Notes under the pieces: model-generated
Told to the model about the DNA's origin: nothing
What the model saw: the letters and a program-made list of their open reading frames with translations, nothing else
Database searches by the model: none
Assembly (NCBI GenBank): GCA_964606085.1
Contig: CAZSFD010000005.1
Span: forward strand, 19,812 to 83,811
Length of the DNA: 64,000 nt
Direction: 5' to 3'
Source of the DNA: an uncultured Anaerolineaceae bacterium
GTDB lineage: Bacteria > Chloroflexota > Anaerolineae > Anaerolineales > UBA4823
Made by a program: the position numbers and the translations under genes
In this document: positions 1-64,000 of the stretch, piece by piece
How the letters are laid out: every line of letters begins with the position of its first letter
How positions within the stretch are numbered: the stretch's first letter is position 1

Positions 1-1080
1 GAAATGATGCTGGCCCGTCTCAACCACATCACCAATCCCGATGAACTGTACACCGGCCTCAGCCTGGTGCTGACACAGCCCCCGGAGGGCCAGTTTGCTG
101 GCCGGCGTATGACCCTGGCGGCGGGGCAATCGCTTTTTGAGTTGGCCGTACTGCAAGATGCCAATCCCTGGACGCTTGCCGCCGCCAACCATTTGCCCGG
201 CGCCTGGGCGGCCCTGCCCGGCGATATTCTGCGCCAACCCGGCCTGCCCGATGAAGGCCCCGGTGCGCTGCCGCCAGCCATTACGTCGGTACAGGTGGCC
301 CCGCTGCCAGCCGTTCAGGGCAAGTCCACGGTGCTTCTGTTCACCGCTCCCCCTGGCCTGACGATAACCGGTTCTTTTCTTGGCCACGAATTGCACTTCT
401 TCTATGATGGTGCAACGGCTCAGTATGTAGCTCTGCAAGGGGTTCACGCCCTTCATGAGCCAGGCTTTTATCCCTTGCAGGTGCAGGGCAAGCTGCCGGA
501 TGACGCCCGCTTTTCTTTTTCACAACAAATCTATGTCCGCGATGGGGGGTATCCCTATGACCCGCCGTTGAACGTCAATGACGAAACCGTTGACCCGGCG
601 ATCACTGAGCCAGAAGATGAAATCTGGTTTGGCATGGCCGCCGATTTTACCGAACCACGCCAGTGGCAGGGGCTTTTTACCAACCCATCTCCTTATCCGT
701 TGGATACCGGCTTTGCCTCCACCTTTGGCAATCGGCGTTCGTACAATGGCAGCGCCTACAATCGTTTCCACGGCGGGCTGGATATGTACGGCAACGACGA
801 AACCGATATTTTTGCTGCTGCGCCGGGGCGGGTAGTCTTTGCAGGGCCATTGACCGTGCGCGGGAATGCGGTCTTGATCGATCACGGTTGGGGTGTTTAT
901 ACGGGGTACGGGCACATGTCTCGCATAGATGTGAGCGAAGGAGATGTGGTCACTGCCGGGCAAGTGCTGGGGAAGGTGGGCAGTACGGGACGTGTCAATG
1001 GCCCGCATCTGCATTTTGAAGTGCTGGTTGGCGGAATCCAGACCGATCCGCTGGATTGGCTGACGCAGGCGTATCCATAG
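1..1080 (+). CDS. LysM-containing M23 family peptidoglycan metalloendopeptidase (5' end likely outside window)
   Basis: M23 motifs HGGLD, GYGHM, GPHLHFE; N-terminal LARLNHITNPDELYTGLSL resembles the end of a LysM repeat; frame is open to the window edge. Confidence 0.85.
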   Translation, partial: EMMLARLNHITNPDELYTGLSLVLTQPPEGQFAGRRMTLAAGQSLFELAVLQDANPWTLAAANHLPGAWAALPGDILRQPGLPDEGPGALPPAITSVQVAPLPAVQGKSTVLLFTAPPGLTITGSFLGHELHFFYDGATAQYVALQGVHALHEPGFYPLQVQGKLPDDARFSFSQQIYVRDGGYPYDPPLNVNDETVDPAITEPEDEIWFGMAADFTEPRQWQGLFTNPSPYPLDTGFASTFGNRRSYNGSAYNRFHGGLDMYGNDETDIFAAAPGRVVFAGPLTVRGNAVLIDHGWGVYTGYGHMSRIDVSEGDVVTAGQVLGKVGSTGRVNGPHLHFEVLVGGIQTDPLDWLTQAYP

Positions 1081-1098
1081 GCTTTGCGGGAGGTTGTG

Positions 1099-2013
1099 AT
1101 GAAACCGAAAATCGTTGTGGTGGGCAGCGCCAATACCGATATGGTGGTCAAAGTTGAACATCTGCCCAGGCCCGGTGAAACGGTCTTGGGTGGGCGCTTC
1201 TTTTCTGTGCAGGGCGGCAAAGGCGCCAATCAGGCGGTTGCCGCGGCGCGGCTGGGGGGTGATGTCACTTTTGTCGCCCGCCTGGGGCGTGACGATTTGG
1301 GGAAGGCGGCTGCCGAAGCGTATCGTCAGGAAGGCATTTGCCTGGATTACCTTGTGGAAGATGAGAACGCATCTTCGGGCGTGGCCTTGATTTTGGTGAA
1401 TGCGGCTGGTGAAAATAGCATTGCCGTTGCCCCGGGGGCCAACGGCCAGCTTTCACCCGCGGATGTGCTGGCTGCTGAGGAAGCGATTGCCCAGGCTGAT
1501 GTTTTGTTGGTCCAATTGGAAATCCCCCTTGAAACGGTGAAAGCCGCCGCCGAACTGGCGAAGAAACATGGCGTGCGGGTCATCCTCAACCCGGCCCCGG
1601 CGGCCATGCTGCCCAAAAGCCTGCTCGCCCTGGTGGATATTCTGACGCCCAACGAAACCGAAGCCGCTATCCTGGCCCAGGGCAAAGCGTCTGATGCGCT
1701 GGAACTGGCCCAGCAATTGCACACGATCAGCGGTGTGGGTATTATCGTGATGACGCTTGGCAGCCAGGGAGCCTTACTCTTTCAGGCAGGCCGTGCAACC
1801 ATCGTACCATCCCATCCGGTCGAGCCGGTGGATACGGTGGCTGCCGGCGATGCGTTCAATGGCGCGTTGGCCGTGGCGCTTGCCCGTGGTGACAGCCTGA
1901 CCGCTGCCATCCGCTTCGCCAATGCGGTTGGCGCCCTCTCGGTCACGCGGGCTGGCGCGCAGCCTTCGCTGCCCACCGCTGCCGAAGTGAGCGACTTTTT
2001 GGCAGGGCAGTGA
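1099..2013 (+). CDS. rbsK: Ribokinase (PfkB family)
   Basis: GSANTD, GGKGANQAVAAARLG, NETEA, DTVAAGDAFNG motifs; GGAGG RBS before ATG at 1099. Confidence 0.93.
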   Translation: MKPKIVVVGSANTDMVVKVEHLPRPGETVLGGRFFSVQGGKGANQAVAAARLGGDVTFVARLGRDDLGKAAAEAYRQEGICLDYLVEDENASSGVALILVNAAGENSIAVAPGANGQLSPADVLAAEEAIAQADVLLVQLEIPLETVKAAAELAKKHGVRVILNPAPAAMLPKSLLALVDILTPNETEAAILAQGKASDALELAQQLHTISGVGIIVMTLGSQGALLFQAGRATIVPSHPVEPVDTVAAGDAFNGALAVALARGDSLTAAIRFANAVGALSVTRAGAQPSLPTAAEVSDFLAGQ

Positions 2014-3110
2014 TGAATCGGGCGATCTATCGTCTGCAAAGCCGGGTGCGCAGGCCCGTTCGCCGGGCCGGGGCGGCCTATTACCTGCTGGTGACGCTGC
2101 TCAGTTTTGCGGCCTCGGTGACGCTGACCCGCCTGTTTCTGGAGTTGACGGGGTATCCCCAATTGGGTGGGGGCGGCTTGCATATTGCCCACGTGTTGTG
2201 GGGCGGCTTGTTGCTGTTTGTGGGTGCGCTGGCGCCCCTGGTATTTGCCAACCGGTGGGCTTTTCATGTCAGCGCCGTCTTATCGGGGGTGGGGGTGGGG
2301 TTGTTCATTGACGAAGTGGGCAAATTTATCACCTCCACCAATGATTATTTCTTCCCCGCGGCGGCCCCCATCATTTATGCTTTCTTTTTGTTGACCGTGC
2401 TGGTCTATTTGCAAACCCGGCGTCCGATGCCGCAGGATGCGCGGACGGCGCTGTACGGTGTGTTGGATGCGTTGGAAGAAGTGATCGATCACGACCTCGA
2501 TGCCGGTGAACGCGCCGAGTTGGAACGCGGCTTGAAAAGCATCAGCCAGCAAACGGAGCATCCTGAACTGGCTCGCCTGGCGAATGAACTGCTCGAATTT
2601 GTGGCTCACCATGAAATTTTACTGGCCCCAGAGCAGCCCACCCTGCTTGAACGCTGGCAGGCGCTGTTGCGTGAACTGGAGAAGCGTCCGCTCAATCGGG
2701 CGCGCTTGCGCCTGTCCATCGTCGCTGCGCTGGCCGGCCTGGGTGGAATTGCGCTGGCCCGCCTGGCCGTGCTTGGCTCGACGGCATTTACCGATGCCAC
2801 CTTTGCCGAAACCCTGGCGCACATGGCCGCCGCCGGGCTGGTCTCCAGCACAAACGGCATGTATTGGTTCTTCGGGCGGGTGGTGTTAGAAGGTGTGGTG
2901 GGGGTGATGCTGATCGCCGGCGCTGTGTTGCTGCACCTGGGCCGTGAACGCCGCGGCATACGCCTGGCCTATTTTGGGTTGTTGGCGTCGCTCTCGGTGG
3001 TCAACCTGCTTGTGTTCTATTTCGATCAGTTTTCGACCATTGTGCTGGCCTTGCTGCAATTGGGCGCCTTGCTGGCGTTAATTTTCTACCGGCGCAAATA
3101 CCAGGGGTGA
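2013..3110 (+). CDS. Uncharacterised multi-pass membrane protein
   Basis: About 8 hydrophobic segments around a soluble loop; LHIAHVLWGG and GLFIDEVGKFIT segments; start overlaps rbsK stop (TGATG). Confidence 0.75.
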   Translation: MNRAIYRLQSRVRRPVRRAGAAYYLLVTLLSFAASVTLTRLFLELTGYPQLGGGGLHIAHVLWGGLLLFVGALAPLVFANRWAFHVSAVLSGVGVGLFIDEVGKFITSTNDYFFPAAAPIIYAFFLLTVLVYLQTRRPMPQDARTALYGVLDALEEVIDHDLDAGERAELERGLKSISQQTEHPELARLANELLEFVAHHEILLAPEQPTLLERWQALLRELEKRPLNRARLRLSIVAALAGLGGIALARLAVLGSTAFTDATFAETLAHMAAAGLVSSTNGMYWFFGRVVLEGVVGVMLIAGAVLLHLGRERRGIRLAYFGLLASLSVVNLLVFYFDQFSTIVLALLQLGALLALIFYRRKYQG

Positions 3111-3166
3111 TCTGCGCTGGCCGGGTTGTGCGATTGTGTTTCAATAGCTTTTCAAATTGATCCTGC

Positions 3167-3195
3167 TTGACAAACGCTTAAAATTTTGATAATTT
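3167..3195 (+). promoter_or_regulatory. Sigma70-type promoter of the glycan locus
   Basis: TTGACA at 3167-3172; -10 candidates GATAAT (3188-3193) or TAATTT (3190-3195) in an AT-rich intergenic region. Confidence 0.6.
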
Positions 3196-3204
3196 ATATC
3201 TATG

Positions 3205-3222
3205 AAGTGAAACGTTTCACTT
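3205..3222. promoter_or_regulatory. LacI-family operator
   Basis: Perfect 18-bp palindrome AAGTGAAACGTTTCACTT with central CG, just downstream of the promoter; LacI gene at 19538 in the same locus. Confidence 0.8.
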
Positions 3223-3290
3223 TGCCTCTCATGCCAGGCACGTTCGCAAGAGCTCGGCCCCTCACCCACATTTCTCTTCAAAAGGGCAGC

Positions 3291-5672
3291 ATGAACCGAA
3301 AATTTTTAAGCCCCTACGGATATTTTTCGGATGATGGCAAAGAATATGTGATCACCACGCCTCTGACACCCAGGCCGTGGGGCAATATCCTCAGCAATGG
3401 CGATTACGCCCTGATGGTTTCGCAGACTGGGTCGGGGTACAGTTGGCGGGGAAACGCCGGGCAGAACCGCATCACGCGGTCTTTTCAAGATTTGATTAAA
3501 GACAATTGGGGGAAGTATGTTTACATCCGCGATCTGCAACGGAAGACTTTCTGGTCAGCTGCGTACAAGCCGGTGATGCGCCCCTGGCAGGATTTTGCCG
3601 TCGTTCACGGCGTTGGCTACTCCCGTTTTCGGCAGCGCATCGAAGACATTGCCAGTGAGTTGACCGTCTTTGTCGTCGCGGCTGACCCGGTGGAGGTCTT
3701 TCAACTGCGCTTGACCAATCACAGCGACGAGGTGCGCCACCTGGATGTCACCTCGTATGCCGAGTGGCTGTTGGGGTTCGCGCCCGATGAGCATCGCGAA
3801 TTTCATAAGCTGTTCATTGAGACATCGGCAAACGTGGCGCACTGCGCCGTTATGGCCCGCAAGTGTCTGTGGGGTTTCGCCGACGATAAGGGCCGCCACA
3901 ACAATGTGGATTGGCCCTACACCGCGTTCATGGCGGTCAGCGAGCCGTTGAAATCGTACGACTGCGACAAAGAAACGTTCCTCGGCCTGTATCGCAACGA
4001 TGACCGGCCGCGGGCGATGGACGAAACAACCCTGGCCGGGCGCACCGGGCGCTTCACCGATGCCATCGCCGCGCTGCAGGTGGCTGTGACGTTAGCGCCG
4101 GGCGAGTCGAAAATGGTGGTGTTTACGCTAGGGGCCGCCGAAGATGGCAAGGAGGATGCCGCCGAACTGATCCGCCGCTATACCACGGTCGAGGCCAGCG
4201 AACGGGCGTTTGATGGGGTGCGGGCTTTCTGGTCGCGTTTCATTGACGGCGAAAAGGTGGAAACGCCCGATGAAGCGTTCAACTTTATGACCAATACCTG
4301 GCTGAAATATCAGGCCATTTCGTGCCGCTTGTGGGGGAAATCGGCGTTGTACCAGGTTTCGGCGGGCTATGGTTTTCGCGACCAGTTGCAAGACAGCCAG
4401 ATTTTCTTGGTCGGCGAACCGGAATATGCCAAAAAGCAGTTGCTTCTGCACGCCGCGCAGCAATTTATCGAGGGTGATGTGCTGCACTGGTGGTTTTCCA
4501 TGCGCGGCGGCGGGCCGCGCACCAACTGCTCAGACGATTTGCTGTGGCTGCCGTTTATTCTGGATGCCTACCTGAAAGAAACCGGTGACTTTGCCATTTT
4601 GGATGAAGCGATCCCTTACCTGAACGGCCCGGCGGAGAGCCTTTACCGGCATTGCCAACGCGCCATCGAACGTTCGTTCACCCGCTTTTCGCCGCGCGGC
4701 GTGCCGTTGATGGGCGACCACGATTGGAACGATGGCCTGAGCGCGGTGGGGACGCTGCTCAAAGGCGAGAGCTTTTGGGTGGCCGAGTTTCTGTATATGA
4801 TTTTGGGCAATTTCGCCCCGCTCGCCCGGCAGCGCGGCGATGAGATTTTTGCCGGCAAGTGTGAAATTGTTCGCCAGAGCGTGAAAGATGCCCTCAACCG
4901 CCACGGCTGGGATGGCGAGTGGTATTTGCAAGCCACCACCGATGACGGTTTATTGCTCGGCTCGAAGGACAACGCCGAAGGCAAGATATTCCTGATGCCC
5001 AACATTTGGGCGGTGATCAGCGGGGCAGCAGAGGGTGAGCGCGGCCAACAGGCGCTGGCGGCGGTGACGAAATACCTGCTCAAAGACCACGGCACGCTGC
5101 TCAATTACCCTGCCTTTACGCAACCCCGGCCCGATGTCGGCTACGTCACCCGCTATGCGCCGGGCTTGCGCGAAAACGGCGGCGTGTACACCCACGCGGC
5201 CACCTGGTCGGTGTGGGCGTACGCGCTTGCCAACCAGCCCGAACGGGCCTACGAAGCCTACCGCAAAATCTGTCCGCCCAACCGCAGCGCGGATATAGAT
5301 ACCTACAAAGCCGAACCTTATGTCACCCCCGGCAATGTGGATGGCCCACTCTCCGAGTATTATGGCCGCGGCGGGTGGACGTGGTACACCGGCTCGGCAC
5401 AATGGCTGCACCGCGTGGCCACGCATTGGATATTGGGCATTCGCCCGCAAGCAGATGGCTTGCTGGTGTCGCCGTCGATCCCGTCAGAATGGCATGGATT
5501 TACCGTCTCGCGCCGATTCCGCGGGGCGTGGTATCAGATCACGGTCAAAAATCCTGATCATGTCAACAAAGGCGTCAAAAGCGTGATCGTTGATGGGCAA
5601 AGCCTGGCAGGGAATGTGGTTCCCATCTTCGCAGATGGGCAAACACACACGGTTGAAATTCTCTTGGGCTGA
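3291..5672 (+). CDS. GH94 glycoside phosphorylase
   Basis: PRPWGNILSNG N-terminus, GYGFRDQLQD, SDDLLWL, DWNDGL (catalytic Asp), RENGGVYTHAA, WTWYTGSA; no signal peptide; likely start 3291. Confidence 0.92.
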   Translation: MNRKFLSPYGYFSDDGKEYVITTPLTPRPWGNILSNGDYALMVSQTGSGYSWRGNAGQNRITRSFQDLIKDNWGKYVYIRDLQRKTFWSAAYKPVMRPWQDFAVVHGVGYSRFRQRIEDIASELTVFVVAADPVEVFQLRLTNHSDEVRHLDVTSYAEWLLGFAPDEHREFHKLFIETSANVAHCAVMARKCLWGFADDKGRHNNVDWPYTAFMAVSEPLKSYDCDKETFLGLYRNDDRPRAMDETTLAGRTGRFTDAIAALQVAVTLAPGESKMVVFTLGAAEDGKEDAAELIRRYTTVEASERAFDGVRAFWSRFIDGEKVETPDEAFNFMTNTWLKYQAISCRLWGKSALYQVSAGYGFRDQLQDSQIFLVGEPEYAKKQLLLHAAQQFIEGDVLHWWFSMRGGGPRTNCSDDLLWLPFILDAYLKETGDFAILDEAIPYLNGPAESLYRHCQRAIERSFTRFSPRGVPLMGDHDWNDGLSAVGTLLKGESFWVAEFLYMILGNFAPLARQRGDEIFAGKCEIVRQSVKDALNRHGWDGEWYLQATTDDGLLLGSKDNAEGKIFLMPNIWAVISGAAEGERGQQALAAVTKYLLKDHGTLLNYPAFTQPRPDVGYVTRYAPGLRENGGVYTHAATWSVWAYALANQPERAYEAYRKICPPNRSADIDTYKAEPYVTPGNVDGPLSEYYGRGGWTWYTGSAQWLHRVATHWILGIRPQADGLLVSPSIPSEWHGFTVSRRFRGAWYQITVKNPDHVNKGVKSVIVDGQSLAGNVVPIFADGQTHTVEILLG

Positions 5673-5880
5673 AAACACCCGGCGATGCCCTGGGCAACGA
5701 TACAACACCAGCAGTCAGGAGGTGCGCAGCTTCCAAAACCAAACGAAAACATTCCCACTCGTTCCGAACCAACTCAGAGAGCCTAACCCGCGAACTCCTT
5801 GCACAAAAACAAGAATTTCCTGGATTAGTGCGCTGGTCGTTCCGCTTTATGCGGGTTAGGAGATACAAGGAGTAAAACTT

Positions 5881-7299
5881 ATGAAAACCGTTTCGAAATT
5901 GCTCACCCTGTTGATCGCAGCCACCCTGCTTGTCAGTATCGTTGGCTGCACCGCGGCGCAACCGACCGCCACCCTGACGCCCGAACCCACGGCTGTGCCG
6001 GCCACTGCCATACCGCCCACCGATACCCCCGAACCACAGCCTGTCACCATCCGCTATGCCGCCCATAACCTGGGCACCGAAGAGGAAAATAACGCCGAGC
6101 GCCAGTTGATCGCCGCTTACATGGCGCTGCACCCCAACGTGACGATTGAGATCGTGGATATGAGCGCTGAAGGCGGTTGGGAAGCCAACCTGACCGCTTA
6201 CGCTGCCAAGGGCGAGTTCCCAGATGTCTTTTCGGCCTTCGACCTGCCGTTGTATATCAAAAATGATTGGCTGGCAGATGTCGGCCCGGTAGCCAGTGCA
6301 GACCCCGACTGGCAGAAAATTCCCCAGGCGCTGCGCGATTCGGTGGCCTTCAATGGCGTTTCGTATGGCGTGCCGTCGGGACAGTTCATCGTGGGCTATG
6401 TGGTCAACAAAGACCTGTATGAAGCCGCCAACCTGGACGCCCCAGAATATGGCTTTAGCCTGGAAGATTACGAAGCCGCCATGATGGGCCTGAACAACCC
6501 CGCGGATGGCGTGCTTGGCCTGGATGAAGTATGGAATATCCCCGGCTGGCTGCCCAATTCGATTGACCCCAAACTCAAATGGTTCAGCTTCGACGGCGCC
6601 AACATGAATTACAACTCGGCTGCCTTCAAAGAGGCCATTGCCAAGATGGCGCAGTATGGCCCGTATGCCTGGGACGGCCTGAGCGATGAGCAGAAGACGA
6701 ACTTCAAATCGGCTGGTCCGTGGGAACTCTTCCTCAACCAGGAAGTGGGGATGCGCTTCTCGTATGGCTGGGAACTGCCCGGCCTGATCCAGAACGCCAC
6801 CTTCAATTGGGACTTCGTCGGCACCCCGGGCGGCAATCAGGCGCTGGTGTTCGACTTCATCGGCATCGGCAAGACCACCCAGAACCTGCAGGAGGCCTAC
6901 AATTTCGCCAAGTGGATGGCTTTCTCGCCCGATGGGTATGCCAAGCGTGTTGAGATCGCCAAGACGATGAACTCCGTCCCCAATATGCCGGTGGCGGTGG
7001 ATGATGCCACGCTGGCCTTGTACACATCTTTCTACCCGAACCAGCCTGGCCTGGCGGCGGCGATGAAAAACCTGGATAACAGCCTGATCGAGTCGGTGCA
7101 GAAGGCTGTCCCCGGTTTTGTGAATGCCCGTTGGGAAGGCAAAACCGGCATTGTGATCGATGGCGCAGAAGTTGAGCGCATTGATTTCTTCTGGAGCTAT
7201 GGCAACTTCTCGAAGTTCAAGTTTGAAGATTACTCTGCCCAGCTCGAAGAATTCGCCAATAAGATTCTGGCCGAGGCCCGAGCCGGGATTACGAAGTAG
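5881..7299 (+). CDS. Sugar ABC transporter substrate-binding lipoprotein
   Basis: Lipobox IVGC, Pro/Thr linker, SBP family 1-like features; AAGGAG RBS. Confidence 0.9.
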   Translation: MKTVSKLLTLLIAATLLVSIVGCTAAQPTATLTPEPTAVPATAIPPTDTPEPQPVTIRYAAHNLGTEEENNAERQLIAAYMALHPNVTIEIVDMSAEGGWEANLTAYAAKGEFPDVFSAFDLPLYIKNDWLADVGPVASADPDWQKIPQALRDSVAFNGVSYGVPSGQFIVGYVVNKDLYEAANLDAPEYGFSLEDYEAAMMGLNNPADGVLGLDEVWNIPGWLPNSIDPKLKWFSFDGANMNYNSAAFKEAIAKMAQYGPYAWDGLSDEQKTNFKSAGPWELFLNQEVGMRFSYGWELPGLIQNATFNWDFVGTPGGNQALVFDFIGIGKTTQNLQEAYNFAKWMAFSPDGYAKRVEIAKTMNSVPNMPVAVDDATLALYTSFYPNQPGLAAAMKNLDNSLIESVQKAVPGFVNARWEGKTGIVIDGAEVERIDFFWSYGNFSKFKFEDYSAQLEEFANKILAEARAGITK

Positions 7300-7301
7300 T
7301 T

Positions 7302-7349
7302 GAATGCCTGTCAAGGGCGTTGTGGTGCGCCGCAACGCCCTTTTCATTC
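7302..7349 (+). terminator. Stable hairpin after SBP gene (partial terminator or mRNA stabiliser)
   Basis: AAGGGCGTTGTGG-TGCG-CCGCAACGCCCTT stem followed by TT, flanked by GAATG/CATTC. Confidence 0.5.
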
Positions 7350-7377
7350 GCCCGTGGTTGCTAAAAAAAAGGTGTCT

Positions 7378-10260
7378 ATGTCGAAGAAGATGCCCCGCTT
7401 TTTCAGGCTGCTGGCTGCGCTATTGATCTTGCTGGTGATCAGCGCCCCCCTGGTGCGCCCTGCGCCGGCGTTGGGCCATCCCTTGCCGGTTCAACGCGCT
7501 GTGCAGGCTGGCGGCGGCATCGAGGTAAGGGCAGATGCGTTTGGCTTACCCGCCGCCGATGACCCGCTGGCGGCGGCGTATGCCAAACCGAGCGTTTTTC
7601 TGCAAGCCGGCGAACCGCTGCATTTCACGGCCGACATTCCGGCAGATGGCCTCTACACCGTGTCTTTCGATATGGCCGCCGGGCAGTCTTTCATCAACGG
7701 GCCAGAGGGTCAGCTTCTCGTGGATGGGTCTTTTCCGATCAGTGAGACGCGCCGGATCATTTTTCCCATCTTTTATCAAAACGCCAGCGACCAATTCCCT
7801 TTGGATCGGTACGGCAACCAGGCGTTGATCCGTCAGGAACGGCTTTTGCGCTGGTCGAAGGTGGCCTTGCGCGATGCCAAATTCAGCCTGCCTTATCCGG
7901 CGCAAATCCCGCTGACGGCGGGGACGCATTCGTTTACTTTCATGCTTACCCAGGAGACCATGCTGCTGGGCAGTGTATACATCGAGCCATTTTCAGCTTA
8001 TCCGGCGTATGAGCGGTACGCGCAGGCTCACCCTGACCGCGCTTCTTCGGGGGTGTTGATCGAGCTTGAAGCCGAGTTTCCGACGTACAAGAACGACACC
8101 GCCATCCGGCCCACTGCTGTGCGCAGCCTGGAGGCATCGCCCTACGACGCCTACACGTTGATGCTGAATACCCTCGGCGGTGAGGGCTGGAAGCGCAGCG
8201 GCAGCGCTGTTTATTACGAGTTTTCGGTGCCGCAAGATGGCCAATATGCGATCAGCCTGCGCTGGCTGCAAAACTTCAAGGAGAACCTGACCATTTTTCG
8301 CCGCATCACGGTGGATGATGCCGTGCTGTTCGACGAACTCAACGCCGTGCCTTTTCCCTATTCCACGCGCTGGGCCACCAGCACCCTGGGCGGCGATACG
8401 CCTTTCAAAATTTACCTGACCCAGGGCAGGCATGTACTGGGGATCGAGGCCAGCAATTCTCCGTACAACCCGGCGCTTACCAAAATCCAGAAGGTGCTGC
8501 TCGACATCAACCGCTTGTCGCTGGAAATCCGCAAGCTGACCGGCAACCAGGCCGACCCGTTCAAGGAATGGGTGCTGTCTGATTACATTCCCGATATTGA
8601 GGCGCGGCTCACGGCGATTGCCGATGACTTGCAAAGCGATATGACTGGCCTGGTGGCGATTAACCAGGCCAACCGCTCGCAGGAAATCTTGATGTACCAG
8701 ATGGCGATTGACAACCTGCGCTACCTGGCCGATGAACCGGACAAAATTCCCGTTCGCATGAACCGCTTCTCCACGGGGGCTGGCTCGGCGGCGGAATTGC
8801 TGGGGAAAATTTTGCCGTCGCTTCAGGAGCAGCCCCTGGCGTTGGATAAAATTTACATCCATTCGCCCGATACGCCTCCGCCGGCGGTGCGTGTGTCGTG
8901 GTGGGCCAGCCTGGCCGATGGCCTGCGGCGTTTCGTCCATTCTTTCCGGCAGGACCCTTACAATTCCATTGGGGCGCAGGAAGGCGAAATTGAAGTGTGG
9001 GTCAACCGGCCACGCCAGTACGTAGATTTGATGCAATTCCTGACCGATCAGACCTTTACCCCCGATACTGGCATCTCGGTCAAGTTTTCGATCATGCCCA
9101 ATGAGTCTAAGCTGGTGCTGGCCAAGGCGGCGGGCATCGAACCAGATGTGGCGCTTGGCATCAGCACCAACATCCCCTACGAACTGGCCGTGCGCAACGC
9201 GTTGAAAGACCTGCGTACGTTCGAGGATTTCGACTCGTTCATCAACATTTACACCCCTGGTTCTTTGCTGAGCTATGTTTTGAACGATTCGGTGTATGCC
9301 ATCCCAGAGACGCAAGATTTTTGGGTCACGTTTTACCGCCAAGACATCTTGCAATCGTTGGGTATTCCGGTGCCGCACACCTACGATGAAGTGATCGAGA
9401 TTTTGCCAGAATTGCAGCGCTATGGGATGAACTACAACACCCCCCTTTCTGGCGGCGCTGGCCTGAAAGGGTATTTGGTGACGGCCCCCTATCTGTTCAA
9501 TTACAATGCCGAACTGTATCGCCCTGATGGCTTCGCTTCTGGCCTGGATAGCGATGCGGCGATCAACGCCCTCAAGTTCATGGCGGAGAGTTTTACCGTT
9601 TATGGTATGCCGCTGACCACTTCCAGCTTTTATGACAGCTTTCGCTACGGCAGCCTGCCTATCGGGGTATCCAACTTTACCGATTATCTCAAGCTGCTCA
9701 CCGCTGCGCCGGAGTTGACCGGGTTGTGGGCGATTGACCTCTACCCGGCCACGGTTCTGCCTGATGGCAGCCAAAACCGCTGGGCCACGGGTTCGGCGCA
9801 GGCATGTATCATGTTCGCAGATACCGAGCAGCCTGAAAAATCCTGGCAGTTTTTGAAATGGTGGATGTCTACGGAGACGCAGGTGGAATTTCAGCAGCAG
9901 CTTGTGTTGAATTATGGCATGGAATACTTGTGGAATTCGGCGAATGTCGCAGCCTTCAGCTATATTCCCATTCCCCAGGAACACAAAGACATTATTCTGG
10001 AGCAATGGAAGTGGCTGCAAGAGCCGGTGAGACTGCCCGGCAGCTACATGCAGGAACGCGAGTTGAGCAACGCCTGGAATAAGATCGTCTTCGATGGGGT
10101 CAACCCACGCGTGGCCCTCGATGACGCCATCCTGGTGATCAACCGCGAAATTGCCCGCAAGATGGAGGAATTTGGCTACCTGGAGAATGGCGTGCCGGTC
10201 AAGGCGTTCAAAGTGCCCACCCTCGAGACGGTGAAGGGCTGGATGGAGCAGGGCCAATGA
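7378..10260 (+). CDS. Giant (about 960 aa) extracellular solute-binding protein: N-terminal beta-rich CBM-like region plus C-terminal SBP domain
   Basis: Sec-type signal peptide; C-terminal half has SBP family 1 motifs ([24 protein letters not shown]); likely start 7378. Confidence 0.85.
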
Positions 10261-11204
10261 CCGCCGCGCGCAGCAGTACGGTTCTGGCAACTCGTGGCGT
10301 TCCCAGCGCAGCCCGCAAGTGGATCGATCAGGAGGGCAATGCCTACGCTTTCCTATCCATGTATGCGGCGATGTTCATTATTTTCATCGTGCTGCCTGTG
10401 GTGGTGGCTATTCTGCTGTCGTTTACCTTTTTTGACACGATCCAGCCGCCCACCTTCAATGGCATGAAGAATTACATCACCCTGCTGACCCAGGATGACA
10501 TCTTCATGCGCTATGTCATCCCCAACACGGTCCAGTTTGCCGTGATTGTGGGGCCGGGTGGCTATATTTTGTCTTTCCTGCTGGCCTGGATGCTGGCCCA
10601 ACTTCCCAAGCTGCCGCGTACCCTCTTCGCTTTGATCCTGTATTCGCCCTCGATGACGGGTGGCGTGGCAATGTCGGTGGTGTGGCTGACCATTTTTAGC
10701 GGCGACCAGAACGGCTATCTCAACAGCTTGCTGCTCAGCTATGGCGCGATCCAGGAGCCGATCCAATGGTTGCAGTCGCCGCAATACCTGATGACGATGA
10801 TGATTGTGGTGACGCTGTGGAGCAGCATGGGGGTGGGCTTTTTGGCGATGCTGGCGGGGATTTTGGAGATCAACCCGGAACTGTATGAGGCCGGGGCGCT
10901 GGATGGCATTCGCAACCGCTTCCAGGAAATCATCCACATCACCATCCCCTCGATGAAGCCGCAGATGTTGTTTGGGGCGGTGATGGCGATTGTGTCCACC
11001 TTTCAGGCGGGAGCCATCGGTGTCACGCTTTCGGGAGCCAACCCCACGCCGCAGTATGCCGGGCAGTTGATCGTCAACCACATCGAAGATTTCGGCTTCA
11101 TCCGCTACGAGATGGGCTATGCCGCGGCGGCTTCGGTGGTGCTGCTGCTGATGGTGTTGTTCTTCGCGCGTGTGGCAAACCGTCTGTTTGGCAGCCCGGA
11201 GTAG
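10257..11204 (+). CDS. Carbohydrate ABC permease (MalF-like)
   Basis: EAA loop [10 protein letters not shown]; TM helices; ATGA overlap with upstream gene. Confidence 0.92.
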
Positions 11205-11212
11205 GAGGCCGT

Positions 11213-12118
11213 GTGAAGATCACCAAATTATTCCATTACGCCAGGGCCTATAACAGCGGCACCAACCCGCGCGGGTTTCATCCCAGCCAGATCAAGTTCT
11301 ATATCATTTTGCTGCCACTGTCGTTGCTGATGATCTTGCCGATTGTCTTTATCTTTTCACATGCTTTCAAACCGCCCGATGAACTGTTCGCTTACCCGCC
11401 GCGCTTTTTGGTGACCAACCCCACCCTGAATAACTTTCGGCAATTGTTCTCCAAAATGACCACTTCCGGCGTGCCGGTCAGCCGCTACCTGTTCAACAGC
11501 GTGGTGATCACGCTGGTTTCAGTGGGGGCTTCGATCCTGGTCTCCTCCACGGCGGCTTACGCCTTGTCCAAGAAACGCTTTGCGCTTAAGCAGACCTTGT
11601 TTGCCATCAATACGGCGGCGTTGATGTTCGTGCCAATTGCCGTGACCATCCCGCGCTTCCTGATTATCGAGCGCCTGGGGCTGATGGATACGTTCCTCGT
11701 CCACATTTTGCCGGCGTTGGCTATGCCGGTGGGTTTGTTTCTAGTCAAGCAGTTCATAGACGGCATCCCCAACGAAGTGATCGAAGCCGCCCAGGTGGAT
11801 GGCGCCTCGGACATCTGGATTTATTGGCGCATCATCTTGCCGATGATCCGCCCGGCCATTGCCACCATCGCCATCCTGATCTTCCAGGCCACCTGGAACA
11901 ACGCCGAAACTTCAACTCTGTACGTCAACAGCGAAAGCCTGAAAACCTTCGCTTTCTACCTGACCACCCTCACCTCCACCACCAGCGGCGCTAACACCGT
12001 CGCCGGGCAGGGCATTGCTGCTGCTGCCTCGCTGATCATGTTCCTGCCGAACCTGCTTATTTTCATTTTGCTGCAAAGCCAGGTGATGAGCACCATGTCG
12101 CATTCGGGACTCAAGTGA
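11213..12118 (+). CDS. Carbohydrate ABC permease (MalG-like)
   Basis: EAA loop [11 protein letters not shown]; GTG start with GGAGG RBS. Confidence 0.92.
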
Positions 12119-14127
12119 TGAAAAAGCTCGCTGCAATTCTTCTGCTGGTGTTGGCGCTTTCGGGACTTTCGGCTTCGGGCGCACAGGCCACTTCGCCATA
12201 TACCACCTGGGCTTTGGGCCCAGGCGGTTTGCTCTTTCTCACTCAAGATGCTTATCGGCCATATGACGAAATCGCCTTGCCCATCGCGGGTGCTGAGGAT
12301 TTCATTGTGACTGCCGATGGCACGATCTACCTGGCCGATACCGGGAAGGGGCGCATCCTCAAGCTGGAGAATTTCGAGATCGCCGCCACACTGGGGGCAG
12401 AGGTGCTGCAAAGCCCGACCGGCATAGATGTCGGCCCGGATGGAACGCTGTACATCGCCGATGCCAAGACAAATACGGTTGTCATTCTGGATCAAGCTGG
12501 CAACCTGATCAGCCAGCTCGGGCGGCCTGGCGAGCCGTTGTTTGGCAAATCGAGGCAATTCTTGCCCCGCAAAATTGCCGTAGACGCCCGCAAGAACCTC
12601 TATATCATCAACGAAGGGTCGGTCAATGGGATTGTGCAGATGAACCCCTACGGCAATTTCATTGGCTATTTTGGCGCCAATGCGGCTTCCACTTCGGTCA
12701 GGTTCATTTTGCAGCGCTTGTTCCTTTCTGAGGAGCAGCTCGACCAGTTCATCAAGAACACGGCCGCCTCGCCGTCGAACCTCGCCATAGATAGCCAGGG
12801 GATGGTGTACACGGTGACTTCTGGCTCTTCCAGGGGCGAGGGCATCCGCCGTTTCATCATTTCGGGCAAGAATATCTTTCCCACCACCTATGGCTCCACC
12901 ACCTTTCGAGACATCCATGTCAGCGAAGATGGCCTGGTGATTGCCGTGGATGAAAGCGGCCAGATTTACGAATACGACACGCACGGCACGCTGCTGTTTG
13001 TGTTTGGCGCGAAAGACCAGGGCGAACAGCGCCTGGGCACACTGCTGGACCCCACGGCCATCGCCCGCTTCGGCGATTTTCTCTATGTTTTAGATCGGGG
13101 CAAGAATGCCATCGTCATTTACCAGTCTACCGAATTTTCGCGCAGGGTGCATCAAGGGGTGAAGCTGTATATGGACGGCTTTTACGTGGAAGCGCGGCCT
13201 TATTTCGAGGAAGTGCTGAACTTCAACGGGTCGTTCATCATGGCCTACCAGGCCATCGCCGATGCCTATTTCAAGCAAAGGGATTTTGTCAATGCCCTGG
13301 CCTATTACCGCTACGCCGAAGACCGCCCCGGGTACTCGCAGGCTTTTTGGGAGCTGCGCAACGCTGTCTTGCAGCAATACCTGTCGCCGGCCCTGTTTGG
13401 GTTGATCGGGTTGTGGGTGATCTATGGTGGGGTGAGCCGCCTGGATCGGCGCTATCGGTGGTTCGAGCCGCTGCGCGCCTGGCTGCGCGGCTTGCAGCGC
13501 TTTCATTTGGTGGATGATTTTGTGTTCATGTTCCGCTTTATCAGGCAGCCAGCCGACAGCTTTTACTACATCAAGAAAAACCAGCGCGGCAGCCTGTGGT
13601 TTGCGCTGCTGGTTTACCTGTGGGTGGTTGCCCTGCGGCTGGTTTCGCTCTACCTGACGGGATTTGTTTTCAACCCTTACCCCTCGCCAGCCAACATCCG
13701 GGTTGAAAATGAACTGATTCCCCCGATCTTGCTCATTTTTCTGTGGAATGCCGCCAATTACCTGGTTTCGACCATCAGCGATGGCGAAGGGCGTGTGCGC
13801 GATGTGATCGTCGGCAGCGCGTACAGCCTGTTTCCGCTGGCCCTGTTTTCGCTGCCGCTGGCGCTGCTTTCCAATGTGCTGTCGCTCAACGAAGTTTTTA
13901 TTTACACGTTCACCCAAAATATCCTCCTGGCATGGACGGGGTTGATGTTGTCCATCATGGTCATGGAAATTCACAACTACTCGTTTCGCGAGACCATCCG
14001 CAACATCATCACCACCCTCTTTACCATGGCCCTGTTCATGCTGACGGGCTATATTTTGTACGTCTTGTTCTCCCAACTGTTCGATTTCGTTTTCGCCATC
14101 TACCAGGAGCTGCGATTACGTGTCTAA
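12118..14127 (+). CDS. NHL-repeat / TPR-like / YIP1-domain membrane protein
   Basis: Signal peptide; NHL repeats ([40 protein letters not shown]); helical TPR-like segment; C-terminal multi-TM YIP1-like region. Confidence 0.8.
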
Positions 14128-16360
14128 GCTGCATATCCTCCTCTTTGTGACCTTGTTTGGACTGCTGGGCGGGGCAGGCGTGGCAAGGGTGGCCGGCGGC
14201 GCACCTGAGGCGCTGCCCCTCGCCCCCGCCGAAGCGGTTGTTCAGCCGCGTGCGCTCGAAATGAAAGGCGCCGCCGCGACCGAGGTGGCGACGGATGTGT
14301 TGGTCGGCGAAAATGCCAAATTCCAACTGTATGCCAATGCCGAAACCCTGGCCTTCAAAGTGGTGGATCGGCGCAGCGGTTATGTGTGGCATTCCAACCT
14401 GGACGAGAAAATGCCCAGCGACCGCCTTAACAAGACCTGGACAGCTTTTGCCACGAGCGGGATCAGCATTGATTTTGTCGATCAAAAGGTCAACGAAAAA
14501 CGCGCCTCCATCACCAGCGCCGAGCACACCATCGAGTTCCAGCAAACGGGCCAGGGCTTCCTGGCGCATCTGACCTTTAGCGAACCTTCCATCTCGTTGA
14601 GCGTCAGCGTCCAACTCAACGAGCGCGGCGTGTCCGTCGAAATCCCCTTTGCTTCCCTGCATGAAGCAGACCCGGCCTACCGGCTGGGCACGCTGCACGT
14701 CTACCCCTTCTTTGCCGCCACCCGCGTAGACGATGTCCCCGGCTATCTGTTCATCCCCGATGGTTCTGGCAGCCTGATCCACTTTGCGGCTGAAACAAAA
14801 GCCAAAAATATGTTTTATGGACGCTATTATGGCGCTGACCTGGGAATGCTGGGTTCCCTGCCGTATGACCCCACGACCCAGCCGCCGCATAAAATTTCCA
14901 TCCCGGTGATCGGGATGGTGCATGGCGAGGGCGAAAATGCCTATCTGGCCATTGTCGAGCAGGGCGCCTCGTATGGCGAATTTCGCGCCCACCCGGCCGG
15001 CATCATCACCAATTTCAATTTTCTTTACAACGCCTTCACCTACAACGCCAGCTATTTCCAGGCCACCAGCCGTTCGGGGGCGGGGGTGACTGTCTTGCAG
15101 CCCAGCACCAACCCGTTTGATGTCAAGATCAACTACCGCTTCCTCACCGGCGGCCAGGCCGATTACGTGGGCATGGCTCGCAGTTACCGCGATTACCTGA
15201 TTGAGCAGGACGAATTGAGCCGCACCGTAACGCCTGGCAGTGACATCGGCATCCGCCTGGAGTTTCTGGCTGGTGATAAGGAGCGTGTGCTGTTTTGGGA
15301 TCGCATGATCCCCATGACTACCATCTCGCAAATGCGGGCCATTCTCGACGATTTGCAGGTCAAAAACCCGCAGGTGGTCTACTATGGCTGGCAGCCCGAT
15401 GGCGCATCCAGTATGCCGCCGAAGACCTTCAAGCTGGATGGCAGCCTGGGGACGCCGGGCGAACTGGCCGCCCTGATCGGCGATGTTCAGGCGACTGGCG
15501 GCCAATTCAATCTGTATGTAGACCCTCAGGCGGCTTTTTGGGATGAGCCAGGCTATTCCACCCGTTCCGACCTGGCTGTGGCTATCATCAACGAAAATAT
15601 CATTGGTTACAACCGCGATAAGGTCAATTTTTTCCGCAACTTCGCCTCGTTGAGCCAGTTCTACACCTCGCTCAACCAGGATGTGTGGCGCGCGGTGGGG
15701 GCGGGCCTGGCCCTGGATGGCATCGGGACGAACCTGTACAGCGATTTCAAGGATGGCAATTTCATCAGCCGTGAACAAGCCATTCAGCAATACCGGGCGC
15801 TGCTGGCCGCCGATGGCAGCGACAACCTGGTGGCGCTTCGCAGCGCTTTTTACCGGCCCAACCACTATCTCTTTCGCTACATGCAGGCTTACTACGACAT
15901 CCCGGTGACCGACAGCGGGTATATCTATACCACTGCTACCGTGCCATTTTTACAGATTGTCTTTGCCGGTATGATCCCGTTCTATGGCCCGGCGCTGAAT
16001 TTTTCTTCCAACCTCCAGGAAGATTTGCTCCGTTATGCCGATTTTGGCGTTTATCCGTCGTTCTTCGTCTCTGAAGGCGCGACCGCCCGCATCCTGAACA
16101 CCCGCTCCAACTGGATTTTTTCCTCGGCATACACCCAATGGGGCGATGAAATCAAGCGCACCTATCAATGGCTCAATGACCGGTTGGGGCCGGTGTATGG
16201 GCAGGAGATCATCGCCCGCCAGCAGCTTGCGCCAGGCGTGTATGCCACCACCTATGCCAACGGGAAGGTCGTCATCGTCAATTACACCGCGCAGCCAGCT
16301 GCCCTGGACGGCGTGACGGTCAATGGCAAAGATGCCGTCCTCAGCGAGGTGCAGCCATGA
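14120..16360 (+). CDS. DUF5696-like secreted protein
   Basis: N-terminal signal or anchor; [12 protein letters not shown] and [15 protein letters not shown] segments I recognise from DUF5696; conserved position between the NHL/YIP1 gene and permeases. Confidence 0.7.
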
Positions 16361-17247
16361 GAAGCCGGCCTTCCTTCGGCATCATTCGCATGAAGCACAG
16401 CTTGCGCGAGGCGCTCTATGGCTACGCCTTCGTGCTGATCTGGATCATCGGCTTTGGCCTGTTTACGGCCATCCCCCTCGTGCAGACCTTTCTGTTCAGC
16501 CTGAACCAGGTCACGGTGAAGGCCACCGGCATTGACCAGGTTTTTGTGCGTTGGGATAACTACACACGGGCGTTGTTTACCGATACCAGCTTTATCGAAC
16601 TGCTGATCGAGTATGTGATCGAAACCCTGGTCTCTGTGCCGATTGTGATCATCTTTTCGATGATCATCGCCTTGCTGTTGAATTTGAATTTCCGGTTGAA
16701 GGGCGTGTTTCGCACGATCTTCTTTTTGCCAGTGGTGATTACCAGCGGGCCGGTCATTCGCGAGCTGACCGCCCAGGGCGCTACCTCCGTTCCTGGCTTG
16801 CAAAACCTGACCGCCGTGGCGAACTTCGTCGCCGAATTGCCGCGCTATTTGCGCAACCCGGTCGAATACCTGCTGACCTCGTTTATTTTGATCCTGTGGT
16901 TTTCTGGCGTGCAAATTCTCATCTATCTCGCCAGTCTGCAGAAGATTGACCGCAGCATTTACGAAGCGGCGGCCATTGATGGCGCATCGGCCTGGGAAGC
17001 GTTCTGGAAGATTACGCTGCCATCGCTCTCAACCACCACCGTGATCATCGCCTTTTACACCATCATCACGCTGTCGCATTTTTCCGAGAACAAAGTCATC
17101 CGCTACATTTACGGGCAAACCTATTCAGTAGATGGCGGGTTTGGTTATGCCAGCGCCATGTCATTCATCTATTTTCTCGTGTTGGTGCTGCTGCTGGTGA
17201 TTGTCTATTTCGCCTTGAATTTCCAATCCCGCAAGACGTTCGATTAA
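16357..17247 (+). CDS. Carbohydrate ABC permease (second MalF-like)
   Basis: EAA loop SIYEAAAIDGAS; ATGA overlap. Confidence 0.92.
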   Translation: MRSRPSFGIIRMKHSLREALYGYAFVLIWIIGFGLFTAIPLVQTFLFSLNQVTVKATGIDQVFVRWDNYTRALFTDTSFIELLIEYVIETLVSVPIVIIFSMIIALLLNLNFRLKGVFRTIFFLPVVITSGPVIRELTAQGATSVPGLQNLTAVANFVAELPRYLRNPVEYLLTSFILILWFSGVQILIYLASLQKIDRSIYEAAAIDGASAWEAFWKITLPSLSTTTVIIAFYTIITLSHFSENKVIRYIYGQTYSVDGGFGYASAMSFIYFLVLVLLLVIVYFALNFQSRKTFD

Positions 17248-17257
17248 CAGGGCGCTT

Positions 17258-18187
17258 ATGCACAGGTTCTCCAAAGATTATCTGCTCGGTTTCTTTTTTG
17301 GCAACCGCACCGGGTACGGGTTGGTTTTCACCACCTTGCTGTATGCCCTGCTGGCGGCGATCGGGTTTGTTTACCTGTACCCGCTGCTGTTCATGTTCGT
17401 CACCAGTTTCAAGAACACCAGCGACCTGCTCAACCCGGCAGTGCAGTGGATTCCGACCGAGTTTTACACGGGCAACTATGTGAAGGCCTACCGGGTGCTG
17501 GATTACCCCCAAACGCTGCTGGCTTCGACGATGATCAGCGTCATCCCGTCCATCATCCAGACGGCCGTGTGTTCGCTGGTGGGCTACGGCCTGGCGCGTT
17601 ACCGTTTTTGGGGCAAAAATGTGATCTTTGCCTGCATCCTGGCGACCTTTATCATCCCCGCTCAGAACACCTTCATCCCGCAGATGTTGACCTTCCGCGA
17701 CCTGGGCTTGTTGGGGAATATCCAGGCATTGCTCATCCCGGCCATCTTCGGCCAGGGGTTCAAGAGCGCCATCTTCATCCTGATCTTTTACCAGACCTTC
17801 CTTTCGCTGCCCAAAGTGCTGGAGGAAGCCGCCCGGCTGGATGGCGCCACCGACCTGCAAATTTTCATCCAAATTGCCATCCCCGCCGCCCTGCCATCTT
17901 ATATCATCTCGGTCATCTTCTCCACGGTCTGGTATTGGAATGAGACCTTCCTGACCAACATCTTCCTCGAAGGCGGCATCCAAACCCTGCCGATGCAGCT
18001 CGCCCGGTTTGTGCAGGCGTACGAAAACCTGTATCCGCCTGGCGTGGTGAACATTTTCGACCGCATCAACGAAGCCGTCAAGTTGAGCGGCACCTTTTTG
18101 AACATCTTGCCGCTGCTCGTGATGTACTTCATTCTGCAAAAATGGTTCGTCGAATCGATTGAAAGGACAGGCATTACCGGTGAATAA
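17258..18187 (+). CDS. Carbohydrate ABC permease (second MalG-like)
   Basis: EAA loop LEEAARLDGA; C-terminal FVESIERTGITG. Confidence 0.92.
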   Translation: MHRFSKDYLLGFFFGNRTGYGLVFTTLLYALLAAIGFVYLYPLLFMFVTSFKNTSDLLNPAVQWIPTEFYTGNYVKAYRVLDYPQTLLASTMISVIPSIIQTAVCSLVGYGLARYRFWGKNVIFACILATFIIPAQNTFIPQMLTFRDLGLLGNIQALLIPAIFGQGFKSAIFILIFYQTFLSLPKVLEEAARLDGATDLQIFIQIAIPAALPSYIISVIFSTVWYWNETFLTNIFLEGGIQTLPMQLARFVQAYENLYPPGVVNIFDRINEAVKLSGTFLNILPLLVMYFILQKWFVESIERTGITGE

Positions 18188-19541
18188 ACCCATCCTCTTG
18201 CTGTTGAGCATTCTCCTGCTGATTTCCGGTTGCACCACGCCAACCCCCACTTCCATGCCCCCCACCTCCACCCCTTCGCACACGCCAACGGCTGTCCAGC
18301 CGCCCCCCACCGAAACGCCCCTCCCCACGCCAACCCCGGCGAATATCGCCGATGTTATCGCATACGAAATGAAAGGTTCGTTCGATTTTTTCTGGGAGCA
18401 GGCCAACACCGACGCGGCCAGCCCTGGCTACGGCCTGGTGCGCGACCGCTATCCGGGGTCAGAAGGCATCGCCAGCATGGCTTCGGTTGGCTTCGCGCTC
18501 ACCGCTTACCCCATTGGCGTGGAAAAGGGCTATATCACCTGGCAGGAAGGTTACGACCGGGCCAACGGCACGCTGGATACCCTGCTGCGCATGGATCGCG
18601 TCGAAGGTTTTTACTACCACTTCGTCGAGATGCAAACCGGCCAGCGCGCCTGGCAGAGCGAGGTCTCTAATATTGACACCTCCATCCTGCTGATGGGCGT
18701 TCTCACGGCGGGGGAATACTTCGGTGGGGAGGTGCAAGCCAAAGCGCAGCAAATTTACGAGGGGGTCAATTGGCCCTGGTTTCTCGATAGCGCAAGGAAT
18801 ATGTTTTACATGGCCTATCGCCCCGAAAAAGGCTTCGAGGGCCACTGGGATTTTTACGCCGAGCAGTTGATGATGTATGTGCTGGCCGCCGGTTCCGTTA
18901 CATACCCGCTCGATGATCTGCCCTATTACACCTTCACCCGCCACACCGCCCACTATGGCGCGGGGCAGCCGTTCATCCATTCGTGGTTTGGTTCCATCTT
19001 CACCTACCAATTCAGCCACGCCTGGATTGATTTCCGCGGCCTGACCGACAAGAAAGATGTCAACTGGTTCGACAATTCGGTCTCGGCGGTGCAGGCGCAC
19101 TACGATTACGCCGTCAAGATGGCGCCCAAGTATAAAACGCTCGGCCCCCTGGCCTGGGGTCTCTCTGCTTGCGACGGGCCGGATGGCTATAACGGGCTGT
19201 ATGGCGCGCCGCCTTCAGGATACGACAACAAGCAGCACAAGGTAGATGACACCATTCCGCCCTATGGCGCCATCGGTTCGATCATCTTCCTGCCTGAGCA
19301 GGCCCAACAGGCCATGTTGAACTATTATGCGCTCGAAAAGCTCAAAGGCCGCTACGGCTTTCAGGATGCCTACAACTTGAGCGAGAACTGGTACGCCCCC
19401 GATGTGATCGGCATTGACAAGGGCATTTCGCTGTTGATGTTGGCGAATTTCGAGAACGAGCAGGTACACCAGATTGTGATGAAAAACGCCCACATCCTCA
19501 ATGGCTTGAGCCGCTTGCAGATCTTGGAGCAGACGCCATGA
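18180..19541 (+). CDS. GH144-like (Glycoamylase/DUF3131-type) putative endo-beta-1,2-glucanase lipoprotein
   Basis: Lipobox ISGC plus Pro/Thr linker; SMASVGFAL, GFYYHF, EVSNIDT, YAEQLMMYVLA, FTYQFSHAW, WGLSACDGP, GIDKG motifs; likely GTG start at 18180. Confidence 0.8.
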   Translation: MNKPILLLLSILLLISGCTTPTPTSMPPTSTPSHTPTAVQPPPTETPLPTPTPANIADVIAYEMKGSFDFFWEQANTDAASPGYGLVRDRYPGSEGIASMASVGFALTAYPIGVEKGYITWQEGYDRANGTLDTLLRMDRVEGFYYHFVEMQTGQRAWQSEVSNIDTSILLMGVLTAGEYFGGEVQAKAQQIYEGVNWPWFLDSARNMFYMAYRPEKGFEGHWDFYAEQLMMYVLAAGSVTYPLDDLPYYTFTRHTAHYGAGQPFIHSWFGSIFTYQFSHAWIDFRGLTDKKDVNWFDNSVSAVQAHYDYAVKMAPKYKTLGPLAWGLSACDGPDGYNGLYGAPPSGYDNKQHKVDDTIPPYGAIGSIIFLPEQAQQAMLNYYALEKLKGRYGFQDAYNLSENWYAPDVIGIDKGISLLMLANFENEQVHQIVMKNAHILNGLSRLQILEQTP

Positions 19542-20515
19542 CCACGATCAAAGACGTTGCCAAACACGCCGGGGTCAGCGTCACCACGGCTTCATACGCC
19601 TTGAACGATACCGGCTCGATCAGCGCCGCCACGCGCCAACGCGTGTTCGAAGCCGCCGAAGCGCTCAATTACCACCCCAACGCCTTCGCCCGCAATCTCA
19701 AAAAGCGCAAATCGGGCGTTATTGGCGTTTTCATCAATCGCTTTGGCGGCTCGTTCTACGAGGACATTCTCGAAGGCATCCACGATGCCGTTCTCACCAC
19801 CGATTACGACCTGATCGTCTGCCCCGAAACCGGGGTCATCCCCCGGCTGCTTACCCAGCGCCAGGTGGATGGGGCCATTGTGTTTGCCTCGCGAATTAAG
19901 AATGACACGCTGGTCAAGGTTGCCTCGAAAAAATTCCCCATCGTCGTCCTCGACCGTTTCCTCGAAACAGACTATTTGTTCCCATTGCTGCTCGACAACC
20001 AGCAGGGCGTGAAGGCGGCTTTTCGGCACCTCTATGAGCAAGGCGCACGGCGGATTTTTTATATTTCTGGCGCAGCCGATTCCTTCGATAACTGGGAGCG
20101 CAAACGGGCCTTTCTCGATGAAGCCGCCAAATATAACCTCGCCACCCAGCAATACGACGGCAACTTCACCGAAAAATCGGGCTACGACATTGGCAGCCAG
20201 ATCATCCAGGGCGGCAGCTTGCCCGAAGCGGTGTTTTGCGCCAACGACCAGATGGCTATCGGCTTCCTGCGCGCCATGCAAGAGCGCCAACTGAATGCGC
20301 CGCGCGATATTGCCGTGGTCGGTTTCGATGACATTCAGGTCGCCAGTTTGATGCACCCTTCCCTGTCCACCGTTGGCGCTTCGCGCTACACCTGGGGCTA
20401 TTCTGCGGCCAACCAATTGATGGACTTTCTCGAAAACGGCAACCCCTTCCCGCAACCCTATCGCATCCAGACGCAACTGATCCCGCGTCAATCCTCCACC
20501 CGAGTCGCCCGATGA
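19538..20515 (+). CDS. LacI-family transcriptional regulator
   Basis: TIKDVAKHAGVSVTTASYALN HTH; YHPNAFARNL hinge; CANDQMAIG, VVGFDDI. Confidence 0.95.
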   Translation: MTTIKDVAKHAGVSVTTASYALNDTGSISAATRQRVFEAAEALNYHPNAFARNLKKRKSGVIGVFINRFGGSFYEDILEGIHDAVLTTDYDLIVCPETGVIPRLLTQRQVDGAIVFASRIKNDTLVKVASKKFPIVVLDRFLETDYLFPLLLDNQQGVKAAFRHLYEQGARRIFYISGAADSFDNWERKRAFLDEAAKYNLATQQYDGNFTEKSGYDIGSQIIQGGSLPEAVFCANDQMAIGFLRAMQERQLNAPRDIAVVGFDDIQVASLMHPSLSTVGASRYTWGYSAANQLMDFLENGNPFPQPYRIQTQLIPRQSSTRVAR

Positions 20516-22602
20516 ACACCTTCGCCGTCCGAGACGGCCAATTCTGGCTCAACGACCAACCCCTGCTCCTCCAGTCTGGCGAATTGCACTATTTTCGCAC
20601 CCCGCCAGCGCAATGGCCGCACCGCCTGGGGCTGCTGCAGGCGGCAGGCTTCAACGCCGTAGCCACGTACATCCCCTGGCTGTGGCACCAGCCTGAGCCT
20701 GGCGTTTCCGACTTCGACGGCCACAGCCACCCGTGGCGTAACCTGGCCGGTTTCCTCGATCTCGCCGCCGAGATGGGCCTGTGGATCATCGCCCGGCTTG
20801 GCCCTTACATCATGGCCGAGACCATCAACGAGGGTATTCCGCCGTGGGTGTTTGCCCAGGCCCCACAGGTTGCCATCCTCAACCAGCACGGCCAAACGGA
20901 AAACATCGCCAGCTATTTACACCCCGATTTTTTGACCCCCGTCGCACACTGGTACCAGGCAGTTTTTCAGGTATTAGCCCCCCGGCAGATCACCCGCGGC
21001 GGCAATATCCTCCTGATTCAACTGGATAACGAAATGGGTATGCCCCATTGGGTGCGCAATCTGCTCGACATCAATCCCGATACCCTGGCGCGCTTTGCCG
21101 CCTATTTGCATGAGACGTATGCCGACCGGCTTGCCCGGCGCTACCCCGCCGCCGATCTGCCGGAATTTCTCGGCCAGGCGTTAGCGCATCCCGGCGCACC
21201 CCACGCCCGCAACGTGCTGGAAGATTACCGCCGCTTTTACCGCGCCTATCTCCGTCAATATGCCGCTTTCTTGTGGTCGCAGGCGCAGGCCAACGGCATG
21301 GAAGTTCCGCCCATCGTCAACATCCACGGCTTTGCCAACGGCGGCAAAACCTTCCCCATCGGGTTGTCGCAGTTGGTCTCGGTGATGGAGATGGACGGGA
21401 TGGTCAGCGCCACCGATGTCTACCCCATTTTCATCAACGAGGGCAATTTTCACCAACTGCTGCTGGTCAACGAAGCCACCAAAGCGCTGCAAAACCCGCA
21501 ACAGGCGTTGTTCTCGGTCGAGTTTCAGGCTGGCGGCAACCTCGATTTTGGCAGCGGCCAGACCTCGCTTTACGATCTGCACGCCCGGCTGTGTATTTCG
21601 TGTGGGATGCGCGCCATCAATCATTACCTCTTCTTCGATGGCGAAAACCACCCCCTGCTCAGCCCGGTCAAACGTCACGATTGGGGCCACCCGGTGCGCA
21701 AAGACGGCTCTCTGCGCCCGCATTACCACCGCTACCCCAGGCTCTCGGCGGCGCTTGCCACCTATGGCAGTGCCTTGACCCTGGCCCGCCCGCAAACCGT
21801 CACGACGATTGGCTTTTGGCTCGATCATTTTATGACCGAAGTCAACAACGCCTTCACCCAGGAAGCGACCCACATCATCACCCACCAACGCGAAGTGATC
21901 CTGTTCGACCTGATCGCCCGCGGCCTGGCGCTCACCCACCGCCCCTTCGATGCCGTCGAACTCAGCCGCGCCACGCTGGATGCCGCCACAACGCCGCTCT
22001 GCTGGGCCATGCTCGAAAGGCAGTGCGACCCCGCCACGCAGCAAAAATTGGTAGAGTACGTCCGCCAGGGGGGAAATTTGGTTCTGATTGGGCGGATGTG
22101 CCTGGAAGGCTTCGATCACGCCCCATGCACCCTCTTGTCCGAGGCCCTCGGTGTCGTCCGGCTGGGCGGCGGCGAACCGTTCGTATCACGGCTGATCCGT
22201 GTTTTCGACCATGCTGATGTCCCCGCCTCGTTCGTCGAAACCTACGTGGGCGATTTCGCTGAAGTGATCGCCAGCGACGAAACCGGCGCAACGGTGGGTT
22301 TCATCCAACCTGTCGGCAAAGGAAAGGTGCTGCTCCTCGGCGCGGCGCTGCCGGCCAACACCCTGGCCGACCTCGGCATCGTCCACCAGATGGCCTTGCA
22401 GATGGGCTGCCCGCCGCTCTTTCGGCTCAGTCAATGGGCTGATGTGCGCATCAGCCGCGGCGAAAGGGGCAGTTTCCTGTTCATCAACAACTATCAAGAT
22501 GATGCGGTTGAAACGACGGTGGAATATGATGGCCAAATGCTTTTTGCAGGACAGGCCATCACGCTGCCCGCTCGACAAGGGTTGATCTTGCCTGTGGAAT
22601 GA
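20512..22602 (+). CDS. GH35 clan-A glycosidase/transglycosylase with GH42-like C-terminal domain
   Basis: GELHYFR, GPYIMAE, QLDNE (acid/base, E174), SVEFQAG (nucleophile, E337); no signal peptide. Confidence 0.82.
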   Translation: MNTFAVRDGQFWLNDQPLLLQSGELHYFRTPPAQWPHRLGLLQAAGFNAVATYIPWLWHQPEPGVSDFDGHSHPWRNLAGFLDLAAEMGLWIIARLGPYIMAETINEGIPPWVFAQAPQVAILNQHGQTENIASYLHPDFLTPVAHWYQAVFQVLAPRQITRGGNILLIQLDNEMGMPHWVRNLLDINPDTLARFAAYLHETYADRLARRYPAADLPEFLGQALAHPGAPHARNVLEDYRRFYRAYLRQYAAFLWSQAQANGMEVPPIVNIHGFANGGKTFPIGLSQLVSVMEMDGMVSATDVYPIFINEGNFHQLLLVNEATKALQNPQQALFSVEFQAGGNLDFGSGQTSLYDLHARLCISCGMRAINHYLFFDGENHPLLSPVKRHDWGHPVRKDGSLRPHYHRYPRLSAALATYGSALTLARPQTVTTIGFWLDHFMTEVNNAFTQEATHIITHQREVILFDLIARGLALTHRPFDAVELSRATLDAATTPLCWAMLERQCDPATQQKLVEYVRQGGNLVLIGRMCLEGFDHAPCTLLSEALGVVRLGGGEPFVSRLIRVFDHADVPASFVETYVGDFAEVIASDETGATVGFIQPVGKGKVLLLGAALPANTLADLGIVHQMALQMGCPPLFRLSQWADVRISRGERGSFLFINNYQDDAVETTVEYDGQMLFAGQAITLPARQGLILPVE

Positions 22603-22643
22603 CAGCCCTGACGGGGGAAGCCTTCCAAATAGACCGCTTCTTG

Positions 22644-23837
22644 TCACAGCCGCCTGAATAAAATGCCTGCGAACAACGCCATCGTTGCGCCGAACACGAA
22701 GGGCGCAGCCGGCCCGAAGCCCAACCAGCCCCACGCCCCCTGCCACAACAGCCCGGCGATCAGCGAAGCTGGCAGGGCCGTCAGGCCGATGGCGGCATTG
22801 TAATAGCCGTAGGCCGTGCCGCGTTGTTCTTGCGGCACCAGGTCGGCGACAAGCGCCTTAGCGGCTCCTTCGGTCAGGGCATAGTAGAAGCCATAGCAGC
22901 CATACAACAGCCAGATTGTCAGGCCATTGGGGGCGGCGGCAAACCCCAGGTAGATCAGCCCATAAAATAACCAGCCGATCCAGATCAATTTGCGCCGCCC
23001 CAACCGGTCTGAAAGCGCCCCGGCTGGCCCGGCGCAGAGGGTGTACACTGCATTGAAGGTCAGCGACATGCCCAGGATTTGCAGCACCGTCAACCCGCGT
23101 TCTTGCCCGCGCAGCAAAATGAACGCATCGGATGAATTTCCCAGCGTGAACACGATCATGGCCAGCAAAAACCACTTGAAGCGCCCATCGAATGACTTCC
23201 AACCCTGGGGTGTAGGGCTGGCGGCGGTTTTGGCGCTGCCTTGCGGCTTGATCTCGCGCACGCCCAGCGCCAACACGATCACAGCCAACATTGCCGGAAT
23301 GATGCTTAGCAGCACGATGACCTGAAAAGTGGCCCGCGTCAGCTCGCCCCCGCCGGCCTGGCTCAGCCAGATGACCAGCGCGGCGATCAGCAGCCCGGTG
23401 AACGCCCCTGCCGTATCTCCGGCGCGGTGCAGCCCGAAGGCCAGCCCGCGCTGTTCGGGCGTGATGCTGTCTGCCAGCAGGGCGTCGCGCGGGGCGGTGC
23501 GGATACCCTTGCCCACCCGGTCGGCAAATCGCACGCCCAGCACCCAGCCCCAGGTGTTGGCGAAATATAAAAACGGCTTGGCCAGCGTAGACAGCCCATA
23601 GCCGAGAACGGTCAGCCATTTGCGCTGCCCCAGGCGGTCGGAAAGCTGCCCAGAGATGATCTTTACCAGGCTGGCGGTCGTCTCAGCCACGCCCTCGATC
23701 AGCCCGACCACGCTGGTGCGCTGTCCCAGCACGTTGACGAGAAACAAGGGCATCAGGTTGGTGAGCATTTCCGATGAGACATCGGTCAGATAGGATGCCA
23801 GGGTGAGCAGCCAGATGTTGCGGGGGATTTTTTTCAT
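22644..23837 (-). CDS. MFS transporter
   Basis: 12-TM pattern; motif A GQLSDRLGQRK and GALSDRLGRRK. Confidence 0.9.
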   Translation of the reverse strand: MKKIPRNIWLLTLASYLTDVSSEMLTNLMPLFLVNVLGQRTSVVGLIEGVAETTASLVKIISGQLSDRLGQRKWLTVLGYGLSTLAKPFLYFANTWGWVLGVRFADRVGKGIRTAPRDALLADSITPEQRGLAFGLHRAGDTAGAFTGLLIAALVIWLSQAGGGELTRATFQVIVLLSIIPAMLAVIVLALGVREIKPQGSAKTAASPTPQGWKSFDGRFKWFLLAMIVFTLGNSSDAFILLRGQERGLTVLQILGMSLTFNAVYTLCAGPAGALSDRLGRRKLIWIGWLFYGLIYLGFAAAPNGLTIWLLYGCYGFYYALTEGAAKALVADLVPQEQRGTAYGYYNAAIGLTALPASLIAGLLWQGAWGWLGFGPAAPFVFGATMALFAGILFRRL

Positions 23838-23848
23838 GGGGGGGCAGG

Positions 23849-25159
23849 TTATGGGGTCAGGAAGCTTTCAATGGGTGGGCATTGGGCGCGCTGCTGAAGC
23901 CCTTTCCAGCGTCGCAGGGCCTCGGCTGCCGGTGCAATGTGGGCCAGCACCGCCTGGCATTCGGAGCGGTCGGGTTGCGCCGCTTGCCAGATCGGCAGGA
24001 GCAGGTTTTCTGGCGCTATTGCCGCTTCCAAGATTCCCGGATTGAGCCGGGCCAGCGCCGCTGCCGCGCCGAAGGCGTAGCGGGCGGGGCGAATCCCTTG
24101 CTGCAAGGCCAGGCGTATCGTGCCAATCAGGCGGTCATCCCAGCCCAGCTTACGCTCTGGGTCGCGCCCCACCCGTTCGACATCATCCAGCAAAAAAGGG
24201 TTGACCATGCGTTCGAGCAGGTCATCGGCATAGGCGGCGTAGCCGGCGGGGGTGAAAAGCGCATCCACGCCAGCGTGTTTGCCCACCAGCGCCGCGCCCG
24301 ATTCCTCGATGAACGCCCGGCGCAGAAATGTGATCATGCCGGGCATTTCCTTCAGATCGGCGATGAATTTGGCCGCGCATAGGCCGCCCACATAGGCGGC
24401 TAAGGCGTGTGTGGCGTTGTGTCCGTAGAGTTTGGCTTCCTCGAAGGGCAGTAGATCGGGTTTCTCGGTGAACAGGGTGATGCCGCGCGTAAATGGCGGG
24501 TCGAAATCAATGGCCGAGATCAAGATACGGTTGAATGCTTCTACCCGAAAGGCACGCGGCAGCCCGGGTGCGATGGCGGCCAGGCGTTGTTCGGCAATCT
24601 GCTCAGGTTCGGTCACGATAGCGCTCATCTTGCCGATCACCGTGTTCAAGAAGCGCACCTGGCTCAGCACAGCCGCCTGTTCCCCAACAGGGATTTCTGC
24701 CATCACTGCCGCTTGCAGGGCTTCGGCGGCGTGATTGTGGTTTTCGGCAGCGTAGATCACTGCCCGCGGCCCGCCCCGCCTGGCCTTCAACTGCAAACCG
24801 GCGGCCAGCAGGCGATGGATACTGCCAGGCTGATCGGATGTGTAGAATTTGATGCTCGGAACCGCCGTGGCAATCTCCTGCGCTGCGGCAAGCGCTTCGA
24901 CCAACCTTTGCCGGTCGGCTGCGTTGGCCGGGTCGGCCATTTCCACCGGGCCGATTTCGGCCTGCTCGATGCGATCGGCTTGCGCGGTGTTCAGCCAATA
25001 GCGCCCCTGGTTGGCGCGCAGCGCCGCCACCACATCAGGGACGACTTCTGCCACGACAAAGCGCGCGAAATTACCGCTTTTGAAGGCCTCGTGCAGGAAC
25101 AGCCCTGCCTGAATAGCCCCAAAACCAAACCCGACGAATGTACGTGAAGATGTGTTCAT
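23849..25159 (-). CDS. Mannitol-1-phosphate 5-dehydrogenase-like polyol-phosphate dehydrogenase
   Basis: N-terminal Rossmann GFGFGAIQAG; AAENHN; EAKLYGHNATH (MtlD Lys/Asn catalytic segment); RVGRDPERKLG. Confidence 0.7.
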   Translation of the reverse strand: MNTSSRTFVGFGFGAIQAGLFLHEAFKSGNFARFVVAEVVPDVVAALRANQGRYWLNTAQADRIEQAEIGPVEMADPANAADRQRLVEALAAAQEIATAVPSIKFYTSDQPGSIHRLLAAGLQLKARRGGPRAVIYAAENHNHAAEALQAAVMAEIPVGEQAAVLSQVRFLNTVIGKMSAIVTEPEQIAEQRLAAIAPGLPRAFRVEAFNRILISAIDFDPPFTRGITLFTEKPDLLPFEEAKLYGHNATHALAAYVGGLCAAKFIADLKEMPGMITFLRRAFIEESGAALVGKHAGVDALFTPAGYAAYADDLLERMVNPFLLDDVERVGRDPERKLGWDDRLIGTIRLALQQGIRPARYAFGAAAALARLNPGILEAAIAPENLLLPIWQAAQPDRSECQAVLAHIAPAAEALRRWKGLQQRAQCPPIESFLTP

Positions 25160-25166
25160 TGGCTGG

Positions 25167-26024
25167 TCATGCCTGACTTGTCACCCGGCGCAGACGTTCG
25201 GCCACATCTTGCCCAAAGCGCTGGATAAATTCCTGCACGAAGGCGGCCACGTCCAAAGCGGGGTCGAGCGCCAGCGGCGTCAAATCCATGGCAAACGACA
25301 GGCCCAGGCTTGTATCCACGCCGTGCGAGGCAAAGTAGGTAGCATTGGCGCGGCGGCGGCCCAGCGAAGCCAGGTCGTAGCGTTTGCCGCCGGCAATCTG
25401 CGAGTCGAACACGCCCAGGAGCGCCGCTTGCAGGTTCTCATGCTGGCTCAAATCCAGACCCACCTTGTCGTCGTCCAGCATCCAATCCAGGTCGCGCCAC
25501 ACCTCGCAGCCATAGAGCTTTTGCGGGCGTTGGTTGGCCGGCAGCGAGCGGATGGCGGCGATCACCTTCAACGCCACGCCGACGTGCGTATCGTGCTTGT
25601 CGGCCAGGTTATGGGTGTAGACGAACTGGGGGCGGGTCGCGTGCAAGATGGCAGCGATGTCATCTACCGGTTGGAGATTTTTGCCATCTTTGACGGCCTT
25701 GCTGGGGTAATCGAGCATGATCTGCGCGGCGTACTCGCCGACAATAGCCGCTTTGCGTTGTTCTTTGAAGCGCACCAGGCGCATTTGCTCGTCGCTGTAA
25801 TTCTTGTAGAGGGCGTCGCGCGGCGAACCGCGCCCATCGGTCACGACAACCCCCGTAAACCACTGAGCCGTCTGCTGGAAACAATCCAGGATCGGCGCGG
25901 CGGCCATGATTTCGATGTCGTCCTGGTGGGCGGCCAGGCACAGGTGCGTTGTCCGTTGCAGCCCGGCGTCAACCGGCAGCCCATCGGGGATAAATACTTC
26001 GGCGGTAGAAAGGTGAAATTGCAT
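25167..26024 (-). CDS. PIG-L/LmbE family deacetylase
   Basis: AHQDDIE and HNLADKHDTH metal motifs; GGAG RBS 6 nt before ATG at 26024. Confidence 0.8.
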   Translation of the reverse strand: MQFHLSTAEVFIPDGLPVDAGLQRTTHLCLAAHQDDIEIMAAAPILDCFQQTAQWFTGVVVTDGRGSPRDALYKNYSDEQMRLVRFKEQRKAAIVGEYAAQIMLDYPSKAVKDGKNLQPVDDIAAILHATRPQFVYTHNLADKHDTHVGVALKVIAAIRSLPANQRPQKLYGCEVWRDLDWMLDDDKVGLDLSQHENLQAALLGVFDSQIAGGKRYDLASLGRRRANATYFASHGVDTSLGLSFAMDLTPLALDPALDVAAFVQEFIQRFGQDVAERLRRVTSQA

Positions 26025-26138
26025 TTCGATCTCCATGGAAACCGCCCGGCGATTGATCGCCGGGCCAGTGAGCAGCGCCAGATTAACCTGGCTTTGTAAC
26101 CTGGGTCTGCCCGATAGCCCCGTTTACGGGGGATTGCT

Positions 26139-27551
26139 TTATCGCCCGACATTCATGCCCGGGCGGGCTTCTGGCAAACTGGCCGCGGCGATGGACTGTC
26201 CCACGCGGCGGCTCTTCTCGTCGGGCAGTTGCACGTGGATGCGGGCGGCCAGTTCAGGAAATTCGGCTTGAAGCACCTGATTGGCGAGTTCGAGGATGAT
26301 CTCGCCGCCGCGGCCCGACGTGCAGCGCCCTAAAATCAGCACATGCTTGATCTCGTAGAAACGGGCATAGTGGGCCAGGGCGTATCCCAGGTAGATGCCC
26401 ATGCTCTGCCAGATTTGCGCCGCGCCTTCATGCCCGGCCTCCAGCTTTTGCTGCACGAACTTGAGCTTCTCGGCATCCGTCACGCCCGCTGGGATTTCGA
26501 TGCCGGCCCGGGGGGCCAGCCGGAACACGCACTGCTGCGAAAAATAGAGCGCCCCGCAGCCGCGGTCGCCCGACCATTCATCCAGCGGCGCATTCGGGTT
26601 GTAATCCACCGGGGCGAAGGCCAGTTCGCTCAACCAGTTGCGGATGTGGCCGTGCATATCCACATACCCGGCCGCCTCGCTCGACCCGAGGGCGATGCCC
26701 AAAATGCCGTTATCTTCCAGCGACATCGCCCCCGCCAGCGCGGTCACATCGCCATCATTGATCACTTCGAGCGGCACGCCCAATTCGTCGCGCAGGCGCA
26801 AAAAGAGGCTTTTGATCTCGCCGAAACGCTCCGCCGGGATGCCGCGAAAGAGCGAGGCCACCATCGGGCGGTTGTCAATGTAGATGCCTGCCGAACTGCC
26901 GCCAATGGCATCTACGCGTGGCATTTTGGAGGCTGCGGTTTGCAGGGCGGCTTTGATTTCGCGGTAGTGATAGGCCGGGTCGCTGTTTTTGCGCGGCTCC
27001 CACACCACTTCTTCGCTGTACACCGGCACGCCATCTACCACCGCGCTCACCTTCCGGTCAGAAGCGCCCAGGTCGAAGCCGATGCGGCAGCCATCCAGGT
27101 GGCGGCCCAGGTTCTTGCCGCTCTCGTTGGCGGGCGGCACATCTTCAGCGGCGCAGGTGACGACGGTGAACGCTTGCTCGTAGACCGTCTGGCCCATGAA
27201 GCCGTGATCGAAGGCCCTTTCGCCGCCCGGCGCGTAGACCTGGCGAATGTATTCGCCGATGGCCGCCGGGCCGCCGACCGTCACCTTCCAGCCGCCGCGC
27301 TGCCAGAGCAAAAATTTCACCAGGCGTTCGACCATTGCGAAGTTTTCCTCGTAACGCGGGTGGCCCTCAGGAAAGACGCGTGTTTGGTAGCGCGAGGTCT
27401 CGCCGCCGTTGCGTTCCAGGCCGATTGCCAGCGGCACGCCATCTTGGGCGGTGGCCTGGTCGAAGGCCTGGTGCACGAGGCCTGCCGGAATAAAATCGGC
27501 ATCGAGTGGGGGAATGAATTGGGGGTGAATGAGATGGGAGTAGTTTTTCAT
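26139..27551 (-). CDS. ROK-family sugar kinase with N-terminal extension
   Basis: GFDLGASDRK, INDGDVTALAG, GIALGSSEAAG; about 150 aa extra N-terminal region. Confidence 0.75.
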   Translation of the reverse strand: MKNYSHLIHPQFIPPLDADFIPAGLVHQAFDQATAQDGVPLAIGLERNGGETSRYQTRVFPEGHPRYEENFAMVERLVKFLLWQRGGWKVTVGGPAAIGEYIRQVYAPGGERAFDHGFMGQTVYEQAFTVVTCAAEDVPPANESGKNLGRHLDGCRIGFDLGASDRKVSAVVDGVPVYSEEVVWEPRKNSDPAYHYREIKAALQTAASKMPRVDAIGGSSAGIYIDNRPMVASLFRGIPAERFGEIKSLFLRLRDELGVPLEVINDGDVTALAGAMSLEDNGILGIALGSSEAAGYVDMHGHIRNWLSELAFAPVDYNPNAPLDEWSGDRGCGALYFSQQCVFRLAPRAGIEIPAGVTDAEKLKFVQQKLEAGHEGAAQIWQSMGIYLGYALAHYARFYEIKHVLILGRCTSGRGGEIILELANQVLQAEFPELAARIHVQLPDEKSRRVGQSIAAASLPEARPGMNVGR

Positions 27552-27574
27552 GGGGTTATGATAGGTGAAAGAGC

Positions 27575-28828
27575 TCAAAGCGAGATTTTACGCGGCTCGC
27601 GCAATTTGAGGATGAACGCGGCCACCGTAACCAGCCCGAACAGGGTCGAAACCAGAAAGGTCAGCGAATAACCCGACCAATCGGCCAGCCAGCCGCCGAT
27701 GACCGGGGCCAGGATGGTGGCAGGGGCGATGAGGGTGTTCGACAGCCCGATATAGGCCTGGCGTTCGGCGGGGCGGCCAAATTCGAGCGTCATCGCCATG
27801 GCGGTTGTCCAGATCGCCACGTTGGCCACGCTGGCCAGGATCATCACCAGGTAAAACCAGCCCACCGCAGGCGAAAGCCAGGCCGTGGCGGCGCTGAGCA
27901 AAGCCGCCACGAAGCCGGCTCCCAGCACACGGTAGTGGCCCCAGCGGTCGCCTGCTCCGCCCATCAGCGGGTTGGCGAGGATGCCCGTGATCATGCCGGT
28001 GCTGGTCAGCACCCCGGCGATGGTTTTGCTGACCTGGTAATTGAGCACGGCGTATAAGATATAAAACGCCGCGCCCATCATGGCAAATTGCGCCAGCATC
28101 CGCACCGCCAGAAACCAGCGGAAGTTGGCGTCGCGGCGCAAAATCTCCCGCATACTGATTTGCACAATCCCTTGCGGCGCGGGCGTTTCTTCTTCTGGCG
28201 GAAATTCATCCGGTTCACGGGTCAACGCCACCATGATGTAAGAAATGACCAGCGCAGCAAAGGCGGTGGTGAAGCACAGGGTAAAGCCGAGGCGCGGGCC
28301 ATAGGTATCCAGCCAATAGCCCGAAATGACGGCACTGACGGCGGCCAGGATATTGAACGCCGCGGCTTGCACGCCAAAAAACGTGCCGCGCAGCCTGGGC
28401 GGCAGCACCTTGACCAACATGCTTTGCCAGGCCACCATGCCAAACCCGCCGCCCAAGCCCTGCCAGACCAACAAAGCCAGCACCAGGGCTGCGGCCGGGT
28501 TGGCATCTATCTGATTCATCATCCACGCCAGCAGGCCGAGAAACAGAAATGGCAGGCGTTCATTGATCGAAATCAGCAGCACCCAGGGTTTGAAGCGTTT
28601 CTGCCGCGCCATGAAGCCCACGGTAAACATGGAGGGCAGTTGCAGCCCGGCAACGTGGATGGCCGGGATCAGGCCGATCAGCGCGGCTGAGGATGTGAAC
28701 TGGTTGAGGAAAAGGGGGATGATCGCGCCGAACGAGGCGAAGCCGATGGCCAGGCCAAAAAAAGCACCGTCAAGCACGTTGACAGTGAAATTAAACCGCA
28801 GGTTGGGGTAATGGGGTAGGTTGCGCAT
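27575..28828 (-). CDS. MFS transporter
   Basis: 12-TM pattern; GGAGDRWGHYR motif A. Confidence 0.85.
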   Translation of the reverse strand: MRNLPHYPNLRFNFTVNVLDGAFFGLAIGFASFGAIIPLFLNQFTSSAALIGLIPAIHVAGLQLPSMFTVGFMARQKRFKPWVLLISINERLPFLFLGLLAWMMNQIDANPAAALVLALLVWQGLGGGFGMVAWQSMLVKVLPPRLRGTFFGVQAAAFNILAAVSAVISGYWLDTYGPRLGFTLCFTTAFAALVISYIMVALTREPDEFPPEEETPAPQGIVQISMREILRRDANFRWFLAVRMLAQFAMMGAAFYILYAVLNYQVSKTIAGVLTSTGMITGILANPLMGGAGDRWGHYRVLGAGFVAALLSAATAWLSPAVGWFYLVMILASVANVAIWTTAMAMTLEFGRPAERQAYIGLSNTLIAPATILAPVIGGWLADWSGYSLTFLVSTLFGLVTVAAFILKLREPRKISL

Positions 28829-28835
28829 GGCGGCA

Positions 28836-28859
28836 AGTGTAGCACAATTCTGTTACAAT
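28836..28859. promoter_or_regulatory. Back-to-back extended -10 promoters
   Basis: Minus strand TG-C-TACACT (28844-28836), 7 nt before ATG 28828; plus strand TG-T-TACAAT (28851-28859) toward crcB. Confidence 0.6.
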
Positions 28860-28904
28860 GCTGCCCGTTTTGTTTAAGCTGGCGATGGAGGTTTTGTAGA
28901 CAAC

Positions 28905-29279
28905 ATGAAAACGTTTTTACTGATTTCGCTGGGCGCGATGGTGGGCGCCAATTGTCGTTATTGGTTGGGGGCCTGGGCCGTGCAGCAATGGGGTGTGCGG
29001 TTTCCCCTGGGCACCCTGCTGATCAACTTGAGTGGGAGCTTTGTATTGGGCTTCTTGATGGCGGTCTTTTTGGATCGGATGATCGCCGAGCCGCGCTGGC
29101 GGGTTTTGTTGGTGGTGGGATTCTTAGGTTCGTACACCACATTTTCATCATACGCCTATGAAAGCGTTGCGCTCATGCTGAATGGACAGTGGTGGCCGGG
29201 CCTGTTGAATTTGTTTGGCAGCAGTTTTTTGGGTGGGCTGGCCGTGTTATTGGGAATGGGGCTGGGCAAGTTGTTCTGA
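28905..29279 (+). CDS. crcB: Fluoride efflux channel Fluc/CrcB
   Basis: GAMVGANCRY, FPLGTLLINLSG, GFLGSYTTFSS; 124 aa. Confidence 0.95.
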   Translation: MKTFLLISLGAMVGANCRYWLGAWAVQQWGVRFPLGTLLINLSGSFVLGFLMAVFLDRMIAEPRWRVLLVVGFLGSYTTFSSYAYESVALMLNGQWWPGLLNLFGSSFLGGLAVLLGMGLGKLF

Positions 29280-29282
29280 AAG

Positions 29283-30197
29283 CTACTGCCCGAAGACTTC
29301 TTGCAAAACCGGGTTGATCAATTCCCAACGCGGCAGCAGCACCGATGCGCCGCCGGCGGTGGTGAAGGGGGTGATCATCTCGCGGGTGATCGAGCGCCCG
29401 TCTATGCCCTCCGGCCCAACGCGCAGCAGCGCCAGGCCCAGGCGCGGCCAGGCCCAACCGGGGATGTCGCTGTCTAAGGCCTGACCCAATGCGGCGAAGA
29501 AAGCGGGCAGATATGGCCAGGCGGCGGGGTTGAGCAGGCGGCTGATAAAGGCTTTCAAGAAGATGATCGCCCGTTCGTTGCGGAAGAGATCGTCGGAGCC
29601 GGCGCGGTCGCGCACGAAGGCGAGCGCTTGTGTGCCATCCAGGTGATGCGTGCCGGCCTGGTAGCCCGACATGGCGCGCGGCAGGGTAATATCCAGGCCA
29701 TCCACGGCATCTACCAGCCCGCTTAGCCCATCGAAGCGAATGCGCACGTAAAAATGCACGTCCACGCCAAAGTTCTGGCGCACGGTTTCCATCGCCGCGG
29801 CCGGGCCGCTGCCGGCCTGCTCGGCCTCGGCGAAGAAGTGGGCGGTGTTGATGCGGTTCTCGCCAACCTGGGGGATGTTGACCCACAGGTCACGCGGAAT
29901 GGTCAACATGCCCACGTAAGGGCGCAACGGCTGGAAGGTGGTCAGGATCATCGTGTCGGTGCGGCCCAGGACGCCTTCGCCGGGGCGGGCATCTACACCG
30001 AGCAGCAGCACATTCGTCCGGCCTGGCAGGAGCGCTGGCAGCCCGACCAGCAGGCACAGCACGATCAGCGCAATGACCCCGGCGGCCAGGCAGCCCGGTG
30101 GGATGCGGCGCTCTCGGGTGGGTTGAAGATTGTATGCGCGCCGGGGGTGATGCGGTTCTAATTCGATGCGTTGGAAGTTGGAGAGATCGGATGACAT
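29283..30197 (-). CDS. LCP (LytR-CpsA-Psr) family protein
   Basis: LLLGVDAR, RTDTMIL, LTIPRD, RINTA, ALAFVRDR; single TM; start 30197 directly after S41 stop. Confidence 0.88.
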   Translation of the reverse strand: MSSDLSNFQRIELEPHHPRRAYNLQPTRERRIPPGCLAAGVIALIVLCLLVGLPALLPGRTNVLLLGVDARPGEGVLGRTDTMILTTFQPLRPYVGMLTIPRDLWVNIPQVGENRINTAHFFAEAEQAGSGPAAAMETVRQNFGVDVHFYVRIRFDGLSGLVDAVDGLDITLPRAMSGYQAGTHHLDGTQALAFVRDRAGSDDLFRNERAIIFLKAFISRLLNPAAWPYLPAFFAALGQALDSDIPGWAWPRLGLALLRVGPEGIDGRSITREMITPFTTAGGASVLLPRWELINPVLQEVFGQ

Positions 30198-30198
30198 G

Positions 30199-31362
30199 TC
30201 AGGGAAATAAGCTGTGAATGGCGGCCTGGATTGCCGCATCGGGGGTTTGGCCGCTGGCGGCGGGGATGTCGGGCGTGAGGCCCTGGCCAGGGCGAGGCGC
30301 ATCCAGGCCGGGGATGCGCCATTCGGCGCTGGTCACGTGCAGGCTCGATTGGTCGGATAGCTCGTAGACGAGTTGGATGGTGTTTTTGCCGTAGCTGGCC
30401 TCGCCGATCAGTTGGGCGCGGCGGCGCGCTTGCAGCGCACCGGCCACGATCTCGGCGGCGCTGGCGGTGCCGCCATTGATCAGCACCACCAGGGGGATGT
30501 CGGCCAGTTCACCAGCCTGGTTGACTTTGTAGGTTTCTACACCTTGCCCGCGGTATTGCTCTTCAATCACGACGCCATCTGTGAGGAATAATTTGGCGAT
30601 GTCAATGCCCACATCCAACAGGCCGCCGCCGTTGTTGCGCAAATCGAGGGCCAGGGCGGTCGCTCCGCGCGATTGCAGGTGGCGTGCGGCATCGAGGATT
30701 TCGCGCACGGTGGTGGAGGCCATCACGTTGACCTCGATCACGCCCAGCCGGGGTTCGTCGGCGTCGAGGTGGTAGGTGGTGGATGGCAGAGCGACTTCTT
30801 CCCGCGAAATTGTATAAGCAATGGGGGCATAATCGGGGGGTCGCCCGATGGTAATGCGCACGTTCTGGCCGACCGGGCCGCGCACGGCCGCCGTGAGCGT
30901 GTCGAGCGGCGTTTGCGGTGTGATCGGCAGATCGTCTACCGCCAGCAGGCGATCAGCGTCTTGAAGGCCGGCCTTTTTCGCCGGGCCATCAGGAAAGGGG
31001 TACAGCACGTAATGGCCTGCTGAGTCGTTGCCCAGGCGCACCCCAATGCCGCCGAACTTGCCCGAAATGGTGTTGTTTTCCAGTTCGGCCTGTGGGGGTT
31101 CGAGGAAACTGGTGTGCGGGTCGTTGGCGGCGCTGCCATAGGCCTGGATCAGCCCGCGGATTGCGCCGTATTCGAGCGCTGAATCGGCGGGCAGGGGGTA
31201 GTAGGCCTGGTCACGCAACAGTTGGTAGGCTTCGTCAAAAATGGGGAAAGCGGCATATTGGCGTATTTGCCACTCGCGCAGCGCATAGCCACTAAAGAAA
31301 GCGGCCAGAATGATGATGGAAAGGGCAAAGGTGAGCAGGAAGGAGCGTTTGAAGGCGGACAT
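30199..31362 (-). CDS. S41 C-terminal processing peptidase (CtpA-like) with PDZ domain
   Basis: FGGIGVRL, LDLRNNGGG, TASAAEIVAG (Ser), SYGKNTIQ (Lys); N-terminal TM; likely start 31362. Confidence 0.9.
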   Translation of the reverse strand: MSAFKRSFLLTFALSIIILAAFFSGYALREWQIRQYAAFPIFDEAYQLLRDQAYYPLPADSALEYGAIRGLIQAYGSAANDPHTSFLEPPQAELENNTISGKFGGIGVRLGNDSAGHYVLYPFPDGPAKKAGLQDADRLLAVDDLPITPQTPLDTLTAAVRGPVGQNVRITIGRPPDYAPIAYTISREEVALPSTTYHLDADEPRLGVIEVNVMASTTVREILDAARHLQSRGATALALDLRNNGGGLLDVGIDIAKLFLTDGVVIEEQYRGQGVETYKVNQAGELADIPLVVLINGGTASAAEIVAGALQARRRAQLIGEASYGKNTIQLVYELSDQSSLHVTSAEWRIPGLDAPRPGQGLTPDIPAASGQTPDAAIQAAIHSLFP

Positions 31363-31384
31363 GGTGGGGATGGTTGAAGGTTGT

Positions 31385-31909
31385 TCAGGAGGGCAGGTTG
31401 GTGAGCCAGGTTTTGGTTTAGCGGGGAGATTGGAAGCGCAGGACATTCAGGTGGGTGTGTTCGGGCTGCTGTAACAGGATGGGGGTGTCGCGTTTGCGCC
31501 GCCAATAGGTTTTGAACAGCCACAGGATGATCGAATCTTTGCCAAAGGCGGCGGAGAGCGATTCGCGGTTGCCATTGCAGGCCAGTTCGCCGGTGATGAT
31601 GCGGCTGATCGTGCGCTTCATCAGGCGGTAAAACACCAGTGGCAAGGCATAATCGAGCCAGATCAGTGTGTCGGCGCGCGGCCAGAGCAGGTCGCGCACG
31701 ATGCGGTAGTTGCCGCTGATCGCCCAGGCCGGTTGCGCACTGGCCTGATCGGTCTTGGCGCGAAATTCTGCCAGCGGCACGGGCGTCCAGTTGGGGCCCC
31801 AGTGCAGGTCGTCCAGGTCAATGGCAGGGATGCGCAGGCGTTGGGCAAGCTGCCTGGCCAGGGTGGTTTTGCCGGAACCGGTGCAGCCGGTGACGATGAT
31901 GCGTTGCAT
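31385..31909 (-). CDS. Adenylate kinase-like / FlaR (topology modulation) P-loop protein; in-frame TAA at 31418-31420 truncates the C-terminus
   Basis: GCTGSGKTT Walker A, DLDDLHWGPNW, GNY, ADTLIWLD; frame continues after TAA as TKTWLTNLPS to TGA at 31385. Confidence 0.8.
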
Positions 31910-31924
31910 AGAAAGATTTTACCA
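31910..31924 (-). promoter_or_regulatory. Extended -10 promoter, probable leaderless transcript
   Basis: TG-G-TAAAAT then CTTTCT then ATG (31909); no SD. Confidence 0.55.
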
Positions 31925-31960
31925 GCCTCTCCGCTTTCGGCGGAAAATATCCGCTACCCT

Positions 31961-31989
31961 TTGACAAATAATCTTCAACGTGATACCAT
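31961..31989 (+). promoter_or_regulatory. Promoter of DeoR operon
   Basis: TTGACA-17 bp-TACCAT with TGn extension. Confidence 0.7.
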
Positions 31990-32049
31990 CTGGTCGTCAA
32001 AAATCAACAAACATTCAACAAAAATCTTCAATCTGCCATCTGCCCCCTC

Positions 32050-32826
32050 ATGCCCACCTTCGACCGCCGCCAGCAATTGATCAATCTCCTGCAAGCCCAG
32101 GCGGGTTTGCGCGTGCCGGAGATTGCTGAAGCGCTGGGTGTTTCGGAAGGCACGGTGCGCAACGATCTGAATGCCCTCGAAGCCGAGGGCGTTTTGGAGC
32201 GCGTGCATGGCGGGGCGCGGCTGCTGCAAGAGCTTTCTGCGTACACGCCAGCTTTTGCTGCCCGCCTGCAAACCCGACGCGAGGCCAAGCAAGCCATCGC
32301 CCAAAAAGCCGCCGAGTTCGTGCAAGATGGCGACTCGCTGCTGCTCGATGCCAGTTCGACCGTCTACGCTCTGTGCGCCCACCTGCGGCAGCGCAAGGGA
32401 TTGACGATCTTTACCAACGGCATCGAAACCGGGCGCGAACTGGTCAAAAACCCGGCCAATACGGTCATTTTGCTGGGCGGTACGCTGCGTTCAGATGGTA
32501 TGACGATCCATGTGCCGCTCGATGGCGAGATGTTGGCGGGGCTGCACTTCAAGACCGCCTTTGTCTCGTGCAGTGGGTTCAGCCTGGAAGCTGGCATGAC
32601 CGAAGTGGACATTCACGAGGCGCAGTTGAAACGCAAGATGATCACGCGGGCGGGCAAGGTCATTGCCCTGATCGATTCGTCCAAATTTGGGCAGGTAGAC
32701 CTGACCACCTTTGCCAACCTGAACCAGATTGACACTTTATTGACGGATAGCGACCTGGATGCCGATTGCCAGGCGCGGCTGCGCGAGGCAGGCATCCACT
32801 TCCTGGTGTGTGGGGCCGCATTGTGA
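32050..32826 (+). CDS. DeoR/GlpR-family regulator
   Basis: VSEGTVRNDLNALE, RVHGGA, LLLDASST, FTNG, LIDSSKFG. Confidence 0.95.
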   Translation: MPTFDRRQQLINLLQAQAGLRVPEIAEALGVSEGTVRNDLNALEAEGVLERVHGGARLLQELSAYTPAFAARLQTRREAKQAIAQKAAEFVQDGDSLLLDASSTVYALCAHLRQRKGLTIFTNGIETGRELVKNPANTVILLGGTLRSDGMTIHVPLDGEMLAGLHFKTAFVSCSGFSLEAGMTEVDIHEAQLKRKMITRAGKVIALIDSSKFGQVDLTTFANLNQIDTLLTDSDLDADCQARLREAGIHFLVCGAAL

Positions 32827-32846
32827 TTGTCACGGTCGCCTATTCT

Positions 32847-32896
32847 CACCGATTGAAATCGGTGTCTGGCGGTGTTAAACCCGCTTAAGCGGGTTT
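32847..32896. repeat. Two adjacent perfect palindromes
   Basis: CACCGATT-GA-AATCGGTG (32847-32864) and AAACCCGCTTAAGCGGGTTT (32877-32896). Confidence 0.85.
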
Positions 32897-32924
32897 GCTG
32901 CATTTGATGCACACGGAGTTGACC

Positions 32925-34172
32925 ATGAACATCCCTTTTTACCTCGGCGATAATGCCATTGACGAACTGATCAACTATTGTGAAGCGCACGACCGGCGCG
33001 ACTTCTTCCTGATCGCCGACCGCAACACCTATCCCATTCTCGGCCAGGAAGTGGAATTGGCCCTGCAGGCCCGCGGCTGGGACGTGAAAACGGTCATCTA
33101 TCAGCAGCATGAGGTGGTACCCAACGAAGTCTTCATCATGCAAGCGCTGGAGAAGGCAGATTGGGTCGAGCGCACTTTCCTGGCCGTGGGTTCGGGCGTG
33201 ATCACCGACATCACGCGCTTTGTCAGCCACCGCACGCGCCGCCCGTTCATCTCGCTGCCCACCGCCCCCTCGGTAGATGGCTTCACCTCGCCGAGTGCTT
33301 CGTTGGTGCTGGATCGCATCAAGAAGACCGTCATCGCGCAGCCGCCGGAGGCCATCTTCGCCCACCTGCCCACGCTGGTCGCCGCACCCCAGGCCATGAT
33401 CGCCGCCGGGTACGGCGACATCCTCGGCAAGGCCATTGCCCTGGCCGATTGGAAACTCGGTTCGCTGTTGTGGGATGAGCCTTACAGCGCCGAAATCGCC
33501 GCCCGTGTGCGCAACACGCTGGACACCTGCGTGGCTGCCACGGACGAAATTGGCGCAGCCACGCCCGAAGGCATCCGCAAATTGATGGATGCGCTGATCG
33601 ATTCGGGCCTGTGTATGCTCGATTTTGGCAACTCGCGCCCGGCAGCCGGGGCTGAACACTATATGTCCCATTTCCTCGAGATGAAATTCCTGGCCGAAGG
33701 ACGCCCCGCCGTGCTGCACGGGGCCAAAGTGGCGTTGTGTTCGCTCGCTGTGGCCGAACTCTACGACCGCCTGCGCCAACTGAGCCGCGCCGAGGCCGCC
33801 GAGCGCCTGCGCACCATCCCCCTGCCCGACCGCTCCGCCGATATTGAGCGCATCCGCCGCGTCTACGGGCCGATTGCCGACAGCCTGGTGATCGAGCAAG
33901 CGCCCTTCCTCAACCTGACTGCCCACGCCTATGCCACCCTTAAGGGCCGCGTCCTCGACAACTGGGATGACATTCAGGCGCTGGCCGCCGATGTTCCCTG
34001 CCCCGAAGAACTGGCCGATCTGCTCCAGCGTGCTGGCGGTTCCACCAACCCCGCCGATCTCACCCTCCAGCCCGGCGAACTCGAACAGGCCCTGCACCAC
34101 TCGCATCTCTTCCGCAACCGTTTCACCGTGTGCAAGCTGGGCCGCATGTTGGGCCTGGAAGCTGGTTTGTAG
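32925..34172 (+). CDS. sn-glycerol-1-phosphate dehydrogenase-like (AraM/EgsA family)
   Basis: GSGVITDITRF, PTAPSVDGFTS, GYGDILGK, GAEHYMSH, LHGAKV; GGAG RBS before 32925. Confidence 0.88.
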   Translation: MNIPFYLGDNAIDELINYCEAHDRRDFFLIADRNTYPILGQEVELALQARGWDVKTVIYQQHEVVPNEVFIMQALEKADWVERTFLAVGSGVITDITRFVSHRTRRPFISLPTAPSVDGFTSPSASLVLDRIKKTVIAQPPEAIFAHLPTLVAAPQAMIAAGYGDILGKAIALADWKLGSLLWDEPYSAEIAARVRNTLDTCVAATDEIGAATPEGIRKLMDALIDSGLCMLDFGNSRPAAGAEHYMSHFLEMKFLAEGRPAVLHGAKVALCSLAVAELYDRLRQLSRAEAAERLRTIPLPDRSADIERIRRVYGPIADSLVIEQAPFLNLTAHAYATLKGRVLDNWDDIQALAADVPCPEELADLLQRAGGSTNPADLTLQPGELEQALHHSHLFRNRFTVCKLGRMLGLEAGL

Positions 34173-34194
34173 GGCGGAATTAATTTCGCCCTAC
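34169..34194. repeat. GTAG-type REP-like palindrome
   Basis: GTAGGGCG-GAATTAATTT-CGCCCTAC; contains the TAG stop of the upstream gene. Confidence 0.7.
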
Positions 34195-34210
34195 AGAATT
34201 AGGAAAAAAC

Positions 34211-35035
34211 ATGACTGTCGAAGCACCCTATCCCGAATTGGACGAACTCTTAGAACTGGTCGGCGAGGCCGGGCGGCGCATCTCCGATATTGACGCCAGC
34301 GAAGGCTCGGCGGGCAATATCTCCGTTTACATGGAGTGGCCCATCGAACCGCGCCGGCGCTTTCCGCAGGTCGAGGATATTACCCTGCCTGTGGCCGTAC
34401 CCGCTCTGGCTGGCGGCACGCTGATCGTCAGCGGGTCAGGCCGGCGGCTGCGCGAGATTATCCGTGACCCGCTTGCCAACCTGGGGATGCTGGTCGTGGG
34501 TCCGGGCGGCAAAACCGGCAAGCTCTATACCTCGCCACGCCGCCTGTTCGCCCGCCTCACCAGTGAACTCAACTCGCACCTGGCCGTCCACGAAGACCAG
34601 ATCGGCCTGACCGCCACCAACTTCCACGCCATCATCCACGCCCAGCCGCCGCACCTGACCTACCTGAGCAACGTGCCGCGCTATCAGGATCAGGCCTACC
34701 TCAACACCCACTTGCTGCGTTGGCAGCCCGAATTGATTATCAACCTGCCCGAAGGCGTCGGCTATGTGCCTTTCCACATTCCCGGCTCCAACAATCTAAT
34801 GGAAGCCACCCTCGACAAGCTGCGCGCCTGCCGCGTGGTGCTGTGGGCCAAACACGGCGTGATGGCGCGTTCCGACACCTCCGTCAAGCGCGCCGCCGAC
34901 CGCATCGAATACGCCGAAACCGCCGCCCGCTACGAATACATGAACCTCGTCGCCGATGAAGTGGCCGTGGGGCTATCGAGTGAAGAGATTCGAGCGATTT
35001 GTGCGGCGTTTAATGTGAAGCAAACAATCTTTTGA
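34211..35035 (+). CDS. Class II aldolase, rhamnulose-1-phosphate aldolase-like
   Basis: EGSAGNISV, ELNSHL, IIHAQP, WQPEL, VLWAKHG. Confidence 0.8.
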   Translation: MTVEAPYPELDELLELVGEAGRRISDIDASEGSAGNISVYMEWPIEPRRRFPQVEDITLPVAVPALAGGTLIVSGSGRRLREIIRDPLANLGMLVVGPGGKTGKLYTSPRRLFARLTSELNSHLAVHEDQIGLTATNFHAIIHAQPPHLTYLSNVPRYQDQAYLNTHLLRWQPELIINLPEGVGYVPFHIPGSNNLMEATLDKLRACRVVLWAKHGVMARSDTSVKRAADRIEYAETAARYEYMNLVADEVAVGLSSEEIRAICAAFNVKQTIF

Positions 35036-35047
35036 GAAGTGTGCGTC

Positions 35048-35105
35048 AAACGTGAGGCGTGATACGTGAAGACCATCCACGTTTCACGTATCATGCCTCA
35101 CGTTT
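35048..35105. repeat. 23-bp inverted repeat built from CGTGAnn heptamers
   Basis: AAACGTGAGGCGTGATACGTGAA / TTCACGTATCATGCCTCACGTTT, one mismatch (G-U compatible). Confidence 0.85.
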
Positions 35106-35125
35106 CACCAATCACGGAGTTTCCC

Positions 35126-35842
35126 ATGTCCCTTCTCACCCAATACACCCACCAAGTCGAACAATTCGTCGCCGTCTGCCATCGCCTGGCCGATCATCTC
35201 TACGTCACCAGCGCCGGCGGCAACCTGGCCTGGAAGCTGGAACCCAACCTGTTACTGATCACCCCCACGCAGCTCAACAAAGGCTTCGTCACCCCTGATG
35301 ATGTGGTGTTCATTGACCTGAACGGCAAGACCGTCGAGGGCAAACGCCGCCCCACCGGCGAGACGCCCATGTATCTCAAGTTCTTCCACACCCGCCCCGA
35401 CATCGTCTCGGTCATTCACTGCCATGCCCCGCACGTCGGCGCGTTAGCCATCTCGAAGGCCAAAAACTGGCTGATGCGCCCGCTCTACCCCGAAACCACC
35501 ACCGAAGTCGGCCCCGTCCCCGTCGTCCCCTACGCCGAGCCGCTGACCGAAAAGCTGGCCCAGGCCTTCGAGCCATTCTTGCTCAAATACAACAGCTTTA
35601 TCATGGAAAATCATGGCCTGGTCACCCTTACCCGCGGCGGCATCTGGGATACGCTGATGACGGTAGAACTGCTCGAAGGCACGGCCCAATCGCTGCTGCT
35701 CGCCATGTCCGTCGGTGACGTGAAAGAAATCTCGCGCCAGGATGTGGCCGACCTCGACAACGTCATGCGCACGCGCTCGATCCCCTACGTGGGCCTGCCG
35801 GGCGTGAATGCGTCGTTGGAAGCACTGTATTTTGAAGGATAA
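35126..35842 (+). CDS. Class II aldolase/adducin family (FucA-like)
   Basis: SAGGNLAW, ITPT, GETPM, VIHCHAP, MENHG; GGAG RBS before 35126. Confidence 0.88.
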   Translation: MSLLTQYTHQVEQFVAVCHRLADHLYVTSAGGNLAWKLEPNLLLITPTQLNKGFVTPDDVVFIDLNGKTVEGKRRPTGETPMYLKFFHTRPDIVSVIHCHAPHVGALAISKAKNWLMRPLYPETTTEVGPVPVVPYAEPLTEKLAQAFEPFLLKYNSFIMENHGLVTLTRGGIWDTLMTVELLEGTAQSLLLAMSVGDVKEISRQDVADLDNVMRTRSIPYVGLPGVNASLEALYFEG

Positions 35843-35846
35843 TGGT

Positions 35847-35942
35847 GTTCGGCATTCGATAATTCGATAATTCGATATTCGCAATTCGAATACCGAATTA
35901 TCGAATACCGAATACCGAATACCGAATATCCAATACCGAATT
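35847..35942. repeat. Inverted array of 7-8 bp ATTCGnn / CGAATAC units
   Basis: (ATTCGATA)n left arm and (CGAATAC)n right arm. Confidence 0.85.
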
Positions 35943-35946
35943 ACCC

Positions 35947-37245
35947 ATGCTCCCCTTTCCCCCTTTCAACCTCCACTGTCACACCCACTTCTCCTTCAAC
36001 GCCAACGGCTATTCACCCACCGATTTGGTGAAAATGGCAAAGGAAAAGAACTGGTATGCCGTGGGCATCGTGGATTTCGACGTACTCGATGGCGTGGACG
36101 AGTTTCTCTCCGCCTGCGAGGCGTTGGAAATGCGCGGCATGGCTTCCCTCGAAACACGCGTCTACGTCCCCGAATTTGCCACGCGCGAGATCAACTCTCC
36201 TGGTGAGCCGGGCGTGTTCTACTTTATGGGAGTCGGTTTCACCCGAAGTGATCCTGCCCCCGAAGTGGCCGACACCCTCGCCGCCATGCGCCGCCGCGCC
36301 GCCGCCCGCAACCGCCAGATGATCGAGCGCCTCAACGCCCACCTGTCCCCGCTCACCGTAGACTATGACCGCGACGTGCTTTCGCTGACGCCCGCCGGCA
36401 ACGCCACCGAGCGGCACATGCTTAAAGCATATATCCAAAAAGCATATATCCAAAAAGCAGAAGAGCAATTTCAACCACAAAGTATACAAAGGAACACAAA
36501 GGAAAACTTCGTGCCCTTCGAGTCCTTTGTGGTTCGATTGAATGATTTTTGGGCTGAAAAACTGGGCTTGGCGGAAGATCAGATTGCCACGCAGATCGCG
36601 GACTACGCCAAATTCTCCAACACCGTGCGCGGCAAGTTGATGAAACGCGGCGGCGTTGGCTACATCCCGCCCACACCCGAAACCTTCCCCACCGTCGAGG
36701 AAGTCAGCCAGTTTGCCATCGCCTGCGGCGCCATCCCATGCGCCACCTGGCTGGATGGCACTTCTGCCGGCGAGCAAGCCGAAGCCGAATTGCTCGATCT
36801 GCTGATCTCAAAAGGCACGGCAGCGATCAACATCATCCCCGACCGCAACTGGAATATCGCCGACCTTGAACAGCGCAAGCTCAAAGTGCAGAAGCTCTAC
36901 GAGGTGGCGGCCCTGGCGCAACGCCTCGACCTGCCGATCATCGTCGGCACCGAGATGAACGCCCCCGGGCAAAAGCTGGTGGACGATTTCGAAGCCCCCG
37001 AACTGGCCCCCGTGCGCCAGGCCTTCCTCGACGGCGCTGATTTTCTCTACGGCCACACGGTCATGCAGCGCGCCCTCGGCATGGGGTATCAATCGGAGTG
37101 GGCCAAAACAAATCTCCCCACCCGCCGCCAACGCAACGATTTCTACACCCAACTGGGCCGCCGCTTGCAGCCAGGACAGGCTAGTCTCGAAAAATTGCGC
37201 TTTTTACAACCCATATCACCAACAGGAATGTTAGAAAACATCTAA
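35947..37245 (+). CDS. PHP-domain protein (putative phosphoesterase)
   Basis: LHCHTHFS, GIVDFD, GTEMN; carries an AT-rich in-frame insert. Confidence 0.72.
   Translation: MLPFPPFNLHCHTHFSFNANGYSPTDLVKMAKEKNWYAVGIVDFDVLDGVDEFLSACEALEMRGMASLETRVYVPEFATREINSPGEPGVFYFMGVGFTRSDPAPEVADTLAAMRRRAAARNRQMIERLNAHLSPLTVDYDRDVLSLTPAGNATERHMLKAYIQKAYIQKAEEQFQPQSIQRNTKENFVPFESFVVRLNDFWAEKLGLAEDQIATQIADYAKFSNTVRGKLMKRGGVGYIPPTPETFPTVEEVSQFAIACGAIPCATWLDGTSAGEQAEAELLDLLISKGTAAINIIPDRNWNIADLEQRKLKVQKLYEVAALAQRLDLPIIVGTEMNAPGQKLVDDFEAPELAPVRQAFLDGADFLYGHTVMQRALGMGYQSEWAKTNLPTRRQRNDFYTQLGRRLQPGQASLEKLRFLQPISPTGMLENI
36473..36534. mobile_element. 62-bp miniature palindromic element inserted in frame in the PHP gene
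   Basis: Terminal IR AACCACAAAG/CTTTGTGGTT; sister copy at 37244-37306. Confidence 0.7.
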
Positions 37246-37306
37246 CCACAAAGGACACACAGGATCACGAAGACTGTCCTTTGTGTTCCTTCGTGGCCTT
37301 TGTGGT
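37244..37306. mobile_element. Miniature palindromic element (ACCACAAAGG...CCTTTGTGGT) at the PHP stop codon
   Basis: Perfect 10-bp terminal IR, internal ACACAAAG/CTTTGTG-like units; similar length to the in-gene copy. Confidence 0.7.
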
Positions 37307-37323
37307 GAAATTTCGGAGAATCT

Positions 37324-39027
37324 ATGACCGACAAACTCACTTCTTACCGTCAAACCCCAACCCCCGCCGATCCAACCAACCAGCTCTGGCCGCTCTACGG
37401 CGCCGGCCTCGAAAACTTCGGCGTAGATGGCAAGCCCATCGCCGCGCCCCTGCCTTCCTTCGGCCCCGACGAACTGCTCATCCGTCACGATGCCTGCGGG
37501 CTGTGTTTTTCGGATGTCAAAGTGGTCAACCAGGGCCAAAACCACCCGCGCATCTTCCGCGACATGAAAACCGAACCCGTGGTGATGGGTCACGAGGTGG
37601 CCATGACCATCCTCGGCGTGGGCGACAACCTCAAAGACCGCTACCACGTCGGCGAGCGCCTGACCCTCGAAACCGACATCGTCATCCGCGGCAACACCTA
37701 CGCCTACGGCTACTGGTTCCAGGGCGGCCTCTCGCAATACAGCGTCATCGGCCCCGATATTTACGCCGCCGATAACGGTAATAACCTGATCAAAGTCCAA
37801 CCCAAGCAGGATGGCACCATGCCCGGCTACGCCGAAGTGGCTCTCACCGAGCCGTGGGCCTGCGTGGTGGCCGCCTATGCCCTGAAATACCGCGACGGCC
37901 TCAAGCCCGGCGGCGCGTTATGGGTGATCGGCGCGGGTGCAACCGACCGCCCTTACACGATTTCCCGCGGCTTCGACGCAGGGGATGGAACATCCCCCGC
38001 GCACCCCGCCAAACTCTACCTCACCAACGTCCCCGCCGGGTTCGCCGAATGGCTCAAACGCCGCTCCGCCGCCCTGGGCATCGAAGTGACCGAAGTCCCC
38101 GACCCCGCCGCGCCGCCCTTCGACTTCGTAGACGACATCGCCCTCCTCGGCGCAGACCCGGCCCTGATCGAACTCGTCAGCCCGCGCCTCGACCAGTTTG
38201 GCGTCCTGGCCATCCTCGCCGATGCTGCCCTGCCGCGCAAGGTCAACGTGGATGTTGGCCGCATCCACTATCACCGCTGGGTCTATGTTGGCACAACAAC
38301 CAACGACCTGGCCGCCGCCTACCAGCCTGCCATCCGTTCCAACCTCAAGCCGGGCGGCAAGGCCTGGTTCATCGGCGCCGGCGGCCCGATGGGGCGCATG
38401 CACGTTCAGCGCGCCATCGAATTCAACGACCCGCCCGGCACCATCGTTTGCACCGATGTTTCGGATATGCGCCTGAGCGAATTATGCGATTCATTCTCCG
38501 CCCAGGCCGAGGCCAAAGGGATTAACTGGTTGTGCTTGAATCCGATGAATAAAGCCGAATACGCCGCCAAGATGGCCGAATTGGGTCAGTTCGATGACAT
38601 TGTGGTACTCGCCCCGGTCGCTGCCATCATCGCCGACGCCGGAAATTACCTTGCCCCCGACGGCGTGATGAACATCTTTGCGGGTGTGGCGCGCGGCACC
38701 ATGGCCGCCCTCGACCTGAGCGGGGCGTATCTGCATGGCACGCGCGTCATCGGCCACTCGGCTTCGCTGATGTCTTATTTCGAGCTTTCGCCCAACCGCT
38801 CGGTGGCCGCAGTCGGCTCGCTCAGCGCCGCCAAAGATGGCCTGCAAGCCGTTAAAGATGCCAGTTTTGCCGGGAAAGTGGTCATCTACCCCAACATTCG
38901 TGAATTTCCGCTCACCCAACTGGCCGACCTCAAAGACAGCCTCCCCACCGTCCACGCCCTGCTCAACGAGCGCGGCGAATGGACGAACGCGGCGGAGGAT
39001 GAGTTTTTGCGGTTGATGCTGGCGTGA
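37324..39027 (+). CDS. Zn-dependent MDR dehydrogenase, L-sorbose-1-phosphate reductase (SorE)-like, with duplicated nucleotide-binding domain
   Basis: CGLCFSD, GHE, EPWACV, GAGGPMG, GKVVIYP, GEWTNAAE; internal repeat LKPGGxxWxIGAG 148 aa apart. Confidence 0.75.
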   Translation: MTDKLTSYRQTPTPADPTNQLWPLYGAGLENFGVDGKPIAAPLPSFGPDELLIRHDACGLCFSDVKVVNQGQNHPRIFRDMKTEPVVMGHEVAMTILGVGDNLKDRYHVGERLTLETDIVIRGNTYAYGYWFQGGLSQYSVIGPDIYAADNGNNLIKVQPKQDGTMPGYAEVALTEPWACVVAAYALKYRDGLKPGGALWVIGAGATDRPYTISRGFDAGDGTSPAHPAKLYLTNVPAGFAEWLKRRSAALGIEVTEVPDPAAPPFDFVDDIALLGADPALIELVSPRLDQFGVLAILADAALPRKVNVDVGRIHYHRWVYVGTTTNDLAAAYQPAIRSNLKPGGKAWFIGAGGPMGRMHVQRAIEFNDPPGTIVCTDVSDMRLSELCDSFSAQAEAKGINWLCLNPMNKAEYAAKMAELGQFDDIVVLAPVAAIIADAGNYLAPDGVMNIFAGVARGTMAALDLSGAYLHGTRVIGHSASLMSYFELSPNRSVAAVGSLSAAKDGLQAVKDASFAGKVVIYPNIREFPLTQLADLKDSLPTVHALLNERGEWTNAAEDEFLRLMLA

Positions 39028-39031
39028 GGTG

Positions 39032-39116
39032 ATATTCGACAATTCGTGATTCGTTAATCGAAAACGGTCTGCGATGGCAACGAATCACGCATAACGATTA
39101 TCGAATAACGCATAAC
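39032..39116. repeat. Inverted heptamer array (TTCG/CGAA type)
   Basis: CGTGATTCGTT (39045-39055) / AACGAATCACG (39079-39089) plus flanking 7-bp periodic units. Confidence 0.75.
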
Positions 39117-39127
39117 CGTTTCCCGTC

Positions 39128-40000
39128 ATGAACTTCGGCGCCCACATTTTTCTCTGGACTGACCGCTGGACGAATGCTTCGCTTCCGCTGATGGATCGCG
39201 CCCGCGGCCTGGGGCTGGATATGTTGGAGATCGCCAACGGCGATGACGTGGAATTTGACCCGGCGGCCATTCGCCAACAGGCGCAAGCCGTGGGCCTGAC
39301 GCTCACCCTCAGCCCCGGCGGAATCTGGCCGATGGAAGCCGACATCTCGCACCCCGACCCGGCGGCCCGGCAGTTCGGCCTCGACTGGCACCGCCGCTGG
39401 ATTCGCCTGGCCGGTGAGTCGGGCATGGTGGCTTACTGCGGCGCACTCTACGCCCACCCGGGCCGCGTCGCCCGCCGCGCCCCTGACCCCGACGAGCAGC
39501 GCTGGGCTGCCGAGGGGCTGCACGCCCTGGCCGAAATCGGCGCAGCCTGCGGCGTGGAGATCGTCATCGAACCGATGAGCCACTTCCGCACCCACCTGGT
39601 CAACACGCCCCAACAGGCCCTGAACCTCCTCGCCGCCGCCGATCACCCCAACCTGAGCGTGCTGTTCGACACCTATCACGCCGTCACCGAAGTGCGCGAC
39701 TACGCCGCCGCCCTGCGAACACTCGCCCCGCGCCTGTGGGGATTGCACGCCTGCGAAAGCGACCGCGGCGTACCCGGCGGCGATGCTGGGGACAGCGGCG
39801 GGCTTGTTCCCTGGGAGCAGGTATTCTCAGCACTCCACGAAATCAACTTCGACGGAAACGTTCTCTTCGAGTCCTACAACTCCAGCCTCGATAACTGCAA
39901 CTTCGCCTACTCGCGCGGCATGTTCCACCACGTTTGCGACGATGGCGATGAGTTTGTTCGCACGGGCCTGAAATTCCTCCGCAGTCACCCGATCACCTAA
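39128..40000 (+). CDS. Sugar isomerase/epimerase, D-psicose/D-tagatose 3-epimerase family
   Basis: Metal and catalytic set IEPMSHF, FDTYH, HACESDRG, FES. Confidence 0.82.
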   Translation: MNFGAHIFLWTDRWTNASLPLMDRARGLGLDMLEIANGDDVEFDPAAIRQQAQAVGLTLTLSPGGIWPMEADISHPDPAARQFGLDWHRRWIRLAGESGMVAYCGALYAHPGRVARRAPDPDEQRWAAEGLHALAEIGAACGVEIVIEPMSHFRTHLVNTPQQALNLLAAADHPNLSVLFDTYHAVTEVRDYAAALRTLAPRLWGLHACESDRGVPGGDAGDSGGLVPWEQVFSALHEINFDGNVLFESYNSSLDNCNFAYSRGMFHHVCDDGDEFVRTGLKFLRSHPIT

Positions 40001-40021
40001 TCACCTAGTCACCCACTCACC

Positions 40022-41287
40022 TTGTCCCCCTCTCATCCTCTCCCCCCTTTCATCATGACTTCCGAACCTGGCTCCTTCGCCCGGCGCACCATTGTCGAGC
40101 GCAAGCCGCAGATCATCGCCCAGGTTTTGGCTGATTTCGCCTATCCCCCTGAAATTGTCGCCGCGGTTGAAGCCTTTCGAGATGAGATTGCGCATGAAAT
40201 CATCCAACCGCTGCCTAGCACAGGATTAATCCTGTGCCACGATGTGGATGCCTGGAATGCCGAAATCGCCGTCTACGCCGGCAAAACCTGGCTCGAAGTG
40301 CCCTGGTACTTCGCCGAGACGCTGTTCTACCGCAAACTGCTCGAAGCCGTGGGCTACTTCCAGCCTGGTGCGTGGCAGGGCGTAGACCCCTTCCAAAAGG
40401 CCAAAGACCGCCAGATCGCCGCCGACATCCACAAAGCCGCTGCCGAATGGAGCGATCTTTCTGACCTGCCGTCCCACGAAGCCTTCGAGGTGCTGATCCA
40501 TTCCTGCCTGTGGGGCAACCGCACCGATCTGAGCAACCACACGGTCACCCGCCGCGGCGCTACCGGCCTGGCTGCCCGTGAAGATCGCCACCAGATTTTG
40601 ATTGACGACAGCGAAACGCTCTACCGCCTGATCTCCGCCGGCCTGCCGCGCCTCGATTTCATCAACGACAACTGCGGCATAGATTTCCTCACCGACCTGG
40701 CCCTGGCCGATTTTTTGCTGACCAAGGGTTGGGCCGCTGAGATCGTGATGCACCTCAAGCCGCAGCCATTTTTCGTCTCGGATGTGATGATCAAAGACGC
40801 CGAGACGATGCTGGCTGCGCTGGCTGCCTTCGTGCCAGGCGAGTCCGCTTCAGCGGACTTTCGGCCTCAGGCATCGAATTCATTCGACGTAGCCGACCTG
40901 GGCCGCCGTCTGCAACATGCCCACACCGCCGGCCGCCTGCGCTTCACCACGCATCCCTTCTGGCCCACCCCCTTCATGTTCCGCCAAATGCCCGCCGACC
41001 TGCGCAACGAACTCGCCCAGGCCAACCTGGTCATCCTCAAGGGCGATGTCAACTACCGCCGCCTGCTCGATGACCGTCATTGGCCGTTCACGGCCCGCAT
41101 GGAAGAGATCGCCGCCTACCTCCCCGCCCCCTTCGCCGCGCTGCGCACTTTCAAGTGCGAACTCGCCGTCGGACTGCAACCCGGCCAGGCCGAGCAAATC
41201 GCCGTTGCCGACCCCGATTGGCTGCTCAACGGCCAGCGCGGGGTGATCCAATTTGTAACCACGAATAACGAATTTCGATTATCGTGA
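40022..41287 (+). CDS. DUF89/ARMT1-like damage-control sugar-phosphate phosphatase
   Basis: PWYFAET, LWGNRTDLS, DNCG, HLKPQPFFVSD, KGDVNYRRL; start may be TTG 40022 or ATG 40055. Confidence 0.85.
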   Translation: MSPSHPLPPFIMTSEPGSFARRTIVERKPQIIAQVLADFAYPPEIVAAVEAFRDEIAHEIIQPLPSTGLILCHDVDAWNAEIAVYAGKTWLEVPWYFAETLFYRKLLEAVGYFQPGAWQGVDPFQKAKDRQIAADIHKAAAEWSDLSDLPSHEAFEVLIHSCLWGNRTDLSNHTVTRRGATGLAAREDRHQILIDDSETLYRLISAGLPRLDFINDNCGIDFLTDLALADFLLTKGWAAEIVMHLKPQPFFVSDVMIKDAETMLAALAAFVPGESASADFRPQASNSFDVADLGRRLQHAHTAGRLRFTTHPFWPTPFMFRQMPADLRNELAQANLVILKGDVNYRRLLDDRHWPFTARMEEIAAYLPAPFAALRTFKCELAVGLQPGQAEQIAVADPDWLLNGQRGVIQFVTTNNEFRLS

Positions 41288-41305
41288 TTCGAAATTCGTT
41301 ATTCG
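41262..41305. repeat. Perfect 17-bp inverted repeat with stop codon in loop
   Basis: CGAATAACGAATTTCGA / TCGAAATTCGTTATTCG. Confidence 0.9.
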
Positions 41306-41333
41306 GAAAATCCCCTCTCTCGGAGTATTCCTC

Positions 41334-42128
41334 ATGCAACTCGAAAACCGTATCGCCATCGTCACCGGCGGGGCACAAGGATTGGGTCAGGCCATCTGCA
41401 TGCGCCTGGCGCAAGAAGGCTGCCACGTTGTTGTCGCCGATCTGAAAGAAGAACAGGCCATCGCCACCGCCGCGCAGGTGGAGGCCGCCACGGGCCGCCG
41501 TTCATTTGCCGTCAAGGTGGATGTCAGCGACGAAGCCCAGGTGGAAGCGCTGGTGGCCCGCACCGTGCAGGAATTTGGCCGCCTGGATATCCTCGTGGCC
41601 AACGCGGGGATTCTCATCGCCGAGGAGATCACCGAATTTCCCGCCGAAAAGTGGCGCGCCGTGATGAACGTCAACCTGTTTGGCTACTTCCTGTGCGCAA
41701 AGCACGCCGCACGGGTGATGAAGGCGCAAAAAAAGGGCGTGATCATCGAAATCAACTCGAAATCAGGCAAGAAGGGCAGCTTCAAAAACTCGGCCTACGC
41801 TGCCAGCAAATTTGGCGGCATTGGTCTCACGCAATCCATTGCCCTCGACCTGGCCGAACACGGTGTGCGCGTCAACGCCATCTGTCCCGGCAATTTGCTC
41901 GATTCCCCGCTGTGGAACGACGGCCCGAATGCCCTGTTCAAGCAGTACGCCCGCAACCGCGGCATTACCGAAGAAGAAGTGCGCCAGATATACATCAACC
42001 AGGTGCCCATGAAGCGCGGCTGCACCTACGAAGATGTCTGCAACGTCGTCACTTTCATGGCCTCCGACCAATCCAGCTACATGACCGGGCAGGCGATTAA
42101 TGTGACGGGTGGGCAGGAGATGCGGTAA
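41334..42128 (+). CDS. srlD: SDR, sorbitol-6-phosphate dehydrogenase-like
   Basis: TGGAQGLG, INSKSGKKGSFKNSAYAASKFGG, GNLLDSPLW, YMTGQAINVTGGQEM as in SrlD/SorD. Confidence 0.82.
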   Translation: MQLENRIAIVTGGAQGLGQAICMRLAQEGCHVVVADLKEEQAIATAAQVEAATGRRSFAVKVDVSDEAQVEALVARTVQEFGRLDILVANAGILIAEEITEFPAEKWRAVMNVNLFGYFLCAKHAARVMKAQKKGVIIEINSKSGKKGSFKNSAYAASKFGGIGLTQSIALDLAEHGVRVNAICPGNLLDSPLWNDGPNALFKQYARNRGITEEEVRQIYINQVPMKRGCTYEDVCNVVTFMASDQSSYMTGQAINVTGGQEMR

Positions 42129-42129
42129 A

Positions 42130-42185
42130 CGTTATTCGATAATTCGCTATTGGTTTGTGATCGAATAACGAATTATCAAATTTCG
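42130..42185. repeat. Inverted TTCG/CGAA periodic repeat
   Basis: CGTTATTCGAT / ATCGAATAACG, alternative GATAATTCG / CGAATTATC. Confidence 0.75.
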
Positions 42186-42194
42186 CTTTTTCCT

Positions 42195-42998
42195 ATGTTC
42201 CCCTCCCACTACTACTCCGGTTACATCTTCGACCTCGACGGCACGGTTTACCTCGGCGAGGCGCTGCTGCCGCGGGCGGGCGAGGCGATTACGGCTTTGC
42301 GGGCGCGCGGCTGCCGCACGGTGTTCGTCTCGAACAACCCCACGCACACGCGGCAGAGCTATGCGGCCAAGTTGACCCGGCTTGGCCTGCCGACGCCGGT
42401 AAGCGATATTCTCAATTCGTCGGCGGTGATGGTGGATTTTTTGCAGCGCCGCATGCCGGGGGCGCGCTTATTTGCGTTGGGGGAGCAGCCTTTGCTGGAT
42501 GATCTGCTTGCTGGTGGTTTTACGCTGACCGAGAATCCTGCTGAAATCGAAGCCGTCATCGCCAGCTTCGACCGCACGTTGACCTACCGCAAGCTGCAAA
42601 TCGCCTTCGATGCCTTGCGCCTGGAAGCGCATTTCTTCGCCACCAACCCCGATAAATATTGCCCCGTGCCCGCGAGCGAATCCCGGCCCACCGGCGGCGA
42701 ACCCGATTGTGCCGCCATCATTGCCGCCCTCGAAGCCTGCACGGGTAAACCGGTCGAAGCGGTGACAGGCAAGCCCTCGCCAATCATGATCGAAGCCGCC
42801 CTGCATTTGGTGGGCCTGCCAGCCAGCGAGTGCGTGATGGTGGGCGACCGCCTGGAAACGGATGTGAAGATGGGTCTGGATGCCGGGATGGCTGGCGCGC
42901 TCACGTTAACCGGGGCCACGCCAGAAGCAGCGTTGGCCGGATCAGCGATCCGGCCAACCTATCTTTTGCGCAATTTGGGAGATTTGCTTCCCGAATGA
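42195..42998 (+). CDS. HAD-IIA sugar phosphatase (NagD/AraL-like)
   Basis: FDLDGTV, SNN, TNPD, GKP, VGDRLETD. Confidence 0.92.
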   Translation: MFPSHYYSGYIFDLDGTVYLGEALLPRAGEAITALRARGCRTVFVSNNPTHTRQSYAAKLTRLGLPTPVSDILNSSAVMVDFLQRRMPGARLFALGEQPLLDDLLAGGFTLTENPAEIEAVIASFDRTLTYRKLQIAFDALRLEAHFFATNPDKYCPVPASESRPTGGEPDCAAIIAALEACTGKPVEAVTGKPSPIMIEAALHLVGLPASECVMVGDRLETDVKMGLDAGMAGALTLTGATPEAALAGSAIRPTYLLRNLGDLLPE

Positions 42999-43018
42999 GT
43001 TTTGTTGGAAGTGAAAGT

Positions 43019-43972
43019 TCAGGGGGTGATCCATGTGCCGGTTTCGCCTTTGAGCGCCCGGCCCAGGTTGGGCGGATCGGTGATCAACGCTTGTTTGCCG
43101 CCCGCTTCGAGATACCAGATGATGGCCTGAATTTTTGGCCCCATTGAACCTTTGGCGAAGTGACCTTCGGCGAGGTATTGTTTGGCCTCGGCCAGGGTCA
43201 TGCGATCCAACCACTGCTGGTTGGGCTTGCCGAAATGGATCGCGACCTTTTCGACAGCAGTGGCGATCAAAAACAGGTCGGCCTTGAGTTCGCGTGCCAG
43301 CAGGCTGGCGGCGAAATCTTTGTCAATCACCGCCGCAATGCCGCGATATTCGCCATCGCCCACATCCACCACCGGGATGCCGCCGCCCCCCGCGGCGATG
43401 ACGATGATGCGATCTTTCAGGATGGCGCGAATGGTGCTTTCTTCCACGATTTCTTTGGGCATCGGCGAGGCCACCACGCGCCGCCAGCCGCGCCCGGCGT
43501 CTTCGACGACGTGCCAGCCTTGCGTTTCTTGGCGGCGCTGCGCTTCCTCGGCATCCATGAAGCCGCCGATGGGCTTGGTGGGGTGCTGAAAGGCCGGGTC
43601 GTTGGCATCTACCAATGTCTGCGTGATCACGGTGACGACATTTTTGCGGATGTTACGATGATACAACTCGTTTTGCAGCGCCTGTTGCAATTCATAGCCA
43701 ATCGCGCCTTGTGTATCGGCCCCGCACACGTCCAACGGTACCTCGTGCATCCCTTCGACTTTGTGGGCGATTTCTGAACGGCGTAAGATAAAGCCGACCT
43801 GCGGCCCGTTGCCGTGGCCGATGACCATCTCCCAGCCCTGGGCCACCATATCGGCCAGGTACGTAGACGTTGCGCGGATGGCTTCCTGCTGGTCTTCGAC
43901 CGTAACGTGCTTGGGGTCGCGGATGAGCGAATTGCCGCCGATGGCGACGACGGCGAGTTTATGGTGGGTCAT
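43019..43972 (-). CDS. arcC: Carbamate kinase
   Basis: AIGGNSL, HGNGPQVG, KPIG, GWRRVVASP, GGGGIPV, VIDKD, GSMGPK. Confidence 0.95.
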   Translation of the reverse strand: MTHHKLAVVAIGGNSLIRDPKHVTVEDQQEAIRATSTYLADMVAQGWEMVIGHGNGPQVGFILRRSEIAHKVEGMHEVPLDVCGADTQGAIGYELQQALQNELYHRNIRKNVVTVITQTLVDANDPAFQHPTKPIGGFMDAEEAQRRQETQGWHVVEDAGRGWRRVVASPMPKEIVEESTIRAILKDRIIVIAAGGGGIPVVDVGDGEYRGIAAVIDKDFAASLLARELKADLFLIATAVEKVAIHFGKPNQQWLDRMTLAEAKQYLAEGHFAKGSMGPKIQAIIWYLEAGGKQALITDPPNLGRALKGETGTWITP

Positions 43973-43981
43973 GGGGGTCTC

Positions 43982-44962
43982 CTAGCTCATTGTCAACGCC
44001 ATCACCGCTTTCTGCACATGCAGGCGGTTTTCGGCTTCATCGTAGACCACCGAGTTGGGGCCGTCAATGACCTCGTCGGTCACTTCCAGGCCGCGGTCGG
44101 CGGGCAGGCAGTGCATGTAGATGGCGTCGTCTTTGGCGAGCGATAGGCGGCGTTGGTCAGTGATCCACGAACGGTACTTTTCGATCAGCGCCTTGCCTTC
44201 ATCCTTGCCGGTGGTGGTGAGCATGGGCCCCCACGATTTGGGGTAGACCACGTCGGCATCTTGGAAGGCGGCATCCATATCATCGGTCACATCGAAACCG
44301 ACGTGATATTTGCGGGCGTTTTCTTCGGCCTGGGCCATGATTTCGGGCATCAGCTTGAATTCGGGCGGATGCGCCAGCACCACGTCGCAGCCGAAACGGG
44401 TCATTTGCAAGATGAGCGACTGCGGGACGGAGAGCGGTTTGCTGTACGAGGCGGCGTAGGCCCACGAGACGACCACTTTCTTGCGCCGCAAGTCGCGGCC
44501 CTTTTTTTCGATGATCGTCATCAGGTCGGCCAGGCATTGGAAGGGATGATAAACGTCGCATTGCATGTTCAGCACGGGGGCGCGGCTGGCCCTGGCGACT
44601 TCGTTGATGTACTGGTTGCCAAAGGCCCAATCACATTGGCGGATGGCGATGCCGTCGAAATAGCGCCCGAAAATTTCGCCGATCTCTTTGGCGGTGTCGC
44701 CGTGCGAGATTTGGGTTGTCTGGCTGTCTATGAAGGCGGCGTGGCCGCCCAGTTGGGCCATGCCGGCCTCGAACGAGCCGCGCGTGCGTGTAGACGTGAA
44801 GAAGAAGAGCATCGCCAGGGTTTTGTCGCGCAGCAGGGCGTGGGGTTCGCCAAGCGCACGTTTCCGCTTCAAATCCCAGGCTACATCGAGAACGGTTTCG
44901 ACCTCTTCTTTGGAAAAATCGAGATCGCCGATGAAATCGCGGCGGCGAAAGTTGGTTTGCAT
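43982..44962 (-). CDS. ygeW: YgeW-type (knotted) carbamoyltransferase
   Basis: STRT, HPFQ, HCLPAD plus SWAYAASYSKPLSVPQS segment typical of YgeW rather than ArgF. Confidence 0.7.
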   Translation of the reverse strand: MQTNFRRRDFIGDLDFSKEEVETVLDVAWDLKRKRALGEPHALLRDKTLAMLFFFTSTRTRGSFEAGMAQLGGHAAFIDSQTTQISHGDTAKEIGEIFGRYFDGIAIRQCDWAFGNQYINEVARASRAPVLNMQCDVYHPFQCLADLMTIIEKKGRDLRRKKVVVSWAYAASYSKPLSVPQSLILQMTRFGCDVVLAHPPEFKLMPEIMAQAEENARKYHVGFDVTDDMDAAFQDADVVYPKSWGPMLTTTGKDEGKALIEKYRSWITDQRRLSLAKDDAIYMHCLPADRGLEVTDEVIDGPNSVVYDEAENRLHVQKAVMALTMS

Positions 44963-45047
44963 AAAGTAGTCTCCTGATCGGTTCGTAGCAGTGGATGAAA
45001 ATTATTGGTCGCCCTTGTTGCGCAAAGAGTGGGCGGGTTAGGCTCTC

Positions 45048-45833
45048 TCACCATCCTCGTAGCCAATACACCACCATCCCAATATACTCTTTCAGCACTT
45101 TCGAGGTGGCGGCCAGGTTATCGGCGGAGGGCAGCAGGCGGATCAGCAGGCCGGGGCCCGGTTCGGTCAGGGCCGCCCAATCGGCCTGGGTGATCGAATA
45201 ATCGGTGGGGGCGGGGATGACTTCGAGGCCCTGGTTCTCGAAGAGCGGCAGCGAGCGCGGCATGTGGAAGGCCGACGTGACCAGGATGATACGGCTGATC
45301 CCTTTTTCGCGCAAGATTTTGGCGCATTCGGCGGCGTTTTCAGCGGTGTTGCGCGAGGTTTCTTCCAGCCAGATGGCATTCGGCGGCACGCCCATCAGAT
45401 CGAGCAGGAAGGCCATATCGTCGGCAGCCGATTTGCCCGTTTCGAGCCACGCGATGGCCCCGCCGCTGACGAGGATAGCCGGCGCGGCGCGCTGCTGATA
45501 GAGCCAGGCGGCATAAGCCACCCGGTCGCCGGCGCCGTTCATCTCGACGATGGGGCGCGGGTACAAGGCCGGGGCTGTGCCGCCGCCGAGCAGCACAATC
45601 ACCTCGGCCTGGGGGATTTCGGCGGGCGGGAAATACTGCCATTCCACCGAACGCGTCAGCGCGGCCGAGACGAGTTCATTGCTCGCCAGCAGCAGCACAA
45701 CCAGCGTGGCAATCAGCACGGCGCGCTGCGCCCGTGGCTTGCGCCACAGCAGTATGGCCGCTCCTATTGCCAGCAGCGCCAGGCCGAGGGGGTAAACAAA
45801 TGGGGGCAGAAATTTGGAGAGAAAGATGAACAT
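45048..45833 (-). CDS. YdcF/ElyC (DUF218) membrane-anchored protein
   Basis: LLGGG, SGG, LEETSRNTAENA, VTSAFHMPRS. Confidence 0.88.
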   Translation of the reverse strand: MFIFLSKFLPPFVYPLGLALLAIGAAILLWRKPRAQRAVLIATLVVLLLASNELVSAALTRSVEWQYFPPAEIPQAEVIVLLGGGTAPALYPRPIVEMNGAGDRVAYAAWLYQQRAAPAILVSGGAIAWLETGKSAADDMAFLLDLMGVPPNAIWLEETSRNTAENAAECAKILREKGISRIILVTSAFHMPRSLPLFENQGLEVIPAPTDYSITQADWAALTEPGPGLLIRLLPSADNLAATSKVLKEYIGMVVYWLRGW

Positions 45834-45847
45834 GGCGGCCTGAAATT

Positions 45848-46978
45848 TCAAGCGTCCCCATCGTGATGGGTCATTTGTTTCGCCAATTCACAGCGTTTTC
45901 GATAGGCTTCACGAGCAATGCGCACGTCTTCGAGAAAGATCGGCAATTCATCCAGGTAAAGCGCCTGTGGGCCATCTACCAGGGCCTTTTTGGGGGCAGG
46001 GTGAAAATCTACCAGCACCATGTTGGCCCCGGCGATGATGCCCTGGGCGGTGGCGTGGAAAACATCGAGCAGGCCGTCGGGGGCTTGTTCGCGCGAACCG
46101 ACCGAGTGCGAAGGGTCTACGCAAACGGGCAGGCGGGTGAGGCGCTTGACCACCGGGACGTGGGTGAAATCTACAAAATTGCGGTGCGGCTCGCTGAACG
46201 AGGTTTTCATGCCGCGCAGACAGAAGATGATATTGGCGTTGCCTTCGCTGGCCAGGTATTCGGCGGCATTGAGCGACTCAGCCAGGGTGATACCAAAGCC
46301 GCGCTTGAGCAGGGTAGGAAATTCTTTCTGGCGGCCAATGAACTTGAGCAGCTCAAAGTTTTGAATGTTGCGCGTGCCAATTTGCAGCATGACGCCGGTC
46401 GGCCGCCCGGTTTGCTCCAGGCATTCGCTGATCTCTTCGATGTGCTTTTCGTGGGTGACTTCGATGGCGATGACCTTGATGCCATATTTGCCGGCTAACT
46501 CGAACACATAGGGCAGGCAGTTTTTGCCGTGTCCCTGGAACGAGTAGGGATTGGTGCGCGGCTTGTAAGCGCCCATGCGGGTGCAAACCTGACCGTTTTC
46601 TTGCAACGCTTTCATCATCATCTCGACGTGTTCGCGGGTATCCACCGCACACAGGCCAGCGAAAATATGCAAGGTATCCTGGCTGAAATGCACCCCGTTG
46701 TAGTCAAAGCCGCCGGTGCGCTGGCTGTCTTTGTGCCGCCCGATGATGCGATATTCCTGTGAAATGCGGATGACGCGCTCGACGGCCGGCAAGGCGGCCA
46801 CCACATCGCGGTCTATCTTGGCGGTATCGCCGATCAGATAAATCTCGGTCAGCTTTTGCTGTGCGCCGACGACATCGTGTTTTTTGAGTTGGATATTCGC
46901 AAGATTGTGGAGGAAAGTCCACGTTTCGCGAAATTCGAGTGAATCCTCGTTGGTGTTAGGATGCAAAATGACAAGCAT
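45848..46978 (-). CDS. DAHP synthase class I-beta with N-terminal regulatory domain
   Basis: AYKPRTNPYSFQG, QIGTRNIQNF, KRG, DPSH; GGAG RBS. Confidence 0.88.
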   Translation of the reverse strand: MLVILHPNTNEDSLEFRETWTFLHNLANIQLKKHDVVGAQQKLTEIYLIGDTAKIDRDVVAALPAVERVIRISQEYRIIGRHKDSQRTGGFDYNGVHFSQDTLHIFAGLCAVDTREHVEMMMKALQENGQVCTRMGAYKPRTNPYSFQGHGKNCLPYVFELAGKYGIKVIAIEVTHEKHIEEISECLEQTGRPTGVMLQIGTRNIQNFELLKFIGRQKEFPTLLKRGFGITLAESLNAAEYLASEGNANIIFCLRGMKTSFSEPHRNFVDFTHVPVVKRLTRLPVCVDPSHSVGSREQAPDGLLDVFHATAQGIIAGANMVLVDFHPAPKKALVDGPQALYLDELPIFLEDVRIAREAYRKRCELAKQMTHHDGDA

Positions 46979-46995
46979 GAGAAAACTCCATCAAA

Positions 46996-47826
46996 TCAGG
47001 TTTGGATCGCGAGGGCGCGGTCACGCCCGGCGAGATCGGGCAGGATACGGCACTGCGCGGCGGGAAAATGCTGGCAGGCCAGTTCGATGGCGGCGCGGCC
47101 CTGGCTGGCCTCGATTTCGAGCAGAGCCAGGCCGCCTGGCGCAAGCACGCCCGGCGCGGCGGCCAGCAGGCGGCGGATGAGCGTCAGCCCGTCAGGGCCG
47201 CCATCCAGGGCGAGGGTCGGTTCTTTGCCATAGACATCCAGGCCGAGCAGGGTGGGGGTGGGGATGTAGGGCAGGTTAGCGAGGAGCAGGGAGCAGGGGG
47301 CAAGGGGCAGGTCGAGGAGGTCGGCCTGGATGAAGGTGATGCGGTCGGCGACCTGGTGGCGGTGGGCGTTGGCCTGCGCCACAGACAGGGCGGCGGGGGA
47401 GATGTCGGTGGCGGTGATGGATGCGCCAGGCAGATGAACGGCGAGGGCGATGGCGATGCAGCCGCAGCCGGTGGCGATGTCGAGGATGCGTAATTGGTGA
47501 GGCGTGTTGCGTGAAAAATCCAGGGCAGTTTCGACGAGCAGTTCGGTCTCGGGGCGAGGAATCAGCACAGCGGGGGTGACGTGAAAATCGAGGCCGTAAA
47601 ATTGCCAGTGGCCGAGGAGGTAGGGCAGCGGTTCGCCAGCTTGCATGCGGGCCAGGGCGCTCTCGAAGGCTGCCCGCTGTTCGGGGGTCAGTTCCGCTTC
47701 GGGGTGAGCCAAAATCCAGGTGCGCGGACGCTCGAAAATATGGGCAAGCAGCAGTTGCAGATCAAGCAATGTAATGCGTGATGCGTGATGCGTGAGCAAC
47801 GCCTGAATGGACAATTCACCCATCAC
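46996..47826 (-). CDS. prmC: Release factor glutamine methyltransferase
   Basis: GEPLPYLLG, VLIPRPETE, DIATGCG, ANLPY, LDGGPDG. Confidence 0.93.
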   Translation of the reverse strand: MMGELSIQALLTHHASRITLLDLQLLLAHIFERPRTWILAHPEAELTPEQRAAFESALARMQAGEPLPYLLGHWQFYGLDFHVTPAVLIPRPETELLVETALDFSRNTPHQLRILDIATGCGCIAIALAVHLPGASITATDISPAALSVAQANAHRHQVADRITFIQADLLDLPLAPCSLLLANLPYIPTPTLLGLDVYGKEPTLALDGGPDGLTLIRRLLAAAPGVLAPGGLALLEIEASQGRAAIELACQHFPAAQCRILPDLAGRDRALAIQT

Positions 47827-47852
47827 GTTTCACACTCTCACGAATCAGCATT
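47772..47852. repeat. (TGCGTGA)3 heptamer array and imperfect opposite arm overlapping the prmC 5' end
   Basis: Exact triple at 47775-47795; TCACGTT-TCACACT-CTCACGA units at 47823-47845. Confidence 0.8.
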
Positions 47853-47938
47853 CTTCTTGTCGCCATCTCACTCTCAGCCATGGGCAGGTATTCTACATCA
47901 CTCCCCAAAAAACTTCACCCCCAAATGCGCTTTTTCGC

Positions 47939-47966
47939 TTTACAGCGATGCCTGCCGGGGTATAAT
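47939..47966 (+). promoter_or_regulatory. Promoter of ABC exporter
   Basis: TTTACA-16 bp-TATAAT. Confidence 0.65.
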
Positions 47967-48010
47967 GGCAGACGCCAATTTGTTAACTCACTTACCTATT
48001 TTTCACCACC

Positions 48011-49807
48011 ATGCCGCCTACTATCCAAGCTGTCACCTTCTCCCCTTCCCAAAGTAAAATCCTCCTGCGCTGCTTCACCTACCTGCGCCCGCACTGGAAA
48101 ATGACCGCCGGAGCGTATCTGATGATGCTGCTCATTGACGGCGTCAATATGTTCAACCCGCTGCTGATCGGCTGGACGATTGATCAGGCCATTCCGCAGC
48201 TCGCCGCAACCGGCAGCAGCAATGGCCTGACCTTAGCCGCCATCGGTCTGCTGGTGCTGGTGCTGATCAAGGGCGTCTTCACCTATTTTCAGGGTGTGTG
48301 GACGGAAGTGGCCTCGCAAAATGTGGCCTACGACCTGCGCAACGAACTACAACGCAAGATTACCCAGCTATCCTTTTCCTTCCACGATCAATCTGAAGCC
48401 GGCGACCTGCTCTCGCGCACCATCCAGGATGTCGAGCGTATTCGCTTTCTGACCGGACGCGCCACCTTGCGGGTGGTCGAGGGCGTGGTGCTGATGACGA
48501 TCACGGCGATCATCCTGTTTACGATGAATGCCCAACTGGCCTTGCTGGCGCTGCTGGTGATGCCCCTGCTCACCGTGCAATCAATTCGTTTTGGACGCGT
48601 CTTTCGCCCGCTTTCGGTGCAGATTCAAAAACAATTGGGCGTGGTGACCACCCGTGTGGAACAAAACCTGCGCGGCGCACGCGTGGTTAAGACCTTTGCC
48701 CAGGAAGCGGCGGAAATCGCCCGTTTCGACGGGGAAAATGAACGCTGGTTCGAGCTTTCGGCGTTTTCGGCCCGCCTGCAAGCGGTGAACATGCCTCTGC
48801 TGCACCTGATCGCCAACCTGGCGACGGTGGGCATTTTGTGGTTCGGCGGCTTACAGGTGATTGACGCCCACATGACCCTCGGCCAACTGGTCGCCTTCAC
48901 CACTTATATGGCGCAACTGCTCGGCCCGGTGCGCTTCCTGGGCATGGTGCTGCCGGCCATCGCCATGGCGGGCGCTTCGGCTGAACGCATTTTTGAAATT
49001 TTGGATACGATGCCCGAAGTCCACGAAGACCCCGCTGCGGTGGATTTGGTGGCGCCCGAGGGCCGGGTGCGCTTCGAGAATGTGTCGTTTTCGTATGGCA
49101 AGCACAGCGGCATCCTCAAGGGCATCAGCTTCGAGGCGCAGCCCCGGCAGGTGGTGGCGCTGGTGGGGCCAACCGGTTCGGGCAAAAGCACGGTCATCAA
49201 CCTGATCCCCCGTTTTTACGATCCCAGCGAAGGGCGCATCACCATTGATGGGCAAGATATTCGCCATGTCAGGCTCAACGCGCTGCGCAACCAGATCGGC
49301 ATGGTGCTGCAAGAGACCACGCTTTTCGCCGCTTCGCTGCGTGAAAACATCACCTTTGGCAAACCCAACGCCACGCAGGAGGAGATCGAAGCCGCGGCCA
49401 GGGCCGCCCAGGCGCACGAGTTCATCCTGCAAACCGCCCACGGTTACGATACCGAGGTCGGCGAAAAAGGGGTGACGCTCTCGGGTGGGCAGAAGCAGCG
49501 CGTGGCTATCGCCCGCGCCATCCTGACCAATCCCCGCATCTTGATCCTCGACGACGCCACCTCCAGCGTAGACAGCGAAACCGAGCATTTGATCCAACAG
49601 GCCCTCGACCAGGTGATGGCCGGCGGGCCAGATGGCCCGCAGCGTACCACCTTTGTCATCGCCCATCGCATCAGCACGGTGCAACGCGCCGATCTGATCT
49701 TGGTGCTGGACAAGGGCCGCGTGGCAGCCAGCGGCCAACACGAGGAGCTGCTGCGCAGTTCGGCGCTATACCGCAGCATTTACGAGGAGCAATTGCGCAA
49801 AAACTAA
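48011..49807 (+). CDS. ABC exporter half-transporter (TMD+NBD, MsbA/MdlA-like)
   Basis: GPTGSGKS, LSGGQKQR, ILILDDATSSVD, IAHR. Confidence 0.93.
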   Translation: MPPTIQAVTFSPSQSKILLRCFTYLRPHWKMTAGAYLMMLLIDGVNMFNPLLIGWTIDQAIPQLAATGSSNGLTLAAIGLLVLVLIKGVFTYFQGVWTEVASQNVAYDLRNELQRKITQLSFSFHDQSEAGDLLSRTIQDVERIRFLTGRATLRVVEGVVLMTITAIILFTMNAQLALLALLVMPLLTVQSIRFGRVFRPLSVQIQKQLGVVTTRVEQNLRGARVVKTFAQEAAEIARFDGENERWFELSAFSARLQAVNMPLLHLIANLATVGILWFGGLQVIDAHMTLGQLVAFTTYMAQLLGPVRFLGMVLPAIAMAGASAERIFEILDTMPEVHEDPAAVDLVAPEGRVRFENVSFSYGKHSGILKGISFEAQPRQVVALVGPTGSGKSTVINLIPRFYDPSEGRITIDGQDIRHVRLNALRNQIGMVLQETTLFAASLRENITFGKPNATQEEIEAAARAAQAHEFILQTAHGYDTEVGEKGVTLSGGQKQRVAIARAILTNPRILILDDATSSVDSETEHLIQQALDQVMAGGPDGPQRTTFVIAHRISTVQRADLILVLDKGRVAASGQHEELLRSSALYRSIYEEQLRKN

Positions 49808-50862
49808 CGCCCGCGCCAGGGCTGATCGACCTGGATGGTGTATTTCCACCAGTTGTTGGCAATGCCGTTTTTGCCGCCCGGGGCATGGGGGATGTGTTTG
49901 AGCCACCATTGGATGTGGCCGTGGCTGGCATCGCGGCTTTCCCAATCCTGACAACTGACCATGCGGCGCGTTCCGGGCAGATCGGGGAAAGTCAGCCAAT
50001 CGTCGCAACTGCTGGAGACCTGGCGGGGATTGCGCCAGTCGTAGTCTTTTTCGGCGTTGGGCGGCATGTGTACCAGGCCCACTTCGGCGCGGCCAGGGGC
50101 GATCTTATCGTACAGCAGAAAACGCTCGAAATCGTTTTTGGGCGCGGCAAACTGCTGGGGGTCAACGGGCGAGCGGATGGCCCGGTAGGCGTTATCCAGC
50201 GTGCGCACAGAGCCATACACGTGCGCCATAATCGCCTCCATGCGGTGGCCGATGTCGTGCAGCATTTCGCCCACCCCGCGCTGGTAATTGAAACCCATGA
50301 TCACAAAGCGCCGTGTGCAATGTTCCGAATTGGCCAGCGGCGCCGAATTGCACCAGATGGCCCCCTTGCCCACCATGTGCGACTCCCAAAAGCCAAAATA
50401 AGGCCCGCCAAACAGCCACACCTCGTCAATTTGCCCGCTCATCACCTTTTGAATCAGGCCATACTCTTTGACAATTTTCCAATAATCTACCCCATCAGGT
50501 TCGTGATGGGTCTTTTCATCTTGCAGCATGGCGAGGTAAGCCGCGGGGGTATAGCGAAAACCATCGGTTTTGTGTGGGATAGCGTCTACATCTACGCGAT
50601 TGGCCGGTTCGACCTGGTATTTCACCAGACCATAACTGACCTCTTCCATTTCAGCCACGAAGGCGGCGATCAGCGCATCGGCCGATTGCCAGCCCATCTT
50701 CGTGGTCAGGCGCGTGCCCTGCTCATCCACAAACGGATCAAAGTTGATCACGAAGACCTTCGGCGAGATCACCTGCAAGGGTTCATCGGTTCGCACGGTC
50801 GTTTTGGGCGTCTGCCCCAAAAATTGAGCAATCCACTCCAGGAATGACTTGAGAAAATCCAT
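49804..50862 (-). CDS. Hypothetical protein with zincin-like HDxxH motif
   Basis: 352-aa ORF with coding-like composition; EMLHDIGHRME. Confidence 0.65.
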   Translation of the reverse strand: MDFLKSFLEWIAQFLGQTPKTTVRTDEPLQVISPKVFVINFDPFVDEQGTRLTTKMGWQSADALIAAFVAEMEEVSYGLVKYQVEPANRVDVDAIPHKTDGFRYTPAAYLAMLQDEKTHHEPDGVDYWKIVKEYGLIQKVMSGQIDEVWLFGGPYFGFWESHMVGKGAIWCNSAPLANSEHCTRRFVIMGFNYQRGVGEMLHDIGHRMEAIMAHVYGSVRTLDNAYRAIRSPVDPQQFAAPKNDFERFLLYDKIAPGRAEVGLVHMPPNAEKDYDWRNPRQVSSSCDDWLTFPDLPGTRRMVSCQDWESRDASHGHIQWWLKHIPHAPGGKNGIANNWWKYTIQVDQPWRGR

Positions 50863-50946
50863 CGCAACCTCCTGCGCAATCGCAATAAAAAACCAACCAT
50901 CGCCTCCCGATTATCATCCCGCTTGCAGCTTTGCGCAACCGCAGCC

Positions 50947-50975
50947 TTGCCATTTGGCGGGCAATGGGCGATAAT
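50947..50975 (+). promoter_or_regulatory. Probable folD promoter
   Basis: TTGCCA-17 bp-GATAAT. Confidence 0.45.
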
Positions 50976-50999
50976 CTCACCCAACGAAAGGAGTTTTTT

Positions 51000-51875
51000 A
51001 TGACTGCACAAATCATAGATGGCAAAGCCATTGCCGAACAAGTTCGTCAAACCGTGGCCGAGGGCGTGGCGGCGCGCCTGGCGGCGGGGAAATCGCAGCC
51101 GGGCCTGGCGACCGTGTTGGTCGGTGACCGGATGGATTCGGCCACCTATGTCGCCTCCAAACAGAAGGCGTGCCAGGAATTGGGCATGCAATCTTTCCAT
51201 CATCAGTTGCCGCAAAACGCCTCGCAGGAAGAAGTGGAAGGGCTGGTCGAACGATTGAGCGACGATCCCGCCGTCAACGGCATCCTGGTGCAACTGCCCC
51301 TGCCCGCTCATCTGGATGAAGAACGCGTGCTGCAAGCTGTCCGCCTGGATAAAGATGTGGACGGCTTCCACCCGATCAACATTGGCCGCCTGGCGCAAAA
51401 GGGGCGCGAGCCGCTCTTCGTGCCTTGCACGCCCTATGGCTGCATCTACCTGCTCGAACAGGCCGGCGTGCCGATTGAAGGGGCCAATGCCGTGGTGCTG
51501 GGGCGTTCCAACATCGTCGGCATGCCGGCGGCGCTGCTGCTGATCGGCAAGAACGCCACGGTGACGGTGTGCCACTCGCGCACCCAAAACCTGCCCGACG
51601 TGGTGCGCCAGGCCGACATCCTGATCGCGGCCATTGGACGCATGGAAATGGTGCGCGGCGATTGGATCAAACCCGGCGCGGCCATCATTGACGTGGGCAT
51701 CAACTCCAAGCCCGACGCCAGCAAAAAGCGCGGCTACCGGCTGGTGGGCGATGTGAACTACGAAGAAGCCGCCGCCGTGGCTGGCTGGATCACCCCCGTC
51801 CCCGGCGGCGTGGGGCCGATGACCATCGCCATGCTGATGAGAAATACCCTGCGCGCCGCACAAATTCAAGATTAA
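51000..51875 (+). CDS. folD: Methylene-THF dehydrogenase/cyclohydrolase
   Basis: GILVQLPLP, KDVDGFHP, PCTP, GRSNIVG, ITPVPGGVGPMT; AAGGAG RBS. Confidence 0.97.
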   Translation: MTAQIIDGKAIAEQVRQTVAEGVAARLAAGKSQPGLATVLVGDRMDSATYVASKQKACQELGMQSFHHQLPQNASQEEVEGLVERLSDDPAVNGILVQLPLPAHLDEERVLQAVRLDKDVDGFHPINIGRLAQKGREPLFVPCTPYGCIYLLEQAGVPIEGANAVVLGRSNIVGMPAALLLIGKNATVTVCHSRTQNLPDVVRQADILIAAIGRMEMVRGDWIKPGAAIIDVGINSKPDASKKRGYRLVGDVNYEEAAAVAGWITPVPGGVGPMTIAMLMRNTLRAAQIQD

Positions 51876-51893
51876 CCCAAGGGGCGATGAGCC

Positions 51894-51931
51894 GGTTGAA
51901 GGTTGCAAGGGGTAACTTTCAACCTTCAACC
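51894..51931. repeat. 12-bp inverted repeat of GAAGGTT heptamers
   Basis: GGTTGAAGGTTG / CAACCTTCAACC. Confidence 0.85.
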
Positions 51932-51941
51932 TGTTATCATT

Positions 51942-52001
51942 TGGTCAGACAATCCATTGACAGCGGGGGGCTTTTTCGGTAAACTAGCCATTGTCAGACA
52001 A
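51942..52001 (+). promoter_or_regulatory. Promoter flanked by two GntR/HutC-type operators
   Basis: TGGTCAGACAA (51942-51952), TTGACA (51957-51962), TAAACT (51979-51984), ATTGTCAGACAAT (51989-52001). Confidence 0.7.
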
Positions 52002-52075
52002 TTCAAAGAGAGCGCAAAGAGCGGCAATTTGAGCCAACCAGCGCTCTTTTCGCTTCTATCCTTTCTCTCTACCCC

Positions 52076-53458
52076 ATGCCCACCATCCGCATCAAAACCA
52101 CCCTGCTGATCACCATGGACGAACAGCGCCGCGAGATTGCCAATGGCGGGCTGTTTGTACGGGATGGGTTTGTCGAACAGGCCGGAAAATGGGAAGACCT
52201 GCCTGGCGAAGCCGATCAAACCCTCGATCTGACCGGCTGCATCGTCCTGCCGGGGCTGATCAACACCCATCATCACTTCTATCAAACGCTCACCCGCGCC
52301 ATCCCCGCCGCCCAAGATGCCAACCTGTTTGGCTGGCTGCGCACGCTTTACCCCATCTGGGGGCGCATAACGCCCGATGACATTTACATTTCCACACAAA
52401 CGGCTCTGGCAGAGTTAGCGCTATCAGGCTGCACCACCGCATCCGATCACCTGTACATCTTCCCCAACGGCTGCCGCCTGGACGATGAAATCGCCGCGGC
52501 CCGCGCCATGGGTGTGCGCCTGCACGCCGCGCGCGGTTCGATGAGCCTGGGGCAATCGCAGGGCGGCCTGCCGCCCGATAGCGTCGTTGAGAGCGAAGCA
52601 TTCATCCTGAAAGAATCACAGCGGCTGATCGAGCAATACCACGATCCCAACCCCGGTGCGCTGACCCAGATCGTCCTCGCCCCCTGTTCGCCGTTCAGCG
52701 TCACCGCCAACCTGATGCGCCAGAGCGCCGCGCTGGCGCGTGAATACGGCGTTCGCCTGCACACACACCTGGCCGAAACCGAAGATGAAGAGACCTTCTG
52801 CCGGCAAAAATTCGGCTACCGCCCGGTGGAATACATGGATCTGCTCAACTGGGTTGGGCCAGACGTGTGGTTTGCTCACTCGGTGTACGTCAACGAAGCC
52901 GAAATTGGTCAGTTTGCGCGCACGGGTTGCGGCGTGGCGCACTGCCCCACCTCGAACATGCGCCTGGCTTCGGGCATCGCCCCCATTGCGCAGATGCTCA
53001 CCGCCGGTGTCAACGTGGGCCTGGGGGTAGATGGCTCGGCCAGCAACGACGGCTCGCACCTGCTGGCCGAGGCGCGCCAGGCCATGCTGCTGGCCCGGCT
53101 CCAAGAAGGTCTCACCGGTTTTTCCCGTTCCGACGACCCCAACCGCAAATTGATGACCGCCCGCCAGGCCCTTGAACTGGCCACGCGCGGCGGCGCAGCG
53201 GTGCTGGGCCGCCGCGACATCGGCGCACTCGAACCCGGCAAATGCGCCGATTTCTTCGCCATCCGGCTAAACCGCCTGGAATATGCCGGTGCACTGCATG
53301 ATCCCGTGGCCGCCGTCCTCTTCTGCGCCCCCGTCCGTGCCGATTACACCTTTGTCGGCGGCAAGCCGGTGGTGCAAGAAGGGCAGTTGGTCAACGTAGA
53401 ACTTGGCCGCCTGATCGAAACGCATCATCGAGCAGCGAAAAAGTTAGTGGAAGGTTGA
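52076..53458 (+). CDS. 8-oxoguanine deaminase-like amidohydrolase
   Basis: NTHHHFYQTLTR, SDHLY, HLAET, GVDGSASND. Confidence 0.82.
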   Translation: MPTIRIKTTLLITMDEQRREIANGGLFVRDGFVEQAGKWEDLPGEADQTLDLTGCIVLPGLINTHHHFYQTLTRAIPAAQDANLFGWLRTLYPIWGRITPDDIYISTQTALAELALSGCTTASDHLYIFPNGCRLDDEIAAARAMGVRLHAARGSMSLGQSQGGLPPDSVVESEAFILKESQRLIEQYHDPNPGALTQIVLAPCSPFSVTANLMRQSAALAREYGVRLHTHLAETEDEETFCRQKFGYRPVEYMDLLNWVGPDVWFAHSVYVNEAEIGQFARTGCGVAHCPTSNMRLASGIAPIAQMLTAGVNVGLGVDGSASNDGSHLLAEARQAMLLARLQEGLTGFSRSDDPNRKLMTARQALELATRGGAAVLGRRDIGALEPGKCADFFAIRLNRLEYAGALHDPVAAVLFCAPVRADYTFVGGKPVVQEGQLVNVELGRLIETHHRAAKKLVEG

Positions 53459-53487
53459 AGGTTTATTCAAGTTAAGGAGCAAAGAAA

Positions 53488-54207
53488 ATGACCAAAAAAG
53501 AATTTCCCTCACAACGTTTGTACGAAGACCTCAAACGCATCATCACCGAGGCCGAACCAGGTCACAAACTGCCTGCCGAACCCGAATTGGCAAAGCAGAT
53601 GGGTGTGGCCCGCGCCACCCTGCGCGAGGCGCTGCGCATCTTCGAGGCGCGCGGTCAGCTTTACCGCCGCCAGGGCGCCGGGACAATCATCATCCAGCCG
53701 AAGGTGATGGATGCCGGGCTGGAAGTGCTGGAAAGCATTGAGACGCTGGCCGAACGGAGTGGCCTGCGTGTGAGCATGGGTGAATTACACGTCACCTCAG
53801 GCCAGCCAACGGCTGAAGAAGCGGCTGCCCTGGGCCTGGAAAGCGAAGCGCAGGTGATCCGCGTCGCCCGCGTGATCCGCTCTGATGCGCGCCCGGTGGC
53901 CTATCTGATTGACATCTTGCCCGAAGATGTCTTGAGCGCTGATGAACTCGATCACGATTTCCACGGCTCGGTGCTTGATTTACTGCTGCGGCGTGGCACA
54001 CCCACCCTCGGCAGCTCACGCACCGAGTTGACCGCCATCTCGGCCATGGCCACCGAAGCCAAAGCCCTTGGCCTGCAACGCGGCGATGTGTTGCTGCGTT
54101 TCATCGCCCAACTCTACGACACCAGCGGGCGCGTGGTGGACTATTCATACTCCTATTTTCTGCCGGGCTATTTCAAATTCCACATCGTGCGCAAGGTGGT
54201 CGCTTAA
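53488..54207 (+). CDS. GntR (HutC/UTRA) regulator
   Basis: [29 protein letters not shown]; C-terminal UTRA-like region. Confidence 0.92.
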
Positions 54208-55427
54208 TGGTCGCAACAAGCACGGCAATCCAAGACAAAGTCGCCCTGCATCGCTCCGCCATTGTGCGCTTTTTGCGTGAAATCTGCGCCATCCCCAGCA
54301 TGGATTCGCAAATTGGGCCGGTGGGCGAACGCATCGCCGCCGAAATGCACCAGCTCGGCTTCGACGAAGTACGCTTTGACCCCATGGGCAACATCCTGGG
54401 GCGCATTGGCAGCGGGCCGCGCACCATCGTCTACGATTCCCACATTGATACCGTGGGAATTGGCGACCCGGCAGAGTGGGAATGGCACCCATTCGAGGGC
54501 AAGGTGGAAGATGGCGTCCTCTACGCCCGCGGCGCTTGCGACGAAAAGGGCAGCACCCCTGGCATGATCTACGGCCTGGCGATCGCGCGTGACCTGGGCC
54601 TGCTCGACGGCTGGACGGCCTGGTATTTCGGCAACATGGAAGAGTGGTGCGATGGCATCGCCCCCAAAATGTTCGTCGAGATTGACCCCGCTGTGCGGCC
54701 TGATTATGTCGTCATCGGCGAACCGAGCCGGATGCAAATTTCACGCGGCCAGAAAGGGCGCGTGGAATTCAAAATCACCGCCAAGGGCAAATCGGCCCAT
54801 GCCGCCAGCAATCACCTGGGCGAGAACGCCATTTACAAGCTGCTGGGCGTCATCGCTGGCATTCGCGACCTGGAGCCGCAACTTGGCGATGACCCTTTCC
54901 TCGGCCACGGCAAGATCACCGTCACCGATATGAAAGTGACCACGGCCTCGATCAACGCCGTCCCCAATGAAGCCGTCCTCTTCGTAGATCGCCGCCTGAC
55001 CTTCGGTGAGACGCAAGAAGCCGCCCTGGCTCAGGTGCAGGCGCTCATCCCGCCCGAACTGCGCGCCAGCATCACCACCGAACTGCTGGTTTACGATGAA
55101 CCATCTTATACCGGCTACAAACTGGTTGTGGACAAATACTTCCCCGCCTGGGCCACCCCCGAAGACCACCCGCTGATCCAGGCCGGGATTGCAGCCCGCA
55201 CGCAGATCGGCCTGCCCGACGCCCCCACCAACAAATGGGATTTTTCCACCAACGGCAACTACTGGTCGGGCCGGGCGGGCATCCCCTGCATCGGCTTCGC
55301 TCCCGGCGACGAAACCACCGCTCACACCGTGCTGGATAGCGTGCGCCTGGAGGATGTGGTGAAGGCGACGGAGTGGTATGCTCTTTTGCCCAGTCAGCTA
55401 ACTGGTATTGCTGCCAGGATAGATTAG
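54207..55427 (+). CDS. ygeY: YgeY-family M20 metallohydrolase
   Basis: DSHIDTVGIG, RGACDEKG, EEWCDG, GEPS, FSTNG, GIPCIGFAPG. Confidence 0.75.
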   Translation: MVATSTAIQDKVALHRSAIVRFLREICAIPSMDSQIGPVGERIAAEMHQLGFDEVRFDPMGNILGRIGSGPRTIVYDSHIDTVGIGDPAEWEWHPFEGKVEDGVLYARGACDEKGSTPGMIYGLAIARDLGLLDGWTAWYFGNMEEWCDGIAPKMFVEIDPAVRPDYVVIGEPSRMQISRGQKGRVEFKITAKGKSAHAASNHLGENAIYKLLGVIAGIRDLEPQLGDDPFLGHGKITVTDMKVTTASINAVPNEAVLFVDRRLTFGETQEAALAQVQALIPPELRASITTELLVYDEPSYTGYKLVVDKYFPAWATPEDHPLIQAGIAARTQIGLPDAPTNKWDFSTNGNYWSGRAGIPCIGFAPGDETTAHTVLDSVRLEDVVKATEWYALLPSQLTGIAARID

Positions 55428-55440
55428 TTACCCGGTCAGT

Positions 55441-64000: not shown

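Follow-up and report, generated by a model that had tools for sequence, protein, structure and literature searches.

The locus at 3,291–22,602 of the window (the whole 64-kb stretch of DNA analyzed here) raises the question of which glycan is served by a gene set that brings GH94, GH144 and GH35 enzymes together with sugar-uptake components. The original prediction was β-1,2-glucan utilization, and our analysis supports this reading: the GH144 protein lies in the SGL clan, the GH35 is IaSGT-like, the trio occurs as in Ignavibacterium album and the linkage is conserved; from these data we infer β-1,2-glucan as the substrate. Judged from sequence, the locus is probably an operon under LacI control that serves to capture and import β-1,2-glucan or β-1,2-gluco-oligosaccharides (Sopn) and to break them down in the cytoplasm. 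It most likely harvests β-1,2-glucans produced by other bacteria; the cyclic glucans of Proteobacteria, named in the original prediction, may be the specific substrate. The Chloroflexota origin of the DNA, which is of Anaerolineae type, is likewise supported. No published activity was found in the literature for its enzymes or for any Chloroflexi ortholog.

Operon Organization and Regulation

The predicted boundaries match the GH94 start and the GH35 stop exactly, and Pfam supports the predicted content. The 12 genes lie on the forward strand (~19 kb) and encode the GH94, two binding proteins, four ABC permeases, an NHL-TPR-Yip1 membrane protein, a DUF5696 protein, the GH144 lipoprotein, a LacI protein and the GH35. 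That nearly all genes overlap by 1–8 nt was somewhat overstated: seven of the 11 junctions do so and the remaining four are gapped (8 and 10 nt in two of them, 208 nt from GH94 to SBP1 and 78 nt from SBP1 to the big SBP). No convincing internal terminator was found in the operon, the matches being at shuffle level, and the gene 3′ of it is convergent. A candidate sigma-70-like promoter was read from the sequence at 3,167–3,195 on the forward strand (TTGACA at 3,167–3,172, a 17-nt spacer, TAATTT at 3,190–3,195), with an overlapping alternative at 3,157–3,184 in the promoter scan; it is a consensus match only, promoter-like matches in the region being at shuffle level.

The LacI-family repressor is located at 19,538–20,515 (+) and contains the Pfam LacI HTH and Peripla_BP_3 domains; no NCBIfam equivalog scored above its cut-off for this protein. 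A perfect 16-nt palindrome at 3,206–3,221, AGTGAAACGTTTCACT, 70 nt 5′ of the GH94 start, is a candidate LacI-type operator, and the exact sequence TGAAACGTTTCA occurs in the 64-kb window only at this palindrome. GTGTAACGTTTCAC is present at the equivalent place in Chloroflexi loci L004 and L005, while TTGAAACGTTTCAA is found 5′ of LacI, SBP1 and GH144/GH35 in Bacillaceae loci, with 26 matches in 1.64 Mb and a chance expectation of about 1.6 (our own estimate). The putative operator is kept in both position and sequence across loci. Control by a LacI repressor is a typical feature of catabolic operons, which argues against the idea that the enzymes remodel or recycle the cell's own β-1,2-glucan (an osmoprotectant or envelope glucan) and not a foreign one. 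Biosynthetic Cgs does contain GH94 and GH144-like domains, and conservation of the GH94 across Anaerolineae is unusually high (about 80%); against this, the permeases belong to an importer type that depends on binding proteins and come with two SBPs, and the window revealed neither a GT84/Cgs nor an OpgH-like synthase. Such recycling seems hardly probable at all.

Carbohydrate-Active Enzymes

The GH144 lipoprotein at 18,180–19,541 (+), with a GTG start and the lipobox LISGC, is a predicted extracellular endo-β-1,2-glucanase (Pfam PF10091 'Glycoamylase', the GH144 family, E-value = 3.7e-58). Whether this protein falls within the SGL clan had been set beforehand as a point that could refute the prediction; it does, as a GH144 with the clan residues kept, and its best solved relative is XcSGL/XCC2207 (E-value = 2.4e-60), with CpSGL at 1.6e-35. 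XcSGL is specific for β-1,2-glucan (PMC12102758). The acid Glu of GH144, the clan Phe and the base-candidate Asp are all present, and D166, E228, F274 and Y337 (numbered from the 18,180 start) are invariant or near-invariant across 64 homologs. The protein shares its family and its catalytic and clan residues with XcSGL and CpSGL and differs from them as a lipoprotein with a Pro/Thr-rich linker, at modest identity. A second, cytoplasmic GH144, present in most relatives, is absent from the window, which counts against the β-1,2-glucan reading.

The GH35 at 20,512–22,602 (+) belongs to the clade of IaSGT, a β-1,2-glucosyltransferase (PDB 7vkw, E-value = 5.2e-60, residues 11–664). The signal originally read from a GH35 next to GH144 was borne out, as the likeness to IaSGT runs over the full length and, of the seven residues that form the donor site (−1 subsite) or act in catalysis, every one is kept; Y53, E103, N173, E174, N270, E337 and Y372 do not vary across 40 cassette-linked homologs, N173 occupying a position that is Asp in glucosaminidases. 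Full equivalence to IaSGT had to be corrected: the key acceptor-site (+1 subsite) arginine R349 is replaced by N343 (N or E in relatives), and therefore the +1 site differs from that of IaSGT, a further point against the β-1,2-glucan reading. According to Kobayashi et al., such +1 differences may alter specificity (PMC8861115). The replacement would also suit a substrate other than polymeric or cyclic β-1,2-glucan: either small β-1,2-glucosides (sophorosides, or natural products that are glycosylated or sophorolipid-like) or a heteroglycan whose side chains contain β-1,2-Glc, with GH35 transferring or hydrolyzing glucosides. IaSGT accepts many aryl- and alkyl-glucosides (PMC8861115) and natural Sopn are reported mainly as sophorosides (PMC12369401), but every characterized GH144 acts on chains of β-1,2-glucan or Sopn, and the GH144 of this operon keeps the clan residues that bind subsites −3 and +2.

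The GH94 glycoside phosphorylase at 3,291–5,672 (+) is a 793-aa protein with the Pfam catalytic domain (E-value = 1.6e-116) and one N-terminal supersandwich domain. The anticipated RDQLQD variant is present at residues 363–368 (GFRDQLQD from 361). The same motif is found in the GH94 domain of Agrobacterium tumefaciens Cgs, whereas cellobiose phosphorylases have RDSNQD; DWNDG and RENGGxYTHAATW are likewise common to this protein and the β-1,2-specific Cgs phosphorylase domain, and the cellobiose phosphorylase insertion after DWND is missing. Among solved structures the Cgs domain (Cgs-GP) scores 459 bits and cellobiose phosphorylase 474 bits over the full length, so the protein is about equally close to both, which is itself a point against β-1,2-glucan; scored over its whole chain, Cgs reaches 521 bits, the best by that measure. 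Cgs-GP differs in its two supersandwich subdomains and its Rossmann-like insert and belongs to a synthase of 2800 aa, whereas the window GH94 is a free protein with the cellobiose phosphorylase layout. An SOGP-type assignment was rejected, as the second N-terminal domain of SOGP and Cgs-GP is missing; LpSOGP was not among the PDB matches at 1e-5. More than 100 homologs have 78–84% identity, all from Chloroflexi, and JGI annotates many orthologs as 'cellobiose phosphorylase'. This label, the full-length match and the single N-terminal domain would fit a cellodextrin or other β-glucan (β-1,3 or β-1,4) system, with GH94 as cellobiose phosphorylase. We consider that very unlikely, given the Cgs-type motifs, the GH144 and IaSGT-type GH35 partners and the lack of any cellulase, laminarinase, GH1 or GH3 in the locus or the rest of the 64-kb window.

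Uptake Cassette

The original prediction spoke of an importer; import genes are indeed present, but they belong to an eight-gene colinear cassette with accessory parts, the most unusual portion of the locus, which had been missed. The order of these eight of the 12 genes is the same across four or more bacterial phyla; no description of the cassette was found in the literature. SBP1 at 5,881–7,299 (+) is a lipoprotein solute-binding protein (Pfam SBP_bac_1; lipobox IVGC; PDB 22hh-22hl, E-value = 1.5e-172) and is probably the partner of the second permease pair; in distant cassettes the small SBP is located 3′ of permB2. The 960-aa big SBP at 7,378–10,260 (+) comprises a signal/anchor, CBM35-like module(s), a helical linker and a C-terminal SBP domain (Pfam SBP_bac_8, residues 584–865 of the longer ORF). 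Its N-terminal 541 aa had no Pfam match, while their profile matches the CBM35 modules 5x7g (E-value = 1.3e-7), 2vzp and 2w1w; the SBP domain finds its top PDB match in Lin1841, which binds Sopn in Listeria innocua (E-value = 6e-10). The permeases A1 (10,257–11,204), A2 (11,213–12,118), B1 (16,357–17,247) and B2 (17,258–18,187), all on the forward strand with Pfam BPD_transp_1, make up two MalF/MalG-type pairs, and identity is 58–73% between Chloroflexi and Firmicutes for A1 and 50–69% across phyla for A2. No ATPase gene lies within the locus, which counts against the β-1,2-glucan reading.

Invariably between permA2 and DUF5696 is the gene (12,118–14,127, +) of a membrane protein with a signal peptide, an NHL β-propeller, TPR and a C-terminal multi-pass Yip1 domain (Pfam NHL, TPR_2, Yip1); both proteins are fixed accessory parts of the cassette. 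DUF5696 itself (14,120–16,360, +; Pfam E-value = 4.6e-165) is a 746-aa protein with an N-terminal signal/anchor. Its AF2 model (pLDDT 87.5, pTM 0.89) predicts a GH129-like three-domain fold; Foldseek matched ZgGH129 (7e-32, TM 0.63/0.71), NagBb (1e-25), GH101 (1e-17) and GH36/GH31 (about 1e-13), all retaining α-glycosidases, and the profile matched GH129 among PDB sequences (1.2e-6). With GH129 (ZgGH129, a 3,6-anhydro-D-galactosidase; NagBb, an α-N-acetylgalactosaminidase) and GH101 it shares the order β-sandwich, (β/α)8-like barrel, β-sandwich, but identity is 12–14%, the residue that faces the GH129 nucleophile in the alignment is non-acidic across the family, and DUF5696 is membrane-anchored within a transporter cassette. 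An α-glycosidase fold is not required for pure β-1,2-glucan, which counts against that reading. It would suit the small glucosides or decorated heteroglycan considered above, from which DUF5696 would strip non-glucose (α-linked) decoration; DUF5696 is, however, a generic cassette part not particular to these enzymes, and the surface endo-enzyme and the CBM35-SBP fusion indicate a polymer. We regard such substrates as unlikely.

Distribution and Synteny

GH144, LacI and GH35 stand beside the cassette in 16 of 16 testable Chloroflexi loci, including rearranged gene orders, and GH94 was found in every Chloroflexi locus whose flank extends far enough. In L004 and L005 the linkage is kept despite a rearranged, divergent layout. 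The cassette is also found, colinear, in Bacillaceae, Paenibacillus, Clostridia, Mycoplasmatota and Thermosipho, where it often adjoins other GH families; Bacillaceae, Paenibacillaceae and Mycoplasmatota cassettes also occur with GH144, GH35 and/or GH94. Because the linkage is conserved across genomes and phyla, chance adjacency is excluded. The cassette itself is not substrate-specific, another point against the β-1,2-glucan reading, and represents a general platform which other bacteria pair with other glycosidases.

Proposed Pathway

For β-1,2-glucan, the CBM35-SBP fusion would retain the polymer at the cell surface, where GH144 would cleave it endolytically to Sopn. The two binding proteins would pass the oligosaccharides to the two permease pairs, energized by a shared ATPase encoded elsewhere. 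In the cytoplasm, GH94 phosphorolysis would yield glucose 1-phosphate, and the IaSGT-like GH35 would transfer or hydrolyze the non-reducing glucose of short Sopn (e.g., 2 Sop2 to Sop3 + Glc); together they could complete the breakdown without a β-glucosidase, of which the window has none. Short Sopn would probably lift LacI repression. The predicted localization signals, a lipobox on GH144 and no signal peptide on GH94 or GH35, fit the division into a surface endoglucanase and cytoplasmic phosphorolysis that was originally proposed.

Comparison with Known Systems

Like Gram-positive polysaccharide utilization loci (gpPULs) with ABC importers, the operon groups a regulator, an SBP, permeases and GHs. 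A fixed order of two permease pairs, a CBM35-SBP fusion, an NHL-Yip1 membrane protein and DUF5696 is, to our knowledge, not part of any gpPUL described so far, and none of these elements is mentioned in a review on glycoside transporters from 2026. The clusters lin1838-1841 of L. innocua and SGR_2422-2427 of Streptomyces griseus also belong to monoderm hosts, which import Sopn via an SBP-dependent ABC transporter and degrade them in the cytoplasm, Lin1841 being most like the domain of our big SBP; they differ in having SOGP (about 1080 aa, two N-domains), a GH3 or GH1 β-glucosidase, one SBP and one permease pair, and the S. griseus glucanase is GH193, not GH144 (Abe et al., 2018; PMC12369401). 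In the SGL cluster of I. album (IALB_1177-1187), IaSGT is the sole characterized member and the pathway was termed speculative by the authors (Kobayashi et al., 2022; PMC8861115). This diderm has a TonB-dependent transporter, a single Lin1841-like SBP and a listed putative GH3, and its cluster is described without DUF5696, the Yip1 protein, the CBM-SBP fusion and the second permease pair; the combination of GH144, GH94, GH35 and an ABC importer is what it shares with the operon presented here (PMC8861115).

Organization of the operon and its surroundings

Gene calling and Pfam searches led to 12 consecutive genes on the plus strand at window positions 3291-22602. The first one encodes a GH94 phosphorylase (3291-5672). 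It is followed by SBP1, a lipoprotein solute-binding protein (SBP, 5881-7299), a big SBP of 960 aa whose SBP domain is the C-terminal third (7378-10260), the ABC permeases permA1 (10257-11204) and permA2 (11213-12118), a membrane protein that combines NHL, TPR and Yip1 domains (12118-14127), a DUF5696 protein (14120-16360) and the ABC permeases permB1 (16357-17247) and permB2 (17258-18187); these eight genes, from SBP1 to permB2, are referred to here as the cassette. A PF10091/GH144 lipoprotein (18180-19541), a LacI regulator (19538-20515) and a GH35 enzyme (20512-22602) complete the operon. The original prediction that nearly all genes overlap by 1-8 nt was slightly generous, since such overlaps occur at 7 of the 11 junctions, while two are gaps of 8-10 nt and two are longer (208 nt 3' of GH94 and 78 nt 3' of SBP1). 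A promoter candidate (TTGACA-17-TAATTT) is located upstream of GH94, 5' of a palindrome at 3206-3221, and the gene 3' of the operon is convergent. Apart from this, the gene train is as it was first described. Promoter and terminator scans gave matches at the level of shuffled sequence and do not set the transcript ends, and in NCBIfam none of the key operon proteins matched above cut-off.

The operon contig is also present in the JGI metagenome 3300037501. Hundreds of homologs (57-84% identity) were found for the GH94 and DUF5696 proteins, and every named one comes from Chloroflexi (Anaerolineales, Anaerolineaceae, Ardenticatenaceae, Bellilinea and Promineifilaceae MAGs), which supports the earlier description of the genome as Chloroflexota-like. 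Upstream of the operon, the plus strand also encodes an M23 peptidase to which LysM matches weakly (within 4-3110) and a PfkB-family sugar kinase (1084-2013). The kinase gene shares 4 nt with the next one (2010-3110), whose product is a 366-aa multi-pass membrane protein that Pfam did not match. In a related locus (L021), a homolog of PfkB (35%) lies between the second GH144 and GH35, so the kinase of the window is possibly linked to the glucan pathway. On the other side, an MFS transporter, a mannitol-dehydrogenase-family protein and a PIG-L deacetylase-family protein (22644-26099, minus strand) converge on the operon. The remaining window carries families of the housekeeping type (SDRs, class II aldolases, OTCase, DAHP synthase, S41 peptidase, ABC exporter).

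Enzymes of the operon

The GH144 lipoprotein belongs to its family both by Pfam (PF10091, E-value = 3.7e-58) and by similarity to characterized members. Among PDB entries it best matches XcSGL (XCC2207, 2.4e-60), an endo-beta-1,2-glucanase (SGL), and CpSGL (1.6e-35) and the Bacteroides GH144 structures (BDI_3064, 1.8e-32) rank after it as solved relatives. XcSGL hydrolyses beta-1,2-glucan and no other glucan tested, and the SGL clan is defined by its residues E239, F286 and Y367; the position of CpSGL E142 holds a base candidate (PMC12102758). The general acid (XcSGL E239, CpSGL E211) and the clan Phe (XcSGL F286) are kept as E235 and F281 when numbered from the ORF at 18159, or E228 and F274 from the start at 18180; the Glu is invariant in 64 cassette-linked homologs and the Phe is present in 63 of them. 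The base candidate D173 (D166 from 18180) stands in the motif IDTS, which aligns with VDTA in XcSGL and VETA in Bacteroides, and this Asp is likewise invariant in the 64 homologs. The subsite -3 Tyr (XcSGL Y367) falls inside an insertion that faces a gap in the pairwise alignment, and its equivalent is likely the invariant Tyr of a DGY motif (Y337 from 18180). The protein encoded at 18180 is thus placed inside the SGL clan, whereas a place outside it would have counted against the original prediction, and beta-1,2-glucan is its predicted hydrolysis target. From its lipobox (LISGC) and its Pro/Thr linker, it should be located on the cell surface. The operon might also be read as serving the turnover of an endogenous glucan, and we regard this as highly improbable beside the two SBPs and their importer-type permeases. 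Most Chloroflexi relatives (compared at loci L006, L008, L010, L013 and L053) have a second, signal-less GH144 paralog of ~410 aa between LacI and GH35, 35-38% identical to the lipoprotein. None was found at the corresponding junction (20512-20515) or elsewhere in the 64-kb window, and the related locus L018 is also without it.

The GH94 protein (793 aa) carries the catalytic domain (PF17167, 1.6e-116) and a single PF06165 match at residues 27-281 (5.5e-79). The residues of the -1 subsite are kept (R363-D364, W479-N480-D481 with the catalytic Asp, and E628), and H635 would, by alignment, be the phosphate-site His. Motifs of the catalytic centre resemble those of cyclic glucan synthase (Cgs) and not those of cellobiose phosphorylase (CBP): GFRDQLQD, which confirms the RDQLQD variant noted earlier, DWNDG without the CBP insertion, WW..G..RT..SDD and RENGGxYTHAATW. 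The RDSNQD motif and the loop insertion after DWND, which mark the CBP type, are replaced by RDQLQD and an uninterrupted loop. A system for cellodextrins or another beta-glucan, in which this enzyme would be a true cellobiose phosphorylase, finds some footing in the architecture, as one supersandwich domain in 793 aa is the layout of disaccharide phosphorylases and CBP, and in the scores, since CBP matches over the full length with 470-474 bits while the main domain of Cgs reaches 459 bits and the whole Cgs score is raised by a further match, to its extra N-terminal subdomain. Set against the Cgs-type catalytic centre, we hold such a system to be improbable.

[quoted passage not shown] In SOGP homologs and Cgs-GP the N-terminal part comprises two supersandwich domains, the first of which (Ndom1, ~250 extra residues in SOGP) shapes the pocket. 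The window GH94 has one such domain, and its PDB matches at E ≤ 1e-5 include CBP, ChBP, CBAP, CDP and LBP but no LpSOGP chain; the SOGP assignment was rejected on both counts. Cgs-type motifs, the disaccharide-phosphorylase layout and the missing LpSOGP match thus mark it, on sequence grounds, as a separate GH94 lineage, a placement made from pairwise HMMER scores and motifs. The genomic context argues for action on a beta-1,2 substrate, a putative linkage, and the enzyme may prefer Sop2 or longer chains among the beta-1,2-gluco-oligosaccharides (Sopn). The protein is ~80% identical across many Anaerolineae families, far above its neighbours SBP1 (54-62%) and DUF5696 (56-65%), a sign of either strong constraint or a recent spread. 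A literature search for 'sophorose phosphorylase' returned nothing relevant.

The best match of the GH35 enzyme is IaSGT, the beta-1,2-glucosyltransferase of Ignavibacterium album, over the full length (residues 11-664, 206.9 bits, E-value = 5.2e-60). The archaeal glucosaminidases GlmA come next with 183.7 bits in two stretches, and galactosidases reach at most 94 bits over the N-terminal 170 residues only; the enzyme is therefore closer to IaSGT than to other characterized GH35 members. The seven catalytic or -1 subsite residues listed for IaSGT (Kobayashi et al., PMC8861115), Y52, E102, N175, E176, N275, E343 and Y378, correspond to Y53, E103, N173, E174, N270, E337 and Y372, and all of them are invariant in 40 cassette-linked homologs. 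The residue before the acid/base is Asn, as opposed to Asp in glucosaminidases, a difference that separates glucose from glucosamine enzymes. Arg349, the key +1 subsite residue of IaSGT, is replaced by N343; its position holds Asn in 23/40 and Glu in 13/40 of the cassette-linked homologs, and many homologs lack the Arg according to the IaSGT paper (PMC8861115). With the -1 residues and the Asn kept and Arg349 replaced, the enzyme very probably belongs to the IaSGT clade and acts on beta-glucosides, and its acceptor or +1 specificity may differ from that of IaSGT.

Conserved linkage and proposed regulation

Related loci were retrieved with DUF5696 as anchor, one genome per species, and the resulting 80 loci were compared by tblastn with all window proteins. 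GH144, LacI and GH35 follow the cassette in all 16 Chloroflexi loci with enough flank, and GH94 (72-84% identical) stands before it in every locus whose flank extends that far. Two other Chloroflexi genomes show a rearrangement in which GH35, GH144 and LacI diverge from the GH94-SBP side, while the gene set stays together. Outside the phylum, Bacillaceae (Fictibacillus, Metabacillus, Neobacillus and others) show the layout GH35 - cassette - GH144 - GH35, Cohnella and Paenibacillus have one or two GH144 with GH35, and MAGs of Mycoplasmatota and Bacillales have GH94 (54-59% identical) - cassette - GH144. The linkage between the beta-1,2 enzymes and the cassette is real; chance adjacency of two systems was rejected because the linkage is kept through rearrangement and across phyla. 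In the Bacillaceae loci (L028-L039, L049-L054) the two GH35 genes lie before SBP1 and after GH144 and there is no GH94, and the second IaSGT-like GH35 seems to replace the phosphorylase. One locus from a Chloroflexia MAG (L077, contig_34434) was retrieved through DUF5696 despite a fragmented match; its DUF5696, big SBP and permB2 each appear as broken tblastn matches below 50% coverage, which may reflect frameshifts in a long-read assembly or pseudogenes.

The LacI regulator has an N-terminal HTH and a periplasmic-binding-protein-like sensor (Pfam). Its candidate operator is the perfect 16-nt palindrome AGTGAAACGTTTCACT at 3206-3221, between the promoter candidate and GH94. In the two rearranged Chloroflexi genomes the site is kept 78 nt upstream of GH94, and its core, TGAAACGTTTCA, recurs in Bacillaceae loci upstream of LacI, SBP1 and GH144/GH35 genes, with 26 matches in 1.64 Mb against ~1.6 expected by our own estimate. 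A different class of operator was seen in Firmicutes loci (L033, L042-L045, L052, L059, L072), where 14-mers of the TGTAATCGTTTACA type, a pattern with cre-type 14-mer spacing, occur ~60-180 nt upstream of SBP1 or LacI.

The uptake cassette and DUF5696

The original prediction spoke of an importer. SBPs and MalF/MalG-type permeases are indeed present, in the form of two SBPs and two permease pairs (Pfam) of a putative type I importer, but they belong to an eight-gene colinear cassette, and no importer ATPase was found in the locus or the window, where the sole ABC_tran match accompanies an exporter-type ABC_membrane domain. Shared ATPases of the MsiK/MsmX type are usual in monoderms. The order SBP1 - big SBP - permA1 - permA2 - NHL/Yip1 - DUF5696 - permB1 - permB2 is colinear in 50/50 testable non-Chloroflexi loci, whose carriers include Clostridia, Oscillospiraceae, Acholeplasmatales, Izemoplasmatales and a Thermosipho MAG, and the cassette occurs in at least four phyla. 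More distant loci have no GH144, GH35 or GH94 and are flanked by GH43, GH16, GH51, GH2, GH31, GH123 and GH3; the cassette is therefore a general platform, for which the beta-1,2 enzymes are one payload.

Before its SBP domain the big SBP has one or more CBM35-like modules and a helical linker, and among solved structures this domain is closest to Lin1841, which binds Sopn in Listeria. SBP1 matches PDB 22hh-22hl (E-value = 1.5e-172, about two-thirds identical by eye), five structures entitled 'Extracellular solute-binding protein family 1'. Literature searches found no paper for these entries and nothing relevant on a Chloroflexi beta-1,2-glucan SBP. In distant cassettes a small SBP follows permB2, which suggests a pairing of the big SBP with pair A and of the small SBP with pair B. 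Pair A (10257-12118) is 50-73% identical between Chloroflexi and Firmicutes, Mycoplasmatota or Thermosipho (L028-L085), as against 28-56% between phyla for the other cassette proteins, a constraint unusually strong for MalF/MalG-type permeases. YknW, a bacterial Yip1-family membrane protein, reportedly belongs to the four components of the ABC transporter YknWXYZ (PMC4887032); by this weak analogy the NHL-Yip1 protein might be a transporter accessory. A search for Yip1, ABC and PUL in combination gave nothing relevant.

DUF5696 comprises 4163 clusters at 50% identity (E ≤ 1e-3) and forms its own Pfam family (PF18952), apart from GH129. A profile search with a diverse DUF5696 alignment yielded Chloroflexi proteins almost exclusively, and an AlphaFold model built from the diverse alignment reached pLDDT 87.5 and pTM 0.89, whereas a shallow Chloroflexi-only alignment gave an unusable pLDDT of 52. 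Foldseek placed GH129 first (7e-32, TM 0.63/0.71 to 5opq), followed by GH101, GH36 and GH31, and the model has the three-domain fold of GH129 with its central barrel. Sequence similarity stays below the family level (12-14% identity, profile E-value = 1.2e-6 over two short stretches), and the nucleophile of ZgGH129 aligns with the non-acidic T537. Near it, at a strand end, D533 is Asp or Glu in 22/23 Chloroflexi, in 24/28 SGL-linked Firmicutes and in only 14/28 other cassettes. D468 and D593 are further candidates for catalytic residues, and D214 and R551 are universally conserved.

The GH129-like fold of DUF5696 leaves some room for a decorated heteroglycan as the true substrate, and the replaced Arg349 of the GH35 for small beta-1,2-glucosides. 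Next to the SGL-clan residues of GH144 and the CBM35-SBP fusion, we consider either substrate unlikely.

Proposed pathway and comparison with known systems

Taken together, the locus is probably a beta-1,2-glucan/Sopn utilization operon, the substrate being assigned from the enzymes and their context. The pathway that we infer, including the order of its steps, the inducer and the roles of the DUF5696 and Yip1 proteins, builds on the domain content, localization signals, fold, conserved linkage and operator observed here. Beta-1,2-glucan would be captured and endo-cleaved at the surface, Sopn would be imported by the two SBP/permease sets, and GH94 phosphorolysis with GH35 transglycosylation or hydrolysis would follow in the cytoplasm, under LacI control through the candidate operator. 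No GH1/GH3 beta-glucosidase was found in the window, and breakdown after import in this organism would depend on GH94 and GH35 alone.

In Proteobacteria, beta-1,2-glucans serve symbiosis, virulence and osmoprotection, and Anaerolineae are abundant in sludge, sediments and digesters. Few beta-1,2-glucan consumers are known to us, and a conserved catabolic operon of Anaerolineae, if true, would be a major sink for these glucans and a cross-feeding link. The ligands in the 22hh-22hl structures would bear directly on the substrate. We also put forward, with considerable doubt, a wider reading in which the cassette serves monoderm-type bacteria of several phyla as a so far undescribed machine for glycan capture and import, functionally Sus-like, DUF5696 founds a new GH129-related glycosidase or glycan-handling family and GH94 has a new specificity, for instance that of the missing sophorose or short-Sopn phosphorylase. 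The GH94 clade may yield a new phosphorylase for the synthesis of sophorose or Sopn. Because the payload glucan is chemically simple and enzymatically well mapped, the locus and its counterparts in cultivable Bacillaceae are a tractable model for cassette function. Literature searches found no paper on DUF5696, the Yip1-type protein or the CBM35-SBP fusion, and a 2026 review of bacterial glycoside transporters makes no mention of the cassette, of these three parts or of the doubled permeases.

To our knowledge, no beta-1,2-glucan locus has previously been known for Chloroflexi. Outlines of such loci already exist for I. album, Listeria, Streptomyces and Bacteroidetes, and the published I. album cluster has the trio of GH144, GH94 and GH35 in common with the window. 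What appears new here is a conserved, multi-phylum cassette with a GH129-fold DUF5696, a Yip1 protein, a CBM35-SBP fusion and doubled permeases, together with the GH94 lineage.

Follow-up and report, generated by a model that had tools for sequence, protein, structure and literature searches.

A conserved double-permease cassette, probably for surface glycan capture and import, within a likely beta-1,2-glucan operon of a Chloroflexota bacterium

Introduction

The locus described here raises the question of why four importer permeases, a giant solute-binding protein (SBP) and two further surface proteins should be encoded by a single run of closely packed genes, and whether their products act together. 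An earlier note on this DNA had proposed that the seven genes at 7378–18187 form an ATPase-less module for surface glycan capture, processing and import, resembling the Sus/utilisome. Our analysis of the whole 64 kb stretch (hereafter the window) and of loci from other genomes leads us to consider, with a probability of about 0.7, that these genes form the core of an ancient cassette with a fixed gene order, the surface glycan capture and import part of utilisation operons, and that it here lies within a beta-1,2-glucan operon and works as proposed in the Discussion. Such operons belong to bacteria without an outer-membrane Sus system. Our literature search found no paper on the cassette or its mechanism, just as the earlier note had known of no mechanistic characterisation.

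Anatomy of the cassette

Pfam searches on the ORFs confirmed the place of each of the seven genes in the order first reported (Table 1). All seven are real, but the gene for SBP1, 78 nt upstream of the giant SBP2, had been overlooked, so the cassette comprises eight genes with two SBPs, in the order small SBP, giant CBM-bearing SBP, permease pair A, NHL-TPR-Yip1, DUF5696 and permease pair B. Intergenic distances along the seven genes are −4, +8, −4, −8, −4 and +10 nt; almost all junctions had been said to overlap, which holds for four of the six, the remaining two being gaps of no more than 10 nt. The transcription unit probably extends past permB2 through the genes for the GH144-like protein, the LacI-family regulator and GH35, each of which overlaps its predecessor. 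The resulting layout in this Anaerolineae-type Chloroflexota contig (GH94, cassette, GH144, LacI, GH35) gives the locus a probable beta-1,2-glucan context that the earlier account had missed.

Table 1. Features of the cassette and its flanks in the window
Feature	Coordinates	Strand	Evidence or remark
GH94 phosphorylase	3291..5672	+	Pfam GH94 supersandwich + catalytic domains, E = 1.9e-116
SBP1	5881..7299	+	Pfam SBP_bac_1; lipoprotein, 472 aa
Terminator-like hairpin	7313..7349	+	RNA fold
SBP2 (giant SBP)	7378..10260	+	960 aa; Pfam SBP_bac_8/1
PermA1, MalF/UgpA-type importer membrane subunit	10257..11204	+	Pfam BPD_transp_1
PermA2, MalG/UgpE-type importer membrane subunit	11213..12118	+	Pfam BPD_transp_1
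NHL-TPR-Yip1 membrane protein	12115..14127	+	Pfam NHL, TPR_2, Yip1
DUF5696 ectoprotein	14120..16360	+	Pfam DUF5696, E = 4.6e-165
PermB1, MalF-type importer membrane subunit	16357..17247	+	Pfam BPD_transp_1
PermB2, MalG-type importer membrane subunit	17258..18187	+	Pfam BPD_transp_1
GH144-family endo-beta-1,2-glucanase homologue	18159..19541	+	Pfam Glycoamylase PF10091, E = 3.7e-58
LacI-family regulator	19538..20515	+	Pfam LacI + Peripla_BP_3
GH35 protein, IaSGT-related	20512..22602	+	Pfam Glyco_hydro_35

Conservation of the gene order

Among testable loci from other genomes, sampled from Chloroflexota, Bacillota (Bacilli and Clostridia) and Thermotogota (Fervidobacterium), the upstream part of the cassette was colinear in 74 of 75 and the downstream part in all 81. 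A recurrence of this extent implies that the arrangement is not due to chance, and the order is kept across at least three bacterial phyla; the module genes co-occur, and the Bacillota loci bear out the earlier mention of similar gene strings in Firmicutes. Overlapping junctions were also frequent (SBP2/permA1 in 86% of loci, Yip1/DUF5696 in 88% and DUF5696/permB1 in 77%), these percentages being upper estimates since they use longest-ORF starts. Even in contexts sampled for very distant DUF5696 proteins, with only 22–27% mutual identity, nine out of ten retained the order, one of the contexts being labelled Acholeplasma. Their catabolic neighbours differ (GH43/araABD; NamZ/GH3/MurQ-like/GH18; GH38; GH16/GT35) and are suggestive of arabinan, peptidoglycan/chitin, mannoside or beta-glucan as the substrate.

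Permeases and solute-binding proteins

The four permeases are indeed different, as first claimed. Each carries an intact EAA loop (at residue 211 in PermA1, 191 in PermA2, 203 in PermB1 and 190 in PermB2), and with identities of 29% for PermA1/PermB1 and 24% for PermA2/PermB2 the two pairs are old paralogues. In every variant the first pair matches permA best and the second permB best, which indicates that the A/B split is older than the spread of the cassette. PermA1, 57–73% identical between phyla, is the most conserved part, and all NCBIfam matches of the cassette permeases fell far below cut-off. The description as ATPase-less also holds within the window, where no importer ATPase was found; the sole ABC nucleotide-binding domain there belongs to a fused exporter (ABC_membrane + ABC_tran) at 48011–49807. 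Orphan ATPases common to several importers, as in MsmK-type systems, are usual in these phyla.

SBP1 is of ordinary size, with a lipobox (IVGC) and a Pro/Thr-rich linker, and lies directly upstream in 59 of 69 testable loci. It matches PDB entries 22hh–22hl (E = 1.5e-172), in which an SBP1 orthologue has been deposited, apparently with no publication; this protein is ~90% identical to the SBP1 from the cassette of a Chloroflexus MAG. Among solved proteins, Lmo0181, which binds cycloalternan, comes next after 22hh. Between the two SBP genes, a GC-rich hairpin followed by a U-tract folds at −30.7 kcal/mol (z = −4.15; 0/200 shuffles fold equally well). The element is terminator-like and would probably attenuate read-through, leaving SBP1 in excess.

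The longest ORF for SBP2 starts at TTG 7300, giving 986 aa in place of the 960 aa from 7378, and the Pfam match is confined to residues ~584–865 of this longer version. The protein consists of an N-terminal signal/anchor helix, two CBM35/CBM6-like beta-sandwiches (~46–360), a helical bundle (~364–483) and the SBP domain (~520–940). Foldseek matched the N-terminal blocks to CBM35/CBM6 modules, and this region is detectably conserved across all cassette variants; in the AF2 model the blocks mostly reach pLDDT ~70–90, with loops 141–149 and 241–274 of low confidence, and the SBP domain is poorly modelled. The closest solved relative of the latter is Lin1841, a sophoro-oligosaccharide-binding protein (E = 6e-10).

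With SBP1 upstream, the locus has all the parts needed for each permease pair to function on its own with a dedicated SBP. The region might accordingly encode two ordinary CUT1 ABC importers, each made up of an SBP and a permease pair, whose genes simply share a transcript with those of two accessory surface proteins. Neither a complex nor a new mechanism would be involved, and SBP2 would then probably serve pair A and SBP1 pair B. We take this to be a serious possibility, although not the probable one. The gene content would be accounted for by two SBPs and two complete transmembrane heterodimers in which every subunit has its EAA loop, and a shared orphan ATPase would be nothing unusual. Pair A is always directly preceded by SBP2, the small SBP is placed after pair B in two Clostridia loci (L079 and L081), and an exploratory comparison found SBP2_C distances co-varying with those of permA1/A2 (residual r = 0.33/0.28). 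SBP1 distances, however, do not co-vary with permB (r = −0.16/−0.03), a weak counter-argument, and a second SBP was not found within 10 kb in three distant variants (L087, L088 and L089). Moreover, transporters with no link between them should have come apart in some genomes, yet the NHL-Yip1 and DUF5696 genes always lie between the pairs (74/75 and 81/81 loci), across substrate types, and gene overlaps span the supposed transporter boundaries at permA2/NHL and DUF5696/permB1.

The proteins between the permease pairs

The first of the two intervening proteins comprises, according to Pfam and hydropathy, a signal peptide, an extracellular six-bladed NHL beta-propeller, TPR, one transmembrane helix (423–441), a basic cytoplasmic loop and a five-helix transmembrane Yip1 domain. 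A profile of 32 orthologues matched the PknD sensor propeller 1rwi (E = 1.7e-42) as well as consensus TPRs, and in three loci (L085, L088 and L090) NHL and Yip1 are separate genes. YknW, of the Yip1 family, is described as modulating assembly of the YknXYZ ABC complex in Bacillus (PMC4887032, citing Yamada et al. 2012). YknWXYZ resembles the cassette in that a bacterial Yip1-domain membrane protein is encoded alongside an ABC transporter. YknXYZ is, however, an exporter of the MacB type that includes a membrane fusion protein, whereas the cassette Yip1 domain is partnered by type-I importers and has an extracellular NHL propeller and TPR either fused to it or encoded alongside.

The gene for the DUF5696 protein begins 8 nt before the end of the Yip1 gene. 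Its product has an N-terminal anchor helix, then a linker, and beyond these a (beta/alpha)8 barrel flanked on either side by a beta-sandwich. Its AF2 model (pLDDT 76.6, pTM 0.82) retrieved GH129 structures first in Foldseek (5opq/5wzn, E = 1e-32 to 1e-21, TM ~0.6), followed by GH101, GH36 and GH31, and the family profile matched GH129 sequences (E = 1.4e-7); the predicted fold thus resembles that of GH129/GH101 glycosidases. It shares the sandwich–barrel–sandwich arrangement of GH129 enzymes such as the alpha-N-acetylgalactosaminidase NagBb and the 3,6-anhydro-D-galactosidase ZgGH129, with GH101 next closest. Unlike them, it is tethered to the membrane and encoded as part of a transporter cassette, identity is only 13–14%, and the Asp of the GH129 metal site is replaced. 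Judged by spacing, the counterpart of the GH129 nucleophile is D533; every member of the Chloroflexota subgroup has this residue, but among 46 diverse members of the family only 21 have D/E there. Variation is also seen at D542 and D593 across the diverse family, so DUF5696 may not be a classical glycosidase. Our literature search retrieved nothing on DUF5696 in the papers covered.

It could even be a pseudo-enzyme, a binding or scaffolding protein with a glycosidase fold whose motifs contact the Yip1 protein or pair B, cleavage being left to neighbouring substrate-specific enzymes. We consider this less likely than not, even though the acidic residues expected at GH129-type catalytic positions are not conserved family-wide, and those residues that are invariant (D214 of PDGSG, P609, F610, N721) or nearly so (R551, H268) all fall outside the beta4/beta6 catalytic positions predicted by spacing, several of them (D214, H268) lying in the N-terminal sandwich. 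A cassette serving chemically very different glycans would also be hard to reconcile with one catalytic family. On the other hand, D533, D542, D593, E381 and D468 are invariant or nearly so (45–48 of 48) in the beta-1,2-glucan subgroup, the relatives in GH129 and GH101 are active enzymes, and a free-standing DUF5696 lipoprotein occurs in an enzyme-like setting among heparinase-like, GH20 and sugar-catabolic genes; the alignment around the putative catalytic positions may, besides, be unreliable.

Flanking enzymes and probable substrate

Homology of the neighbouring genes, on which the substrate call rests, makes it most likely that this copy of the cassette is specialised for beta-1,2-glucan. 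GH94 (793 aa from 3291 in the public gene call; longest ORF from TTG 3186) has no signal peptide and is cytoplasmic; it matches the Cgs GH94 domain and its substrate is probably sophorose or beta-1,2-oligoglucans. The GH144-like protein is a lipoprotein (lipobox ISGC, Pro/Thr linker) related to XcSGL (8xul, E = 2.4e-60) and CpSGL (5gzh, 1.6e-35), both GH144 beta-1,2-glucanases (PMC12102758); a Chloroflexus aurantiacus SGL (Chy400_4164) yields Sop3–7 (PMC12102758). The cytoplasmic GH35 has as its closest solved relative the beta-1,2-glucosyltransferase IaSGT (7vkw, E = 5.2e-60), which is encoded in a GH144/GH94/SBP cluster (PMC8861115). The LacI-family protein is probably the repressor of the locus, and in most Chloroflexota loci the LacI and GH94 genes occupy the same positions.

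Import of another beta-glycan, such as a cellodextrin or beta-galactoside, appears improbable. It would be compatible with a GH94 family that includes cellobiose phosphorylases, matched here at E ~1e-140, with the mostly beta-galactosidase character of GH35 and with the cycloalternan-binding relative of SBP1. Against it stand IaSGT as the top GH35 match, the GH144 lipoprotein, from a family for which the cited papers name only members active on beta-1,2-glucan or its oligosaccharides, the second GH144-like gene in most related Chloroflexota loci, and the same enzyme combination defining the published SGL cluster (PMC8861115).

Discussion

Among the closest known counterparts of the cassette are the CUT1-family oligosaccharide ABC importers of Gram-positive bacteria that rely on a shared orphan ATPase, such as the sophoro-oligosaccharide transporter Lin1841–1843 of Listeria innocua, which adjoins the SOGP Lin1839 (PMC8861115, PMC12369401). 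Both the cassette and this transporter combine an SBP_bac_1/8 protein with MalF/MalG-type permeases bearing EAA loops, lack an ATPase at the locus and adjoin GH94 and other beta-1,2-glucan enzymes, and Lin1841 is the best solved relative of the SBP2 domain. The cassette differs in its two permease heterodimers, in its two SBPs, one of them bearing CBM35-like modules and a helical stalk, in the proteins always intercalated between the pairs and in the poor NCBIfam matches of its permeases. The SGL cluster of Ignavibacterium album, with two GH144, GH94, the GH35 IaSGT, GH3, an SBP and a TonB-dependent transporter (Kobayashi et al. 2022, PMC8861115), likewise places GH144, Cgs-type GH94 and IaSGT-like GH35 around a transporter. 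As described, its uptake involves the TonB-dependent transporter and an ABC transporter with a Lin1841-homologue SBP, the extra cassette parts being unmentioned (PMC8861115). Uptake here, in contrast, would proceed via the double-permease cassette.

Sus-like utilisomes of Bacteroidota consist of SusC/SusD, surface glycan-binding proteins and a surface glycosidase. The logic may be the same, with a binding module, a surface glycosidase-fold protein and a binding 'lid' encoded beside a translocon, but the likeness first suggested is one of analogy only: the cassette contains no Sus component or homologue, no outer membrane or TonB-dependent barrel is involved, and it is ATP-powered. The idea of surface glycan capture, processing and import itself fits the parts, given the CBM35/6-like modules of SBP2 and the GH129/GH101-like fold of DUF5696.

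We propose that the GH144 lipoprotein, by homology, would cut linear or cyclic beta-1,2-glucan extracellularly into sophoro-oligosaccharides, while SBP2, through its CBM35-like modules and perhaps together with the NHL propeller, would hold the polymer at the membrane and DUF5696 would trim or otherwise handle it. The two SBP domains might then pass the products to a pair of distinct type-I ABC translocons, presumably sharing one MsmK-type ATPase encoded elsewhere, with the Yip1 membrane domain aiding assembly of the transporter parts, as the YknW precedent suggests. In the cytoplasm, again by homology, GH94 would phosphorolyse the oligosaccharides, GH35 would transglycosylate and LacI would regulate. 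It is plausible, as a prediction, that all parts reside in one physical supercomplex. Since the same order is kept beside differing catabolic genes, the cassette would represent a substrate-independent platform for capture and import at the cell surface.

Results

The earlier note had placed an importer module of seven genes at positions 7378-18187, and ORF listing together with Pfam scans recovered all of them, where and in the order claimed. Consecutive genes from SBP2, the giant solute-binding protein (SBP), to permB2 are separated by -4, +8, -4, -8, -4 and +10 nt. The count of seven overlooked, however, the lipoprotein gene SBP1, which lies 78 nt upstream of SBP2, so that the module holds two SBPs. 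The closest relatives of the window belong to Anaerolineae, Ardenticatenaceae and other Chloroflexota.

Table. The importer cassette and neighbouring or otherwise relevant features (window positions)
Feature	Position	Description
PfkB sugar kinase	1084-2013	
366-aa ORF	2010-3110	No Pfam match; 4-nt overlap with the kinase gene
SBP1	5881-7299	472-aa lipoprotein SBP
Hairpin and U-tract	7313-7349	13 bp, GC-rich, between SBP1 and SBP2; -30.7 kcal/mol, z = -4.15
SBP2 (giant SBP)	7378-10260	960 aa; SBP domain confined to the C-terminal ~40%
PermA1	10257-11204	BPD_transp_1
PermA2	11213-12118	BPD_transp_1
NHL-TPR-Yip1	12115-14127	
DUF5696	14120-16360	E = 4.6e-165
PermB1	16357-17247	BPD_transp_1
PermB2	17258-18187	BPD_transp_1
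GH144-like gene	18159-19541	PF10091 at 3.7e-58
MFS transporter, mannitol-dehydrogenase-family enzyme, PIG-L-type deacetylase	22644-26036	Minus strand, directly past the operon
Fused ABC exporter	48011-49807	ABC_membrane + ABC_tran

Both SBPs are of the SBP_bac_1/SBP_bac_8 type found in CUT1 importers, since SBP1 matched PF01547 at 3.6e-14 and SBP2 matched PF13416 at 3.8e-14 and PF01547 at 1.9e-12, in all cases above the Pfam gathering score; neither protein has any NCBIfam model. SBP1 has a close relative of solved structure (PDB 22hh-22hl, five entries, E = 1.5e-172), named in the PDB only as 'Extracellular solute-binding protein family 1' and sharing ~90% identity with the SBP1 that a Chloroflexus MAG carries in its cassette (L042); our literature search found no publication on these entries. 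The AF2 model of SBP2 was poor overall (pLDDT 57.7), including its SBP domain, and interpretation is therefore limited to the N-terminal half, in which most blocks reached pLDDT values of ~70-90 and the low-confidence loops span residues 141-149 and 241-274. This half is predicted to consist of two beta-sandwiches, which match CBM35/CBM6 modules, and a helical bundle. For the C-terminal SBP domain, the best solved relative (E = 6e-10) is Lin1841, which binds sophoro-oligosaccharides in Listeria innocua. The hairpin between both SBP genes was missed by a consensus terminator scan and revealed by direct folding; it is probably an attenuator setting a higher SBP1:transporter ratio, by which SBP1 would be made in excess.

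Four BPD_transp_1 proteins scored above the Pfam gathering score, amounting to two complete permease pairs of the CUT1 kind, and all four carry the EAxxxDG motif of the EAA coupling loop, while their NCBIfam matches were all sub-threshold. The MalF-type permeases PermA1 and PermB1 are 29% identical and the MalG-type PermA2 and PermB2 24% identical, as distant paralogues are, and in every distant variant of the cassette permA is the best match of the first pair and permB that of the second. A recent duplication of the permease pairs is ruled out by this low identity and by the preservation of A and B identity in all variants. No MalK/MsmK-type nucleotide-binding subunit is encoded within the 64 kb window, whose sole ORF with LSGGQ/Walker A motifs is a fused ABC exporter unrelated to the cassette, and hence the description of the importer as 'ATPase-less' holds within the window. 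Likewise, no importer ATPase gene lies adjacent to the cassette in those related loci whose gene tables were examined. We assume that an orphan shared ATPase is encoded elsewhere in the genome. An exporter or a biosynthetic system is ruled out by the importer-type transmembrane domains, the SBPs and the catabolic neighbours.

From its N- to its C-terminus, the NHL-TPR-Yip1 protein comprises a signal peptide, a six-bladed NHL propeller resembling the sensor domain of PknD, a TPR region, one transmembrane helix, a basic loop and a five-helix Yip1 domain. Assignment to the Yip1 family follows from the match of residues 474-643 to PF04893 (36.5 bits, with a cut-off of 28.6), and five hydrophobic segments occur within residues 494-652. 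In three distant variants (L085, L088 and L090) the NHL(-TPR) and Yip1 parts are separate adjacent genes, and thus both parts can work as separate polypeptides.

In the AF2 model of DUF5696 (pLDDT 76.6, pTM 0.82), an anchor helix at the N-terminus leads through a disordered linker into a beta-sandwich, which is followed by a (beta/alpha)8 barrel and then a C-terminal sandwich, the three-domain arrangement of GH129 around a central barrel. Foldseek searches against the PDB ranked GH129 structures first, with E-values of 2.8e-32 for 5opq and 3.9e-23 for 5wzn and TM-scores of ~0.6-0.68, followed by GH101, GH36 and GH31. A profile built from 46 diverse DUF5696 sequences reached GH129 chains at E-values of 1.4e-7 to 3.5e-6 over part of the barrel only, and pairwise identity to GH129 was 13-14%. 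To judge from these comparisons, DUF5696 looks like a sister family of GH129 and not a member of it. Judged by spacing, the candidate nucleophile would be D533, at the end of beta-4, and the candidate acid/base D593. When the nucleophile was sought by aligning profiles to ZgGH129 chains, both wild-type and D486N, the relevant segment was not significant, so that spacing is what places D533. In alignment A1 of 48 close homologues from Chloroflexota, all sequences carry D533 and 47 carry D593, and across the DUF5696 family position 533 is D or E in only 21/46 sequences. The Asp of the NagBb 'HLDGW' motif, part of its metal-binding cluster, aligns with Tyr or Arg. Family-wide invariants are D214 in the PDGSG loop, P609, F610 and N721, and D240, H268, E/D381, R551 and E/D641 are nearly invariant. 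The family comprises 4,163 clusters at 50% identity (E <= 0.001) and has no NCBIfam model.

The cassette of the window sits in what appears to be an operon for glucan use. A GH94 gene precedes SBP1 by 208 nt, and the cassette is followed by genes for a lipoprotein of family GH144, a LacI regulator and a GH35, each overlapping the preceding gene. The GH144-like protein matched the endo-beta-1,2-glucanases (SGL) XcSGL (8xul, 2.4e-60) and CpSGL (5gzh, 1.6e-35), which places it in GH144 by sequence; neither this protein nor the GH94 has an NCBIfam model. XcSGL and CpSGL are beta-1,2-glucanases, and an SGL of Chloroflexus aurantiacus is reported to be active and to yield sophoro-oligosaccharides Sop3-7 (PMC12102758). 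The GH35 is closest to the beta-1,2-glucosyltransferase IaSGT, and the enzyme set of the window equals that of the published Ignavibacterium album SGL cluster (PMC8861115). By homology of these neighbouring enzymes, beta-1,2-glucan is most likely the substrate of the window copy.

Between LacI and GH35, most related Chloroflexota loci (L001, L004, L006 and others) have an additional GH144-like gene, divergent at 34-41% identity, which is absent from L017, L024, L030 and the window, where LacI and GH35 (together 19538-22602) overlap directly. The 366-aa ORF between the PfkB sugar kinase and GH94 genes may belong to the sugar locus. The MFS transporter, mannitol-dehydrogenase-family and PIG-L-type genes on the opposite strand may be a unit of their own for sugars or sugar acids.

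Co-occurrence of the module genes, on which the reading in the earlier note depends, was borne out across genomes. A genome scan seeded with a 13-sequence DUF5696 alignment yielded 80 loci, onto whose ORFs the window proteins were mapped by BLAST. The order SBP2, permA1, permA2, NHL-Yip1, DUF5696, permB1, permB2 runs throughout these loci, with colinearity of the upstream part in 74 of the 75 testable loci and of the downstream part in 81/81. In the sole exception (L041, 1-7546) permA2 is truncated and the locus runs on into unrelated genes, patatin, GH5 and GT4 genes lying upstream; this break stems from a rearrangement or, alternatively, from scaffold joining in the MAG. SBP1 adjoins the cassette upstream in 59 of 69 testable loci and follows permB2 in two Clostridia loci. 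The loci are labelled as Chloroflexota classes, many Bacilli (among them Fictibacillus, Sutcliffiella, Metabacillus, Paenibacillus and Cohnella), Clostridia and Fervidobacterium. The labels Erysipelotrichaceae, Pleurocapsa and Methanocorpusculum, attached to the cassette contigs L037 and L040 and to protein P0456, look like MAG binning errors and not true hosts; the DUF5696 of the Erysipelotrichaceae-labelled contig is 48% identical to that of the window.

A further ten contexts were sampled around DUF5696 proteins that share only 21-27% identity with a distant query, and the cassette was present in nine, one of them on a contig labelled Acholeplasma. Its neighbours vary: GH43/CBM6 with araA/araB/araD in L085, NamZ, GH3, a MurQ-like protein and GH18 in L090, GH38 in L092, GH16 with a GT35 phosphorylase in L093, and GH94, GH4 and ROK in L084. 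A cassette specific to beta-1,2-glucan is ruled out by the occurrence of distant variants in arabinan, peptidoglycan/chitin, mannoside and beta-glucan contexts. The tenth context (L091, 2110-4332) holds a free-standing distant DUF5696 lipoprotein outside any cassette, flanked by Amidase_3, 2-hydroxyacid dehydrogenase, AP_endonuc_2, heparinase II/III-like and GH20 genes, which rules out a confinement of DUF5696 to the cassette and suggests a further role of the fold as a surface protein or enzyme that stands alone.

Discussion

Our data allow a working scheme to be outlined for the window copy. By homology, the GH144 lipoprotein would depolymerise the glucan extracellularly, GH94 and GH35 would respectively phosphorolyse and transglycosylate the oligosaccharides in the cytoplasm, and LacI would control expression of the operon. 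For the cassette itself we infer that the CBM-like modules of SBP2, and perhaps also the propeller, might hold the polymer at the membrane, where DUF5696 would process it, and that the two SBP domains could feed two translocons powered by an orphan MsmK-type ATPase. Assembly may be assisted by the Yip1 domain, much as the Bacillus Yip1-family protein YknW does for the YknXYZ ABC complex (PMC4887032).

The rigid interleaved order across phyla and substrates, together with gene overlaps across the supposed borders between transporters, counts for a single functional unit and is no proof of a physical complex, so that the interpretation in the earlier note is supported in part. The module might nevertheless encode one stable membrane machine, a 'utilisome' of bacteria lacking an outer membrane, in which the Yip1-anchored NHL/TPR protein tethers the GH129-like DUF5696 and the CBM-bearing SBP2 to two different ABC translocons, so that the polymer is caught and cut and its products are fed directly into both channels, and DUF5696 would be the founder of a new glycoside hydrolase family, varying in specificity from operon to operon. 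We rate this reading as less likely than not, with a probability of roughly 0.3. The main rival explanation of the module, two independent importers, stays alive given the second SBP, and a weak co-variation of the C-terminal SBP domain of SBP2 with permA points the same way, although the mirror-tree analysis behind it (60 loci, no significance control) gave weak residual correlations and is a hint only. Independent importers fit poorly, however, with variants that have no second SBP (no small SBP was found within 10 kb in L087, L088 and L089).

The earlier note had suggested a monoderm analogue of the Sus systems of Bacteroidota. In no gene of the locus did Pfam find the domains of SusC, a TonB-dependent transporter, or of SusD, whose adjacent pair marks a Sus-like locus, and the likeness is one of functional analogy only. 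Known superfamilies account for every part of the cassette (CUT1 importer, CBM35/6-like, NHL, TPR, Yip1 and GH129-like fold). The literature searched describes no combination of two heterodimeric permease pairs with an SBP carrying CBM modules, a propeller anchored through Yip1 and a DUF of glycosidase fold, all in fixed order, in agreement with its earlier proposal as an undescribed system. Searches on DUF5696, PF18952, Chy400 and Yip1 with ABC transporters or glycoside hydrolases returned nothing relevant, and a 2026 review of bacterial glycoside transporters mentions neither Yip1 nor DUF proteins nor MsmK.

The uptake of large glycans in bacteria without Sus is far less understood than in Bacteroidota. 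The cassette falls within the ABC glycan importers of such bacteria, and it stands a fair chance of hiding an enzyme family and a type of transporter assembly that are both new. Its carriers include soil, gut, wastewater and thermophilic bacteria in which the gene order is rigidly kept, and nearly every sampled DUF5696 member sits in a cassette, a picture of a widespread and unstudied system. The beta-1,2-glucan copy offers a good entry point: it ties in with an active field of research, and characterised or solved members exist for GH144, GH94, GH35 and the SBP1 orthologue. Overall, the system could add a new glycoside hydrolase family, could give the first role for bacterial NHL-Yip1 proteins and could serve as a marker predicting glycan use in the genomes of Bacillota and Chloroflexota.

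What the first reader, a model, noticed from the sequence alone, without database searches (positions are those of the whole stretch)
22644..28828. MFS-ROK kinase-PIG-L deacetylase-MtlD-like dehydrogenase-MFS: unassigned amino-sugar/polyol route
Kinase, N-deacetylase and polyol-phosphate dehydrogenase between two MFS transporters suggest uptake, phosphorylation, deacetylation and redox of an N-acetylated sugar or alditol. No NagA/NagB is present. It lies 3 kb from the DeoR hexitol operon and may be the upper half of the same pathway.
Basis: inference. Interest (0 to 1): 0.6.

Follow-up and report, generated by a model that had tools for sequence, protein, structure and literature searches.

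The report
GlcNAc kinase-deacetylase pair plus unrelated dehydrogenase
The five genes are real, but they are two unrelated modules placed side by side: a widespread, uncharacterised kinase plus deacetylase pair that most likely feeds N-acetylglucosamine into glycolysis in place of the usual NagK and NagA, and a mannitol-dehydrogenase-family gene that elsewhere travels with a different sugar or polyol operon.

Summary
All five co-directional minus-strand genes exist: MFS, ROK-fold kinase, PIG-L deacetylase, MtlD-like dehydrogenase, MFS. They are not a conserved five-gene route.

- **Kinase and PIG-L.** Only this pair is conserved. PIG-L lies directly downstream of the kinase in 56 of 80 loci from at least 10 phyla.
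- **Typical context.** The pair usually sits in an N-acetylglucosamine operon: NagC-like ROK repressor, sugar ABC transporter, GH3 hexosaminidase and SIS-type GlcN-6-P deaminase.
- **NagA swap.** In 14 of the other loci a true NagA occupies the deacetylase slot next to the kinase. The two never occur together. NagA-paired kinases are nested at least four times among PIG-L-paired ones.
- **Fusions.** NagB-kinase fusion proteins exist.
- **Own genome.** It has no NagA and no NagB. It does have the orthologous SIS deaminase beside a GH20 hexosaminidase on another contig.
- **Reading.** The pair most likely converts GlcNAc to GlcN-6-P. Which enzyme acts first is unresolved.
- **MtlD-like gene.** None of its 85 orthologue loci holds the kinase, PIG-L or either MFS. 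It usually follows a Zn-alcohol dehydrogenase and often a DeoR regulator, which resembles the window's 32-43 kb operon.

The scan had already noted this kinase-deacetylase pair on other DNA. I found no paper describing it. It is a new variant of a known pathway.

The parts
27575..28828 (-). MFS transporter (417 aa), first gene of the run. It may import the amino sugar, but it is not a conserved partner of the kinase.
   Evidence: PF07690 E 3e-36. No homologue within 10 kb of the kinase in 80 related loci.
26139..27551 (-). Divergent ROK-fold sugar kinase (470 aa from the ATG at 27551; an upstream TTG lies at 27578). It has an extra N-terminal alpha/beta domain of about 150 aa with no clear structural relative. 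Predicted N-acetylglucosamine kinase.
   Evidence: - No Pfam or NCBIfam hit.
- AF2 pLDDT 94.7.
- Residues 153-465 match ROK kinases at Z 25.
- N-terminal domain: best Z 5.4, Foldseek E 0.058.
- DxGxS, ND and E309 motifs are conserved.
- Genomic context.
25167..26036 (-). PIG-L/LmbE-superfamily zinc deacetylase (289 aa). Predicted to do the deacetylation step of GlcNAc catabolism in place of NagA.
   Evidence: - PF02585, 55 bits.
- AHxDD and HxxH motifs are invariant in 52 orthologues.
- Directly downstream of the kinase in 56 of 80 loci and mutually exclusive with NagA.
- Only remote matches to solved LmbE, BshB and Dac structures.
23849..25159 (-). Long-chain mannitol-dehydrogenase-family oxidoreductase (436 aa). 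It is not an MtlD orthologue. It is evolutionarily independent of the kinase-deacetylase pair and elsewhere pairs with a Zn-ADH and a DeoR regulator.
   Evidence: - PF01232 and PF08125.
- Best M1PDH equivalog 103 bits against a cut-off of 356.
- The K-x4-N-x2-H motif can be read in the translation.
- Context in 85 orthologue loci.
22644..23837 (-). MFS transporter (397 aa), last gene of the run. Substrate unknown.
   Evidence: PF07690 E 2e-50. No homologue in 80 kinase loci or 85 MtlD-like loci.
37324..39027 (+). 567-aa ADH_N (Zn-ADH-like) gene of the DeoR operon. Its 60%-identical homologue lies directly upstream of the MtlD-like orthologue in locus L184, so it is the probable functional partner of the MtlD-like gene.
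   Evidence: Weak IolM-like similarity.
32050..32826 (+). DeoR regulator of the 32-43 kb operon. DeoR homologues (32-37% identity) flank MtlD-like orthologues in 9 of 85 loci, often in the order DeoR, Zn-ADH, MtlD-like.

Best explanation
The run is a lineage-specific juxtaposition of two modules.

**Module A (MFS 27575-28828, kinase, PIG-L)** is the entry into N-acetylglucosamine catabolism.
1. The sugar is taken up. The MFS as importer is inference.
2. The divergent ROK-fold kinase phosphorylates it to GlcNAc-6-P.
3. The PIG-L zinc deacetylase removes the acetyl group, giving GlcN-6-P. It thereby acts as a non-orthologous replacement of NagA.
4. GlcN-6-P is then deaminated to fructose-6-P by an SIS-type deaminase. 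In this genome that gene lies on another contig, beside a GH20 hexosaminidase.

That the pair makes GlcN-6-P from GlcNAc rests on gene context. The order, kinase first, is inferred from the NagA swap; I put it at roughly 60:40 against deacetylase first.

**Module B (MtlD-like dehydrogenase, perhaps with MFS 22644-23837)** is a separate polyol or ketose(-phosphate) oxidoreductase. Elsewhere it belongs with a DeoR-regulated Zn-ADH, aldolase and SDR operon of the kind found at 32-43 kb in this window.
For: **The pair is the conserved unit**
- PIG-L lies directly downstream of the kinase in 56 of 80 loci from Chloroflexota, Hydrogenedentota, Nitrospirota, Acidobacteriota, Armatimonadota, Bacillota, Verrucomicrobiota and others.
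- The two genes are adjacent in about 14 genomes of a 121-genome sample of the class.

**Recurrent neighbours point to GlcNAc**
- NagC-like ROK repressor, in 28 loci.
- CUT1 ABC transporter.
- GH3 NagZ-like hexosaminidase.
- SIS protein most like the GlmS isomerase domain and NagB-II.

**NagA and PIG-L are interchangeable**
- In 14 of 80 loci a NagA that passes the TIGR00221 equivalog cut-off (317 bits against 226) sits next to the kinase. NagA and PIG-L never occur in the same locus.
- The operons kinase-NagA-SIS (G007, G040) and kinase-PIG-L-SIS (G065) have the same layout.
- On the kinase tree, NagA-paired kinases are nested among PIG-L-paired ones. Well-supported branches force at least 4 switches.
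- 130 kinase positions, including all motif residues, are at least 90% conserved in both groups. No position switches consistently between them.

**Fusions**
- Proteins P0124 and P0155 carry an N-terminal domain that passes the nagB equivalog (299 bits against 237), fused to this kinase family.

**Own genome (99% complete)**
- No NagA: best 24.6 bits.
- No PF01182 NagB.
- It has an SIS protein 54% identical to the operon deaminase of G065, next to a GH20 gene.

**The enzymes look competent**
- ROK fold at Z 25, with DxGxS and ND motifs.
- PIG-L zinc and catalytic motifs are invariant.

**Module B is separate**
- None of 85 MtlD-like loci holds the kinase, PIG-L or either MFS.
- A Zn-ADH lies directly upstream in 52 of 85 loci. 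DeoR, aldolase-SDR fusion and PHP-like genes recur.
Against: - No enzyme of either family has been assayed, so substrates are inferred from context only.
- Seven of the 21 class genomes with the PIG-L orthologue also carry a NagA over cut-off elsewhere, against 60 of the other 100. Displacement is therefore not strict, and PIG-L could have a substrate of its own.
- The archaeal precedent (Thermococcus Dac) deacetylates unphosphorylated chitobiose and GlcNAc.
- The nearest relative's operon also carries a BadF/BadG-type sugar kinase, which leaves room for a division of labour between two kinases.
- In this genome the 7-nt and 11-nt gaps suggest the MtlD-like gene is co-transcribed with the pair, so a local functional link cannot be excluded.
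- The NagC-like repressor and ABC transporter of the canonical operon are missing here.
Confidence: 0.5

Rival explanations
1. Archaeal-type, deacetylate-first route. The PIG-L enzyme deacetylates free GlcNAc or chitobiose to glucosamine, as Thermococcus Dac does. The ROK-fold kinase is then a glucosamine kinase that makes GlcN-6-P for the SIS deaminase.
For: - PIG-L/CE14 enzymes with known sugar substrates act on unphosphorylated GlcNAc compounds (established knowledge; PMC12343721, read, predicts this for haloarchaea).
- The partner deaminase is SIS-type, like archaeal GlmD.
- Seven of 21 PIG-L genomes also keep a NagA, which fits PIG-L having a distinct substrate.
- ROK hexokinases are often broad in specificity (established knowledge).
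Against: - True NagA, which needs GlcNAc-6-P, replaces PIG-L slot for slot next to kinases 68-69% identical to this one.
- Those kinases show no consistent residue change and are nested among PIG-L-paired ones.
- By sequence the PIG-L is no closer to Dac (E 0.01) than to BshB-like proteins.
- No orthologue of the GlmA exo-glucosaminidase is part of the conserved loci. They carry GH3 instead.
Confidence: 0.27
2. All five genes form one route in this organism: uptake, phosphorylation, deacetylation and NAD-dependent redox of an N-acetylated sugar or alditol, feeding the DeoR operon 3 kb away.
For: - The genes are tightly packed and co-directional, with gaps of 7-102 nt.
- MtlD-family enzymes interconvert ketose phosphates and polyol phosphates, and fructose-6-P is the end product of the GlcNAc route (established knowledge).
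- The MtlD-like family does have recurrent links to DeoR-operon-type genes.
Against: - No co-occurrence of MtlD-like or MFS homologues with the pair in 80 + 85 loci or in the 121-genome class sample.
- The closest relatives of both the kinase (89%) and the MtlD-like protein (80%), both from one metagenome sample, lie on different contigs in different contexts.
- Unrelated housekeeping genes (CrcB, an LCP-family glycopolymer transferase, S41 protease) separate the run from the DeoR operon.
Confidence: 0.08
3. The pair handles another N-acetyl sugar (GalNAc, ManNAc or MurNAc), or serves recycling or biosynthesis (for example a BshB/MshB-like thiol pathway) rather than GlcNAc catabolism.
For: - The weak NCBIfam hits of the PIG-L protein are to BshB1 and BshB2 (E 2e-6).
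- One distant kinase (P0127) lies between an SIS gene and a PfkB gene, a layout like the tagatose-6-P type GalNAc pathways.
- The closest structural matches include ManNAc kinases.
Against: - The partners are GlcNAc-type: a nagA and a nagB equivalog over cut-off, a NagB-II/GlmS-like SIS, a NagZ-like GH3 and a NagC-like repressor.
- The clustering found no recurrent glycosyltransferase or Cys-ligase-like neighbour, which a thiol pathway would need. Only the 10 commonest neighbour clusters were annotated.
- The BshB scores are far below cut-off (28 bits against 183).
Confidence: 0.1

Closest known systems
Bacterial NagK (ROK N-acetylglucosamine kinase) and NagA (amidohydrolase GlcNAc-6-P deacetylase) of the nag pathway
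   Same: - The genes sit in the same operon positions, next to a NagC-like repressor, a hexosaminidase, a sugar ABC transporter and a GlcN-6-P deaminase.
- True NagA and this PIG-L swap within the same slot.
- The kinase core has the ROK fold (Z 22-25 to NagK, NanK and ROK glucokinases).
   Different: - The kinase fails the ROK sequence models.
- It lacks the Cys-rich zinc motif.
- It reads E-L-A-F where ROK kinases have ExGH.
- It carries an extra 150-aa N-terminal domain with no structural match.
- The deacetylase has an unrelated fold (LmbE/PIG-L, not the amidohydrolase TIM barrel).
Thermococcus/Pyrococcus chitin pathway: Dac (PIG-L/CE14 diacetylchitobiose deacetylase), GlmA, glucosamine kinase, GlmD (SIS deaminase)
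   Same: A PIG-L-family deacetylase and an SIS-type deaminase stand in for NagA and NagB.
   Different: - By sequence the match to Dac is only remote: profile E 0.01, no better than to BshB-like proteins.
- The kinase is ROK-fold, not ADP-dependent.
- The conserved loci use GH3, not a GlmA orthologue.
- The window's GH35 gene matches the GlmA model only over its N-terminal 170 residues (170 bits against a cut-off of 1500) and belongs to the convergent plus-strand operon.
- The NagA swap argues that the substrate is phosphorylated.
Mannitol-1-phosphate 5-dehydrogenase MtlD and the long-chain mannitol dehydrogenase family (UxaB, UxuB, DalD)
   Same: Both Pfam domains are present, as is the K-x4-N-x2-H catalytic motif. 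The best solved relative is Shigella M1PDH, 3h2z, E 2e-18.
   Different: - It scores far below every M1PDH equivalog cut-off (103 bits against 356).
- It has no PTS mannitol genes beside it.
- Its conserved partner is a Zn-ADH with weak IolM-like similarity, plus DeoR, aldolase-SDR fusion, PHP-like and inositol-1-P-synthase-family genes.

Membership tests
ROK family (PF00480) sugar kinases | Match to the family sequence model over cut-off | tested here: not met
   PF00480 E 0.083, 12.8 bits against a cut-off of 22.9. There is no NCBIfam hit. Distant members of the same family (P0239, P0260) do pass at 25 and 32 bits, so the link is transitive.
ROK family (PF00480) sugar kinases | ASKHA/ROK two-lobe fold | tested here: met
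   AF2 model with pLDDT 94.7. Residues 153-465 align to NanK, ROK glucokinase and NagK at Z 21-25 over 280-293 residues. Foldseek E 1e-16 to 1e-20.
ROK family (PF00480) sugar kinases | ExGH motif and Cys-rich zinc site (CxCGxxGC) | tested here: not met
   The aligned segment reads E309-L-A-F. Only one Cys lies in the SGDxGCG segment, and it is not among the positions at least 90% conserved.
ROK family (PF00480) sugar kinases | Phosphate-1 DxGxT/S motif and catalytic Asp of the ND motif | tested here: met
   D160, G162, S164 and N265-D266-G267 are at least 90% conserved in 71 orthologues with either partner.
N-acetylglucosamine kinase (function, EC 2.7.1.59) | ATP-dependent phosphorylation of GlcNAc at C6 | not testable with these tools
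   Inferred only, from adjacency to true NagA, NagB fusions and nag-type neighbours.
PIG-L / LmbE superfamily (PF02585, CAZy CE14) | Match to the family model over cut-off | tested here: met
   55.1 bits against a cut-off of 28.2.
PIG-L / LmbE superfamily (PF02585, CAZy CE14) | AHxDD and HxxH zinc and catalytic motifs | tested here: met
   A36, H37, D39, D40 and H148, T150, H151 are invariant in 29-52 orthologues.
Diacetylchitobiose deacetylase (Dac) subfamily | Close sequence relationship to solved Dac enzymes | tested here: inconclusive
   The profile against PDB gives Dac (8bgn) E 0.01 over the N-terminal half only. This is weaker than the BshB-like 2ixd at E 1e-4. The relationship is remote and does not decide the subfamily.
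NagA (TIGR00221, amidohydrolase GlcNAc-6-P deacetylase) | Amidohydrolase fold and match to the model | tested here: not met
   The PIG-L protein has no amidohydrolase match. The whole genome has no nagA match above 24.6 bits. PIG-L may work like NagA but is not a member of its family.
Mannitol-1-phosphate 5-dehydrogenase (MtlD equivalogs) | Score over an equivalog cut-off | tested here: not met
   Best is NF002652 at 103 bits against a cut-off of 356.
Long-chain mannitol dehydrogenase family (PF01232 + PF08125) | Both domains and the K-x4-N-x2-H motif | tested here: met
   37 and 68 bits, both over cut-off. The motif KLYGHNATH can be read in the translation.

The most novel reading that the evidence does not exclude
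The PIG-L protein would be the first LmbE-superfamily enzyme shown to deacetylate a sugar phosphate (GlcNAc-6-P), making it a true analogue of NagA. Its partner would be a new GlcNAc kinase family: a zinc-less ROK fold plus an N-terminal domain with no known structural relative. Together they would be the unannotated GlcNAc entry route of Anaerolineae and at least nine other phyla.
Probability: 0.45. Interest if true: 0.55.

Novelty: new variant of a known kind. Interest (0 to 1): 0.42.

Why it matters
Filamentous Chloroflexi are repeatedly reported to take up N-acetylglucosamine from lysed cells, yet nagA and nagB are annotated in few of their genomes (PMC9942424).

A widespread kinase-deacetylase pair could close that annotation gap. 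It spans more than 8000 clusters at 90% identity and at least 10 phyla. Current annotation calls it only 'ROK family protein' plus 'PIG-L family deacetylase'.

If confirmed, it would add a clean case of non-orthologous displacement of NagA. It would also correct metabolic reconstructions of Anaerolineae, Acidobacteriota, Armatimonadota, Hydrogenedentota and Clostridia genomes.

The finding is also a caution: a tight co-directional gene run can be a recent mosaic rather than one pathway.

Tried and rejected
**Searches that found nothing useful**
- Single-sequence searches against solved structures for the kinase and for PIG-L gave no useful hits.
- The kinase N-terminal domain was folded alone (pLDDT 94.6). 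The best match by VIA-align 2 (the in-house structural aligner) was Z 5.4, to a designed protein. The best Foldseek match was E 0.058. No fold was assigned.
- The promoter and terminator scan of 22.3-29.4 kb found no promoter-like sites, and terminator-like sites at the chance level.
- Seven literature searches found no paper that characterises this kinase family or a PIG-L enzyme of the bacterial nag pathway.

**Ideas dropped**
- I first took the adjacent GH35/GlmA-like gene (20512-22602) as support for a chitosan-type route. I dropped this because it is convergent, belongs to the plus-strand GH94/ABC/LacI operon, matches the GlmA model only over its N-terminal 170 residues, and has no homologue in 80 kinase loci.
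- Strict genome-wide anticorrelation of the pair with NagA does not hold: 7 of 21 genomes against 60 of 100. Only the within-locus exclusion is strict.

**Not attempted**
- The PIG-L protein was not folded, because the tools return no coordinates from which to judge a phosphate site.


Full report
**Observation**

Five co-directional minus-strand ORFs fill 22644-28828.
- Two are MFS transporters: 27575-28828 and 22644-23837.
- One is a PIG-L deacetylase, 25167-26036.
- One carries both mannitol-dehydrogenase domains, 23849-25159.

That frame has no Pfam or NCBIfam match at all. ROK reaches only E 0.083, below its cut-off. Its database form starts at the ATG at 27551 and is 470 aa. Gaps between the genes are 23, 102, 7 and 11 nt.

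**What the kinase-like protein is**

- An AlphaFold model built on 38 homologues is confident: pLDDT 94.7, pTM 0.93.
- Residues 153-465 superpose on ROK kinases (NanK, ROK glucokinase, NagK, ROK hexokinase). Z is 21-25 over 280-293 residues at 12-22% identity.
- The phosphate-1 motif (D160, G162, S164) and the ND catalytic motif (N265, D266) are conserved.
- The ROK zinc site is gone. ExGH reads E-L-A-F, and there is no Cys-rich motif.
- Residues 1-152 form a confident alpha/beta domain (pLDDT 94.6 when folded alone).
- That domain has no convincing match among solved structures: best Z 5.4, Foldseek E 0.058.
- The family is large: more than 8000 clusters at 90% identity, and 437 clusters at 50% identity with E below 1e-30.

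**What is conserved around it**

A scan of one genome per species returned 80 loci. They come from Chloroflexota, Hydrogenedentota, Nitrospirota, Acidobacteriota, Armatimonadota, Bacillota, Verrucomicrobiota, Bacteroidota, Atribacterota and Aminicenantota. Their kinases are 56-74% identical to the window's.

- tblastn of the window's proteins against these loci found the PIG-L orthologue directly downstream of the kinase in 56 of 80.
- It found no homologue of the MtlD-like gene, of either MFS or of the GH35 gene in any of them.
- In a 121-genome sample of the class, the kinase is present in 18 genomes and the PIG-L orthologue in 21. They are adjacent in about 14.
- In that sample the only close MtlD-like orthologue (59% identity, genome G021) lies on a different contig from that genome's PIG-L gene.
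- The nearest kinase relative (89% identity) sits in ROK repressor-kinase-PIG-L-binding protein-two permeases.

The conserved unit is therefore the kinase-PIG-L pair, not the five genes.

**What the pair does**

I clustered all neighbouring ORFs and annotated the commonest clusters. The recurrent neighbours were:
- a NagC-like ROK repressor directly upstream, in 28 loci;
- a CUT1-type ABC transporter;
- a GH3 enzyme most like NagZ;
- an SIS protein most like the GlmS isomerase domain and NagB-II.

A typical operon reads repressor, kinase, PIG-L, binding protein, permeases, GH3, SIS (L039, L040, L044, L029, L045, L051).

Two 700-aa proteins, P0124 and P0155, carry an N-terminal domain that passes the nagB equivalog cut-off, fused to this kinase.

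The most telling result concerns NagA.
- In 14 of the 24 loci without PIG-L, a protein passing the nagA equivalog cut-off (317 bits against 226) lies next to the kinase.
- No locus holds both NagA and PIG-L.
- The operons kinase-NagA-SIS in G007 and G040 and kinase-PIG-L-SIS in G065 have the same layout.
- On a kinase tree the NagA-paired sequences are nested among PIG-L-paired ones. Well-supported branches force at least four switches (quick IQ-TREE search, midpoint root, all 81 rows kept).
- 130 kinase positions are at least 90% conserved in both groups. The only five group-biased positions are explained by one Clostridia clade.

This is the pattern of non-orthologous displacement. PIG-L fills the deacetylase step of a GlcNAc to fructose-6-P route.

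NagA needs GlcNAc-6-P, and the kinases look isofunctional. The kinase is therefore most simply a GlcNAc kinase, and PIG-L a GlcNAc-6-P deacetylase.

The alternative is the archaeal order: deacetylate free GlcNAc or chitobiose, then phosphorylate GlcN. It is not excluded.
- Seven of 21 PIG-L genomes in the class sample also carry a NagA elsewhere, against 60 of the other 100.
- All characterised sugar-active PIG-L enzymes I know of use unphosphorylated substrates.

**The own genome**

- It is 99% complete. It has no NagA (best 24.6 bits) and no PF01182 NagB.
- On contig C77 it encodes an SIS protein 54% identical to the deaminase of the G065 kinase-PIG-L-SIS operon. A GH20 hexosaminidase lies immediately beside it.
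- The pathway is thus complete in this genome only if the window's pair supplies the kinase and deacetylase steps.
- The PIG-L protein keeps the AHxDD and HxxH motifs, invariant in 52 orthologues.
- It is only remotely related to any solved member: BshB-like 2ixd E 1e-4, Dac E 0.01.

**The MtlD-like gene**

It belongs to the long-chain mannitol dehydrogenase family. Both domains are present, the K-x4-N-x2-H motif is present, and the best solved relative is M1PDH 3h2z at E 2e-18. It scores far below every MtlD equivalog cut-off.

It has its own abundant Chloroflexi and soil orthologue group. In 85 orthologue loci (57-80% identity):
- none holds the kinase, PIG-L or either MFS;
- a Zn-dependent alcohol dehydrogenase lies directly upstream in 52 loci;
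- a DeoR regulator, an aldolase-II/SDR fusion, a PHP-like protein, an inositol-1-phosphate-synthase-family protein, a 2-oxoacid dehydrogenase complex and an FGGY kinase recur.

Close homologues of genes in the window's 32-43 kb operon lie beside MtlD-like orthologues:
- the 567-aa ADH at 37324-39027 is 60% identical to the gene directly upstream in L184;
- the PHP protein is 51% identical to one in L097;
- the ARMT1-like protein is 52% identical to one in L164;
- DeoR homologues at 32-37% identity occur in nine loci.

In this genome that gene has come to lie behind the GlcNAc pair, probably co-transcribed with it.

Whether this juxtaposition has any functional meaning cannot be told from sequence. 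One possibility would be fructose-6-P to mannitol-1-P.

**Comparison, novelty and verdict**

The pathway (GlcNAc to fructose-6-P) is textbook. What is new is the pair of enzymes filling its first two steps:
- a zinc-less ROK-fold kinase with an unassigned N-terminal domain;
- an LmbE-superfamily deacetylase interchangeable with NagA.

No paper in the searchable library describes them. The library is incomplete, so this is not proof.

Earlier notes of this scan had already flagged the same pair on other genomes, mostly reading it as deacetylate-first. My NagA-swap analysis leans the other way.

I rate this a new variant of a known kind and of moderate interest. The five-gene 'unassigned amino-sugar/polyol route' as stated is not supported.

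Noticed in passing
window 3186-22602 (+ strand): A long plus-strand sugar utilisation operon. It holds:
- a GH94 phosphorylase (3186-5672);
- two solute-binding proteins, one of them a 986-aa protein with the binding domain only in its C-terminal half (7300-10260);
- four ABC permeases;
- an NHL/Yip1 membrane protein;
- DUF5696 (14120-16360);
- a PF10091 'glycoamylase' (18159-19541);
- LacI;
- a GH35/GlmA-like enzyme.

None has an NCBIfam equivalog. From memory, GH94 together with PF10091 suggests a beta-glucan oligosaccharide such as beta-1,2-glucan.
   Followed up: partly
own genome contig C77 (locus L105) 10848-16688: Next to the GH20 and SIS deaminase genes lies a second cluster: an unknown 489-aa protein with no family hit, Amidohydro_2, an AgaS-like SIS, PfkB and GatZ/KbaZ. 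It looks like a GalNAc or tagatose-6-P type pathway whose first two enzymes are of unassigned families.
   Followed up: no
loci L113, L125, L130, L132, L141, L153, L169, L186 (metagenome contigs): A conserved six-gene cluster: Zn-ADH, aldolase-II/SDR fusion, PHP-like protein with no Pfam hit, myo-inositol-1-phosphate-synthase-family protein, Zn-ADH, MtlD-like dehydrogenase. The pathway is unassigned. The Zn-ADH has weak similarity to scyllo-inosose 3-dehydrogenase IolM.
   Followed up: partly
proteins P0124, P0155, P0211, P0272: Fused forms of the kinase family: NagB-kinase (about 700 aa, two separate 50% clusters), a Tudor/chromo-like N-terminal fusion (P0211, 659 aa), and a kinase with C-terminal methyltransferase and protein-kinase-like regions (P0272, 883 aa).
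   Followed up: partly
locus L187 16343-17335: In the nearest relative's operon (kinase 89% identical), a DUF5107 protein and a BadF/BadG/BcrA/BcrD-type sugar kinase follow the ABC transporter. That makes a second candidate amino-sugar kinase in the same operon.
   Followed up: no
The operon also holds a glycerol-1-phosphate-dehydrogenase-like Fe-ADH, two class II aldolases, an IolO/psicose-epimerase-like TIM barrel and an ARMT1-like phosphatase.
   Followed up: partly
window 28905-31446: A CrcB fluoride channel, an LCP-family glycopolymer transferase and an S41 C-terminal processing protease lie between the five-gene run and the DeoR operon. They are unrelated housekeeping genes that break any operon continuity.
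   Followed up: yes

Follow-up and report, generated by a model that had tools for sequence, protein, structure and literature searches.

The locus raises the question of which sugar phosphates are handled by the genes at positions 32050-42998 of the window, that is, the whole 64-kb stretch of DNA that was analysed. ORF calls on the window gave ten intact ORFs in this region, all co-directional and with intergenic gaps of 21-104 nt. Their families were assigned by Pfam and NCBIfam profile searches and by PDB sequence searches, and it is well supported that they form a real, repressor-controlled sugar-phosphate operon of an uncultured freshwater member of the Chloroflexota, from the Anaerolineae group. 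In the original prediction, the locus was read as a PTS-independent L-sorbose/hexitol-phosphate pathway. The eight genes listed there are real and the reading finds support in part, but a PHP-like protein and a DUF89 phosphatase were overlooked.

Gene content and regulatory region of the operon

The first gene (32050..32826, plus strand, as are all ten) encodes a DeoR-family repressor with an HTH_DeoR and a DeoRC sensor domain (1.1e-17 and 3.8e-47, respectively), which remains below every NCBIfam equivalog cut-off (best AgaR, 182 of 260 bits). Inspection of the sequence located a promoter-like site with tandem repeats, a candidate DeoR operator, upstream of this gene (31961..32035, plus strand). 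In detail, the repeats (TTCAAC/ATCAAC/TTCAAT at 31974, 32004, 32014, and 32027) overlap a sigma-70-like promoter with a TG extension (TTGACA-17-TACCAT, 31961-31989). Pairs of the motif TTC[AG]ACAA were found in 12 related loci, every time at the 5' end of the cluster and in nine cases directly upstream of deoR. At its 3' end, toward which the downstream genes run convergently, the operon shows two terminator-like hairpins by inspection (42932..42996, plus strand).

The second gene (32895..34172, with a true start probably at ATG 32925) encodes an AraM/sn-glycerol-1-phosphate-dehydrogenase-like (G1PDH-like) Fe-ADH_2 protein (PF13685, 5.1e-32; G1PDH structure 9h4x, 2.5e-67). The analogy with araL and araM drawn in the original prediction is valid at the family level and no further; the score against NF002022 is 186.7 bits (cut-off 413). 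This enzyme would convert DHAP to glycerol-1-phosphate and back, or act on a longer 2-keto-1-phosphate in the same manner.

Two class II aldolase-fold proteins follow, as predicted. AldA (34211..35035) is RhaD-like (NF002963, 145.6 bits, cut-off 170; 3e-19 with E. coli RhaD in the PDB search), and AldB (35066..35842, true start probably at ATG 35126) is FucA/OtnC/DrdA-like by Pfam, NCBIfam, and PDB sequence matches. AldB keeps the canonical Glu, HxH, and His, but the RhaD-like family is without the second zinc ligand, His143 of E. coli RhaD, which is Gln in AldA and in 32/32 family members (H-A-Q). This replacement counts against the pathway of the original prediction.

The PHP-like protein (35947..37245) has a PHP/cog0613 phosphoesterase fold, matched by PF02811 at the N-terminus only. 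HxH and Glu are kept, but the third metal site has N18 and F44 in place of its Asp and His. Of more than 4,800 homologues, those listed are named hypothetical or PHP-domain protein. The best Foldseek matches of its AF2 model (pLDDT 73.6) are 2yb1, 3e0f, and 9etk (E about 6e-8). The protein may be a phosphoesterase or, because the third metal site is degenerate, an epimerase/isomerase.

The next gene (37324..39027) encodes a 567-aa Zn-dependent MDR of the SorE/YggP subfamily. It aligns over its full length with Klebsiella SorE and E. coli YggP, keeping the zinc ligands, the GAGGPMG motif, and the characteristic C-terminal tail, and its insertion of ~150 aa is a duplicated, degenerate Rossmann half. 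Some pipelines label its homologues L-sorbose-1-phosphate reductase. The SDR (41334..42128) is of the SrlD type (sorbitol-6-phosphate 2-dehydrogenase family), exceeding the cut-off of the SrlD model (NF009050, 378 vs 307 bits; next family 237) and matching the Erwinia SrlD structure 5o3z with an E-value of 1.5e-75. The genes of MDR and SDR are neighbors in 31 of the 32 related loci that are flanked by 5 kb or more on each side. From the SorE alignment, the SrlD model, and the near-constant adjacency, a SorE/SrlD-like two-step module can therefore be soundly inferred, in accordance with the original prediction.

The MDR of the window carries a private in-frame deletion of 30 nt (10 aa) at ~38776, which is absent from 87/88 homologues, two of them ~90% identical. 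At precisely this site, the independent Logan contigs assembled from the source run also break. The unusual deletion counts against the 6-deoxy-sugar reading presented below.

Most related loci have the SDR gene directly after the MDR gene. In the window, an A+T-rich, repeat-rich spacer found by inspection (39028..39127), with a 14-nt inverted repeat, a 15-nt direct repeat, and TCGAA-type motifs, marks where an epimerase and a DUF89 gene sit between the two. The former (39128..40000) encodes a ketose-3-epimerase-like TIM barrel of the xylose-isomerase fold (PF01261, 6e-35), with 118.8 bits against the D-psicose 3-epimerase model (cut-off 300) and 5e-26 with DPEase/DTEase structures. The latter (40022..41287) encodes an ARMT1/DUF89 metal-dependent sugar-phosphate phosphatase of the eukaryote-type subfamily (PF01937, 7.8e-61), with full-length matches to structures of S. 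pombe, human ARMT1, and yeast YMR027W (about 1e-42). The last gene (42150..42998) encodes a HAD-IIA phosphatase of the NagD/AraL/PGP type (TIGR01460, 125.6 bits, cut-off 100.15) with the motifs DxDGT, GKP, and GDxxxTD. These three genes are lineage-specific additions to the core. The epimerase gene, to which the C3-epimer step had been ascribed, occurs only in the window, L003, and L018 (three non-redundant loci), and the HAD (AraL-like) phosphatase is an accessory, as is DUF89. Both phosphatases would hydrolyse surplus or off-pathway ketose phosphates.

By family assignment, no PTS, sugar kinase, transporter, or isomerase is found among the ten genes, so the claim that the operon is without a PTS was correct and also extends to kinases and transporters. 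A divergent 163-aa P-loop gene was rejected as a sugar kinase, being a FlaR/adenylate-kinase-like protein.

A conserved module in rhamnose and fucose loci of Anaerolineae

The original prediction named lack of co-occurrence elsewhere as grounds for refutation. On this test the prediction is not refuted. The core recurs in 98 non-redundant Anaerolineae loci as a near-invariant module, that is, [class-II-aldolase-fold protein]-[PHP-like]-[567-aa SorE/YggP-type MDR]-[SrlD-type SDR], and it is well supported that the operon of the window is a local version of this widespread module. Of the 32 well-flanked loci, 31 have the PHP-like gene, 31 the SDR gene, and 29 an aldolase-fold gene. The PHP-like protein, overlooked before, is the steadiest and most conserved partner of the MDR. 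The G1PDH-like gene (20/32) is common in close relatives and missing from more distant loci, and E1 is found in 18/32. Accessory genes across the loci encode M1PDH-like, MIPS, PfkB, FGGY, DUF89, HAD, and histidine phosphatase proteins, all of them sugar-phosphate enzymes.

Relatives carry the module inside L-rhamnose loci, together with a RhaS-type ABC transporter, RhaM, RhaA, RhaB, and a GH106 rhamnosidase. The RhaS-type binding protein (380 bits, cut-off 342) and RhaA (684, cut-off 572) pass their family models, RhaB is just under its cut-off (501 of 528), and RhaM is also under (71.6 of 99.6). For instance, L039 has a single co-directional array of RhaB-AldA-RhaA-c8-PHPl-MDR-SDR-E1-E2, and once, in L108, FucI adjoins the module. 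It is well supported that the module belongs to 6-deoxy-L-hexose loci of Anaerolineae (L-rhamnose, sometimes L-fucose). A fused-E1/E2(/E3) thiamine/lipoamide complex usually follows it. In the reverse test, 3/3 homologues of the fused E1, chosen solely for sitting on long contigs, lie directly after the module. The fused E1 is strongly conserved (median 81%), and pipelines call it 2-oxo-acid dehydrogenase E1. The recurrence of the core genes beside L-rhamnose/L-fucose genes and the E1E2 complex suggests that 6-deoxy sugars are broken down by an undescribed route.

A tentative 6-deoxy-sugar route and its rivals

Starting from the observed gene content, conservation, genomic association, and family membership, we infer every substrate and reaction of the following route. 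L-rhamnose isomerase and rhamnulokinase, encoded elsewhere, would make a ketose-1-phosphate (L-rhamnulose-1-phosphate or a stereoisomer). The class-II-aldolase-fold proteins would probably determine its configuration by breaking the DHAP/L-lactaldehyde bond and forming it again, and in the lineage of the window the ketose 3-epimerase may contribute as well. The SorE/YggP-type MDR would reduce the keto group adjoining the phosphate, giving a 6-deoxy-alditol-1-phosphate, which is the same molecule as a 1-deoxy-alditol-6-phosphate. The SrlD-type SDR would re-oxidise the carbon adjoining the methyl end, giving a 1-deoxy-ketose-6-phosphate, an alpha-hydroxy methyl ketone, and the fused-E1/E2(/E3) complex, found beside the module in relatives and presumably encoded at another locus in the genome of the window, would cleave it to acetyl-CoA and tetrose-4-phosphate. 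This order of reduction, re-oxidation, and cleavage is given a probability of roughly 0.35. Rhamnulose-1-phosphate and fuculose-1-phosphate differ solely at C4, which would become the aldehyde carbon after C2-C3 cleavage, and thus rhamnose and fucose would yield identical products. A search of the literature found no paper on a route of this kind.

Several observations count against it. The 64-kb window contains no rhaA, rhaB, or E1E2. Without inversion at C3, the predicted product would be D-threose-4-phosphate or L-erythrose-4-phosphate and not erythrose-4-phosphate, and the epimerase that could mend this configuration is rare. The route needs no PHP-like protein, G1PDH-like enzyme, or true aldol cleavage, yet the aldolase-fold genes are nearly constant. 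The strong conservation of the fused E1 and its pipeline name would also fit an enzyme that simply uses pyruvate. Type II loci have MIPS and an XylB-like kinase in place of E1E2.

The main rival of the 6-deoxy-sugar route is the oxidation of lactaldehyde to pyruvate, which we regard as rather unlikely. In this classical phosphorylated rhamnose/fucose pathway, an aldolase-fold enzyme would release DHAP and L-lactaldehyde, SDR and MDR would lead through lactate/methylglyoxal to pyruvate, and E1E2E3 would be pyruvate dehydrogenase. L-lactaldehyde is common to the rhamnose and fucose routes, and both RhaA and FucI are found beside the module; two dehydrogenases and then E1E2E3 fit two oxidations and then an oxidative decarboxylation. 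The fused E1 matches PDH E1 models and may simply use pyruvate, the related loci show no recurrent lactaldehyde enzyme of the FucO or AldA type, and a LarA-like lactate racemase adjoins rhaB in L018. In a published survey, the lactaldehyde steps were the most variable between lineages, RhaW was an SDR, and some regulons extended to pyruvate (PMC3870299). The SDR would here act like RhaW, but it is specifically SrlD-like, with only 187 bits against the RhaEW model, lower than its generic FabG score. Likewise, the MDR belongs to a phosphosugar subfamily, and we know of no precedent for NAD-linked lactate oxidation by an MDR. The PHP-like, G1PDH-like, DUF89, HAD, MIPS, and M1PDH-like proteins and the kinases would also have no role.

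The pathway of the original prediction, from fructose-6-phosphate through glucitol-6-phosphate and L-sorbose-1-phosphate to a C3 epimer and then DHAP plus a triose, in either direction and unrelated to deoxy sugars, is improbable. Its SorE/SrlD inference holds, the window has an epimerase and two aldolase-fold genes and is without rhamnose genes, and a distant Deinococcus homologue cluster (SDR, long MDR, FGGY kinase) has a mannose/hexose context. Its C3-epimer step and its L-sorbose/hexitol setting are not supported: known relatives of the epimerase use unphosphorylated ketoses, the related modules sit within rhamnose loci, and the SDR shares no more than 31% identity with Klebsiella SorD. 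By textbook stereochemistry, known PF00596 aldolases neither make nor cleave the 3S,4R configuration of L-sorbose-1-phosphate, and the PHP-like protein and the E1E2 linkage are left out. Quite improbable is the formation and dephosphorylation of polyol phosphates as an electron sink, osmolyte supply, or damage control, switched on during deoxy-sugar use. DHAP would be converted through glycerol-1-phosphate to glycerol and fructose-6-phosphate through sorbitol-6-phosphate to sorbitol, relatives would likewise make mannitol-1-phosphate and inositol-3-phosphate, and dephosphorylation would fall to the PHP-like, DUF89, and HAD proteins. Enzymes that form polyol phosphates (G1PDH-like, SrlD-like, M1PDH-like, MIPS) are unusually abundant in the loci, which also hold four unrelated phosphatase families (PHP-like, DUF89, HAD-IIA, histidine phosphatase), the core requires no kinase, and relatives of DUF89 are damage-control phosphatases. 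However, biosynthesis is at odds with DeoR repression and the placement in catabolic operons, the aldolase-fold genes, the SorE-type MDR, and E1E2 would have no explanation, and the PHP-like protein is without the third-metal-site ligands typical of PHP phosphatases. Finally, a salvage of polyol phosphates from envelope polymers (rhamnose-rich wall polysaccharides, or teichoic-acid-like with sn-glycerol-1-phosphate or hexitol phosphate) is very improbable. The PHP-like protein would be a phosphodiesterase, and the polyol phosphates set free would be oxidised by the G1PDH-like enzyme, MDR, and SDR, yielding DHAP or ketose phosphates. This would account for a catabolic G1PDH, the kinase-free core, and the rhamnose association; streptococcal rhamnose polysaccharides are known to carry glycerol-1-phosphate decoration, and both the window and L021 have an LCP (LytR-CpsA-Psr) gene 2 kb upstream. 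Its synteny is limited to this closest relative, though, no signal peptide is visible by eye in the translation of the PHP-like protein, the module has no linked organophosphate transporter, and the more distant loci are without the G1PDH-like gene.

Comparison with known systems

With its tandem repeats over the promoter, the candidate operator of the window resembles that of Chloroflexus RhaR, a tandem TCGAAA (PMC3870299). In L018, an operon of the window's type is divergent from rhaB, and the operator region is common to both. As for the 6-deoxy-sugar route, the proposed cleavage of the methyl ketone by E1E2(E3) would be like the cleavage of acetoin by acetoin dehydrogenase.

Gene Content and Surroundings of the Operon

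Ten ORFs are located at 32050–42998 of the plus strand, all in the same direction and with 21–104 nt between neighbors. Their families were assigned through Pfam, NCBIfam, and PDB sequence searches. The first gene encodes a DeoR repressor, followed by an AraM/glycerol-1-phosphate dehydrogenase (G1PDH)-like Fe-ADH_2 protein, a RhaD-like class II aldolase-fold protein (AldA, 34211–35035), a FucA/OtnC-like class II aldolase-fold protein (AldB), a PHP-fold protein of 432 aa (PHP-like), a zinc MDR of 567 aa (37324–39027), a ketose-3-epimerase-like TIM barrel, an ARMT1/DUF89 phosphatase, a SrlD-type SDR and, as the last gene, a HAD-IIA phosphatase. The DeoR operon of the original prediction is therefore real, with a repressor gene and nine co-directional ORFs; eight of the ten genes had been listed, and the PHP-like and DUF89 genes had been overlooked. 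As had also been claimed, a PTS is lacking: family searches detected none among the ten genes or in the flanking regions. The operon is likewise devoid of a sugar kinase and a transporter. According to tblastn, the 64-kb window contains no match to rhaA, the XylB-like kinase, MIPS or E1/E2, and the L-rhamnose isomerase, kinase, and transporter genes of a rhamnose regulon are absent from it.

The flanks are unrelated to the operon. Upstream, there are genes for a P-loop FlaR-like protein, an S41 peptidase, and an LCP protein, and downstream for a carbamate kinase, an OTCase, and a DAHP synthase. The divergent gene at 31418–31909 was considered as the missing sugar kinase and was rejected, as its product is the FlaR/adenylate-kinase-like P-loop protein and it overlaps the peptidase gene. 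The downstream genes (43019–46978, minus strand) encode the carbamate kinase, an ornithine/aspartate carbamoyltransferase, a DUF218 protein, and the DAHP synthase, which has a ferredoxin-like domain. They run toward the 3′ end of the operon, and no functional tie between them and the operon was seen in relatives. A large glycan-utilization array occupies 3186–22602 (plus strand), with a GH94 phosphorylase, two solute-binding proteins (one of 986 aa), ABC permeases, an NHL/Yip1 protein, DUF5696, a glucoamylase-like protein, and a GH35/GH42-like beta-galactosidase. It is followed at 22644–28828 (minus strand) by genes for an MFS transporter, a mannitol-dehydrogenase-family protein (436 aa), a PIG-L deacetylase, a 479-aa protein without family match, and a second MFS transporter. 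Homologs of the mannitol-dehydrogenase-like gene adjoin the conserved module described below in four other loci (L004, L005, L024, and L062). The contig originates from a freshwater metagenome, and the MAGs most closely related to it are from Chloroflexota/Anaerolineae; the sequencing runs in which the operon sequence was found are DNA metagenomes, with no RNA run among them.

A promoter-like site with overlapping tandem TTCAAC repeats precedes deoR, and terminator-like hairpins are located at the 3′ end of the operon. Pairs of TTC[AG]ACAA, a candidate operator, were found in 12 loci, each time at the 5′ end of the cluster, with nine sites immediately 5′ of deoR. This candidate operator is similar to that of Chloroflexus RhaR, a DeoR-family repressor with L-rhamnulose as effector, for which an operator of tandem TCGAAA has been demonstrated (Rodionova et al. 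2013, PMC3870299); in both cases, tandem repeats overlap the promoter. The MDR and epimerase genes are separated by a spacer of 100 nt (39028–39127), which is A+T-rich and contains several TCGAA-type motifs, a 14-nt inverted repeat (93% complementary), and a pair of 15-nt direct repeats at a distance of 21 nt. In L003 and L018, which carry the same operon type, this spacer is shorter. The spacer might serve as an internal promoter or operator; alternatively, it might be a scar left by the insertion of the epimerase and DUF89 genes.

Sequence Features of the Encoded Enzymes

The MDR was aligned from end to end with Klebsiella SorE and Escherichia coli YggP. The three proteins have in common the zinc ligands (Cys, His-Glu, and Glu; C58, H90/E91, and E176), the GxGxxG NAD site GAGGPMG (G351–G357), and the C-terminal tail of the subfamily (GK.V.YP...PLT...W..AE..L). 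The prediction of a SorE-like enzyme is thus right at the subfamily level, because scaffold, zinc ligands, GAGGPMG, and tail are shared, with an identity to SorE of ~26%. SorE is an L-sorbose-1-phosphate reductase, and for the MDR this activity is putative. SorE and YggP do not have the insertion of ~150 aa that is located in the long MDR between EPWAC and GAGGPMG; this is a duplicated, degenerate Rossmann half, and the MDR consequently departs from the single-Rossmann architecture of ~410–425 aa. The same insertion is carried by a Deinococcus plasmid protein, 36% identical to the MDR. It belongs to locus L103 of a cultured organism (Deinococcus sp. AJ005, plasmid p380k, 314515–319269), where an SDR-MDR-FGGY kinase-GntR operon is divergent from genes of a mannose-6-phosphate isomerase, an AGE-family epimerase, a ROK protein, and an ABC sugar system. 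This locus could be a tractable experimental model.

The MDR of the window has a private in-frame 30-nt deletion at 38776, which removes LVLSKTNSGE from a nearly invariant segment. This segment is present in 87 of 88 MDR homologs, including P0002 and P0003, the two homologs that are ~90% identical to the window MDR. The Asp beside the deletion is a Tyr in the window. Independent Logan contigs of the source run end at 38775 and begin again at 38940. Either strain variation or an assembly join may account for the deletion. When the MDR was modeled with AlphaFold, its catalytic domain had a pLDDT below 50.

The SDR exceeds the cut-off of the sorbitol-6-phosphate 2-dehydrogenase model NF009050 (378 bits vs. 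307; next family 237) and matches Erwinia SrlD (5o3z) at 1.5e-75, which bears out its designation as SrlD-like. Cofactor motif and catalytic residues of an SDR are present in its translation (TGGAQGLG, NAG, Ser, and YxxxK). With Klebsiella SorD it shares only 31% identity, and it is therefore SrlD-like and not SorD-like.

Two class II aldolases had been expected from the operon. The fold holds for both, and the RhaD identity of AldA does not. In detail, AldA scores below the RhaD model (145.6 bits vs. 170); it retains E117, H141, and H212 of E. coli RhaD, and the second zinc ligand, H143, is replaced by Gln in 32 of 32 family members. Judged by these residues, the AldA family may not be a standard aldolase. 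AldB belongs to PF00596 (114.6 bits vs. 22.2) with conserved Glu, HxH, and His motifs, and reaches no equivalog-level model in the NCBIfam search. The protein c8 of distant loci, which is similar to the N-terminal part of RhaE, keeps the canonical aldolase motifs. A tetronate (Otn) pathway was also considered and rejected, since AldB and the epimerase match OtnC and OtnI weakly and there is no DUF1537 kinase.

The PHP-like family has >4,800 homologs, and those with a name among the best 120 are hypothetical or PHP-domain proteins. Its AlphaFold model is moderate (pLDDT 73.6) and closest to the cog0613 PHP phosphoesterases. The HxH and Glu ligands are retained, but not the complete nine-ligand trinuclear site of these phosphoesterases: motif comparison places an invariant N18 and F44 at the expected Asp and His of the third metal site, and the terminal DxH motif is G-H. 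Because of the replacement of the third-site Asp and His, the PHP-like protein may be unconventional as a phosphatase.

Among the remaining enzymes, the G1PDH-like protein matches the 414-aa G1PDH structure 9h4x at 2.5e-67 (residues 15–295), and scores 186.7 bits in NF002022, where the cut-off is 413. Archaeal-type lipid synthesis from glycerol-1-phosphate was dropped, as there is no linked prenyltransferase. The epimerase shows similarity to solved epimerases (5e-26), 118.8 bits with the D-psicose 3-epimerase-type model (cut-off 300), and, by eye, four motifs of a Glu-Asp-His-Glu metal site. A Thermotoga-type inositol pathway (IolM/IolO) was dropped, since its partial matches (51 and 73 bits) are weak and below the psicose-epimerase and SorE-type signals. 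Family membership is clear for the DUF89/ARMT1 protein (PF01937, 206.4 bits vs. 25, over the full length) and for the HAD-IIA protein (TIGR01460, 125.6 bits vs. 100.15, with motifs I–IV in the translation).

The Conserved Module and Its Genomic Context

The related loci collected were 17 from species-representative genomes, 80 from metagenomes, and several from exact-protein look-ups, and their genes were called and clustered. Gene content was counted in those 32 of the 98 nonredundant loci in which the MDR gene has 5 kb or more of sequence to either side. PHP-like and SDR genes are each found in 31 of these loci, and any aldolase-fold gene in 29. DeoR (21), G1PDH-like (20), the fused E1 of a 2-oxo-acid-dehydrogenase-type complex (18), and at least one rhamnose gene (16) are less frequent, followed by MIPS (10), DUF89 or HAD (10), and the epimerase (3). 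Therefore, the invariant module is [aldolase-fold protein]-[PHP-like]-[long MDR]-[SDR]. Co-occurrence of the genes elsewhere had been named as a check of the original prediction; the core is indeed maintained in relatives, beyond chance. The arrangement of the window, with epimerase and DUF89 genes between those of the MDR and the SDR, is common only to L003/L021 and L018. RhaB and the XylB-like FGGY kinase never occur in the same locus, nor do FGGY and E1, and the G1PDH-like gene is found with c8 in a single locus. These mutual exclusions suggest interchangeable parts.

In loci with an MDR 55–67% identical to that of the window, the module is placed inside L-rhamnose utilization arrays. The RhaS-type binding protein (with ABC components; 380 bits vs. 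342) and RhaA (684 vs. 572) score above their cut-offs, and RhaM (71.6 vs. 99.6) and RhaB (501 vs. 528, just under) below them. The arrays also contain a GH106 rhamnosidase and RhaD-like or RhaE-like aldolases. For instance, the gene order is RhaB-AldA-RhaA-c8-PHP-like-MDR-SDR-E1-E2 in L039, and ABC-RhaS-RhaA-c26-c8-ADH-PHP-like-MDR-SDR-SorC-M1PDH-like-E1-E2-E3 in L093. In L108 the module is adjoined by an L-fucose isomerase gene, and in L018 (1–2469) rhaB and a homolog of the LarA-type (nickel-pincer) lactate racemase are divergent from a window-type operon.

The fused E1 combines alpha and beta subunits in one 703-aa protein and scores below the cut-offs of the PDH and branched-chain E1 models. 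In a reverse test, three fused-E1 homologs were chosen only for their long contigs, and all three lie directly after the module. The link between module and E1/E2 is thus reciprocal. Conservation of E1 as a sign of a housekeeping PDH is uninformative: compared over the same pairs of loci, the SDR is as well conserved (79%) as E1 (81%).

Two further observations concern the surroundings of the module. In L014 (7017–8726), a 569-aa fusion of DeoR with a LacI-type periplasmic-binding-protein sensor is encoded directly upstream of RhaA-MDR-SDR. In L005 (14490–20554), a second sugar-phosphate cluster, parts of which are also present in L011, L017, and L030, lies downstream of the module. It includes a ketose-1,6-bisphosphate aldolase (417 bits vs. 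406), an isomerase like the sulfoquinovose isomerase SftI, a 1-PFK-type kinase, a short (422-aa) SorE-like MDR paralog, and a mannitol-dehydrogenase-like protein.

Possible Pathways and Comparison with Known Systems

Family membership of the proteins and the content, conservation, and association of the genes are observations; the reactions that follow are inferred. For the MDR/SDR pair, the only characterized relatives catalyze an end swap in two steps, from L-sorbose-1-phosphate through glucitol-6-phosphate to fructose-6-phosphate; the first step reduces next to the phosphate and the second oxidizes the far end. A precedent for the cleavage of an alpha-hydroxy methyl ketone is acetoin dehydrogenase, whose products are acetyl-CoA and an aldehyde. 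The reading that we favor, tentatively and with a probability of about one in three, is an end swap of a deoxy-ketose phosphate by MDR and SDR, followed by E1E2 cleavage. The substrate would be rhamnulose-1-phosphate or fuculose-1-phosphate, from rhamnulokinase or fuculokinase, which MDR and SDR would turn into a 1-deoxy-ketose-6-phosphate, an alpha-hydroxy methyl ketone. By analogy with acetoin dehydrogenase, the linked E1E2(E3) would then break the C2–C3 bond in a thiamine-dependent manner, the obvious fate for such a ketone, giving acetyl-CoA and a tetrose-4-phosphate. Both sugars would lead to the same products, since the two phosphates differ only at C4, the later aldehyde carbon. For erythrose-4-phosphate an inversion at C3 would be needed, otherwise D-threose-4-phosphate or L-erythrose-4-phosphate would be formed; the inversion could come from the aldolase-fold proteins (through cleavage and re-addition), from the PHP-like protein or, in the lineage of the window, from the ketose 3-epimerase. 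The end swap fits the SorE/SrlD homology and the E1E2 link; neither the PHP-like nor the G1PDH-like protein is required by it.

The strongest rival, itself rather unlikely, is a classical aldolase route in which the two dehydrogenases take L-lactaldehyde to pyruvate for a PDH-type E1E2E3. The convergence of rhamnose and fucose accords with it, as does the absence of FucO and AldA-type lactaldehyde genes, but the phosphosugar-type homology and the many sugar-phosphate accessory genes do not fit. The L-sorbose/hexitol chain originally predicted for the operon keeps its SorE/SrlD-like pair; as a pathway it has become improbable, being weakened by the rarity of the epimerase, the stereochemistry of the aldolases, and the rhamnose/fucose genomic context. 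Formation of polyol phosphates with subsequent dephosphorylation, and salvage of envelope polyol phosphates, would each account for some accessory genes and leave the core genes unexplained; the former is slightly less probable than the L-sorbose/hexitol chain, and the latter highly improbable.

Taken as a whole, an undescribed Anaerolineae route for 6-deoxy-L-hexoses, with the end swap, a split by fused-E1/E2/E3, and the PHP-fold protein as a novel type of sugar-phosphate epimerase or isomerase in place of a phosphatase, is unlikely; if true, it would recover the six carbons completely and bypass lactaldehyde and propanediol. The end swap with thiamine-dependent cleavage, if true, would represent a new deoxy-sugar catabolic logic and a new substrate class for complexes of the 2-oxo-acid-dehydrogenase type. 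Long MDR and PHP-like proteins each have >4,000 homologs in public metagenomes (freshwater, peat, sediment, and sludge). A function for the module would annotate thousands of genes in the Anaerolineae, which are abundant and mostly uncultured, and would explain their use of polysaccharides from plants, algae, and bacteria that are rich in rhamnose and fucose; its genes are also an enzyme source for the synthesis of rare-sugar and deoxy-sugar phosphates.

All enzyme families are known, and so is the repressor-controlled carbohydrate operon as an object. Literature searches on AraM with aldolase, SorE in Chloroflexi, rhamnose/lactaldehyde in Anaerolineae, and 1-deoxy-fructose-6-phosphate or 6-deoxy-L-sorbose returned no description of the module, in agreement with the earlier statement that no described pathway with this gene set is known. 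In the literature searched, the four-gene module, the long MDR, the divergent PHP-like protein, and the coupling to rhamnose/fucose and E1E2 are not described.

The DUF89/ARMT1 family includes metal-dependent sugar-phosphate phosphatases. The window protein shows full-length similarity to the damage-control phosphatases yeast YMR027W and human ARMT1, but it is bacterial, lies inside a catabolic operon, and is accessory (6 of the 32 well-flanked loci). In Bacillus subtilis, araL encodes a HAD-IIA sugar phosphatase and araM a Ni-dependent sn-glycerol-1-phosphate dehydrogenase. The predicted likeness to araL/araM stands insofar as the same two families are together in one sugar operon; on the contrary, there are no arabinose genes, the G1PDH-like protein is under the model cut-off, and HAD is present in about a quarter of the related loci. 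As in acetoin and pyruvate dehydrogenase complexes, there are E1 and E2 components and in many cases an E3, which in relatives are encoded within one co-directional array, but E1 alpha and beta are fused, and the window does not encode the complex.

Of the phosphorylated L-rhamnose pathway of Chloroflexus (RhaA, RhaB, RhaEW, and RhaFGHJ; PMC3870299), relatives have RhaA, RhaB, RhaM, and a RhaS-type ABC system, together with an aldolase similar to the N-terminal part of RhaE. They differ in that there is no RhaEW fusion, and the window is without isomerase, kinase, and transporter. PHP-like protein, long MDR, SrlD-type SDR, and E1E2 are in none of the described rhamnose regulons. Compared with the enteric sor operon (Klebsiella locus), the operon and its flanks have neither sorbose PTS EII genes nor a SorC regulator. 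As with enteric SorE and SorD/SrlD, the MDR and SDR genes are adjacent, which a two-step conversion of a ketose-1-phosphate through an alditol phosphate to a ketose-6-phosphate would predict; unlike the enteric L-sorbose module, their context in relatives is that of rhamnose/fucose and E1E2.
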